Notes under the pieces: model-generated | Told to the model about the DNA's origin: nothing | Databases searched by the model: none | Seen by the model: the letters and a program-made list of their open reading frames with translations, nothing else | Assembly (NCBI RefSeq): GCF_000020025.1 | Contig: NC_010631.1 | Location: 90,001-122,000 of the forward strand | Direction of reading: 5' to 3' | Source: Nostoc punctiforme PCC 73102 | GTDB taxonomy: Bacteria; Cyanobacteriota; Cyanobacteriia; Cyanobacteriales; Nostocaceae | DNA length: 32,000 nucleotides | Part shown: positions 1 through 32,000 of the stretch, one piece after another | Numbering within the stretch: position 1 is the stretch's first letter | Layout: every line of letters begins with the position of its first letter | Translations under genes and position numbers: made by a program

Positions 1-1775
1 GATGGAGAAGTAAGGATAGTGTGTTTTTCAATTAAGTATTTGCCCTGTTCATCTTGTAGTGCAGGGAAGGGAATGAGGAACAAGTTATCTTGAGGGACGA
101 AAATAACACGCTGATTTGGGTCAGTGGGTAAAAGGTCAGCAATGGGTTGAATGAGAAGTTTATGTAGTGTTTGTAAGCTTTTTTGCTGTACTTTTTCATC
201 AACAGGATTAATAACTTTTGCTTCAATAATACTACGGCTTTTATCATCAATACCGAGAGATGCGCGAGTAGTGGTAATTAGGCCTTTTAGAGAGGTATTT
301 TGTTTTTGCCACAGTGGTTTGAGGTCAGTTTTCTGAAATCCTACTTCACCTGTGGGTTTGATTACCCAGATAAAAAGTTCTGATTCTTTAGTTGTTTGTT
401 TACCTGCAATTTTGAAATCATCAAAAATAATTGAATATTGAACCAAGGTTGCATTTTGCACCTTGGCAATTTTTTTAATTTTCTCAATTGTTGCTCTTGG
501 AATCTCTTCCTCGCTTTGTAAGTTAGGTGACAATCGAGATTGAAGTAATTGCACAAATGCCCTAGCGCGACTGCGTTCAGATATTTCTAGTGCATCATTG
601 CTTTTATTCTGGGCAATCAAAACTTTTTGTAGCAATTGATAAGTGACAGTTTGTGTTTCAAAAATTGAAATTTTATTAGCGTCACTTAATCTTGGTCGTA
701 GAGACTCTAAAAGCTTAATTCCATCCTGGAGAGTTTTTTCTGCTTCCACAAACTTGCCAGATTGATAAAACGTACTACCTATATATCTAAGAGTTCGTGC
801 TTCACCCACCTTGTCACCAATTTCTTTAAAAATAGCTAAAGCTTCTCCAAAAAATTTCAGCGCTTGAGGAAACTGACCCTGATAATTGTAAACTCTGCCG
901 ATGTTGCTAAGAGCAACTCCTTTACCCTGTCGATCGCCAACTTCTTTAAAAATGGCTAAGGCTTGCTGAAATAACTCTTGTGCCTGCGGATACTCGCCTT
1001 GATTGCGCCGAAAATCTCCAATGTTGTTGAGAGAAGTTCCTTCACCGCGACGCTCCCCAAGTTTTTTAAAAATAACGAAGGCTTGTTGATAATATTCTAG
1101 AGCTTTAGGATACTGATCTATAGTCCTGTAATAAACGCCAATGCCATTGAGGGTTAATGCTTCTTGCTTCTGGTTGCCAATTTGTCTGAAAATATCTAAA
1201 GATTGCTGTAAGAAATTTAGCGCCTGGGGATACTGCCCTAGACTAGTATTGATATATCCCAGTTCGGCGAGGGTAAAGCCTTCGCCAGAGCGATCGCCTA
1301 CTTGTCTGCGAATAACTAAAGCCTGTTGATAAAACTCTAGGGCTTGAGGATATTGCCCCAAACCTTCATAAACTTTTCCAATATTATTGAGAGCAGTTCC
1401 TTCATTCAAGCGATCGCCTAGTTCTCGGAAAATATTTAAAGCTTGCTTGTAAAAGTTTAGCGCTTGAGTATAGTCACCTAGTGCGCGTTCAACTATGGCA
1501 ATGTAGTTGAGACTCAACGCTTCGCCATTGCGATCGCCAATTTCTTGATAGATAACTAGTGCTTGTTGAAAGAATTGTAGTGCTGCTTTAGGTTGACCAA
1601 TCTGAATCTGCTGATCGCCTTCTTGATAAAGACGTTCTGCTTCTGCTTTGCGGTCAGCAGGAGTTTGCGCCAGTACTTGTTCTACTTGAGTCTGAGCTTT
1701 GAAGCTGATTGGTGACTGTGAAAAAGTAGTAATGAAAGTGGCGATCGCAATTAAACAAAACCTTCTAAGGTACAT
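1..1775 (-). CDS. Secreted TPR-repeat / CHAT-domain (caspase-like protease) protein; C-terminal part runs off the window
   Basis: The reverse-complement frame is open from the ATG (rc of 1773-1775) to position 1. It reads MYLRRFCLIAIATFITTF (signal-peptide-like), then seven ~40-aa TPR units (G.Y..AL.FYQQAL.I....GD..GEG..LNNIG), then ..ALEISERSRARAFVQLL.. and ..FPALQDEQGKYLIEKHTILTSPS. This is colinear with the CHAT proteins at 21040 and 28615. It is missing from the ORF track because it is truncated by the window edge. Confidence 0.85.
   Translation of the reverse strand, partial: MYLRRFCLIAIATFITTFSQSPISFKAQTQVEQVLAQTPADRKAEAERLYQEGDQQIQIGQPKAALQFFQQALVIYQEIGDRNGEALSLNYIAIVERALGDYTQALNFYKQALNIFRELGDRLNEGTALNNIGKVYEGLGQYPQALEFYQQALVIRRQVGDRSGEGFTLAELGYINTSLGQYPQALNFLQQSLDIFRQIGNQKQEALTLNGIGVYYRTIDQYPKALEYYQQAFVIFKKLGERRGEGTSLNNIGDFRRNQGEYPQAQELFQQALAIFKEVGDRQGKGVALSNIGRVYNYQGQFPQALKFFGEALAIFKEIGDKVGEARTLRYIGSTFYQSGKFVEAEKTLQDGIKLLESLRPRLSDANKISIFETQTVTYQLLQKVLIAQNKSNDALEISERSRARAFVQLLQSRLSPNLQSEEEIPRATIEKIKKIAKVQNATLVQYSIIFDDFKIAGKQTTKESELFIWVIKPTGEVGFQKTDLKPLWQKQNTSLKGLITTTRASLGIDDKSRSIIEAKVINPVDEKVQQKSLQTLHKLLIQPIADLLPTDPNQRVIFVPQDNLFLIPFPALQDEQGKYLIEKHTILTSP
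760..1600 (-). repeat. Array of about seven 120-bp (40-aa) TPR coding repeats inside the 1-1775 gene
   Basis: The translated sequence shows a 40-aa periodicity. The boundaries are approximate. Confidence 0.7.
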
Positions 1776-1808
1776 GGCTATGACTGAGTAGGGAAGATGA
1801 ACCTGATT

Positions 1809-1843
1809 GTATATATCTCCCACAGGAGGAAGGTTATGTAAAT
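1809..1843 (-). promoter_or_regulatory. Copy A of the bipartite upstream motif (ATTTACATAACCTTCCTCCTGTGGGAGATATATAC on the minus strand)
   Basis: It lies about 33 nt upstream of the minus-strand TPR-CHAT start. It shares TT(G/A)CATA, a 14-15 nt spacer and (G)AGAGATATATA with the copies at 3254, 3468, 20958, 27825 and 28551. Confidence 0.45.
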
Positions 1844-1981
1844 ATATGGTAACTGCCTAGCTAGTAGGATTTGAGAAAAGCAAAAGAGAGACATTACCAA
1901 GTAACGCATCAGTAATAACTAGAATAAGCTAATCGGCACATAAGTTGCATAATAAGAAGATGAAGCCGTTCAAAAGCAACT

Positions 1982-3133
1982 ATGCCGCCACCAGCCAAGA
2001 ATTTTTTAACTACGGAACAAGTTAGTAAGTTACAGCAAGCTCTAAAAGAGAGCGAGCTACCCCACGTCAGGGAAAGAATTCTAATTATTTTGCTCCAAAA
2101 CGATGGGAAACCGCAACAGGAAACTGCTAAATTTTTAGGCTGTTCGCGCAGAACAGTGGCATATTGGTGTATGCACGGTGATCCAGATGATCTAGAAACT
2201 CTACATAATAAAAGAGAGTACGAACATTATCGAAAAGCTACTCCTGAATATATTGAACTGTTATTAAAAACTGTTGACCAAGAGCCATCAGATTTAGGCT
2301 ACGACTTTGGCAGATGGACGGCAGAAAGATTAGCCACATATTTAACCCAGAAAACAGGGATTGATTTAAGTAGTTCTCAGTTAAGGAGGATATTAAAGCG
2401 AAAAAAGTATAGTTATATCTGGGCTAAATATGACCTAGAAGATAAACAAAATCCAATTGAAAGAGCGAAGTTTAAAGAGAAACTTACTCAATATTTATCA
2501 ATAGCACGAGAACAGCCAGAGCGTTTTCAGGTATGGTTTTGGGACGTTAGCGTAGCGGGCGCGCGTACCCGCGCGACGAGCGGTTTTAGTTTACGTGTGA
2601 TTCGATGCAAGGGATGGGGTAAAAAAGGAAAACGCAAGAATGTTCCAGGAGAACGGCGTTGTGGTCGAGTAAATGTCATGGGGGCAATCAGAGAGCTAGA
2701 CCGGAAACGCGTATGCTTTTTTGTAAAAAAGGGAAACGCAGATATTTTTTATGAGCAATTACAACAATTAAATGGACTAATAAAACAAGAATGGGTTAGT
2801 ATTGGAAACCGTTTTGAAGATTTTGCGAAATCTGGCCCGAAGATTATTTTAATTTTAGATAATGCTAGTTTTCATAAGCGCAAAGATGTTCTAACTAAAA
2901 TATCTCAAGAGTTTCCCAACTTTGTTTTAGAGTTTTTACCTGCTTACAGCCCAGATTACAACATCATCGAATTAGTTTGGCATTCATGTAAAGAATATAT
3001 TGCTCACCGTCTATTTAAATTAGTGGATGAATTAAAATCATTACTAGATAAGTTGTTAAATCAAGGTGAGTTAGTAATTAAGTGGCATCGGAAAATAAGA
3101 AATAAAGGCAATATCCACTATGTTGCAGCTTAA
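1982..3133 (+). CDS. IS630/Tc1-mariner-type DDE transposase (383 aa)
   Basis: The N-terminus is HTH-like (ETAKFLGCSRRTVAYWC). The DDE region reads VWFWD..SGFSLR, ILILDNASFHK and LPAYSPDYNIIELVW. The ORF sits inside the TIR-bounded element. Confidence 0.85.
   Translation: MPPPAKNFLTTEQVSKLQQALKESELPHVRERILIILLQNDGKPQQETAKFLGCSRRTVAYWCMHGDPDDLETLHNKREYEHYRKATPEYIELLLKTVDQEPSDLGYDFGRWTAERLATYLTQKTGIDLSSSQLRRILKRKKYSYIWAKYDLEDKQNPIERAKFKEKLTQYLSIAREQPERFQVWFWDVSVAGARTRATSGFSLRVIRCKGWGKKGKRKNVPGERRCGRVNVMGAIRELDRKRVCFFVKKGNADIFYEQLQQLNGLIKQEWVSIGNRFEDFAKSGPKIILILDNASFHKRKDVLTKISQEFPNFVLEFLPAYSPDYNIIELVWHSCKEYIAHRLFKLVDELKSLLDKLLNQGELVIKWHRKIRNKGNIHYVAA
2546..2578 (+). repeat. 33-nt GC-rich palindromic in-frame insertion in the transposase (encodes VSVAGARTRAT)
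   Basis: GTTAGCGTAGCGGGCGCGCGTACCCGCGCGACG is very GC-rich compared with the surrounding AT-rich ORF. It contains the GCGCG-TACC-CGCGC hairpin. It splits the FWD/SGFSL motif that is contiguous in IS630-type transposases. Confidence 0.5.
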
Positions 3134-3253
3134 ATGCTGATTAGCTTACCAGTTAAATGCTGAATTAATAGAAACAGCACTATTGATTGGCGAAAGCTTG
3201 TAAGTCATGTTTGCATAAATTGGCGACGTGAAAAAACATACAGCACCAAGCAG

Positions 3254-3290
3254 TTTTGCATAAGTTCCTCAGTGCTGGAGATACAGGTAA
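3254..3290 (+). promoter_or_regulatory. Copy F (divergent) of the bipartite upstream motif: TTTTGCATAAGTTCCTCAGTGCTGGAGATACAGGTAA
   Basis: It has the same TTGCATA half-site and the same 15-nt spacing to GGAGATA. The second half is degenerate. Confidence 0.3.
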
Positions 3291-3467
3291 TAAACCGTAG
3301 AGACGAAGGTTGCTGGCGCAAAACTTTATATCTCGGAGCAATGGGGGGGTATGTAAAAACTAAATTTGACATTGTAGAACAGTGTGATGAATTGTGGCAA
3401 GCAGACGACGCAGGGGGGAATGAAAGGAAGTTGCTAAATCATCCCGCTTTCTCTACAACGCCCTAAA

Positions 3468-3503
3468 TTTTTACATAAGCTCTCCGCGATGAGAGATATA
3501 TGT
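3468..3503 (+). promoter_or_regulatory. Copy B of the bipartite upstream motif: TTTTTACATAAGCTCTCCGCGATGAGAGATATATGT
   Basis: It lies about 89 nt upstream of the small ORF at 3593 that heads the lanthipeptide cluster. It matches the copies upstream of the CHAT/TPR genes. Confidence 0.45.
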
Positions 3504-3592
3504 TAGCGTCGGCAACCACGCAAAGCCGAAGTAAAGAAAGATAACTGCACAATTTCCTACTGAGACTGACTTGATACTAAAGGGGAGTTATA

Positions 3593-3709
3593 ATGTCTAA
3601 TTTTTCTTATCACTCGCATGGTGAACATTGGGAATTTGGCAAGGTTGGATTAGTCATATTAGGTGTGGTAGTTATCCGAAGTCTTTTTATTGTGATTCGT
3701 CAACAATAA
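3593..3709 (+). CDS. Hypothetical 38-aa membrane peptide (MSNFSYHSHGEHWEFGKVGLVILGVVVIRSLFIVIRQQ)
   Basis: The ATG is preceded by an AAGGGGAG Shine-Dalgarno-like sequence with about 7 nt spacing. The peptide has a His-rich N-terminus and one hydrophobic helix. It ends 19 nt before the regulator gene. It is too short to appear in the ORF track. Confidence 0.35.
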   Translation: MSNFSYHSHGEHWEFGKVGLVILGVVVIRSLFIVIRQQ

Positions 3710-3728
3710 TTTTTATTAATCTAAAAAA

Positions 3729-4574
3729 ATGCCCAATATTATCATAATTGAACGAGATATCAACTACCTGAAAATATTCATTAAATGTATGAAAGAGAGT
3801 GGTTTTGAAGTTGTTTGTATGAACAATACAAAACTGGTTTCTCAGGTAGCACAAAAGCAGTTACCAGACTTGATAATTTGTAGTCTTGAGATAGCAAAAC
3901 AAAATAATTGTAATTTCTGGAATAATCTGTGCCAAAACTTTGTTACAGCAACAATTCCCTTAATTTTTCTAATTAATGAAGCATCTGAGATTTATCAATG
4001 TCCTGAATTTGCAGCAGATGGCTATATCACTAAATTTTGTACAACAGAGGAACTGAATAAAGCCATCAAAGCCCAACTAGCGAAGCAAGCCGCCCGCAAA
4101 CATGGGTATGCTATTCAGTCTCAACAAGTTTTAAATTCACCTTCAATTGGCAACGATCAACCCAATGTTCAGTCGATTTTACCATCTATTCCTCGCCTCA
4201 ATCTGGTATTTGAGTTTATAGCAGCTAATTACGACAAACCTATCAGTTTATGTGACGTAGCTGAGGCATTAGGTTACTCTGCAACTTATTTAACTACTGT
4301 TGTTACGCAAACAACAGGAAAATCTTTGCAGAAATGGATAATTGAGTGCCGGATAACGGCTGCACAAATATTATTACTGCAAACTGACCAATCAGTTAAT
4401 CAAATTGCTCTTAAGGTGGGATATGAAAATCTTGCTCATTTCTATAGACAGTTTCGTGATTATCATGGAACTTCTCCTCAAGTTTGGAGAGAAGTAGAAA
4501 AATCTCACAATAGTCACCAGCTAAACAAAGATAAAGCATCCCTAAATTCAAATAATTTTGGTGACTTTCAGTGA
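3729..4574 (+). CDS. AraC/XylS-family transcriptional regulator with an N-terminal degenerate (pseudo-)receiver domain
   Basis: The C-terminus carries an AraC double HTH (ISLCDVAEALGYSATYLTTVV ... VNQIALKVGYENLAHFYRQFRDYHGTSPQVWR). The N-terminal ~120 aa follow the CheY-like beta/alpha pattern, but the acidic pocket reads IIIIERD and the phospho-acceptor position reads DLIICSLE, with no Asp. Confidence 0.75.
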   Translation: MPNIIIIERDINYLKIFIKCMKESGFEVVCMNNTKLVSQVAQKQLPDLIICSLEIAKQNNCNFWNNLCQNFVTATIPLIFLINEASEIYQCPEFAADGYITKFCTTEELNKAIKAQLAKQAARKHGYAIQSQQVLNSPSIGNDQPNVQSILPSIPRLNLVFEFIAANYDKPISLCDVAEALGYSATYLTTVVTQTTGKSLQKWIIECRITAAQILLLQTDQSVNQIALKVGYENLAHFYRQFRDYHGTSPQVWREVEKSHNSHQLNKDKASLNSNNFGDFQ

Positions 4575-4654
4575 AAACTGCAAGTACTAAGCAACTTAAT
4601 CACTTAGATTCGTTGAGATAATCAAATATCTTCGGTGTAATTTTACTCAAAAAA

Positions 4655-7600
4655 ATGGAAGAACGTGAAATGATTAATAATGAATTCAAAACAACATCAA
4701 CTCAAGTTAAGGTAGTGCAGATTGCCAGTAAAGCTACCTTCTTATTTGAACGATTAATTAATAATAATCTGTCGCTTAATGTCACTCATTTCAACGAAAA
4801 AGAAGCTGATAAACGTATAGTGGATTGGTGTAAAGTTATTGCTAAAGGCGACCTGGAAGTATTTCATAAGCGTTTAGAATGGAGTAATTGGAATATTGAA
4901 ACAATACGTGATTTATTTGGGACAGAGCCAATTTTTGATAGCCAAAACTTGCCAAATTGGGTAAAAACTTTATCAGACATTATCCACATCCTTTCAGAGT
5001 CTAATATCCAAAAGATATCTCCAAACGCCAGTGAACCGGAAAATCCCTATCCTTTTGAAGAAATATTATTAGCTCTAGTTGCAGTGGCACGTCAGAAATT
5101 ACTAAATTGCTTAGGTTTTGACTCATTATCTCCAGACACTTTACCATTAAAGATACTTAGTGAAGCTGCTTACTTAAATCTAGAGAAAGCTTTACTGCAA
5201 AAACTATTTAATTTAAGTGCAAAAGCTTTAGAATTTGAATTTTCTATTTCTCGCAGTTTTGGCAAAAACTTTCTTAGCCAATTCATCAAGAACACGAAAA
5301 ATGTGCATAGTACAGAGCTATATAAGACTTTTATTCAAAAGTCATTGGCTGACGGATTGTTAGGATTTTTTCAAAAGTATCCTTTGTTAGCTAGGTTCAT
5401 TGTTACAACAATTGATTTTTGGGTAGAAGCTACAAAGGAATTTTTAGAGAGACTTGATGCTGATTTAGGAGAAATCCAGCAAAAAATTCATCCATTAGCA
5501 AATACAGAAAATTATCAAGCTTTTGATACAGTTATAGAAATTAAATCGGCTATATCTGACTCCCATAATCAAAATCGTTCTGTAATTGCCCTCACATTTG
5601 CATCAGGCAGAAAGCTAGTGTATAAACCCAAAAATTTAGGGTTAGAAGTTGCCTTTTGTCAGTTTTTAGAATGGTGTAATCAAGAATTAACATTAGGACA
5701 AAATCATCCCTCTTTAAACCTCAAAGTTTTACAAGTTATAAACCGAGGAGATTATGGTTGGGTGGAGTATATAGAGCAGAAACCCTGTGAAGATGAAGCA
5801 GCAGCACAGCGTTTTTATATCCGAGCAGGTATGTTGCTATGCCTGTTATATGTATTAGGAGGAACTGACTGTCACAATGAGAATTTAATAGCTTGTGGCG
5901 AAAACTTAGTGTTGGTTGATATGGAAACTGTCATGCAGCACGAAGCAAAATTAATGGGGGTTTCCTTAGACCAAAGTGCAACATCACTAGCCACTAATCA
6001 ACTCTTTGATTCAGTCCTTCGCACTGGACTACTACCAATGTGGGAATTCGCTGCTAATGATTCCATAGCCTGCGATTTTAGCGGTCTTGGTAGTGTTGAG
6101 GTACAGCCAGTACCAATACCGATGCCAGTATGGAAATTTATCAACACTGATGATATGCACCAAGGGTATGAAAAACTTGACAGACCTTTAGAGGCGAATA
6201 TAGCGCTTTTAAACGGGATGCCACTATCACCGAAAAACTACATAAATGAGTTAGTTATTGGCTTTGAACAAATGTATTGCTTCTTGATGAGACAAAAAGA
6301 AGTACTGCTAGCTGCTAACAGTCCACTCAATGTATTTCATGCTCAAAAAGTGCGATTTATCTTTCGTCCCACCAGAGTTTATGGAATGCTTCTTGGTCAG
6401 GTAATGACTCCAGAATTCCTTCAGCACGGACTTGATTGGAGTATACAAGTAGATGTCTTGAGTCGGTCATTTCTGACTAATGGGGATAAACCCTTGGCTT
6501 GGCAGATTCTTCTTGAAGAACTCAAGGCTATAAGTCAGTTAGATATTCCCTACTTCAGTGGTCTGGTTGATGGGGATACTTTACCTCTAGGAGAAGAGAA
6601 AGCTATAGTTGAGTATTTTAAAACATCCTGCTTGTCTCAAGTTAGATCAAGATTACAAAAGTTGAATGAAAATGACTTGGCACAACAACTGAGCATTATT
6701 CAATTGGCTTTTTATGCTAAAGAAGCACGAATTCTGCAAACAAATCCAAGTAGTTCTATATCACAGGAGGCAGAGTATGATTCTGCGCTCGTGTTGACAT
6801 CAGCAGAATTGTTAGAGCAAGCACAGGAAATTGCCAGCGAAATTCAAAACCGAGCTATCTGTGGTGCTGATGATAGCCTGACTTGGATTAGTTTGACTTA
6901 CGTCCTCAGTGCTGAACGATTCCAACTGATGCCCCTGGGCTATAGTTTCTACGATGGTAATTGCGGCATCGCTGTATTTTTAGCAGCTTTAGCTCGTGTG
7001 ACAGGTAAAACGCTATATCGTGATTTAGCTTTGAGAGCTATACAGCCTCTGCAAAATTATTTGCAAACATCCGATACTAAAACAGACTTGGATACAGCGT
7101 TAAATCTGGGGATTGGAGGTGCTACAGGACTTGGTTCCATTATCTATAGTTTTGTCAAAATCAGCCAATTTTTAGAAGTGCCTCAGTTGTGTGCAGATGT
7201 CCAGCGATTTGCTAACTTAATTACACCTACAGCAATTTCTGCCGATCGCAAGTTTGACATTATTGGGGGAGCAGCAGGAGCAATTTTGGGACTTTTGGCA
7301 CTTGCTCAAGAACAGCCGATGGTTTTAAAACAAGCGATCGCCTGCGGTCAGCACCTGTTAAAGTACTGCAACGAAGTGTTTGGGAAAACTTCAAATCTCA
7401 AGGGTTTAATTGGTTTTTCTCACGGTGCAGCCGGTATTGCTTACGCATTGCTGCGTCTCTATGCGGTCACTCAAGATACTGATTACTTGGATGCGGCTCG
7501 GATGGCGATCGCCTACGAAAATGCCTTATTCTATCCCTCAGTTGGTAACTGGCGAGAAATCACTCCTGTTTATGACCCTGCTTCACTGCCCGTTTTTTGG

Positions 7601-8005
7601 TCAACTTGGTGTCATGGGGCTCCTGGAATTGCTCTAGGGAGGTTGGGGAGTTTATCAATTGATCGTTCAGAGCAAATTCTGACTGATATTGAAGTAGCCC
7701 TAAAAACTACTCAAAACACTGCCTTACAAACTATCGACCATCTCTGCTGTGGTAACTTAGGACGATGTGAAGTCATGCTAGTAGCTGCACAAAAGCTTCA
7801 CAATCCTGACTGGTATCAAGCTGCTCAACAGTTAGCAGCCATAGCAGTAGCACGAGCCACACGAAAAGGAAGGTATGAGTTGTTTGGTGACTTACCTAAT
7901 TTTGTATACAATCCCTCTTTGTTCCAGGGGGCTGCGGGAATCGGATATCAATTACTACGACTAGCTTATCCAGAAGAACTGCCCTCAGTTCTGCTTTGGG
8001 AATAA
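4655..8005 (+). CDS. lanM: Class II lanthipeptide synthetase LanM (ProcM-like, CCG zinc-ligand type), 1116 aa
   Basis: The N-terminal kinase-like dehydratase region contains GGTDCHNENLIACGENLVLVDMETV. The C-terminal LanC-like cyclase has the motifs SHGAAGIAYAL, WCHGAPGIALG and HLCCGNLGRCE. The size is typical of LanM. Confidence 0.92.
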   Translation: MEEREMINNEFKTTSTQVKVVQIASKATFLFERLINNNLSLNVTHFNEKEADKRIVDWCKVIAKGDLEVFHKRLEWSNWNIETIRDLFGTEPIFDSQNLPNWVKTLSDIIHILSESNIQKISPNASEPENPYPFEEILLALVAVARQKLLNCLGFDSLSPDTLPLKILSEAAYLNLEKALLQKLFNLSAKALEFEFSISRSFGKNFLSQFIKNTKNVHSTELYKTFIQKSLADGLLGFFQKYPLLARFIVTTIDFWVEATKEFLERLDADLGEIQQKIHPLANTENYQAFDTVIEIKSAISDSHNQNRSVIALTFASGRKLVYKPKNLGLEVAFCQFLEWCNQELTLGQNHPSLNLKVLQVINRGDYGWVEYIEQKPCEDEAAAQRFYIRAGMLLCLLYVLGGTDCHNENLIACGENLVLVDMETVMQHEAKLMGVSLDQSATSLATNQLFDSVLRTGLLPMWEFAANDSIACDFSGLGSVEVQPVPIPMPVWKFINTDDMHQGYEKLDRPLEANIALLNGMPLSPKNYINELVIGFEQMYCFLMRQKEVLLAANSPLNVFHAQKVRFIFRPTRVYGMLLGQVMTPEFLQHGLDWSIQVDVLSRSFLTNGDKPLAWQILLEELKAISQLDIPYFSGLVDGDTLPLGEEKAIVEYFKTSCLSQVRSRLQKLNENDLAQQLSIIQLAFYAKEARILQTNPSSSISQEAEYDSALVLTSAELLEQAQEIASEIQNRAICGADDSLTWISLTYVLSAERFQLMPLGYSFYDGNCGIAVFLAALARVTGKTLYRDLALRAIQPLQNYLQTSDTKTDLDTALNLGIGGATGLGSIIYSFVKISQFLEVPQLCADVQRFANLITPTAISADRKFDIIGGAAGAILGLLALAQEQPMVLKQAIACGQHLLKYCNEVFGKTSNLKGLIGFSHGAAGIAYALLRLYAVTQDTDYLDAARMAIAYENALFYPSVGNWREITPVYDPASLPVFWSTWCHGAPGIALGRLGSLSIDRSEQILTDIEVALKTTQNTALQTIDHLCCGNLGRCEVMLVAAQKLHNPDWYQAAQQLAAIAVARATRKGRYELFGDLPNFVYNPSLFQGAAGIGYQLLRLAYPEELPSVLLWE

Positions 8006-8316
8006 GGCTGTCACAAAAGTAACAAATCTGAGAAAGAAAGGCAGAAGTTCGAGGGCAGAAGGCAAAAGGTTAGGAGTAACAATTAAAACTTTAGTTCTGG
8101 GTCTAAAGCCAGTTTAGATAAATAATTATACCGAGACTGCTTGCAGCAAGGTATAAAACGTCCTTGTTACAATCCCACTCTTTTAAGGGTGGGTTGCCTT
8201 CTGCCTTTTGAAAACAATTTACATACTGAAGCTACTGATAATACAAATTTGTCGGTAGCTTACTCAATTTTGAATTTTTAAACTGATAGCAATTTTAGAA
8301 ATAAACCTTGTAAAGA

Positions 8317-8409
8317 CGCAAAATTTTGCGGATATATTTTTTAAATTTTAATTTGTATAAATAAAAAATATCAAAGTAAATGTGATTACTCAACAAATAA
8401 TATGTGATT
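8317..8409 (+). promoter_or_regulatory. Candidate operator region upstream of the precursor gene: a 14-bp perfect palindrome and two direct repeats
   Basis: The palindrome is CGCAAAATTTTGCG (8317-8330). ATGTGATT occurs at 8380-8387 and 8402-8409, 22 bp apart, in the AT-rich lanM-lanA spacer 130-220 nt upstream of the lanA ATG. Confidence 0.25.
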
Positions 8410-8535
8410 GTTATAGATATTTTTAGCGAATAACATAATAAGTGTCAGTGCAAGAGACTAAATAGAAATACTAAATATAAAAAGTCTTTTGTACTGCAAT
8501 GCTAATCAAAACTTCATCAATAGGAAAAAATAGTC

Positions 8536-17290: not shown

Positions 17291-17461
17291 GAATGGCACC
17301 AAGAAAAGGGAAAATCGTTGAGGCAGCAGGGGTGCAGAGGAGCAGGGGAGAAAGAAGAAGTTTTAGGTATTTGCGTTCGGATATTTAGAAATTTCGCTCT
17401 GCTCCCCTGCCCCTCTGCAATCCTTACGCTGCACACTCTTCAGCTTAACTTAGTGCCATTC
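17291..17461. mobile_element. MITE-like 171-bp element: 9-bp TIRs, an internal G-rich palindrome and an apparent 11-bp target duplication
   Basis: The ends are GAATGGCAC (17291-17299) and GTGCCATTC (17453-17461). GACTTAGAGGT is directly repeated at 17280-17290 and 17462-17472. The core is GCAGGGGTGCAGAGGAGCAGGGGAG...CTGCTCCCCTGCCCCTCTGC. Confidence 0.5.
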
Positions 17462-17961
17462 GACTTAGAGGTACATATTGCCGAAAATTAAAGGATAAGC
17501 TTGCTGAACCTAGAGCCTGACTGGTTTTGTGGCCAAATGCCCGTTTTGCGAGAGTGCGATCGCCTTTGGCGGGCGGTTATGCCATCGCAAAGCACAAAAA
17601 TGATCGCATTGCCTACATTTAGCGTAGAACTCGCGGCAAGCTTATTCTTTAATGAAATTCGACCAATAATTAAGAATTAATCGAAATAATAATGCTTTCA
17701 GCCTTTACTGCGGCAAGCTTTTACTTTAAGTCACAACCTCTTTGCTCATGATAGTTGTGGCGGTGTGCTATCGAGATCACTGCCTCTATTTTTATGTATC
17801 TCCAGGTACTCAGAAGGGTATGCAAAAATTCTGGCTTGCTCAATCTCGTCTCATTTGCCAAGGCACGCAAAGTTACTTAAGATCCTAAGTTTTTGTCCTC
17901 AATGAGTTTTGCCATACAAGCTAAAACTGCATAAGGTAAGTGAGTCTAGAATTAAGAACCA

Positions 17962-19422
17962 ATGTCAGGCGATACTGCTGTTGATGGTTTAGTTCAAATA
18001 CTTATGGGTGTGGCATCACGATATTGGGAACTAGTGAAAATTGATGGGGCGGGACGGCGACAGGTTCGGGAAATTAGTGCAGCTAAGGCATTTTTTGTAG
18101 ATGTGTTCCCAGCGATCACCTCCAGTGGAGGGAACGGCATCGTAGATAATACAGATCGTCATCATGTCCCAGATGCAGAAATTCAACTCCAACTGCTGCA
18201 ACTATCGCGGGATGCACCTGCTGATAGATGTTTGTTAGCACAACGTTGTCTATTGTGTTTTATATCTTGGCAAATTGAGCAAGTTTGCTTACAATTGGCA
18301 GCCAATTTTGGGAGGGTTCACGGTTTCAGTTGTGCTGATTTGCTGCCTTACGTCCTAGATGATGATGGCAAGCTACAACCGAATAGCACTTATCAATCTC
18401 TTTCTCAAAAGATTTTGCAGAGTTTTAACCCACAACAAAGCAGTCTCACAACCTGGACAACTACCAGAGTCAAACACGATGCTGCACTCAATCAATTTTT
18501 GCTGGAGTGTGGAGTTTATATGGTGAGTGACTGGGCAATTCTTAATGATACTCGACCTCAACAGCTAGAGCGCATTTTCCGAGAATTTTACGCCTTAACA
18601 CCTCCAGAAATTCAACAAGCGCAACAGCTTTTAGGAAGCTACCATGCTATTTATCGGACAGCGCGTCTGCAACAGCGATCGCTCTCCATTGGGGGGAAAT
18701 GTACTACACCGACAACTCAACAACTACAACAAATCGCCACTCTCCTCCAAAGTCAAACTAGTCAAACTCTCAAGAGTGAGACTGTGATGACACAACTGCA
18801 AAAACTCGCAACTCAACTAAGAGAATACCGGATTCATGTCCGGGGTGGGTCTTTACCGACAAAATCTCTAGATACTATTACTGGTGATGAGTATACTGAC
18901 ACTACCAAAGCGTTAGATAATGAAGATGAACAAGCAGAGTTTTTGCAATTATATCGCCCCCAATTTCTGGCTTGTTTAGAACAAGCATTGGCTATAGTGA
19001 CTCAATCACGGGTAAATAGATTACAACGGAAAAAGGGTGAAAAAGCCAAAAAGTTTTTGCAAGCACTCAAGTTATTTCACTGTCAAAATTTACGCATGAC
19101 AGAAATTGCTGACAGTATGGGATTACGCGCCCAAGATGCAGTAACTCGTTTGTTAAAACTAAAAGAATTTCGTGCTGATGTCAGACAACAGCTTTTATTA
19201 TTGTTATGCGAGCGCGTTTTGGATTTGGCAAAAAACTACTCTCATCCAGACAGGCTGATAACTTTAGAACAGCAAATTAAACTTGCTCTTGACGAACAAA
19301 TTACTCAGGTTATAAAAGAAGCAGGAAATCAATCTCAAACAGCAAAAATAAACACAATAGAAAATGGTCTGTTTAGTGAAAGACTCTGCCGCTATCTCGA
19401 TTCGCTTAATGAGGAAATATGA
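17962..19422 (+). CDS. Hypothetical 486-aa protein with a C-terminal sigma-70 region-4-like HTH (putative divergent sigma factor or DNA-binding protein)
   Basis: The segment FLQALKLFHCQNLRMTEIADSMGLRAQDAVTRLLKLKEFRADVRQQL resembles a region 4.2 HTH. The rest of the protein could not be assigned by eye. The stop codon overlaps the next start (ATGA). Confidence 0.4.
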   Translation: MSGDTAVDGLVQILMGVASRYWELVKIDGAGRRQVREISAAKAFFVDVFPAITSSGGNGIVDNTDRHHVPDAEIQLQLLQLSRDAPADRCLLAQRCLLCFISWQIEQVCLQLAANFGRVHGFSCADLLPYVLDDDGKLQPNSTYQSLSQKILQSFNPQQSSLTTWTTTRVKHDAALNQFLLECGVYMVSDWAILNDTRPQQLERIFREFYALTPPEIQQAQQLLGSYHAIYRTARLQQRSLSIGGKCTTPTTQQLQQIATLLQSQTSQTLKSETVMTQLQKLATQLREYRIHVRGGSLPTKSLDTITGDEYTDTTKALDNEDEQAEFLQLYRPQFLACLEQALAIVTQSRVNRLQRKKGEKAKKFLQALKLFHCQNLRMTEIADSMGLRAQDAVTRLLKLKEFRADVRQQLLLLLCERVLDLAKNYSHPDRLITLEQQIKLALDEQITQVIKEAGNQSQTAKINTIENGLFSERLCRYLDSLNEEI

Positions 19423-20765
19423 CTAATTTATCCAAAAGTACTCCGCAGATGCGGCTAGATTTTGAATCTTTACCAACAGCCACCATTACTCTCTCTGCCG
19501 ATCAAATTACTCAAGCAGTAGAACTCAGTAGTAAAATCAAAAATTCGTCTCAGCAGTGGCAGACTTATATTCATGCTTTGGCGTTATGCGCTTTTGAAGA
19601 ATGGTTAGCATTACGGGTAAATTCTCTGACAATTAACCGGGAAAGATGTACAACTTTGCAGCCAGCACTTGCGAAAGCGATCGTGGCTGTGGCGAATTTA
19701 CAGGTAGGTAAATTTAAAATTTGTTTAATTACCACTGGTAGCCTGACTGATGAGCAAATTTATTTACCGCAAGCAGTTGTAGATTTACCAGAATATATTC
19801 CTCATTTTTATGTGTGGGTGGAAGTTTTAGAAGAAGAAGATGCAGCACTTATTTCGGGATTTTTATCCTATCAGCAGTTAAGAGAACACCAGACAACAGT
19901 TAATTTACAATCATCAGCAGATTGGAATTATCAAATACCAGTGAGTTGGTTTGAGAAGAATCCAGACCGCTTATTGTTATACTTGCGTTGTCTAGAACCA
20001 GAGACAATTGCTTTACCAGCTAAAAGCGAAAATACCCAGCTTTTATCGACAATCCAAAATGAATTACTAGCATTATTACCCCAATTGCGATCACCTGGAA
20101 CAGAACTGTGGCAAGTATTAACTTGGGAACAGGGAAAGGTGGTATTGACTCATCCAGAGTTGCTGAATTGGATTGATAATTCGCAACAGCAAACACACAC
20201 GTCTTCAACTAGTGACAGCTTAAAGGATTTACTGAAATTGTTGACAGAGCCAGCGCTGAATGTGGGACGTTGGTTGTGGGATGAATTAGATGAATTAGCA
20301 GAGGAATTTTCTTGGCGATTATTACCGAGTTTGACACCAGCAGCAGCGATGCGAAGTCCTATAGAAGAGTTTCCAGCCATTATTCACCAACTTCAGCACC
20401 GAGGTTTGGAAATTCCGGCTGTGGCGCGGGGTGCGTATCAAGATTTTCTTTTAACAGCAATTCCTCTGCGGTTGTATGCTGTGACTTGGCATTTGTTAGC
20501 GGAATCAGAACCGAATTTATGGACATTATTGTTAGTTCTTGGTACAGCTTCTCACACAGCTTTACCTGTTTATTTAAAACTGCGGGTGAGTGACCAAACT
20601 GGGGTTTTAGTAGAACAGGAGATAAATCCACAACAGCAAGATTCTTATTTATTTACGCGTGTGGTGGGGAATTGGGATGAGAAGTTTTTGGTGAGTGTAA
20701 GTTTAACAGATGGTGTTGAGGTGAACTTACCTCCATTTACATTTTCTCCCAGGCGGTTGGTTTAG
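19419..20765 (+). CDS. DUF1822-like cyanobacterial protein (448 aa), translationally coupled to the sigma-like gene
   Basis: The pattern WQTYIHALALCAFEEWL...LQVGKFKICLITTGS...VDLPEYIPHFYVWVEVLEEE...ISGFLSYQQL is as I recall for DUF1822-family proteins. There is a 4-nt ATGA overlap with the upstream gene. Confidence 0.5.
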   Translation: MTNLSKSTPQMRLDFESLPTATITLSADQITQAVELSSKIKNSSQQWQTYIHALALCAFEEWLALRVNSLTINRERCTTLQPALAKAIVAVANLQVGKFKICLITTGSLTDEQIYLPQAVVDLPEYIPHFYVWVEVLEEEDAALISGFLSYQQLREHQTTVNLQSSADWNYQIPVSWFEKNPDRLLLYLRCLEPETIALPAKSENTQLLSTIQNELLALLPQLRSPGTELWQVLTWEQGKVVLTHPELLNWIDNSQQQTHTSSTSDSLKDLLKLLTEPALNVGRWLWDELDELAEEFSWRLLPSLTPAAAMRSPIEEFPAIIHQLQHRGLEIPAVARGAYQDFLLTAIPLRLYAVTWHLLAESEPNLWTLLLVLGTASHTALPVYLKLRVSDQTGVLVEQEINPQQQDSYLFTRVVGNWDEKFLVSVSLTDGVEVNLPPFTFSPRRLV

Positions 20766-20957
20766 TTTCTCCGGTTACATTTTTGGTAACAAATATCTCG
20801 TGTATAAGTATTAATCTCTGCATGACGCTGATGCTTTTCATTTTGCCCAGGCTCAAAATTATACTCATCTATATACATTTGATGATAAATTTGTGAACTG
20901 CTCCCAGGGGCTAACTACCTGTGAAGTGACAATACCTTGAATTAAGTGATACAAAAA

Positions 20958-20995
20958 TGTTTGCATAACCTCCCCAAGCGTGAGAGATATAGATA
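20958..20995 (+). promoter_or_regulatory. Copy C of the bipartite upstream motif: TGTTTGCATAACCTCCCCAAGCGTGAGAGATATAGATA
   Basis: It lies about 44 nt upstream of the GTG start of the TPR-CHAT gene at 21040. Confidence 0.45.
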
Positions 20996-21039
20996 ATTAG
21001 CTAGTAAATATTCTCACCTCTGTTGGAGGACTGCTTCTC

Positions 21040-23172
21040 GTGCATTACCGTCTTAAATCCCTCTCTCTTACTACTTTGATGCTTTCCCTGTCTTTACCTG
21101 TAGGAGTTGCGGAATCAAAGCCAAGGGGAAATATGCAAACTACCCTAACTGCACAGGCGCAAACAACACAAGAACGCAAGGATGAAGCATTGCGGCTGAA
21201 CCGATTAGGTGTTCAACAATTCAATAAAGGCCAGTTTCAAGAAGCTTTAAAAACTTTTGAGCAAGCTTTAGCGATTGTCAAACAAATCGGTAACACAGCA
21301 GATGAAGGCACTACTCTCAACAATATTGGGGAAATTTACCGCAATTTGGGAGAGTATGCCAAAGCTTTAGACTTCTATCAGCAAGCTTTAGCGATTTACA
21401 AACAAATTGGTGACACAGCAGGTGAAGGCACTACTCTCAACAATATTGGGTTAGTTTACGACAGCCAGGGAGAGTATGCCAAAGCTTTAGACTTCTATCA
21501 GCGAGTTTTAGCAATTGTCAAACAAACTGGTAACACAGCCGTTGAAGGCAAAATTCTCAACAATATTGGGTCAGTTTATGTCAATCAGGGAGAGTATGCC
21601 AAAGCTTTAGACTTCTATCAGCAATCTTTAGCGATTTACAAACAAATTGGTAACACAGCAACTGAAGGCACTACTCTCAACAATATTGGGGAAGTTTACC
21701 GTAATCAGGGAGAGTATGCCAAGGCTTTAGGCTTCTATCAGCAAGCTTTAGCGATTTACAAACAAATTGGTGGCACAGTAGGTAAAGGGACTGCTCTCAA
21801 CAATATTGGGTTCACTTACAACAGTTTGGCTAGGTATGCAGATGCAGAAAAAACCTTATTTGCAGCTATTGAGGTTTGGGAATCTCTGCGAACACGGGAA
21901 TTACCTGATGACCAAAAAATATCAATTTTTGAGAAGCAAGCTTCCACTTACCATTTGCTACAACGAGCTCTGATTACCCAAAATAAAACTAACACAGCAT
22001 TAGAAATATCTGAACGAAGTCGAGCTAGAGCATTTATTGAGTTATTAGCCTCCAAAATATCTGGAAATATCGACAATCAACAAGCTGTCAAACCACCTAA
22101 TATTGAGCAAGTTAAACAAATTGCCAAAGCACAAAATACCACACTTGTTGAATATTCAGCTAATGAATCAAAACTTTATATTTGGGTCGTCAAACCAACT
22201 GGTAAAATAGCTTTTAAACAAGTAGACCTCAATTCATTAAATACACCACTTGCACAACTAGTAAACAAAAGCCGTCTATCTATTGGTGCTGGGGGTCGGG
22301 GTATTAAGGTAGAACCTAAAAATGAATATACTAAAAAACAGACTTTACAGAAATTACATGAGGTATTGATTGAACCCATCGCATCTCTTCTCCCTACTAA
22401 TCCAGATGAACACGTTATCTTCATCCCCCATGAATCGCTGTTTTTAGTTCCTTTCGTAGCACTGCAAGATAAAGATGGCAAATACCTGATCGAGAAACAC
22501 ACTATCTTAACAGCACCAGCAATTCAAGTTTTAGATTTGACACATCAGCAACGCCAAAAGGTGACGGGTAAAGATGTGTTAGTTATGGGCAATCCTATCA
22601 TGCCAAAAGTAGGCATTCCACCTGTGCAACTTAACCCACTGTTGGGTGCCCAAAAGGAAGCTGTGACAGTTGCAAGTTTATTCAAAACTAAAGCTATCAC
22701 TGGTAAAGATGCAACAAAAGCAGCTTTCAAACAAAAATTATCATCTGCGAAGATTATTCATTTAGCAACGCATGGATTGTTAGATGACGCTGATAAGAGT
22801 ATACCAAGTGCGATCGCTCTTGCACCCACCAGCAACGATGACGGTTTACTCACCCCTGCGGAAATTGTCGATTTAAAAATCAACGCTGAATTAGTGGTGT
22901 TAAGCGCTTGCGACACAGGTAGAGGGACAATTACTGGTGATGGCGTAATTGGATTATCTCGTTCTTTGATTACGGCTGGCGCGTCTAGTGTGATTGTCTC
23001 ATTGTGGGCGGTTCCTGATTCACCCACATCAGAATTAATGACAGAGTTCTATCAGCAATGGCAGAAAAATCCTGATAAGGCGGCGGCGTTACGCAATGCA
23101 ATGCTGATTACTATGAAGAAGCATCCTCAGCCTCGTGATTGGGCGGCTTTTACATTGATTGGCGAGTCTTAA
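21040..23172 (+). CDS. Secreted TPR-repeat / CHAT-domain (caspase-like Cys protease) protein, 710 aa
   Basis: The signal peptide is MHYRLKSLSLTTLMLSLSLPVGVAES. Five 40-aa TPR units follow. The CHAT region carries a His (IIHLATHGLLDD) and a Cys (VVLSACDTGRG) dyad, and the C-terminus reads WAAFTLIGES. Confidence 0.9.
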   Translation: MHYRLKSLSLTTLMLSLSLPVGVAESKPRGNMQTTLTAQAQTTQERKDEALRLNRLGVQQFNKGQFQEALKTFEQALAIVKQIGNTADEGTTLNNIGEIYRNLGEYAKALDFYQQALAIYKQIGDTAGEGTTLNNIGLVYDSQGEYAKALDFYQRVLAIVKQTGNTAVEGKILNNIGSVYVNQGEYAKALDFYQQSLAIYKQIGNTATEGTTLNNIGEVYRNQGEYAKALGFYQQALAIYKQIGGTVGKGTALNNIGFTYNSLARYADAEKTLFAAIEVWESLRTRELPDDQKISIFEKQASTYHLLQRALITQNKTNTALEISERSRARAFIELLASKISGNIDNQQAVKPPNIEQVKQIAKAQNTTLVEYSANESKLYIWVVKPTGKIAFKQVDLNSLNTPLAQLVNKSRLSIGAGGRGIKVEPKNEYTKKQTLQKLHEVLIEPIASLLPTNPDEHVIFIPHESLFLVPFVALQDKDGKYLIEKHTILTAPAIQVLDLTHQQRQKVTGKDVLVMGNPIMPKVGIPPVQLNPLLGAQKEAVTVASLFKTKAITGKDATKAAFKQKLSSAKIIHLATHGLLDDADKSIPSAIALAPTSNDDGLLTPAEIVDLKINAELVVLSACDTGRGTITGDGVIGLSRSLITAGASSVIVSLWAVPDSPTSELMTEFYQQWQKNPDKAAALRNAMLITMKKHPQPRDWAAFTLIGES
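21229..21828 (+). repeat. Five tandem 120-bp TPR coding units with very high nucleotide identity
   Basis: GGAGAGTATGCCAAAGCTTTAGACTTCTATCAGCAAGCTTTAGCGATTTACAAACAAATTGGT..ACACAGCA..TGAAGGCACTACTCTCAACAATATTGGG recurs nearly verbatim. Confidence 0.85.
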
Positions 23173-23247
23173 GGAAAAGTTTATGCAGAGACGCAAAGAG
23201 GGAACGGAAAGAGTTTAAGGTGTATTTTATAAGTGTTTATTGGCGGT

Positions 23248-24429
23248 CAAAAGTGTTGAATGTTAAGAAAAATCCGATAAAAACAGCCCAAAATATGTTA
23301 AATTTTGGGCGGAAGATTAAAGTATATCTATTTAATAGTGATTATAAATTCATTTCCCAAGATTGTCAAAGATATCTTGAGAGGACTGCCAAAAAACGAT
23401 TATCCAGTATTGAACAGTCGTCTGTTCTTTGAGTGCTGGTTATCTTATGCTATGGATAACAGCTTAACAAGTATGCGAGATTTATTTAACAGATTAAACA
23501 ACACAGGATTTCCGGTAGATATTTCTACTTTCTCTAAAGCAAACTTACATCGAAGTCAAAAACCTTTTCAAGAAATTTACCAAAAATTAAATGAATTAGT
23601 ACAGAAGAAAGTTCAAAAAAAGTTACATGATAAATATGCAATTTGTCCAATAGATTCAACAATTATTACTCTCACAAGTAAATTGTTATGGGTACTAGGA
23701 CACCATCAAGTAAAACTTTTCAGTTCTCTAAATTTAGCTACTGGAAGTCCATCAGATAACTTCATAAACTTTGGACATGACCATGACTATAAATTTGGTT
23801 GTAAAATGATGTCTAGTCTACCAAATAATGCTGTTGGTGTAATGGATAGAGGTTTTGCTGGATTAAAATTTATCCAAGAATTAGTCCAAGAAAACAAATA
23901 CTTTGTTTTGCGGGTAAAAAACAATTGGAAGTTAGAATTTGAGGAGCAAACTGGATTAATTAAAGTTGGTGCATCTAATGATGCTCAAGCCTATAGAGTG
24001 ATTAATTTTTGTGATTTAGAAACGAAAACTGAGTTTCGATTAGTAACCAATTTACCAACATTAGGAGAGGCTGCCGTTAGTGATTATGAAATCAGGGATA
24101 TTTATCGATTGCGTTGGGGAGTTGAATTGTTGTGGAAGTTTTTGAAAATGCACTTAAAACTTGACAAGTTAATTACTAAAAATGTTAATGGTATCACCAT
24201 ACAAATTTACGTTACTTTAATAGCTTATCTAATTTTACAGATATTATCTGTACCACAACAATGGGGACATACGCTATTAGATAAATTCCGCTATTTACAA
24301 TCTTGTATGTGTCAGAAAATAAGTTATGTTCATTGGTTTGAAGAGATGATGTCATGTTGACTATTTTAGGCTTTTTAGAGTTAGTGTAACTAGATATGTA
24401 AACTTTTGTATCAGCATTCAACATTTCTG
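23248..24429 (+). mobile_element. IS4-family insertion sequence (1182 bp) with 15-bp TIRs and a 9-bp target-site duplication
   Basis: The left end is CAAAAGTGTTGAATG (23248-23262). The reverse complement of the right end (24415-24429) is CAGAAATGTTGAATG, a 13/15 match. ATTGGCGGT is directly repeated at 23239-23247 and 24430-24438. Confidence 0.85.
23305..24360 (+). CDS. IS4-family DDE transposase
   Basis: The motifs are CPIDSTIITL, VMDRGFAGLKFIQEL and the YREK signature YRLRWGVELLWKFLK. The 23305 start is a TTG. The in-frame GTG at 23338, giving (M)IINSFPKIVKDIL, is a more likely start. Confidence 0.85.
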   Translation: MGGRLKYIYLIVIINSFPKIVKDILRGLPKNDYPVLNSRLFFECWLSYAMDNSLTSMRDLFNRLNNTGFPVDISTFSKANLHRSQKPFQEIYQKLNELVQKKVQKKLHDKYAICPIDSTIITLTSKLLWVLGHHQVKLFSSLNLATGSPSDNFINFGHDHDYKFGCKMMSSLPNNAVGVMDRGFAGLKFIQELVQENKYFVLRVKNNWKLEFEEQTGLIKVGASNDAQAYRVINFCDLETKTEFRLVTNLPTLGEAAVSDYEIRDIYRLRWGVELLWKFLKMHLKLDKLITKNVNGITIQIYVTLIAYLILQILSVPQQWGHTLLDKFRYLQSCMCQKISYVHWFEEMMSC

Positions 24430-24447
24430 ATTGGCGGTTAATTAATT

Positions 24448-26865
24448 ATGACTGCTTTTATTTTTAATTTAAAAGTTCAACAATTCGATCAACTTTGTGC
24501 ATTTGAACTATCTTGGGGTAAGGGTCAGCAACTTGGTGTAACACTTGCCTATCCTAATGATCTGGATTTCAAATACCAAGAATGGCAGCGAATTTATCTA
24601 CGTTTTTATAACACAAAATTGCGAAGTAGAGTAGAAGAAATTGGCAGTTTTACTGCACCGCCTGTTGATTGGCACTTGCAACTAGTCCAGGCAGAAGCAC
24701 AACTTTTATCGGAATTTCATCACTGGTTACGGAGTGCTGAATTACATGAAATTCGTGCAACAATTGCTCAAGCAACCAGAAAAGATGAGCATCCTAATGT
24801 TGATCTTTTTCTCACTTGCAATCCTTTAGATTTAGCACGATTACCTTGGGAAGCTTGGGAAATTGGTACGGAATTTAGTTCATCATCTAGTAAAATTAGG
24901 ATTGTTCGTACACCAATAAATAGGCGAGAAACTGTTTCTTCTCCTCATGATCGCCGTTCTGGTAAAACCAGAATTTTAGTGATTCTTGGTGATGAAACTG
25001 GTTTAGACTTTCAAGCAGAAAAGCAGGCTATGATTTTTTTAAAATCAGTGGCAAAAGTAGAATTTATTGGTTGGCAACCTCAAGAAAGTATCCCGGAATT
25101 AAAAACTAAGATTGTCCAGGCGATCGCCTCTGAATCAGGATGGGATATTTTATTATTTGCTGGTCATAGTAATGAAACTAATTTGACTGGGGGAGAAATA
25201 GCGATCGCTCCCAATACAGCTTTATCAATTAGTGAAATAGCACAGCCATTAATTATTGCTAAACAGAGAGGATTGCAGTTTGCTATTTTCAATTCTTGTA
25301 ATGGTTTAAGCATTGCTAATAAACTGATTGATTTAGGTTTAAGTCAAGTAGCCGTCATGCGCGAACCTATCCACAATCAAGTGGCTGGCGAATTTTTATT
25401 AGAATTTATCAAAGCTTTAGCCCAATATCAAGATGTCCATGAATCGATGATTACAGCTGCTCAACATCTGAAACTAGAAAACTCTCTTACTTATCCTAGT
25501 GCTTATTTAATTCCTTCTTTATTTTGCCATCCAGAAGCAACTTTGTTTCGCTTTCAACCCTCTGGAATCAAGCCATTTATCCAATATTGGCGACTTAGCC
25601 GCAAAGAAGCGATCGCCCTCTCCATTTTATTATTAATTAGTTTAATTTTACCTGTACAAACTTTCTTATTACAGTGGCGTGTATGGGTACAGGCTATCTA
25701 TCGTGACACAACAAATCAATCTATCACCTCAACAAGTCCGCCACCAGTATTATTAGTACAAATTGATGAGGATTCTATTATTAAAGCTAAAATATCTGAT
25801 CCTAAACCAATTGATTATAAGTATTTAGCAAGTTTAATTGACCGACTCTCAGCCGATAAAGCTAAAGTCATCGGTATTGATTATCTACTCTCTAGACATC
25901 AACCGCAAAGCGATCGCATCCTCGCTAAGTCTATTCAAGCTGCTGTTAGTTCTCCCAATCATACATTGTTTGTGTTTGCAGCCACCGGGAATCAGAATAA
26001 GAAATGGTTACAACCATTGCCGGAAATTGCTAACTTTAATTGGAGTTTATCAGGAGACATTAAGTTTTATCCTTGGTATATATCATTATTACCTCATGAT
26101 GATTTTCAAACTCAGCCTTGGTATTTTTCTAATTTATTAGTTTTGGGACAGCAATTACAACAAATTTCTGATGCACCACAGCCAAAATTAGATAGTCAAA
26201 CAGATTATTTTCAACAGATGGGAGATGTTTCTCCAAGGAATTTAAAATCTCATCGAATTATTTTACAATCACCGCGATCGCGTCTGCAATTAATAACAGC
26301 TTTGAGTTATCAACTATGGCAAATGTGGCTGCATCCAATCGCTGATTTTTCAATTCCACCCAATCAGATATACCATACTATCCCAGCTTGGAAAGTCCTA
26401 GAAAATCAAACTCCACCTCAAAACTTACAGCAGCAAGTTGTGATTATTATTCCTGGTGGATATGACGAAGCTGGCATTTCCCAAGATGGAGAAGATAATT
26501 TCGCAGATGCAAATTTACCACCAGCTATTAAATACTGGCAGCCTAACACTAATTTATTCACAGGTGGTGAGTATCATGCCTATATGATACATCATTTACT
26601 GAATCAGAGATTGGTTGTACCGATTCCTGATTTCTGGGTAACTGGCATAGCTCTATTATTAGGAAAAATACTGTATCTACAACAAAAAAATAGAAAATAT
26701 CGTTGGCAATGGTTGTTGCTGATGACAATATTCACAGGGATTTATGGAATAATCAGTTTGCAGTTATACATTTCAACAACGGCAATACTTTTGCCTTGTT
26801 TCTTACCATCAATCGGCTTGTGGGTTTACTTTGTCCCTAATCTTTTATCAAGTAAAAAATCATGA
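24448..26865 (+). CDS. CHAT-domain protease fused to a transmembrane CHASE2 sensor domain (805 aa)
   Basis: The N-terminal CHAT region has RILVILGDETGLD, His LLFAGHSNETN and Cys FAIFNSCNGLSIA. A TM helix follows (AIALSILLLISLILPVQTFLL). The CHASE2-like periplasmic region reads VLLVQIDEDSI...YLASLIDRLSADKAKVIGIDYLL. Three C-terminal TM helices close the protein. Confidence 0.8.
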   Translation: MTAFIFNLKVQQFDQLCAFELSWGKGQQLGVTLAYPNDLDFKYQEWQRIYLRFYNTKLRSRVEEIGSFTAPPVDWHLQLVQAEAQLLSEFHHWLRSAELHEIRATIAQATRKDEHPNVDLFLTCNPLDLARLPWEAWEIGTEFSSSSSKIRIVRTPINRRETVSSPHDRRSGKTRILVILGDETGLDFQAEKQAMIFLKSVAKVEFIGWQPQESIPELKTKIVQAIASESGWDILLFAGHSNETNLTGGEIAIAPNTALSISEIAQPLIIAKQRGLQFAIFNSCNGLSIANKLIDLGLSQVAVMREPIHNQVAGEFLLEFIKALAQYQDVHESMITAAQHLKLENSLTYPSAYLIPSLFCHPEATLFRFQPSGIKPFIQYWRLSRKEAIALSILLLISLILPVQTFLLQWRVWVQAIYRDTTNQSITSTSPPPVLLVQIDEDSIIKAKISDPKPIDYKYLASLIDRLSADKAKVIGIDYLLSRHQPQSDRILAKSIQAAVSSPNHTLFVFAATGNQNKKWLQPLPEIANFNWSLSGDIKFYPWYISLLPHDDFQTQPWYFSNLLVLGQQLQQISDAPQPKLDSQTDYFQQMGDVSPRNLKSHRIILQSPRSRLQLITALSYQLWQMWLHPIADFSIPPNQIYHTIPAWKVLENQTPPQNLQQQVVIIIPGGYDEAGISQDGEDNFADANLPPAIKYWQPNTNLFTGGEYHAYMIHHLLNQRLVVPIPDFWVTGIALLLGKILYLQQKNRKYRWQWLLLMTIFTGIYGIISLQLYISTTAILLPCFLPSIGLWVYFVPNLLSSKKS

Positions 26866-27605
26866 ATAAATTGCTGTTTTATACGTTATCATTATCAGTA
26901 ATAGCTTTGAGTACTGCACCTGTTTTATCAAATCAACCAATACCTACTCAACCAAAGCAACCACAGTCGTTTATATCTTGGATTTCCCAAGCTATCTTTA
27001 AAAAAGAACCGCCGATACAGCCACGCAAAGGTGGTTCTCGCCCGACTGTACGTGATACTAATGATATCTGCATGATTTCTCCAGATGAACCAGAGACTAC
27101 TAGAATTGTTTGGAGCGATCGCCCTTTATTTATTTGGGAAGGTAAGGTAAAAAAAATAGTAGTGCTTAATAAAAATACTGGTAAAAAGTGGACTCAACCA
27201 GTAACTGAGACTCCAAATATTTATACTTACACAGGAGATGAACCACTAGAACCAGGCCAAACCTACGAATGGCGAGTGTTTTTTGAAGATAGTCTGTCTC
27301 AAAAAGAATTGTCTAGTGGTGTTAATTTTCAAGTGATGGAAGCACAACAACGCGATCGCATTACCGCAGACTTACAGAATTTAGAAAAACAACTCAAAGC
27401 CGAAAATAAAGATAACGAAGCGATCGCTCTTGCCAAAGCCAAATATTTTGCCGAAAATCAATTATGGTCAGATGTCTTGCAGCAATTGTATTCTATACAA
27501 ACAACGTCTACTGATTTAGACGCATTTCGTAAAGACATTTCTCGCAAGTTATGTGATCCACCTACGGAAGTTAGCCATAATTCCCCCAAGCGTGAGTCTC
27601 GATAA
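26862..27605 (+). CDS. DUF928-like periplasmic protein (signal peptide), translationally coupled to the CHAT-CHASE2 gene
   Basis: The signal peptide is MNKLLFYTLSLSVIALSTAPVLS. The segment PRKGGSRPTVRD..C, followed by SDRPLFIWEGKVKKIVVL and EPGQTYEWRVF, resembles the DUF928 pattern. There is an ATGA start/stop overlap at 26862-26865. Confidence 0.55.
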   Translation: MNKLLFYTLSLSVIALSTAPVLSNQPIPTQPKQPQSFISWISQAIFKKEPPIQPRKGGSRPTVRDTNDICMISPDEPETTRIVWSDRPLFIWEGKVKKIVVLNKNTGKKWTQPVTETPNIYTYTGDEPLEPGQTYEWRVFFEDSLSQKELSSGVNFQVMEAQQRDRITADLQNLEKQLKAENKDNEAIALAKAKYFAENQLWSDVLQQLYSIQTTSTDLDAFRKDISRKLCDPPTEVSHNSPKRESR

Positions 27606-27694
27606 TTCTCGTCGTCTCCTAACGATAATTCCTGGGAACGGTACGAGCGTTTGAGTATTGGTAACGACAACTTTTACATTCCTAACGACATTTG

Positions 27695-27754
27695 TAGCGT
27701 CATCACAACTGATAAGCCGATTCTAACAATAGCTTATCAGTTGTGATGACGCTA
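27695..27754 (+). terminator. Perfect 23-bp stem / 14-nt loop hairpin followed by a T-rich tract; likely terminator of the CHAT-CHASE2/DUF928 operon
   Basis: The left arm is TAGCGTCATCACAACTGATAAGC (27695-27717). The right arm is GCTTATCAGTTGTGATGACGCTA (27732-27754). The tract ATTTTATT follows. Confidence 0.65.
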
Positions 27755-27824
27755 ATTTTATTCCATAGATAAACTAGCATTTCCTTTACCTTTATCGAAA
27801 AATTTTTCATCTCTACTAAATTTT

Positions 27825-27862
27825 TTTGCATATCCTCCCAACACCTCAGAGATATATATATG
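27825..27862 (+). promoter_or_regulatory. Copy D of the bipartite upstream motif: TTTGCATATCCTCCCAACACCTCAGAGATATATATATG
   Basis: It lies about 76 nt upstream of the ATG at 27939 of the small TPR gene. Confidence 0.45.
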
Positions 27863-27938
27863 CGTGAACCAACAAGTCTACTTCTGCACAAGACTAGTTA
27901 GAAACTTAGCAAAACTTAGTATCTTAGGAGACATAGCA

Positions 27939-28454
27939 ATGAAGGGTTTGAAATTAGCAGTAGCGATGATTGCATTAGTAACATTGACTCTCACTCCCAA
28001 AGCTGAAGCCAAAAGCTTGTTCCACAATCAACAAACATCAACAGTTACTGCATAACTTCCCAACTCGCAAACTGAAAACAAGAGTGACACTGAAGCTTAC
28101 CTCCAACAAGGAATTGAGCTTTTAGACTCAAAAGACTATCAAGGAGCCATAGATGAATTTAACAAAATCCTGGAGATTGAACCCAAAAATATTTATGCTT
28201 ACGTTGGCAGAGGTGCTGCCAAGATGTACTTAGAACAGTATCAAGCAGCAAAGACAGACTTTGATACAGCCTTAGAAATTACTCCTGATATTTCTTTAGC
28301 CTACTATTTTCGGGGTTTTACCAATTATGCCTTAAAAGACAAACCAGCAGCGATCGCTGATTTACGCAAAGCATCCACACTGTTTAAACAAGAAAACAAA
28401 CTGGATTTAGCTCAAAAAGCGGACAGCGCAGCTAAAGAGATAGAAGCTAGCTAA
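27939..28454 (+). pseudogene. Small signal-peptide TPR protein interrupted by one in-frame TAA (28053-28055)
   Basis: An AGGAG sequence lies 8 nt upstream of the ATG at 27939. The signal peptide is MKGLKLAVAMIALVTLTLTPKAEA. The same frame stays open after the TAA through 28454 and encodes TPR units (YLQQGIELLDSKDYQGAIDEFNKILEIEPKNIYAYVGRGAAKMYLEQYQAAKTDFDTALEITPD...). The ORF-track pieces 27864-28055 and 28224-28454 are in the same frame. Confidence 0.55.
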
Positions 28455-28550
28455 AGCATTGCATAATTTTTATGACTGATGCAACAACCGGGTTTGCAAG
28501 ATATAAGTTTGTGAACCCAGTTTCTTTTTTACTCAAACACAAGCAAAATT

Positions 28551-28584
28551 ATTGCATATCCTCTGAAAACTGAGAGATATATAC
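28551..28584 (+). promoter_or_regulatory. Copy E of the bipartite upstream motif: ATTGCATATCCTCTGAAAACTGAGAGATATATAC
   Basis: It lies about 30 nt upstream of the ATG at 28615. Confidence 0.45.
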
Positions 28585-28614
28585 CACTGAGTTAGTCTGC
28601 TGAAGAATTCGTCT

Positions 28615-31600
28615 ATGCACCACCGTCTGAAATACCTTACCGTTGCTACAGTCTTATTTCCCCTTGTCACCTTGTCACCTTGTCTCCCACTCTCCTCTCC
28701 CTTAGTGGTGCAAGCGCAAACGACACAACAGCCTAGTGCTGAAGCTTTGCAATTATTGCAAATTGGTATTCAACAATATAAGAATGGTGCGTTACAAGAA
28801 GCATTACAAACATTTCAAAAATTACTTCCCATTCTCAGGACAAATGGTAACGAAAAGATAGAAGCAATGACTCTTAACGTTATTGGGAGAATTTACGTAA
28901 ATTTAGGATATTATCCCCAAGCTTTGACAGCTTGTCAGCAAGCTTTAGCTCTGGTTAAACAAATTGGAGAAAAGGCAGAAGAAGGTGCTTCTCTTAATAA
29001 TATTGGCAATATTTATAATAGTTGGGGACAGTCTGCCAAAGCTTTAGAGTTTTATCAGCAAGCTTTAACCATTAGCAAACAAATCGATGACAAACTATTA
29101 GAAGGGCTAAGTTTGAACAATATTGGCACAGTTTACTCCAGTTGGGGAGAATATGCCAAAGCCTTGGAATTTTATCAGCAAGCTTTAGTCATTTACAAAC
29201 AAGTTGGCAACAAAATGGAGGAAGCAACAACCTTCAACAATATTGGCAATATTTATAATAGTTGGGGAGAGTATACCAAAGCTTTGGAAGCTTATCAGCA
29301 AGCTTTAGCTATTGTTAAGCAAGCTAGTAACAAAGTAGGGGAAGCTTCAACCCTTAACAATATTGGATTGACTTACAATAGCCAGGGAAATTACAACAAA
29401 GCCTTGGAATTGCATCAGCAAGCTTTAGCTATTCTCCAACAACTTGACAATAAACGGGAAGAAGCAACAACTCTCAGCGCTATTGGATTGGCTTACAACA
29501 AACAAGGCCAATATGTAAAAGCGGTGGAATTTCATCAGCAGGCTTTAACTATTTTCAAACACATCGGGAACAAATGGGGAGAAGCAGCAACTCTCAACAA
29601 TATTGGAGATGTTTACCGTAATTTGGGAGAGTATACCAAAGCTTTAGGATTGTTTCAGCAAGCTTCAGCTATTTTCAAACAAATTGCTGATCAAGCAGGT
29701 GAAGGAACAACTCTCAACAACATTGCCTTTGTTTACAATAATCAAGGACAGTACGCCAAAGCTTTGGCAGCTTATCAGCAAGCTTTAGCTATTCGCAAAC
29801 AAATCAATCAAAAAGCGTTGGTAGGAGAAAGCCTTAATAATATTGGCTCTGTTTACGATAATTTGGGGCAGTCCGATCAAGCATTGAAGTTTTATCAGCA
29901 AGCTTTAGCTATTTTCAAACAAATTGGAAGCAAAGCAGGTGAAGGTAAAAGTTTGAACAACATTGCCTTTATTTATAACAATTCTGAACAGTATGATAAA
30001 GCATTGAAGTTTTATCAAGAATCTTTAACTATTCTCCAACAGATTGGTGACAAAGCAGGCGAAGGCAAAACTTTTCATAATATTGGAGAAGTTTATCAAA
30101 GGCAAAGACAATATATAAAAGCCTTTAAAATTTATCAGGAATCTTTAAGTATTTTTAAACAAATCGGCGATAAAGCAGGTGAAGGCATAACTCTTAATAA
30201 TATTGGTGGGGTTTATTATAACCAGGGAGAGTATGCCAAAGCTTTGGAATTCCATCAGGAAGCTTTAGCAATTGTCAAACAAGTTGGTGATAAAGCGGCA
30301 GAAGGAACATATCTTAATAATATTGGTTCAGCTTACGAGAAATTAGGACAATATGATAATGCTGAAAAAACGCTATTTACCGCAATTGAGATTTGGGAAG
30401 ATTTGCGAAAGAATGGATTAACTGATGCTCATAAAATTTCCATCTTTGAAAAACAAGCCGAAACCTACCGCTTTCTGCAAAAAGCATTAATTGCCCAGAA
30501 TAAAATTAATTCTGCACTAGAAGTAAGCGATCGCGCCAAATCTAGAGCCTTTATTGAGTTACTAGCCTCAAAGCAATTAGAAAAACCAAACCCACTATTA
30601 AATATCAAACCCCTCGCACTCCAGCAAATTAAAAACGTCGCCAAGGTTGAGAATGCAACCCTTGTGCAGTATTCAATTATTGGCAATGAAGCACTCTACA
30701 TTTGGGTAATTAAACCTACAGGTGAAATAGCTTTTGAGCAAGTTGACTTGAAAAAAAGTCTAAATACTTCTCTAGAAAACCTTGTTATTAACAACCGTAA
30801 AACTCTGGGTGTGAGAAGTCGGGGTATTAAAGTGGAACCTAAAAGTGGCGGTAATCAAAAACAGCAGTTACAAAAACTCTATGAAATACTAATCAAACCC
30901 ATCGCCCAATATTTACCAAAAGATTCTAATGCTCGTGTTATCTTCGTTTCTCAAGAATCGTTGTTTCTTGTACCTTTTCCAGCATTGCAAGATGAGCAAG
31001 GCGAGTACTTAATCGATAAACATACTATCCTGACTGTACCTGCCATTCAAGTGTTAGATTTAACCACCAAGCAGAAGCATAACCTTAACAAGTCTGCAAA
31101 AGATGTGCTGGTTATTGGCAATCCTATCATGCCTAAAATTCCCATTACAAATGAACAGTTGTCATCCCTTCCTGGTGCAGAAACAGAAGCAATACAGATT
31201 GCAGATTTATTTAAAACCAAAGCAATTATAGGTAGCAAAGCTACCGAGACAGCCATTGTCCCGAAGATGAGCAAAGCTAGGATAATTCATTTTGCTACCC
31301 ACGGCTTACTTGATGATTTTAAAGGATTCGGTGTGCCTGGTGCGATCGCCTTTGCTCCTAGTAATCAAGACGACGGCTTCCTAACATCAGGCGAAATTCT
31401 CGACATGAAACTCAACGCCGAACTCATTGTCCTTAGTGCTTGCAACACTGGAGGCGGAAATATTACAGGCGATGGTGTTATTGGTTTATCGCGTTCTTTG
31501 ATCACTGCTGGAGTACCCAGCGTCATCGTATCCCTGTGGGATGTGAATGATAATTCCACCGCCTTTTTAATGAGCGAATTTTATGATCATTTCCAGCAAA

Positions 31601-31707
31601 ATCCCGATAAAGCTGTAGCGTTACGCAAAGCAATGCTCACTACCAAAAAGCGATATACAAATCCTCTTTACTGGGCTGCCTTTACCCTCATTGGTGAAGC
31701 AGATTAA
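28615..31707 (+). CDS. Secreted TPR-repeat / CHAT-domain protein, 1030 aa (13 TPR units)
   Basis: The signal peptide is MHHRLKYLTVATVLFPLVTLSPCLPLSSPLVVQAQ. Thirteen 40-aa TPR units follow. The CHAT dyad is His IIHFATHGLLDD and Cys IVLSACNTGGG, and the C-terminus reads WAAFTLIGEAD. Confidence 0.9.
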   Translation: MHHRLKYLTVATVLFPLVTLSPCLPLSSPLVVQAQTTQQPSAEALQLLQIGIQQYKNGALQEALQTFQKLLPILRTNGNEKIEAMTLNVIGRIYVNLGYYPQALTACQQALALVKQIGEKAEEGASLNNIGNIYNSWGQSAKALEFYQQALTISKQIDDKLLEGLSLNNIGTVYSSWGEYAKALEFYQQALVIYKQVGNKMEEATTFNNIGNIYNSWGEYTKALEAYQQALAIVKQASNKVGEASTLNNIGLTYNSQGNYNKALELHQQALAILQQLDNKREEATTLSAIGLAYNKQGQYVKAVEFHQQALTIFKHIGNKWGEAATLNNIGDVYRNLGEYTKALGLFQQASAIFKQIADQAGEGTTLNNIAFVYNNQGQYAKALAAYQQALAIRKQINQKALVGESLNNIGSVYDNLGQSDQALKFYQQALAIFKQIGSKAGEGKSLNNIAFIYNNSEQYDKALKFYQESLTILQQIGDKAGEGKTFHNIGEVYQRQRQYIKAFKIYQESLSIFKQIGDKAGEGITLNNIGGVYYNQGEYAKALEFHQEALAIVKQVGDKAAEGTYLNNIGSAYEKLGQYDNAEKTLFTAIEIWEDLRKNGLTDAHKISIFEKQAETYRFLQKALIAQNKINSALEVSDRAKSRAFIELLASKQLEKPNPLLNIKPLALQQIKNVAKVENATLVQYSIIGNEALYIWVIKPTGEIAFEQVDLKKSLNTSLENLVINNRKTLGVRSRGIKVEPKSGGNQKQQLQKLYEILIKPIAQYLPKDSNARVIFVSQESLFLVPFPALQDEQGEYLIDKHTILTVPAIQVLDLTTKQKHNLNKSAKDVLVIGNPIMPKIPITNEQLSSLPGAETEAIQIADLFKTKAIIGSKATETAIVPKMSKARIIHFATHGLLDDFKGFGVPGAIAFAPSNQDDGFLTSGEILDMKLNAELIVLSACNTGGGNITGDGVIGLSRSLITAGVPSVIVSLWDVNDNSTAFLMSEFYDHFQQNPDKAVALRKAMLTTKKRYTNPLYWAAFTLIGEAD
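28786..30345 (+). repeat. Thirteen tandem 120-bp TPR coding units
   Basis: The units are 40 aa long, with recurring TATCAGCAAGCTTTAGCTATT...AACAATATTGG cores. Confidence 0.85.
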
Positions 31708-31755
31708 AGCACATAAATTATTAAGTATCAGCATACATAATAAGATAATGTCAAT

Positions 31756-32000
31756 TTGAAAAAAATTCAGACTTACTTTGTACAATCAATTTGTCTATGT
31801 ATTCTCGCCATTACCTACTTGCCTAATATCAATATTTTGGCAAATAACAAGGTTTTAGCGCAAACCACAAATGCCGATGAACCATCAATTCTAGAAACCC
31901 AAACTTCCACCTCTAACCGATTACAAAAATTACTCATTGAACAGAATAAACCTGAAGCAGCGTTAGAAATTTCCGAACGCAGCCGTAACCGTGCATTAGT
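31756..32000 (+). CDS. CHAT-family protein lacking a TPR array (N-terminal fragment; runs off the window); probable TTG start
   Basis: The frame is open from 31744 to the window end. It reads (TTG)KKIQTYFVQSICLCILAITYLPNINILA (signal-like), then ...NRLQKLLIEQNKPEAALEISERSRNRAL. That segment matches the ..ALEISERSRARAF.. stretch that follows the TPR array in the other CHAT proteins here. Confidence 0.55.
   Translation, partial: MKKIQTYFVQSICLCILAITYLPNINILANNKVLAQTTNADEPSILETQTSTSNRLQKLLIEQNKPEAALEISERSRNRAL

Follow-up and report, generated by a model that had tools for sequence, protein, structure and literature searches.

ECF sigma/anti-sigma modules such as sigmaE-RseA and SigW-RsiW have autoregulated promoters, and the promoters of Sigma28/FliA-SigD have the form TAAA-N15-GCCGATAA. 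Protease-released sigma factors are also known from defence, namely CalpL-CalpT-CalpS and the SAVED-CHAT cascades of type III CRISPR. Kaur, Iyer, Burroughs and Aravind (2021, eLife, PMC8195603) described EACC2-caspase/'ECF sigma'/DUF1822 neighbourhoods, termed the protein an ECF sigma factor and proposed that it regulates 'a multiplicity of genes'. Their system is the same as the one found here: it encodes a sigma-like protein, a DUF1822 (TPR-like) protein and a caspase/CHAT protein whose C-terminus is CHASE2. Insofar as that paper covers protein domains and gene neighbourhoods, it does not mention a cis-element; a literature search likewise found no published account of the motif. New here are the promoter motif, the box for autoregulation and a defined set of targets, namely TPR-CHAT, small TPR, S8, caspase and WD40 genes.

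The window (the whole 32,000-nucleotide stretch of a Nostoc punctiforme PCC 73102 plasmid analysed here) carries a repeated bipartite motif that is most likely a conserved special promoter of filamentous cyanobacteria, switching on genes for caspase-like proteases and the gene for the unusual sigma-like regulator that neighbours them. The locus resembles ECF modules in its bipartite fixed-spacer promoter, in the promoter type of its own before the sigma-like gene, in the translational coupling of the partner gene and in a small, dedicated and partly clustered regulon. It differs from them in the sigma-like protein, which is 450–490 aa long and is missed by the sigma-70 region 2/4 and TIGR02937 models; in its TGCATA and GARATA boxes, compared to the usual 'AAC' (-35) and 'CGT' (-10); and in its partner, a cytoplasmic 450-aa DUF1822 protein rather than a known anti-sigma domain. 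An A/T-rich -35, a 15-nt spacer, a long -10 with GATA and a group-3-like architecture are shared with Sigma28/FliA-SigD promoters, a likeness drawn from promoter features and not from homology to FliA; the -35 is TGCATA instead of TAAA, the -10 lacks GCC, and the regulon is unrelated to motility. As in CalpL-CalpT-CalpS and the SAVED-CHAT cascades, a protease of the CHAT or Lon type would be encoded together with a sigma factor and an inhibitory partner, which suggests that a signal triggers proteolysis and thereby sets a sigma factor free. Unlike the type III CRISPR cascades, this locus has no CRISPR or cyclic-oligoadenylate components, and the CHASE2 domain would be the sensor.

The repeated motif is real. 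Its core in the window is T(G/A)CATA-N15/16-GA(G/A)(A/T)TA, and GAGATAYA is unchanged in all eight strong copies. The pattern TT[GA]CATA.{15,16}GAGATA has 8 matches in the window, where 1000 dinucleotide shuffles average 0.006, and T[GA]CATA.{15,16}GA[GA][ACT]TA has 9 compared to approximately 0.14 expected from Markov simulations. Every copy lies in intergenic DNA, which makes up 13.9% of the window. The six copies reported in the earlier note (A to F), together with a 'relic', were recovered at the positions and with the sequences given there, but this count is too low: two further copies, G and H, lie on the minus strand, and a third (S), a C-prefixed version of the bipartite pattern, lies on the plus strand just 5' of the sigma-like gene (Table 1). 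TTRCATA is separated from GAGATA by 15–16 nt rather than the 14–15 nt first given, so that 16–17 nt separate the TTGCAT hexamer from GAGATA. This is canonical -35/-10 geometry, contrary to the claim that the spacing does not fit such a promoter; the geometry alone is canonical, the -10 sequence being non-canonical.

Table 1. Motif copies (boxes), genes and mobile element in the window.
Feature	Position	Strand	Description
Box A	1814..1840	-	TACATAACCTTCCTCCTGTGGGAGATA; 38 nt 5' of the ATG (1775) of a partial TPR-CHAT gene, 3-1775 (-)
IS630-family element	1925..3148	+	Transposase 1982-3133; 30-nt imperfect terminal inverted repeats
Box F	3257..3283	+	TGCATAAGTTCCTCAGTGCTGGAGATA; no credible downstream gene
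Box G (new)	3329..3355	-	TACATACCCCCCCATTGCTCCGAGATA; orphan; faces F convergently at 45 bp
Box B	3472..3498	+	TACATAAGCTCTCCGCGATGAGAGATA; 94 nt 5' of the 38-aa ORF
38-aa ORF	3593-3709		Has a Shine-Dalgarno sequence
Response-regulator/AraC protein gene	3729-4574		Heads the LanM cluster
Box H (new)	17797..17824	-	TGCATACCCTTCTGAGTACCTGGAGATA; divergent from the sigma-like gene
Box S (new)	17928..17954	+	TGCATAAGGTAAGTGAGTCTAGAATTA; the sigma-like gene's own 5' box, putative autoregulatory promoter
Sigma-like gene	17962..19422	+	486 aa as called; candidate reader of the boxes
DUF1822 gene	19419..20765	+	Constant partner of the sigma-like gene; candidate anti-sigma-like regulator
Box C	20962..20989	+	TGCATAACCTCCCCAAGCGTGAGAGATA; 50 nt 5' of the TPR-CHAT GTG start
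Operon behind box C	21040..27605	+	TPR-CHAT 21040-23172, CHAT/caspase-CHASE2 24448-26865, DUF928 26862-27605
Box D	27827..27854	+	TGCATATCCTCCCAACACCTCAGAGATA; 84 nt 5' of the small secreted TPR gene (ATG 27939)
Box E	28553..28579	+	TGCATATCCTCTGAAAACTGAGAGATA; 35 nt 5' of TPR-CHAT 28615-31707

Boxes F, G and H precede no gene in the window, and half-sites at 3211 and 28459 lack a downstream box. Box H, which is conserved in loci L001, L005, L026 and L027, faces the 3' end of the gene for the lan ABC transporter; its counterpart in Nostoc HK-01 precedes a hypothetical gene. An ortholog of box A precedes the TPR ortholog of the HK-01 plasmid (L011, 8072-), and orthologs of box D are found in L005, L011, L025, L026 and L032; the window's copy of the gene behind box D has a premature stop. 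The response-regulator-AraC gene begins 230 nt downstream of box B. The start of the DUF1822 gene overlaps the stop of the sigma-like gene by 4 nt, and the true start of the latter is probably the ATG at 18004.

Beyond the window, the motif was followed in 80 loci (1.25 Mb) that carry the sigma-like/DUF1822 pair. These contain 133 matches compared to 3.0 expected, and 118 (89%) lie upstream of a co-oriented ORF at a median distance of 57 nt. Behind the matches are 117 distinct ORFs, 50 of which are the sigma-like gene itself; the remaining 67 include ORFs with TPR (37), CHAT (20) and Peptidase_S8 (12) domains, an enrichment of these classes with an odds ratio of 25 (p=4.5e-47), although co-occurrence with the sigma-like gene is no independent test in loci selected through that gene. 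The earlier note had read the motif as a possible promoter or operator for a dedicated factor. The motif does behave like a promoter-type element that has a direction, stays close to genes and serves a dedicated regulon, and the sigma-like protein is supported as best candidate; the note's other candidate, the AraC protein, is not supported. The complete 304.6 kb plasmid2 of Nostoc HK-01 has 11 matches (1.25 expected), each lying upstream of a gene in the same orientation. The TPR, caspase, WD40 and S8 classes account for ten of these 11 genes, compared to 5 of the 238 other genes (Fisher p=1.5e-13), and no matches occur on this plasmid outside two clusters (53–58 kb and 216–262 kb).

The motif is kept at orthologous positions in other genera, one of them non-heterocystous, with sigma-like identity from 92% down to 54%. 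In a footprint of the regions upstream of 18 orthologous TPR-CHAT genes, invariant columns 5' of the ribosome-binding site occur solely in the two boxes, as TTGCATAAC and T-AGA--TA-A; the spacer and upstream DNA are variable. Target boxes and the sigma-gene box each have a distinct position weight matrix. Tolypothrix plasmids 2 and 3 carry TGCATA(C/T)CC...AGA(R)ATA. Variants accompany more distant factors: TTGCATAGGCTC-N9-TAAAGATA on Tolypothrix plasmid 4 (factor 35–37% identical) and TGAATAGG-N13-GGATAA in Acaryochloris (25–30%). The core boxes are near-constant among factors that are 47–95% identical, so this covariation rests on few distant paralogues. A motif-only metagenome search returned 120 mostly chance matches (20% upstream and co-oriented, 58% within ORFs), among which were 2 contigs with sigma-like and DUF1822 genes and 5 with TPR-CHAT genes.

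The sigma-like protein is the best candidate for the factor because many genera keep the motif next to the sigma-like/DUF1822 pair, 50 of the 80 loci have a version of it (the box-S type) before the sigma-like gene itself, variants of their own occur in distant paralogous systems, and the motif-only search retrieves sigma-like loci. Its AF2 model has sigma32, a group-3 sigma factor (E=2.3e-3, prob 1.0), and sigmaA chains as top Foldseek matches in the PDB, where the full-length model reaches a probability above 0.3 with sigma factors only. The protein has a C-terminal HTH, and one family member matches Sigma70_r4 (E=3.4e-4). Searches of Pfam and NCBIfam gave no matches above threshold, a profile of the full length or of the C-terminal region alone found no sigma factor among PDB sequences, and hhalign against genuine cyanobacterial sigma-70 was negative. 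The top match of the N-terminal half (pLDDT 90), to sigmaA, is non-significant (E=1.4). These results point weakly to sigma identity for the protein at 17962/18004-19422.

We consider it probable that the motif is an autoregulated promoter of its own class, read by RNA polymerase with this divergent sigma-like protein as cognate factor. The failure of sequence and profile searches to recognise a sigma factor, and of the N-terminal domain to match sigma2 significantly, would also suit an activator-dependent promoter, in which TGCATA is bound by a transcription factor (the sigma-like HTH protein as an ordinary activator, or another) and a housekeeping or group-2 sigma factor reads GA(R)ATATA as an atypical -10; TTGCAT is similar to TTGACA, and the downstream box is A/T-rich. 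This arrangement is unlikely, however, given that the two boxes are equally invariant at a fixed spacing of 15–16 bp, that the downstream box always opens with GA with no TAnnnT hexamer at a workable distance, and that the structural matches are to sigma factors; an own-gene box with a translationally coupled partner is, moreover, the classic alternative-sigma layout. A cis-regulatory RNA element of the 5' leader would likewise precede start codons and be conserved in close relatives, but no Rfam family reaches gathering score in the window, RNAalifold predicts zero base pairs on the 18 orthologous regions, and the spacer varies freely without a compensatory pattern, making this explanation extremely improbable.

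The distribution of the motif bears on two further explanations. AraC proteins bind asymmetric sites overlapping the -35 region, and box B stands upstream of the AraC-headed lan operon, as expected if the motif were an operator of the response-regulator/AraC protein that couples the CHAT/TPR genes to lanthipeptide production. AraC-type homologues, however, occur in just 3 of the 80 motif-rich loci and are absent from the HK-01 plasmid with its 11 boxes, and no box is present in the Scytonematopsis ortholog of the response-regulator-AraC/LanM/Nif11 cluster. Among all loci compared, the lan cluster is seen on the Nostoc punctiforme replicon only. The operator reading is largely refuted by this distribution and very unlikely; the lanthipeptide link proposed in the earlier note is local to the Nostoc punctiforme plasmid and not conserved. 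A dispersed repeat or MITE-like relic of a mobile element with no regulatory role is also very unlikely, despite the abundance of IS elements in the region and the three copies lacking a downstream gene, of which F and G form an inverted pair: only approximately 30 bp are conserved, as two blocks with a free spacer, terminal repeats and target-site duplications are absent, box positions are held across genera, and the share of copies upstream of and co-oriented with genes in the 80 loci far exceeds the 20% of the metagenome matches.

For the preferred reading, a promoter recognised by the sigma-like factor, the elements would be a -35-like box, (T)TGCATA with a C-rich stretch, then 15–16 bp and a -10-like box, (T-S-A)GA(G/A)ATA(TA). 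The sigma-like gene and its constant partner DUF1822 would be co-transcribed from a weaker box variant, AAAAC-TGCATAAGG...AGA(R)TTAAGAAT, and thus the active factor would amplify its own synthesis. The motif with its statistics, placement, orientation and conservation, the classes of gene behind it and the box before the sigma-like gene are direct observations. We infer that the sigma-like protein reads the boxes and acts as a sigma factor, and that DUF1822 restrains it until a signal releases it. One speculative route to release, along the lines of Kaur et al. (2021), is proteolytic cleavage by the CHASE2-linked caspase; cleavage of DUF1822 itself is pure conjecture. Once active, the factor would fire promoters of TPR-CHAT, CHAT-CHASE2/DUF928, small TPR, S8-peptidase and caspase genes, with boxes A, C, D, E and possibly B (the 38-aa ORF/response-regulator-AraC/LanM operon) as its targets in the window. 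F, G and H would be orphan copies left behind by rearrangements.

PADLOC recognises generic TPR only among these proteins and has no other model for them. The stretch 3134-3728 gave no homologue among the other loci compared. An IS4-like element (approximately 23248-24429) splits the box-C operon in the window. The IS630-family element sits between boxes A and F, outside the regulon, and a stray TTGCATA at 1945 falls within its left terminal inverted repeat; prior to its insertion, boxes A and F were a divergent pair.

The window contains more copies of the bipartite motif than the six (boxes A, F, B, C, D and E) listed in the earlier note. All six, as well as the proposed relic at 27570-27610, were confirmed to have exactly the sequences quoted, but the relic contains neither core box, and a search of both strands identified two further full copies (boxes G and H). 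The relaxed pattern T(G/A)CATA-N15/16-GA(G/A)(A/C/T)TA identified a ninth (box S). This pattern has nine matches in the window compared to 0.14 expected, while the strict pattern TT(G/A)CATA-N15/16-GAGATA has eight compared to 0.006 expected (1000 dinucleotide shuffles of the window). GAGATAYA is invariant in 8/8 strong copies, and every copy lies in the non-coding 13.9% of the sequence. TTRCATA and GAGATA are separated by 15-16 nt, not 14-15 nt as originally counted; measured from the TTGCAT hexamer it is 16-17 nt, an ordinary -35/-10 geometry that the motif had been thought not to fit. The 'extra' TTGCATA half-site at 1945 belongs to the left terminal repeat of an IS630-family element. The gene order of the window, taken from Pfam annotation, is tabulated below.

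Features of the window in order, with coordinates of the added boxes, insertion elements and selected genes
Feature	Position	Strand	Description
Partial TPR-CHAT gene		-	served by box A
IS630-family element	1925-3148		transposase 1982-3133; terminal inverted repeats of 30 nt, 80%-complementary; sits between divergent boxes A and F
Box F		+	
Box G	3329-3355	-	faces F convergently, 45 bp apart, nothing between
Box B			
Hydrophobic 38-aa ORF	3593-3709		MSNFSYHSHGEHWEFGKVGLVILGVVVIRSLFIVIRQQ; GGGGAG Shine-Dalgarno sequence; between box B and AraC gene
Response-regulator/AraC gene, LanM, Nif11-type precursor, GNAT, HlyD, two ABC transporters			lanthipeptide cluster
Box H	17797-17824	-	diverges from sigma-like gene; points toward 3' end of lanthipeptide ABC transporter gene
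Box S	17928-17954	+	immediately 5' of sigma-like gene
Sigma-like gene	17962-19422	+	486 aa as called
DUF1822 gene	19419-20765	+	start overlaps sigma-like stop by 4 nt
Box C, then TPR-CHAT gene			
IS4-like element	~23248-24429		DDE_Tnp_1 transposase 23305-24360; splits TPR-CHAT / CHAT-CHASE2 / DUF928 operon
CHAT-CHASE2 gene, then DUF928 gene			
Box D, then small TPR gene	27939-28454 (gene)		gene served by box D; hydrophobic, signal-peptide-like N-terminus MKGLKLAVAMIALVTLTLTPKAEA
Box E, then TPR-CHAT gene	28615-31707 (gene)		

Among 185,579 species genomes scanned, 362 sigma-like loci were identified, and in the best 80 of these 362 (1.25 Mb) the pattern TGCATA-N15/16-GA(G/A)(A/C/T)TA has 133 matches, compared to 3.0 expected, distributed over 67 loci. 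As expected of a promoter, the copies are placed directionally and shortly 5' of the genes they serve: 118/133 precede a co-oriented ORF, at a median distance of 57 nt. The 117 distinct ORFs behind these boxes include 50 sigma-like genes and 67 others, the latter having TPR (37), CHAT (20) and Peptidase_S8 (12) domains; several of the remainder encode a small TPR protein of about 175 aa. This class of genes is strongly enriched behind boxes (odds ratio 25, p=4.5e-47). Targets and factor gene have distinct sub-consensus sequences, aawwT-TGCATA-(A/T/C)CCTCC...cT(G/C)A-GA(A/G)ATA-TAtA for the targets and AAAA(C)-TGCATA-AGGTCA...A-GA(R)TTA-AGAAT for the sigma-like gene. A box of the latter type before the factor's own gene, in 50/80 loci and in the window, is what autoregulation predicts. 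DUF1822, whose gene encodes a candidate co-transcribed inhibitory partner, comes after the sigma-like gene in essentially all loci (ORF counts: 75 for DUF1822, 79 for sigma-like). Many loci of Nostocales also have an S8 peptidase gene divergent from the sigma-like gene and transcribed from a box at a distance of about 60 bp.

In the window, 7 nt separate the end of box S from the ATG called at 17962: either the sigma-like mRNA is near-leaderless or this start has been mis-called. Since homologues start at the position corresponding to M15, translation probably begins at 18004, in which case box S and the start codon would be about 49 nt apart.

A near-complete view of one replicon was obtained from Nostoc sp. 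HK-01 plasmid2 (304.6 of 311.7 kb scanned, with annotation), which encodes a factor 90% identical to the sigma-like protein. Its 11 motif matches (1.25 expected) are all co-oriented with a gene 50-140 nt downstream, and these genes encode three caspases, five TPR proteins, one WD40 protein, one S8/S53 peptidase and one hypothetical protein. The caspase/TPR/WD40/S8 class thus accounts for 10/11 box genes compared to 5/238 other genes of the plasmid (p=1.5e-13). No copy is found beyond two clusters; boxes outside the core cluster (L011/L017, record 248155 and 254457) precede a 2054-aa WD40 protein and the S8/S53 peptidase. Two copies are 175 kb from the sigma-like gene, suggesting that the candidate factor acts in trans. 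The earlier note had named a dispersed repeat without positional bias as the outcome that would undo its reading; since the HK-01 copies are all gene-proximal, with none elsewhere on the replicon, the motif is not position-blind.

The element is also conserved at orthologous sites. The sigma-like protein has more than 1000 homologues, all annotated as 'hypothetical', and those with an organism name are cyanobacterial. In relatives whose factors are 92%, 70%, 64%, 57% and 54% identical, the box is kept in all, and the order sigma-like, DUF1822, TPR-CHAT, CHAT-CHASE2, DUF928 is kept in most cases. An alignment of 18 orthologous TPR-CHAT upstream regions gives a footprint in which the invariant columns are TTGCATAAC and T-AGA--TA-A, plus two at the ribosome-binding site and start codon; the spacer and all DNA further 5' are variable, and the Shine-Dalgarno sequence and start codon lie 35-60 nt 3' of the boxes. 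Among 68 target boxes (TGCATA-N15/16-GARATA), the spacer is N15 in 35 and N16 in 33: a pair of boxes whose fixed spacing suits -35/-10 geometry, as in a promoter.

Other types of element account less well for these observations. A structured cis-regulatory RNA would have a conserved fold or a known family, but RNAalifold predicted no structure for the 18 upstream regions, and an Rfam search of the window returned no family. A MITE or other dispersed repeat would show terminal inverted repeats, target-site duplication and gene-blind insertion, none of which was found. The HLR1/RpaB box consists of two direct repeats, (G/T)TTACA(T/A)(T/A), 2 nt apart; the present sites have one TT(G/A)CATA unit each, with G in the majority at position 3, and their second box is GAGATA. 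On sequence, an NtcA site was rejected because GTA-N8-TAC is missing, and an ordinary sigma70 -10 because no TAnnnT is suitably placed.

An operator for the AraC/XylS-type regulator of the lanthipeptide cluster, one of two factors put forward in the earlier note, should be co-distributed with the regulator gene. AraC-type homologues are present in 3/80 loci and are absent from the HK-01 plasmid, and the orthologous response-regulator-AraC/LanM/Nif11/GNAT/HlyD/ABC cluster of Scytonematopsis contains no box, so that site and gene do not travel together. The preferred explanation is a promoter associated with the sigma-like factor: the motif is very probably a dedicated promoter-type element of a regulon, and its boxes are likely read by the sigma-like protein.

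The absence of a box in Scytonematopsis also bears on the proposed link between the CHAT/TPR genes and the lanthipeptide cluster, which proves to be local only. Homology to all relatives starts at 17779, indicating that, of all the loci compared, only those of this replicon include the lanthipeptide cluster (about 3.4-17.7 kb). If the IS630 element is removed in silico, A(-) and F(+) become a divergent pair about 190 bp apart, similar to the HK-01 pair 8072(-)/8153(+); on this basis, boxes F, G and H appear to be promoters orphaned by the rearrangement that brought in the cluster. Box B, a putative promoter, may now drive the 38-aa ORF/AraC/LanM operon. An independent assembly (L226 475-591) likewise has the 38-aa ORF annotated as a gene. 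If active, boxes F(+)/G(-) (3257-3355) and H(-) would produce short or antisense transcripts.

More distant paralogues have related boxes. Tolypothrix PCC 7712 carries three plasmid-borne systems. Those of plasmids 2 and 3 (factors about 50% identical) have TGCATA(C/T)CC...AGA(R/C)(A/C)TA; that of plasmid 4 (L020; 35-37% identity) has TTGCATAGGCTC-N9-TAAAGATA 5' of two CHAT-TPR genes, as well as one divergent copy and a weaker one ahead of the gene for its own factor. In Acaryochloris plasmid pMB04 (L024; 25-30% identity) the box is TGAATAGG-N13-GGATAA, including that of the factor gene. Judged from these few systems, such paralogue-specific variants would be the expected signature of factor/promoter co-evolution. 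The pMB04 boxes are also found 5' of two peptidoglycan-binding proteins. An exact-pattern scan of metagenome contigs was used to gauge the positional bias of chance matches, and doubled as a small unbiased sample: among the 120 matches listed, which are mostly chance, 69 lie within ORFs and 24 are upstream and co-oriented, with sigma-like and DUF1822 genes beside the match in two contigs and TPR-CHAT genes in five.

Whether the factor is a sigma was assessed by structure and by profile. With the full AF2 model (pLDDT 78), the top Foldseek match in the PDB is sigma32 (E=2.3e-3, prob 1.0), with sigmaA chains next; all matches besides sigma factors are low-probability. The C-terminus reads as a region-4 HTH (LRMTEIADSMGLRAQDAVTRLLKLKEFRADVRQQL). 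Pfam and NCBIfam searches were negative or marginal: Sigma70_r4 was detected in 1/36 members in a lenient Pfam scan (E=3.4e-4), and TIGR02937 gave E=0.5. The family profile, also with the C-terminal HTH region alone, retrieved no sigma from PDB sequences, only a weak DeoR HTH (E=0.24). An hhalign comparison of the family with a genuine sigma-70 of the HK-01 plasmid was negative, and the well-folded N-terminal half (AF2 model of residues 66-300, pLDDT 90) had no significant Foldseek match. We lean towards the protein acting as a true sigma, for which the support is at most moderate.

Multicellular cyanobacteria are rich in caspase-like (CHAT, C14) proteins that carry TPR or WD40 arrays and that have been proposed, from their domains only, to be conflict or programmed-cell-death systems. 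A tentative joint reading, which we consider somewhat less probable than its failure in one part or another, is that filamentous cyanobacteria carry a previously unrecognised sigma-like branch missed by standard sigma models. Each factor would be paired with a DUF1822 protein and would use a private code, TGCATA-N15/16-GARATA with paralogue-specific variants, to wire a mobile regulon, enriched on plasmids, of 'cell-death/immunity' genes (caspase/CHAT, S8-protease, TPR and WD40). Signal-dependent cleavage of DUF1822 by the CHASE2-caspase would free the factor, autoregulation would amplify the response, and neighbouring cargo such as the lanthipeptide cluster might be captured merely by gaining a box. 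This resembles alternative-sigma regulons in kind, but differs from them in a factor family that sigma models fail to recognise, in having DUF1822 as the partner, in its TGCATA/GARATA boxes and in a cargo of protease and TPR genes.

The neighbourhood of EACC2-caspase/CHASE2, 'ECF sigma' and DUF1822 was described in 2021 by Kaur et al. (PMC8195603), who name the sigma-like protein an ECF sigma and propose that the coupled sigma factor executes the output of caspase systems. A literature search found no paper on the promoter, autoregulatory box or target set, and the only PADLOC models to match these proteins are generic TPR ones. The promoter makes the caspase/sigma-like/DUF1822 system experimentally tractable and permits a concrete test of the proposal of Kaur et al.: being sharply defined, it makes the regulon computable in any genome, and it offers a direct handle (reporters, factor overexpression, box mutation) toward the inducing signal. 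Promoter and factor are also candidates for use as an orthogonal pair in cyanobacterial engineering and, if the sigma identity is confirmed, the family would be a new, very divergent sigma-factor group.

The operon split by the IS4-like element in the window is uninterrupted in all relatives compared, and the genes 3' of the insertion may consequently be cut off from box C. The small TPR gene is probably a pseudogene: an in-frame TAA (~28053-28055) stands in place of a codon that reads Gln in the 92%-identical relative (L026). At the end of the window (31708-32000), a further CHAT-type gene seems to begin at ~31.8 kb, right after the last TPR-CHAT gene and without its own box; it is probably co-transcribed from box E.

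Follow-up and report, generated by a model that had tools for sequence, protein, structure and literature searches.

How might a cue from outside the cell be passed by a caspase-fold protease to the transcription machinery? This question is raised by a gene cluster of Nostoc punctiforme PCC 73102, lying in a window of 32,000 nucleotides (contig NC_010631.1, positions 90,001 to 122,000 of the forward strand). An earlier note on this DNA had proposed an envelope-spanning signalling module, combining a sigma-like/DUF1822 pair, a secreted TPR-CHAT protease and a CHAT-CHASE2/DUF928 pair. The locus exemplifies a widely conserved, cyanobacteria-wide gene cassette, whose first gene encodes SIG, which on profile and structural comparison is a strongly diverged sigma-70/ECF-like protein.

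Gene Organization of the Locus

The open reading frames of the cassette, of 486, 448, 710, 805, 247 and 1030 aa, all lie on the plus strand; their coordinates within 17962-31707, given previously, are confirmed in the ORF listing. The genes and elements of the window considered here are the following:

1..1775, minus strand: TPR-CHAT paralog, with its ATG at about 1775, running off the window
17962..19422, plus strand: SIG, 486-aa cytoplasmic sigma-like protein (hhalign, Foldseek)
19419..20765, plus strand: DUF1822 protein, 448 aa, cytoplasmic (Pfam DUF1822, E 1.2e-55)
21040..23172, plus strand: TPR-CHAT protease, 710 aa (Pfam TPR_12 and CHAT, E 2e-69)
23248..24429, plus strand: IS4-family insertion sequence (NCBIfam IS4, E 2.7e-56)
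24448..26865, plus strand: CHAT-CHASE2 membrane protein, 805 aa (Pfam CHAT and CHASE2)
26862..27605, plus strand: DUF928 protein with signal peptide, 247 aa (Pfam DUF928)
27939..28454, plus strand: small secreted TPR gene of ~171 codons, interrupted
28615..31707, plus strand: second TPR-CHAT protease, 1030 aa (Pfam TPR_12 and CHAT, E 1.8e-66)
31756..32000, plus strand: start of a further secreted CHAT-family gene, cut by the window end

Pfam profile searches recovered each of the DUF1822, CHAT, CHASE2, DUF928 and TPR assignments that had been made before. Both ATGA overlaps can be read directly in the sequence: the start of the DUF1822 frame overlaps the stop codon of SIG, and that of DUF928 the stop codon of CHAT-CHASE2. 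The topology put forward in the earlier note also agrees with a hydropathy scan, in which transmembrane (TM) segments flank CHASE2, hydrophobic leaders precede DUF928 and TPR-CHAT, and no TM segments were found in SIG or DUF1822. The N-termini of the 710-aa (MHYRLKSLSL...) and 1030-aa TPR-CHAT proteins are both signal-peptide-like. The CHAT paralog reported at 1-1775 is indeed present, but on the minus strand, unlike the plus-strand module. At the other end of the window, the gene at 31756 starts 48 nt past the 1030-aa TPR-CHAT gene, and its translation has a leader-like N-terminus and a LEISERSRNRAL motif; in TPR-CHAT paralogs, this motif precedes the CHAT domain.

The gene layout described previously had overlooked the IS4 element between TPR-CHAT and CHAT-CHASE2. 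Its transposase ORF occupies 23305-24360, terminal inverted repeats are present, and a 9-bp target-site duplication (23239-23247 and 24430-24438) brackets the insertion. The element is missing from a 94%-identical relative (L002) and is no part of the module; it breaks the ~80 nt spacer between the two genes. In the small TPR gene, an in-frame TAA (28053-28055) stands where L002 reads CAA, and the gene is probably a pseudogene here. Several relatives (L001, L002, L013, L034, L072 and L100) have an intact homologue, of 169-196 aa, behind the promoter-like motif described below. The cassette is partly eroded in this genome, having received the IS4 insertion and the stop codon in the small TPR gene and lost the divergent subtilase gene.

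Conservation of the Neighbourhood

Module loci number 367 in species-representative genomes. Where flanks were compared, the module genes share one strand and keep a fixed order. CHAT-CHASE2 is found in 25 of 45 downstream flanks of SIG versus 0 of 41 upstream flanks, so that co-localisation far exceeds the background set by CHAT abundance. DUF928 is distributed alike (21/45 versus 0/41), and TPR-CHAT occurs in 25/45 downstream and 8/41 upstream flanks. SIG and DUF1822 are adjacent at 76 of 80 loci, the other four being on truncated contigs, and they form an invariant cytoplasmic pair, usually translationally coupled. CHAT-CHASE2 is followed by DUF928 at all 27 loci with sufficient flank, usually with overlapping reading frames.

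What lies between the two pairs varies, even among relatives at 94-95% SIG identity. TPR-CHAT stands between DUF1822 and CHAT-CHASE2 in ~18 relatives and after DUF928 in ~8. Moreover, at 20 of 45 loci no CHAT-CHASE2 lies within 9 kb of SIG-DUF1822, and the sensor is therefore not obligatory in cis.

SIG and Its Candidate Partner DUF1822

SIG begins with an N-terminal extension; there follow a sigma-2-like helical domain (~95-215), an insertion of ~150 residues, a sigma-4-like helix-turn-helix (HTH; ~350-410) and a C-terminal helical extension. The region-4-like HTH announced in the earlier note stands by profile-profile comparison, while Pfam (Sigma70_r4 included) and NCBIfam searches gave no match to SIG and a PDB sequence search gave no sigma match. 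When compared by hhalign with the sigma-4 region of 11 ECF sigmas, residues 350-410 align in register with the HTH of RpoE (probability 85%, P=6.5e-6; reversed control P=0.008). Residues 95-215 match sigma-2 weakly (probability 15%, P=0.0017; reversed control P=0.42). The two matches occur in the correct order, and cross-pairs and reversed controls are non-significant. Together, these alignments argue moderately for a sigma region 4 in SIG and weakly for a region 2. The AF2 model of SIG (pLDDT 80.7) contains a helix-turn-helix at 359-398, and its top Foldseek match is sigma-32 (8hkc_E, E 0.016, probability 0.97, 366 columns).

With more than 1000 homologues in cyanobacteria, and 661 representatives at 50% clustering, SIG defines a large family. 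C99 and C109 are kept in 98% or more of the sequences, with C96, C247, C374 and C476 present in 84-90%; a search of SIG for candidate cleavage sites revealed none that is strongly conserved in the wider family. The protein is ~2.5x as long as an ECF sigma, with large extra regions. Natural fusions join it to other domains and proteins, in the architectures CHAT+TRADD-like_N+SIG, AAA_35+SIG and SIG+DUF1822 (P0443 being of the last type). DUF1822, whose AF2 model is poor (pLDDT 52), is a candidate SIG partner or anti-sigma-like regulator.

The CHAT-CHASE2 Protease and DUF928

In the 805-aa protein, the CHAT domain scores 28.4 bits in Pfam (cut-off 24) and CHASE2 spans residues 407-738 (E 7.5e-18). 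The dyad His240 and Cys284 is invariant in an alignment of 31 sequences. One TM segment precedes CHASE2, and a hydrophobic cluster that would fit ~3 TM segments follows it. The predicted topology places CHASE2 outside the cell and the caspase-fold CHAT, with its catalytic dyad intact, in the cytoplasm. Residues 1 to ~110, which precede CHAT, are conserved among the 31 homologues and have no Pfam match; they stand at the position of 'EACC2' (see below).

The DUF928 match (residues 56-223) reaches 29.9 bits versus a gathering cut-off of 26, and orthologues at several other loci carry no precomputed Pfam match, which places the family at the edge of the model. DUF928 is predicted to be the extracytoplasmic partner of CHASE2.

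A Two-Block Promoter-Like Motif

The shared upstream motif that had been reported is real and conserved across cyanobacterial orders. It takes the form TTGCATAWCCTC-N10/11-AGARATATA and was observed 73 times in 1.25 Mb, where ~0.3 occurrences are expected. The blocks are spaced as AAC-N16/17-ATATA, a T-purine is conserved 7-8 nt downstream, and for TPR-CHAT genes the distance from motif to start codon is fixed at 47-49 nt in many relatives. Within the left block is a TTGCAT similar to the sigma-70 -35 element; when the motif was scored as a sigma-70 promoter, a canonical one was not called. The window holds these copies:

1810..1841, minus strand: TTACATAACCTT-N12-GATATATA, upstream of the minus-strand TPR-CHAT gene
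17795..17825, minus strand: degenerate copy TTGCATACCCTT-N11-GAGATACA, pointing away from SIG
20961..20991, plus strand: TTGCATAACCTC-N11-GAGATATA, ending 48 nt before the TPR-CHAT start codon
27826..27856, plus strand: TTGCATATCCTC-N11-GAGATATA, upstream of the small secreted TPR gene
28552..28583, plus strand: copy upstream of the 1030-aa TPR-CHAT gene

A terminator-like hairpin (28490-28518) lies just ahead of the last copy. Homology with the closest relatives begins at 17779, and in relatives the equivalent of the degenerate minus-strand copy precedes, by 31-37 nt, a divergent Peptidase_S8 gene of lipoprotein type; the copy at 17795..17825 is apparently an orphaned divergent promoter.

The genes that follow the motif encode secreted TPR-CHAT proteins, small secreted TPR proteins and secreted subtilases, and in some lineages also the CHAT-CHASE2 operon and SIG. 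The motif is directly upstream of CHAT-CHASE2 in L015, L024 and L030, and of 74 loci, 22 have a variant upstream of SIG on the plus strand and 20 have one there on the minus strand, as compared with 0 of 74 in a control region. In an unconditioned metagenome scan, 4 of 8 distinct matches were in module context. At many loci CHAT-CHASE2 begins 13-80 nt downstream of a motif-preceded TPR-CHAT gene, and it could therefore be a SIG target, instead of or besides an upstream regulator.

Proposed Mechanism and Alternative Explanations

In the model that we favor, an extracytoplasmic cue would be read by CHASE2 together with DUF928, and this would activate the cytoplasmic CHAT protease. The substrate of CHAT may then be DUF1822, in the role of an anti-sigma factor, or else SIG; this cleavage we purely infer. 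Freed SIG would direct transcription at the motif promoters, switching on exported proteases and TPR proteins, with positive feedback where the motif also precedes genes of the module. Taken as a whole, this chain from cue through cleavage and SIG release to motif transcription is offered tentatively, its chances lying slightly below even.

The flow of information might also be the reverse. SIG-DUF1822 would then be a self-contained pair responding to another input, for example redox or metal via the conserved cysteines of SIG, and CHAT-CHASE2/DUF928, the TPR-CHATs and the subtilase would be its regulon and not its upstream sensor. The position of CHAT-CHASE2 behind motif-preceded TPR-CHAT genes or directly behind the motif, the 20 loci with SIG-DUF1822 alone and the near-invariance of C99 and C109 speak for such a flow. 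Against it, the EACC2-caspases of Kaur et al. (2021) pair with DUF1822-type proteins while bearing many different sensor domains, and the CHAT+TRADD-like_N+SIG fusions unite protease and SIG in one polypeptide. We consider this reading rather unlikely on its own, and it can be compatible with the sensor-protease model as a feedback loop.

It is distinctly unlikely that SIG is instead an ordinary HTH transcription factor, working with the housekeeping sigma at a motif that would be an operator or activator site. The lack of Pfam and NCBIfam sigma domains, the 15% probability of the sigma-2 match, the length and extra regions of SIG and the TTGCAT of the left block would all suit a factor of this kind, yet the ordered, region-specific sigma-2 and sigma-4 matches have clean reversed and cross controls and the best structural match is sigma-32 over 366 columns. 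The motif itself is promoter-like in its fixed spacing, fixed start distance and downstream T-purine, and was not called as a sigma-70 promoter. As for the absence of any functional module, abundant CHAT and TPR genes in filamentous cyanobacteria might co-occur by chance, as could be suggested by the 8 of 41 upstream control flanks that hold TPR-CHAT genes and by the gene content between the pairs, which differs between relatives close in SIG sequence. The one-sided flank counts of CHAT-CHASE2 and DUF928, their succession at 27 of 27 loci, the common strand and fixed order, and the 73 motif occurrences already refute this explanation, which we regard as scarcely credible.

Comparison with Known Systems

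In the RseA-DegS-RseP-sigma-E cascade, an envelope signal leads by proteolysis to the release of an ECF-type sigma and to the expression of an autoregulated envelope regulon. Such classical cascades employ serine and site-2 metalloproteases, and their anti-sigma factors span the membrane. The sigma there shares a transcript with its regulator and is translationally coupled to it, as SIG and DUF1822 would be; in contrast, the candidate protease of the module is of the caspase-fold Cys type and lies on one polypeptide with the sensor, and its candidate anti-sigma, DUF1822, is soluble.

A protease that cuts a soluble, ECF sigma-binding protein is known by experiment from Craspase (Wang et al., NAR 2022, PMC9825189), in which the TPR-CHAT protein Csx29 of type III-E CRISPR cleaves Csx30, which binds RpoE. 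In the module, too, a CHAT protease would be switched on by a sensor and would connect proteolysis to transcription. The Craspase sensor is the RNA-guided Cas7-11 complex and its sigma is RpoE, whereas the module would sense through a CHASE2 membrane receptor and SIG is not RpoE-like in sequence. Among the window proteins, no cas genes, Csx30 or Csx31 were found and the NCBIfam Csx29 model reached 31 bits against a cut-off of 300; this sub-threshold score and the lack of cas-related matches rule out membership of type III-E Craspase. A known anti-phage defence system is not indicated either: PADLOC-DB 2.0 gave no match for SIG, DUF1822, CHAT-CHASE2 or DUF928, and generic TPR models alone matched, on both TPR-CHAT proteins.

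Like the CHASE2 sensors described by Zhulin et al. (2003), the 805-aa protein combines a TM-bracketed CHASE2 with a cytoplasmic output domain, differing from other CHASE2 sensors in that the output domain, a CHAT, is placed N-terminally of CHASE2. Jiang et al. (BMC Genomics 2010, PMC2853523) reported fusions of caspase homologues with CHASE2 in cyanobacteria, including a metacaspase with CHASE2 in Trichodesmium.

The closest precedent is the work of Kaur, Iyer, Burroughs and Aravind (eLife 2021, PMC8195603), who listed this neighbourhood computationally and proposed that a stimulus activates a caspase autopeptidase and thereby ECF sigma-driven transcription. The module is consequently not 'uncharacterised', as the earlier note had it, in the sense of unlisted, and it is known from computation only. 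Their EACC2-caspase systems share with the locus a caspase fold and a variable C-terminus, for which CHASE2 with TM helices, as in the 805-aa protein, is named explicitly; they also have a constant N-terminal domain, to which the conserved N-terminal region of CHAT-CHASE2 may correspond. The neighbours ('ECF sigma factor' and DUF1822) and the gene order match, as does the architecture string in their table. By its predicted features, namely the caspase His/Cys dyad, the CHASE2 and TM C-terminus and the DUF1822 and sigma-like neighbours, the locus would belong to these systems. No Pfam match to TRADD-like_N was found among the window proteins, which fits the 'TRADD-N-independent' subtype.

The module is thus a further case of the computationally predicted protease-to-ECF-sigma signalling catalogued in 2021. 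DUF928, the promoter-like motif and its regulon are absent from that purely computational study, and the motif with its regulon is a useful addition to the description given by Kaur et al.

Gene and Domain Organization of the Cassette

The features of the cassette and its immediate insertions are the following.

17962-19422 (+), 486-aa sigma-like protein, hereafter SIG
19419-20765 (+), DUF1822 protein, a candidate partner of SIG
21040-23172 (+), TPR-CHAT protein of 710 aa
23248-24429, IS4-family element, with transposase ORF 23305-24360 (NCBIfam E 2.7e-56), terminal inverted repeats and a 9-bp target duplication
24448-26865 (+), CHAT-CHASE2 protein of 805 aa
26862-27605 (+), DUF928 protein
27939-28454, small secreted TPR gene, with an in-frame TAA at 28053-28055 that is CAA in relative L002
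28615-31707 (+), TPR-CHAT protein of 1030 aa

The six main open reading frames lie where an earlier note, made from the sequence alone, had placed them, all on the plus strand, and the ATGA overlaps on which it had based two translationally coupled pairs can be read at both junctions. Its domain assignments were borne out by Pfam, which returned DUF1822 at E 1.2e-55, TPR_12 and CHAT at E 2e-69 and 2e-66 in the 710-aa and 1030-aa proteins, CHAT (28.4 bits, cut-off 24) together with CHASE2 (E 7.5e-18) in the 805-aa protein, and DUF928 at 29.9 bits versus a cut-off of 26. The CHAT dyad of the CHAT-CHASE2 protein, His240 and Cys284, is invariant across 31 sequences. The proposed topology agrees with a hydropathy scan, a heuristic rather than a dedicated predictor, which finds CHASE2 flanked by one transmembrane segment on its N-terminal side and a hydrophobic cluster on its C-terminal side, gives the DUF928 protein an N-terminal leader and leaves SIG and the DUF1822 protein without transmembrane segments.

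The CHAT paralog reported at 1-1775 is indeed present, but lies on the minus strand, which had been missed, as had the IS4-family element in the spacer between TPR-CHAT and CHAT-CHASE2. This element is not found in the related locus L002 (94% identity); the insertion is recent and may have a polar effect on CHAT-CHASE2 and DUF928 expression. The small secreted TPR gene is probably a pseudogene, or else carries a sequencing error. Scans of the window with Rfam and for tRNAs were empty, and PADLOC gave generic TPR matches only.

Conservation and Co-Localization

A scan of one genome per species yielded 367 loci, essentially all of them cyanobacterial. When 80 fetched loci were searched with the window proteins, SIG and DUF1822 were adjacent on the same strand in 76, the remaining four contigs being truncated. 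The possibility that the other families merely reflect chance placement of abundant CHAT genes was addressed by a comparison of flanks of at least 9 kb, set beforehand as the refutation test. CHAT-CHASE2 was found downstream in 25/45 loci versus 0/41 upstream and DUF928 in 21/45 versus 0/41, which rules out chance co-localization; for TPR-CHAT the counts were 25/45 and 8/41. DUF928 directly follows CHAT-CHASE2 in all 27 cases with enough flank, and the two frames nearly always overlap.

The placement of TPR-CHAT is variable and its turnover fast: among relatives with 94-95% identical SIG, L002 has the gene, L001 lacks it and in L008 it is truncated. Two relatives have a toxin-antitoxin pair inserted in the interval from DUF1822 to TPR-CHAT: MazE-PIN in L081 (12863-13502) and, in L083 (13185-13696), a YafQ-like toxin preceded by a small ORF.

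SIG as a Probable Divergent Sigma-Like Protein

The earlier note had ascribed a sigma-70 region-4-like helix-turn-helix to SIG. Pfam and NCBIfam do not recognize it, even in a scan of 27 family members with E values up to 10, while domain-level hhalign does. For this comparison, an alignment of 126 diverse family members, taken from a search that gave 661 representatives, was set against 11 ECF sigma factors from plasmid records, each divided into its sigma-2 and sigma-4 parts. SIG residues 350-410 matched sigma-4 with a probability of 85% and P=6.5e-6 (reversed-sequence control, P=0.008), in register with the region 4.2 helix-turn-helix of RpoE, and residues 95-215 matched sigma-2 with a probability of 15% and P=0.0017 (control, P=0.42); all cross-pairs and the remaining SIG regions were non-significant. 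The method was informative only once SIG had been split into domains and the diverse alignment was used, whole-protein comparisons with RpoH or RpoE being weak. The AF2 model of SIG is good (pLDDT 80.7), and its best PDB Foldseek match is E. coli sigma-32 in the polymerase complex, a weak hit (E 0.016, probability 0.97).

Sequence-based routes were less productive. Searching PDB sequences with the SIG profile gave no sigma factor, and the match to a GH5 cellulase was discarded as a short, spurious motif. Among the fetched loci, no usable sigma factor came out of jackhmmer and phmmer runs with RpoH and RpoE, and a search seeded with E. coli RpoH retrieved near-identical RpoH sequences only. On the hhalign matches to sigma-4 and sigma-2, SIG is probably a very divergent sigma-70/ECF-like protein, with region 4 reasonably supported and region 2 weakly so. 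An insertion of about 150 residues separates the two sigma-like domains, and both termini are extended. Six cysteines (residues 96, 99, 109, 247, 374 and 476) are kept in 84-99% of the 126 diverse members and include a CxxC-x9-C cluster, which suggests a possible metal, Fe-S or redox site.

A Shared Two-Block Motif Upstream of Exported Proteins

The intergenic regions upstream of both TPR-CHAT genes (21040 and 28615) and of the small secreted TPR gene share the two-block motif TTGCATAWCCTC-N10/11-GAGATATA. The shared upstream motif that the earlier note had invoked is thus real: with three mismatches allowed, it occurs 73 times in 1.25 Mb (related loci plus the window), versus about 0.3 expected from first-order (Markov) randomizations of those sequences. 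Copies lie on the coding strand immediately 5′ of TPR-CHAT genes with a signal peptide, usually at a distance of 47-49 nt from the start codon, and also directly 5′ of small secreted TPR proteins, of TPR proteins in Coleofasciculaceae-type loci, of CHAT-CHASE2 in L015, L024 and L030, and of SIG itself in L049, L063 and L074. A lipoprotein-type Peptidase_S8 subtilase (Pfam E 1.5e-48), divergent from SIG, is likewise preceded by the motif.

With a relaxed pattern, the 450 nt upstream of SIG contained a plus-strand variant in 22/74 loci and a minus-strand copy in 20/74, versus 0/74 for a control region inside the SIG gene. A scan of metagenome contigs with the exact pattern, unconditioned on SIG, yielded eight distinct sequences, of which four lie in module context. 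The position matrix consists of an A/T-rich tract, TTGCATAaCCTc, 10-11 nt, AGArATATA and, 7-8 nt beyond it, a conserved T-purine. In our view the AAC-N16/17-ATATA spacing is compatible with ECF-type promoters; a generic sigma-70 promoter scan did not call the motif sites.

The divergent subtilase of L018 (approximately 7576-9780, minus strand) has about 720 aa and a lipoprotein-type signal (…LAGC). Counterparts occur in L017, L019, L020, L025, L066, L067, L070 and L075, and the subtilase start lies 31-37 nt past the minus-strand motif copy. At the same position, Coleofasciculaceae-type loci carry an ORF of 47-56 aa with a homologous N-terminus, MKRLISSxFITxCLWAIANLS.

The window holds eight motif copies, among them the following.

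1810-1841, before the minus-strand TPR-CHAT gene
3256-3285 (+), 2-3 mismatches, before the response regulator-AraC gene of a lanthipeptide cluster
3327-3356 (-), 2-3 mismatches, before the same gene
3471-3500 (+), 2-3 mismatches, before the same gene

This lanthipeptide gene cluster, of class II and complete, occupies 3729-17223, immediately before the module and in the same orientation. Its genes encode a response regulator-AraC protein, LanM (DUF4135 and LANC_like), a Nif11-type precursor (8536-8847), GNAT, HlyD and two ABC transporters, one of them of the C39-peptidase type. The cluster is not found in the closest relatives, L001 and L002, whose homology with the window begins at 17779. The three motif copies raise the possibility that, in the Nostoc punctiforme PCC 73102 genome, the cluster is wired to the regulator of the module. 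The third mismatched copy is followed by a 38-aa ORF (3593-3709) with a strong GGGGAG ribosome-binding site and a C-terminal hydrophobic helix. An IS630-like transposase gene (DDE_3 and HTH domains, 1982-3133) lies between the minus-strand TPR-CHAT gene and the cluster. The 738-nt spacer 5′ of SIG (noted at 17224-17780) bears several long inverted and direct repeats without an Rfam match, e.g., 17328-17363 with 17389-17424 and 17487-17504 with 17636-17653; this repeat-bearing spacer is outside the segment common to the relatives.

Proposed Circuit and Alternative Readings

Fusions join the CHAT protease to SIG, and SIG to DUF1822, in single polypeptides, and so indicate which partners should interact. 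Among the 661 representatives, the family-wide search found a CHAT+TRADD-like_N+SIG protein of 758 aa on four contigs, an AAA_35(+TRADD-like_N)+SIG protein of 951 aa with four cluster members, and a SIG+DUF1822 protein of 907 aa in a single MAG, possibly an artefact. Residues 301-318 of the DUF1822 protein (window approximately 20319-20372) form an invariant LLP…MRSP.EEF motif, which borders a segment left unstructured by AF2; speculatively, the invariant MRSP..EEF could be a protease recognition site. The DUF1822 model is of low confidence (pLDDT 52), and given this value its Foldseek matches, generic beta-sandwiches, were disregarded. The YRIHVRGGSLPT stretch before the disordered SIG linker was dropped as a cleavage site because it is not conserved across the wider SIG family.

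Kaur et al. (2021; PMC8195603) described EACC2-caspase proteins whose C-termini vary, CHASE2 with TM helices being named among them, and proposed that a stimulus leads to caspase activation and then to sigma-driven transcription. For Fischerella, the five-gene order of the window appears in their supplementary table, where the DUF928-type protein is given as ‘TM+beta_rich+TPRs’. The observation made in the earlier note is therefore confirmed and its interpretation, a regulated-proteolysis module, partly supported, although largely anticipated by the 2021 prediction. This kind of cassette was already known computationally; what is added here is the promoter-like motif and its regulon. Full-text literature searches for DUF1822 and DUF928 found no experimental work. 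A precedent for protease-to-sigma logic that has been studied experimentally comes from type III-E CRISPR. There, Csx29, a TPR-CHAT protease, cuts Csx30, a protein that binds the sigma factor RpoE (PMC9825189). The proteins of the window do not belong to that system.

In the circuit that we propose, CHASE2 together with DUF928 would sense an extracytoplasmic cue, the fused CHAT protease would then cleave DUF1822, or SIG, and SIG would activate the promoters that carry the motif. Exported proteins of the TPR-CHAT, TPR and subtilase types would be induced as a result, and in some lineages the module itself would receive feedback. In its specific form, SIG would be an unrecognized, cyanobacteria-specific sigma-70 branch unseen by Pfam/NCBIfam, reading TTGCATAWCCTC-N10/11-AGARATATA promoters of exported caspase-like and subtilisin-like proteases, and gated by CHASE2-CHAT, with DUF928 as co-sensor, through cleavage of DUF1822. 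Taken jointly, these propositions are less likely than not to be true. The signal may instead flow in the opposite direction, as CHAT-CHASE2 often lies in a motif-driven operon and is not found nearby in 20/45 loci. The role could be envelope signaling or, as favored by Kaur et al., conflict or cell death, a view in keeping with the IS and toxin-antitoxin insertions at the locus and with how fast TPR-CHAT turns over.

Significance

For two decades, the role of bacterial caspase homologs in multicellular cyanobacteria has been a matter of debate, and to our knowledge almost no mechanistic pathway is available. The cassette, present in hundreds of species, offers a complete, testable circuit of sensor, protease, candidate substrate, transcription factor, cis-element and output genes, and the promoter-like motif makes a prediction from domain architecture experimentally concrete. 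In its specific form, the proposed circuit would parallel Craspase-Csx30-RpoE as an envelope-sensing system independent of CRISPR, and would give a bacterial CHAT protease its first defined signaling role outside CRISPR. Were the cleavage confirmed, gating of sigma factors by caspases would be a strategy general to bacteria and not a peculiarity of type III-E CRISPR.

Follow-up and report, generated by a model that had tools for sequence, protein, structure and literature searches.

CHASE2 sensor domains are known from adenylate and diguanylate cyclases and from histidine and Ser/Thr kinases (Zhulin et al. 2003, cited in PMC8195603). In these canonical receptors a transmembrane (TM) helix is followed by the periplasmic CHASE2 domain and three further TM helices, and the output domain lies behind the last of them. 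The receptor described here, encoded in a 32,000-nucleotide stretch of DNA that we refer to as the window, shares this arrangement of helices around CHASE2, but carries its output ahead of TM1 and nothing behind the last helix. The same order is found in a metacaspase-CHASE2 protein of Trichodesmium erythraeum (Jiang et al. 2010, PMC2853523; PMC3501461), in which a caspase-fold protease at the N-terminus is followed by a single TM helix, CHASE2 and three more TM helices. That protein has likewise been read as pairing a sensor on the outside with a protease in the cytoplasm (PMC2853523; PMC3501461), and the term receptor-protease fits the interpretation of Asplund-Samuelsson et al. (2012, PMC3501461). 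Its protease belongs to Peptidase_C14 (metacaspase/orthocaspase), whereas the window receptor has a CHAT domain (PF12770) and not C14. A model in Fig. 6 of PMC7475262 has a proteolytic cascade started by CHASE2-linked orthocaspases.

Kaur, Iyer, Burroughs and Aravind (2021, eLife, PMC8195603) described proteins with an EACC2 N-terminal domain, a caspase and CHASE2, adjoined by 'ECF sigma' and DUF1822 genes, and proposed that a stimulus activates the caspase and thereby sigma-factor-driven transcription. The EACC2-caspase systems agree with the window in having a caspase fold and then TM helices with CHASE2, as well as an adjoining DUF1822 gene; the N-terminal alpha+beta domain of the window receptor and the weakly sigma-like gene upstream of it may correspond to their constant domain and 'ECF sigma' gene; a TRADD-N gene is lacking from their 'independent' version as it is from the window locus. 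The account is brief and purely computational, and its 'ECF sigma' call is reproduced here for the corresponding gene, U486, at sub-threshold level only. The sections consulted do not describe the coupled DUF928 gene, the exported TPR-CHAT, S8 and C14 protease genes or the shared upstream motif that we report below.

Csx29, the TPR-CHAT 'Craspase' of type III-E CRISPR, is alike in being an allosterically switched CHAT protease, and its protease-to-sigma logic resembles the one we propose for the receptor. According to the 2022 Craspase papers, cleavage of Csx30 by Csx29 reportedly controls an ECF sigma factor. Csx29 is soluble, contains TPR repeats and is switched on when target RNA binds to Cas7-11, whereas the window receptor is membrane-embedded, has no TPR repeats, carries a CHASE2 sensor and begins with a small alpha+beta module. 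DdvA of Myxococcus xanthus (PMC11506125) is also a TPR-CHAT membrane protein, and controls the dedicated sigma factor DdvS. Its topology is opposite to that of the receptor: CHAT faces the periplasm, and DdvS is held on the cytoplasmic side by a zinc-binding anti-sigma domain. DdvA moreover has no CHASE2, and PMC11506125 describes its active site as incomplete.

The CHAT-CHASE2 design is common in cyanobacteria and has already been described from sequence analysis. A literature search for experimental work on any member of the CHAT-CHASE2 family returned none, and to our knowledge a CHASE2-coupled protease has yet to be characterised from any organism. The sequence-only reading of this locus implied that the architecture is new; this did not hold, as it is annotated in hundreds of cyanobacterial proteins and the receptor-protease interpretation is already in print. 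We found at least 1496 homologues of the receptor, 266 clusters (50% identity, E<=1e-30) whose proteins almost all have about 800 aa, and at least 573 related loci in species-representative genomes, many of which carry several paralogous copies.

Domain composition and topology of the receptor

Database search found the receptor to be 100% identical to a Nostoc punctiforme protein annotated as 'CHASE2 domain-containing protein'. A chance open reading frame or mis-annotation of 24448-26865 was rejected because more than 1000 proteins are conserved over the full length. Its parts are as follows.

24448..26865, + strand: CHAT-CHASE2 receptor-protease gene, ATG start, 805 aa (Pfam and homologues)
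24448..24783, + strand: conserved alpha+beta domain at the N-terminus, aa 1-112, with three strands followed by three helices
24784..25527, + strand: CHAT caspase-fold protease domain, aa 113-360
25165-25167, + strand: codon of His240, predicted catalytic, in the motif LLFAGHS read in the sequence
25297-25299, + strand: codon of Cys284, predicted catalytic, in the motif FNSCNG read in the sequence
25528..25608, + strand: short linker between CHAT and TM1, aa 361-387, K/R-rich just ahead of the membrane
25609..25671, + strand: TM1, aa ~388-408, running in to out ahead of CHASE2 (hydropathy and AlphaFold2 model)
25672..26616, + strand: predicted periplasmic CHASE2 sensor domain, aa ~409-723
26617..26847, + strand: TM2-TM4, aa ~724-743, 755-775 and 779-800; the loop on the cytoplasmic side is short and basic, the tail basic and 5 residues long

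CHAT and CHASE2 are the sole Pfam families matched at E<=0.01. The central region scores as CHASE2 (PF05226, aa 407-738) with 65.4 bits against a cut-off of 26.3, as the sequence-only reading had it. The CHAT match (PF12770, aa 113-340) is above threshold but weak, at 28.4 bits against a cut-off of 24; it lies ahead of TM1 and includes both of the motifs that had been picked out by eye, and a precomputed PF12770 match exists for most of the 120 best homologues as well. Pfam detected no Peptidase_C14 (PF00656), TPR or anti-sigma domain in the receptor, and NCBIfam has no named family for either the receptor or the DUF928 protein. Residues 1-112 match no Pfam model and may correspond to the EACC2 constant domain of PMC8195603, whose description they fit.

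His240 and Cys284 are invariant in alignments of 20 and of 93 full-length homologues. In profile-profile comparison (hhalign) with the CHAT domains encoded by the neighbouring TPR-CHAT genes, FAGHS aligns with (I)HLATHG and FNSC with LSAC, which puts the proposed residues in register with the CHAT dyad. This alignment has modest statistics (E 0.002, probability 14%) and is obtained in local mode only. Global hhalign of the receptor N-terminal region against the same domains gave nothing, and single-sequence comparison is weak. The idea of a pseudo-enzyme was rejected because the dyad is invariant in the 93 homologues.

The AlphaFold2 model of the receptor has a mean pLDDT of 82, with low-confidence loops at aa 58-69 and around 160-190. 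Its top match in the PDB is Csx29 (8eey_B; Foldseek E 1.4e-9, sequence identity ~12%). SAVED-CHAT (8tl0), separases, the TM anti-sigma factor DdvA (8rot/8rw5, E ~1e-5), a metacaspase and caspase-9 are matched too, and every one of these hits, that to Csx29 included, has probability 1.00. As modelled, the N-terminal fold is caspase-like. Searching PDB sequences with the receptor profile returned chance-level matches only, so no CHASE2 structure is reachable by sequence.

Hydropathy and the helices of the model agree on one TM helix ahead of CHASE2 and three behind it, and the layout of the model is that of the hydropathy topology. The protein ends at aa 805, right after TM4, and therefore has no C-terminal output domain, in line with the earlier claim. 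Clusters of K/R residues precede TM1 (KxxxxxxRxxRK) and occur again within the TM2-TM3 loop (QQKNRKYRWQ) and in the C-terminal tail (SSKKS). Because this distribution fits an N-in orientation, the CHAT domain is predicted to be cytoplasmic, rather than periplasmic, and CHASE2 periplasmic, by a heuristic of hydropathy and charge. The CHAT domain is the best-conserved part of the family (column identity 0.72, against 0.33 in the TM2-3 loop and 0.42 in the C-terminal tail), and 26% of the columns in the periplasmic domain of ~315 aa are at least 90% identical. Some positions of the linker between CHAT and TM1 are strongly conserved as well (HP..LF...P.G motif). Since CHAT is conserved best, while the TM2-3 loop in the cytoplasm and the tail are short and show little conservation, the N-terminal protease is the sole plausible output. 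These observations support the receptor-protease reading, within which we infer protease activity and the direction of signalling.

Genomic neighbourhood

We compared the gene neighbourhood of the receptor in 80 loci and the window. The following features of the window surround the receptor gene.

17962..19422, + strand: U486 gene, upstream of the receptor and co-conserved with it, encoding a conserved 486-aa cytoplasmic all-helical protein
19419..20765, + strand: DUF1822 gene (PF08852, 189.5 bits), product predicted cytoplasmic, start overlapping the U486 stop by 4 nt
20961..20993, + strand: promoter-like motif TTGCATAACCTC-N10-AGAGATATAGA, 47 nt upstream of the 710-aa TPR-CHAT gene
21040..23172, + strand: TPR-CHAT protein of 710 aa with a signal-peptide-like N-terminus (Pfam)
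23248..24430, + strand: IS4-like insertion sequence with a DDE_Tnp_1 transposase (23305-24360) and imperfect inverted repeats
26862..27605, + strand: DUF928 gene, start overlapping the CHAT-CHASE2 stop by 4 nt (ATGA)
27695..27754, + strand: hairpin, likely terminator of the CHAT-CHASE2/DUF928 unit, read directly
27826..27858, + strand: same bipartite motif, 80 nt upstream of the small TPR gene
27939..28455, + strand: gene for a small, predicted exported TPR protein, with an in-frame TAA at 28053-28055; intact in relatives
28552..28583, + strand: same bipartite motif with a 9-nt spacer, 32 nt upstream of the 1030-aa TPR-CHAT gene
28615..31707, + strand: TPR-CHAT protein of 1030 aa with a signal-peptide-like N-terminus (Pfam)

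A DUF928 gene lies directly downstream of the receptor in 60 of 76 loci, mostly with overlaps of -4 or -8 nt. Its product starts with what resembles a signal peptide and contains GGSRP, Cys and VWSDRPLF motifs that are conserved, and we propose it as the periplasmic partner of the receptor. The hairpin 90 nt past the DUF928 stop has a perfect 23-bp stem and a 14-nt loop and is followed by ATTTTATT. Upstream of the receptor, DUF1822 occurs in 39 and U486 in 36 of the 67 loci with enough flank, and the two genes often overlap each other; about 40% of the loci with enough flank have no U486/DUF1822 nearby, and a marine Oscillatoriales subgroup is missing DUF928 as well as U486/DUF1822. Proteases recur around the receptor, with TPR-CHAT genes in 51 and S8 or C14 peptidase genes in 20 of the 81 loci. 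Signal-peptide-like N-termini are present in 57 of 62 DUF928, 91 of 112 TPR-CHAT and 9 of 12 S8 proteins, whereas none of 38 DUF1822 and two of 37 U486 proteins have one.

PADLOC assigned no defence family to the receptor, DUF928, U486 or DUF1822, and gave generic TPR matches only, in the TPR-CHAT proteins. A DUF1822 profile found no matches in the PDB. A lanthipeptide/bacteriocin cluster adjoins the locus, which is probably plasmid-borne, since the longest contig with an identical protein measures 354,564 bp and the closest annotated relative sits on a plasmid. A target duplication of 7-8 bp (TTGGCGGT, positions 23240-23247 and 24431-24438) brackets the IS4-like element, which lies 9-17 nt upstream of the receptor start codon and is absent from the syntenic locus of Nostoc sp. 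HK-01; receptor expression may therefore differ from that in relatives.

U486 and the upstream motif

The commonest sub-threshold match of U486 is TIGR02937 (sigma70-ECF), found in 13 of 37 members with a best E of 0.0099, and hhalign places aa 367-400 on the region 4.2 helix-turn-helix of RpoE at E 0.013. By this weak similarity U486 may be a divergent sigma-70/ECF-like helix-turn-helix protein. It has no Pfam match; its profile finds only a spurious glycoside-hydrolase motif match among PDB sequences, and a Foldseek search of the PDB returned nothing significant (best E 0.17, with sigma A at E 0.57-1.1). U486 was accordingly rejected as a recognisable sigma factor, significant Pfam, PDB-sequence or Foldseek support being absent. 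Its length of 486 aa also far exceeds that of an ECF sigma factor.

The genes of the exported proteases are preceded by a conserved bipartite motif, TGCATAACCTC-N~10-GAGAAATATA, with 111 matches against 0-3 in shuffles. On the sense strand it is located upstream of 55 of 156 TPR/TPR-CHAT genes, 7 of 15 S8 genes and 11 of 79 receptor genes, versus 10 of 336 other genes, and it is rare upstream of U486 (2 of 34) and DUF1822 (2 of 39). We propose a connection between the motif and U486, with their co-location as its single ground. Scanning for generic sigma-70 promoters turned up 24 where 26.3 were expected, which is no enrichment, and did not pick up the long hairpin behind DUF928.

Possible mechanism

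With about even confidence, we read the receptor as a one-component TM receptor with a proteolytic output that controls a dedicated transcription factor and a regulon of exported proteases. CHASE2 would receive a periplasmic cue, possibly involving the exported DUF928 protein, and relay through TM1 and/or receptor dimerisation would switch on the cytoplasmic CHAT protease. The protease may then act on, or be released towards, the cytoplasmic pair of U486 and DUF1822, freeing a dedicated transcription factor, which would drive the exported TPR-CHAT, subtilase and small TPR genes from the bipartite promoters. From the gene neighbourhood we infer both the targets of CHAT and the motif regulon. 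Only tentatively do we extend this to an envelope-spanning circuit shared across cyanobacteria, in which CHASE2 and DUF928 sense the periplasm, CHAT frees U486 from DUF1822, U486 reads the motif and thereby a TPR-CHAT/subtilase/orthocaspase regulon, and products or substrates of these proteases may feed back on CHASE2.

The same protein could instead be a trigger of cell suicide or immunity, where an envelope or invader signal received by CHASE2 leads CHAT to cleave many proteins or to activate other caspase-like proteases, resulting in programmed death of cells in the filament instead of a dedicated transcriptional response. Kaur et al. (PMC8195603) group the EACC2-caspase proteins with conflict systems of an apoptosis- or immunity-like kind, the cascade model of PMC7475262 with its CHASE2-linked orthocaspases leads in the same direction, the closest structural matches (Csx29 and SAVED-CHAT) are proteases of defence systems, and the probable plasmid location and the adjoining lanthipeptide/bacteriocin cluster would suit such a role. 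We nevertheless consider it unlikely: the four core proteins drew no PADLOC defence family, the other proteases of the cluster are predicted to be exported and hence to occupy a different compartment from the cytoplasmic CHAT, and the tight association with a helix-turn-helix protein, together with the shared upstream motif, points to gene regulation. Several paralogues per genome are also more typical of sensors, though not exclusive to them.

Two other explanations concern what the protease and the membrane part do for the receptor itself. Signal-induced self-cleavage, in cis or in trans within a dimer, might free the N-terminal domain or the whole protease module from the membrane as the active signal; autopeptidase activation was proposed by Kaur et al. 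(PMC8195603), trans autoproteolysis in a dimer has been suggested for the structural match DdvA (PMC11506125), and the strongly conserved linker positions and the low-confidence loops of the model speak for it. Against this, no conserved cleavage motif was found, the linker is short and CHAT packs near the membrane in the model, so that we hold self-cleavage to be decidedly doubtful; it is in any case compatible with control of a dedicated transcription factor rather than exclusive of it. Least probable to us, indeed very unlikely, is that CHASE2 and the four TM helices form an anchor or dimerisation scaffold, or signal inside-out, while the protease reads cytoplasmic cues or aids the export or maturation of the secreted proteases and DUF928. 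This CHASE2 domain has no known ligand, and the translational coupling of DUF928 and the clustering of exported proteases could reflect assembly or maturation; yet the periplasmic domain is long, well conserved and scores as genuine CHASE2, and the partners have ordinary signal-peptide-like N-termini and thus need no dedicated exporter.

Significance

The architecture will not surprise specialists, and the value of the one-component receptor-protease reading is in a testable regulon hypothesis. Given the large family and the stereotyped neighbourhood, the circuit is open to concrete, cheap experiments in tractable Nostoc. If proven, a caspase-like protease as the direct output of a TM sensor would add regulated proteolysis to the kinase, cyclase and c-di-GMP outputs, and would link envelope sensing in multicellular cyanobacteria to the CHAT/caspase world of Craspase, DdvA and separase.

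Domain architecture and membrane topology

The ORF at 24448–26865 (+) is real, and its 805-aa product matches, at 100% identity, an annotated Nostoc punctiforme protein with the name 'CHASE2 domain-containing protein / putative Chase2 sensor protein'. Pfam places CHAT (PF12770) at aa 113–340, with a weak score of 28.4 bits against a cut-off of 24, and CHASE2 (PF05226) at aa 407–738, with 65.4 bits against a cut-off of 26.3. Ahead of CHAT, residues 1–112 make up a distinct, conserved alpha+beta domain (three strands, three helices) that lies outside every Pfam model. The protein ends 5 residues past its last transmembrane (TM) helix, with no output domain behind it.

Catalytic residues and TM helices of the receptor
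25165–25167, +, His240, within LLFAGHS
25297–25299, +, Cys284, within FNSCNG
aa ~388–408, TM1 (hydropathy)
aa ~724–743, 755–775 and 779–800, TM2, TM3 and TM4 (hydropathy)

The sequence-only reading had proposed this order of parts, with CHAT and its His and Cys before TM1, a central CHASE2 and three terminal helices, and the order holds. Basic residues cluster ahead of TM1, in QQKNRKYRWQ of the TM2–TM3 loop and in the C-terminal SSKKS. Read with the positive-inside rule, a heuristic and not a dedicated topology predictor, this charge distribution predicts a cytoplasmic N-terminal module, both termini on that same side, and a periplasmic CHASE2. CHAT is the best-conserved region of the receptor (mean column identity 0.72), and neither the cytoplasmic TM2–3 loop (0.33) nor the C-terminal tail (0.42) is conserved; the N-terminal module is therefore the only credible output.

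Because the Pfam score is weak, three additional tests were applied to the CHAT assignment. Neither His240 nor Cys284 varies in an alignment of 20 full-length homologues or in one of 93. In a local profile-profile comparison with 112 CHAT domains of the TPR-CHAT proteins nearby, FAGHS falls on HLATHG and FNSC on LSAC, dyad on dyad; the E value is modest (0.002), and neither the global nor the single-sequence mode aligned the two sets. An AlphaFold2 model of the whole receptor, built on the 93-sequence alignment (mean pLDDT 82, pTM 0.60), has Csx29 as its top Foldseek match (8eey_B, E 1.4e-9), and further matches include the CHAT-containing anti-sigma factor DdvA (8rot/8rw5, E ~1e-5), a SAVED-CHAT filament (8tl0), separases, caspase-9 and a metacaspase. 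With the N-terminal domain predicted on the cytoplasmic side, the central region scoring as CHASE2 and the His/Cys pair aligned with the CHAT dyad, the receptor-protease interpretation survived every refutation test that the sequence-only reading had named.

Distribution and earlier descriptions

A word-index search (E≤1e-5) returned at least 1496 homologues; nearly every one of the best 120 is full-length, and for most of them precomputed annotation lists both Pfam domains. When only the N-terminal 385 aa serve as query, 266 clusters (50% identity) are retrieved at E≤1e-30, nearly all of ~800 aa. At least 573 encoding loci were found in a scan of one genome per species, and several genomes have more than one copy among the matches listed. 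The best 80 loci are cyanobacterial, bar one metagenome-assembled genome labelled 'uncultured Acetobacteraceae bacterium' (CAZZZY010000128.1); its cluster is typically Nostoc-like, with 66% identity to the window protein, and the contig is probably mis-binned.

The receptor-protease idea is already in print, and the architecture is widespread, database-annotated and not novel. A Trichodesmium metacaspase reported by Asplund-Samuelsson et al. (2012, PMC3501461) has a single TM helix, then CHASE2, then three more helices, and those authors reached the same topological conclusion as we do. In a 2020 review (PMC7475262), a figure depicts orthocaspases linked to CHASE2 as receptors in the membrane. 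In the proteins described by Kaur, Iyer, Burroughs and Aravind (2021, eLife, PMC8195603), an alpha+beta domain named 'EACC2' is the constant N-terminal part, a caspase comes next, and the C-terminus is variable, with CHASE2 as one of its forms; 'ECF sigma' and DUF1822 genes are neighbours. These authors proposed that a stimulus leads to caspase activation and then to sigma-factor-mediated transcription. Our literature searches found no experimental study of such receptor-proteases.

Gene neighbourhood and compartments

ORF calling and BLASTP clustering covered the window together with the 80 loci. The order that recurs is U486 (a conserved 486-aa protein), DUF1822, [TPR-CHAT], CHAT-CHASE2, DUF928, [small TPR, CHAT-only, TPR-CHAT] and [S8 subtilase or C14 orthocaspase with DUF4384], and Pfam assigns Peptidase_S8, Peptidase_C14 with DUF4384, and TPR among the additional neighbours. 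The full arrangement is present in the window at 17962–31707. DUF928 lies immediately 3' of the receptor in 60 of the 76 loci with enough flank, almost always with an overlap of -4 or -8 nt (in the window ATGA, 26862–26865), which implies that the two genes are translationally coupled. Upstream of the receptor, DUF1822 occurs in 39/67 loci and U486 in 36/67, and these two genes frequently share a 4-nt overlap. TPR-CHAT members or fragments cross both window ends (1–1823, minus strand, and 31756–32000); the protease-rich region therefore reaches beyond the window.

A simple test for N-terminal hydrophobic regions splits the cluster proteins into two groups. The first residues of the C14 representative resemble a twin-arginine motif (RRNFLYMASSALASLG), and DUF928 has two conserved cysteines and the conserved motifs GGSRP and VWSDRPLF. 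Because signal-peptide-like N-termini divide its neighbours in this way, the receptor would bridge a predicted periplasmic set (CHASE2, DUF928, exported proteases) and a predicted cytoplasmic set (CHAT, U486, DUF1822).

Signal-peptide-like N-termini and upstream motif (sense strand, ≤400 nt upstream) by family
DUF928: signal peptide-like 57/62; motif 0/63
TPR/TPR-CHAT: 91/112; motif 55/156
S8 subtilase: 9/12; motif 7/15
DUF1822: 0/38; motif 2/39
U486: 2/37; motif 2/34
CHAT-CHASE2 receptor: motif 11/79
All other genes: motif 10/336

A marine Oscillatoriales subgroup (Okeania, Dapis; loci L046–L048, L052, L059, L060, L063, L072 and L077) has CHAT-CHASE2 without DUF928, U486 or DUF1822. In most of these loci (L046, L047, L052, L060, L063, L072 and L077), a membrane-anchored protein of the beta-lactamase family (PF13354) is instead encoded upstream of the receptor. 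This neighbourhood is different, and the function is possibly different too.

A shared upstream motif and a candidate reader

Reading of the intergenic region between DUF928 and TPR-CHAT revealed the same sequence before two genes. The motif, TTGCATA(A/T)CCTC-N9-10-AGAGATATA, occurs at window positions 20961, 27826 and 28552.

Motif occurrences in the window
20961–20993, 47 nt upstream of the exported TPR-CHAT gene
27826–27858, 80 nt upstream of the small TPR gene
28552–28583, 32 nt upstream of the second TPR-CHAT gene

A relaxed pattern has 111 matches in 1.4 Mb of loci, against 0–3 in ten Markov shuffles, and the consensus is (A/T-rich) T-TGCATAACCTC ... (C/G)AGA(A/G)ATATA. In many cyanobacterial genera the bipartite form, TGCATA(A/T)CCTC-N~10-GAGA(A/G)ATATA, stands 30–100 nt before genes for exported TPR, TPR-CHAT and S8 proteins, and before some receptor genes as well. 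It is present in 43/62 loci with DUF928 and in 3/14 loci with neither DUF928 nor TPR-CHAT. We found no published description of it; it resembles a dedicated promoter or operator of an exported-protease regulon.

We infer that U486 might read this motif. U486 matches no Pfam family and, apart from a spurious short motif match, no PDB sequence, and its database names are all 'hypothetical protein'. Apart from a small hairpin at the N-terminus, its AlphaFold2 model (pLDDT 80.6) consists entirely of helices, and Foldseek against the PDB gave nothing significant, with sigma A chains at E 0.57–1.1 only. Among sub-threshold NCBIfam hits, TIGR02937 (sigma70-ECF) is the most frequent (13/37 members, best E 0.0099), and hhalign pairs aa 367–400 with the helix-turn-helix in region 4.2 of E. 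coli RpoE at E 0.013. These similarities hint weakly at a sigma factor.

Local features of the window

An insertion element, a hairpin and a lanthipeptide cluster of class II (3729–17223, upstream of the receptor region) also lie in the window.

3729–4574, receiver-AraC regulator, lanthipeptide cluster
4655–8005, LanM (DUF4135 + LANC_like), lanthipeptide cluster
11813–14071, C39-peptidase ABC transporter, lanthipeptide cluster
14329–17223, second ABC transporter, lanthipeptide cluster
within 3729–17223, GNAT acetyltransferase and HlyD-like protein
23248–24430, IS4-like element with DDE_Tnp_1 transposase, imperfect inverted repeats and a 7–8 bp target duplication TTGGCGGT
27695–27754, perfect 23-bp inverted repeat TAGCGTCATCACAACTGATAAGC / GCTTATCAGTTGTGATGACGCTA with a 14-nt loop, then ATTTTATT; 90 nt past the DUF928 stop

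The IS4-like element lies 9–17 nt upstream of the receptor start codon, where it separates the receptor from the TPR-CHAT gene farther upstream with its motif, and is absent from the syntenic plasmid locus of Nostoc sp. HK-01. The small exported TPR gene (27939–28455) has an in-frame TAA at 28053–28055 (codon 39), where a homologue in locus L009 has Gln; it is intact (516 nt) in HK-01 and is probably a pseudogene in this strain. The hairpin is probably a terminator, which the terminator scan did not pick up owing to its loop-length limit. Promoter-like hits recurring every 120 nt at 21333–21722 (minus strand) were rejected as promoters: they sit inside the TPR-CHAT gene and reflect 40-codon TPR repeats near-identical at the DNA level.

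Proposed mechanism and alternatives

The architecture, topology, intact dyad and fold of the receptor are established computationally, and its best-supported interpretation is a one-component receptor-protease. A periplasmic cue would be sensed by CHASE2, perhaps jointly with DUF928, and relayed to CHAT through TM1 and the short linker that precedes it, which has strongly conserved positions. An alternative in which the CHASE2/TM part is an anchor or serves maturation seems improbable. The activated protease would act on the U486/DUF1822 pair or on itself; that it is purely self-cleaving is rather doubtful. A trigger of cell death or immunity is an unlikely role, and the core genes of the receptor cluster match no PADLOC defence family.

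For the receptor-protease, the end result would be transcription from the shared motif. Cleavage of Csx30 by Csx29 reportedly controls an ECF sigma factor, and structure 8eey holds both proteins. In DdvA, a CHAT domain is coupled to the sigma factor DdvS, although the topology is opposite to that of the receptor. By analogy with these two precedents, a protease-to-sigma logic is plausible. The wider circuit, which joins DUF928 coupling, an exported-protease regulon and a conserved promoter-like motif, may be new, and it makes the prediction accessible to specific experiments.
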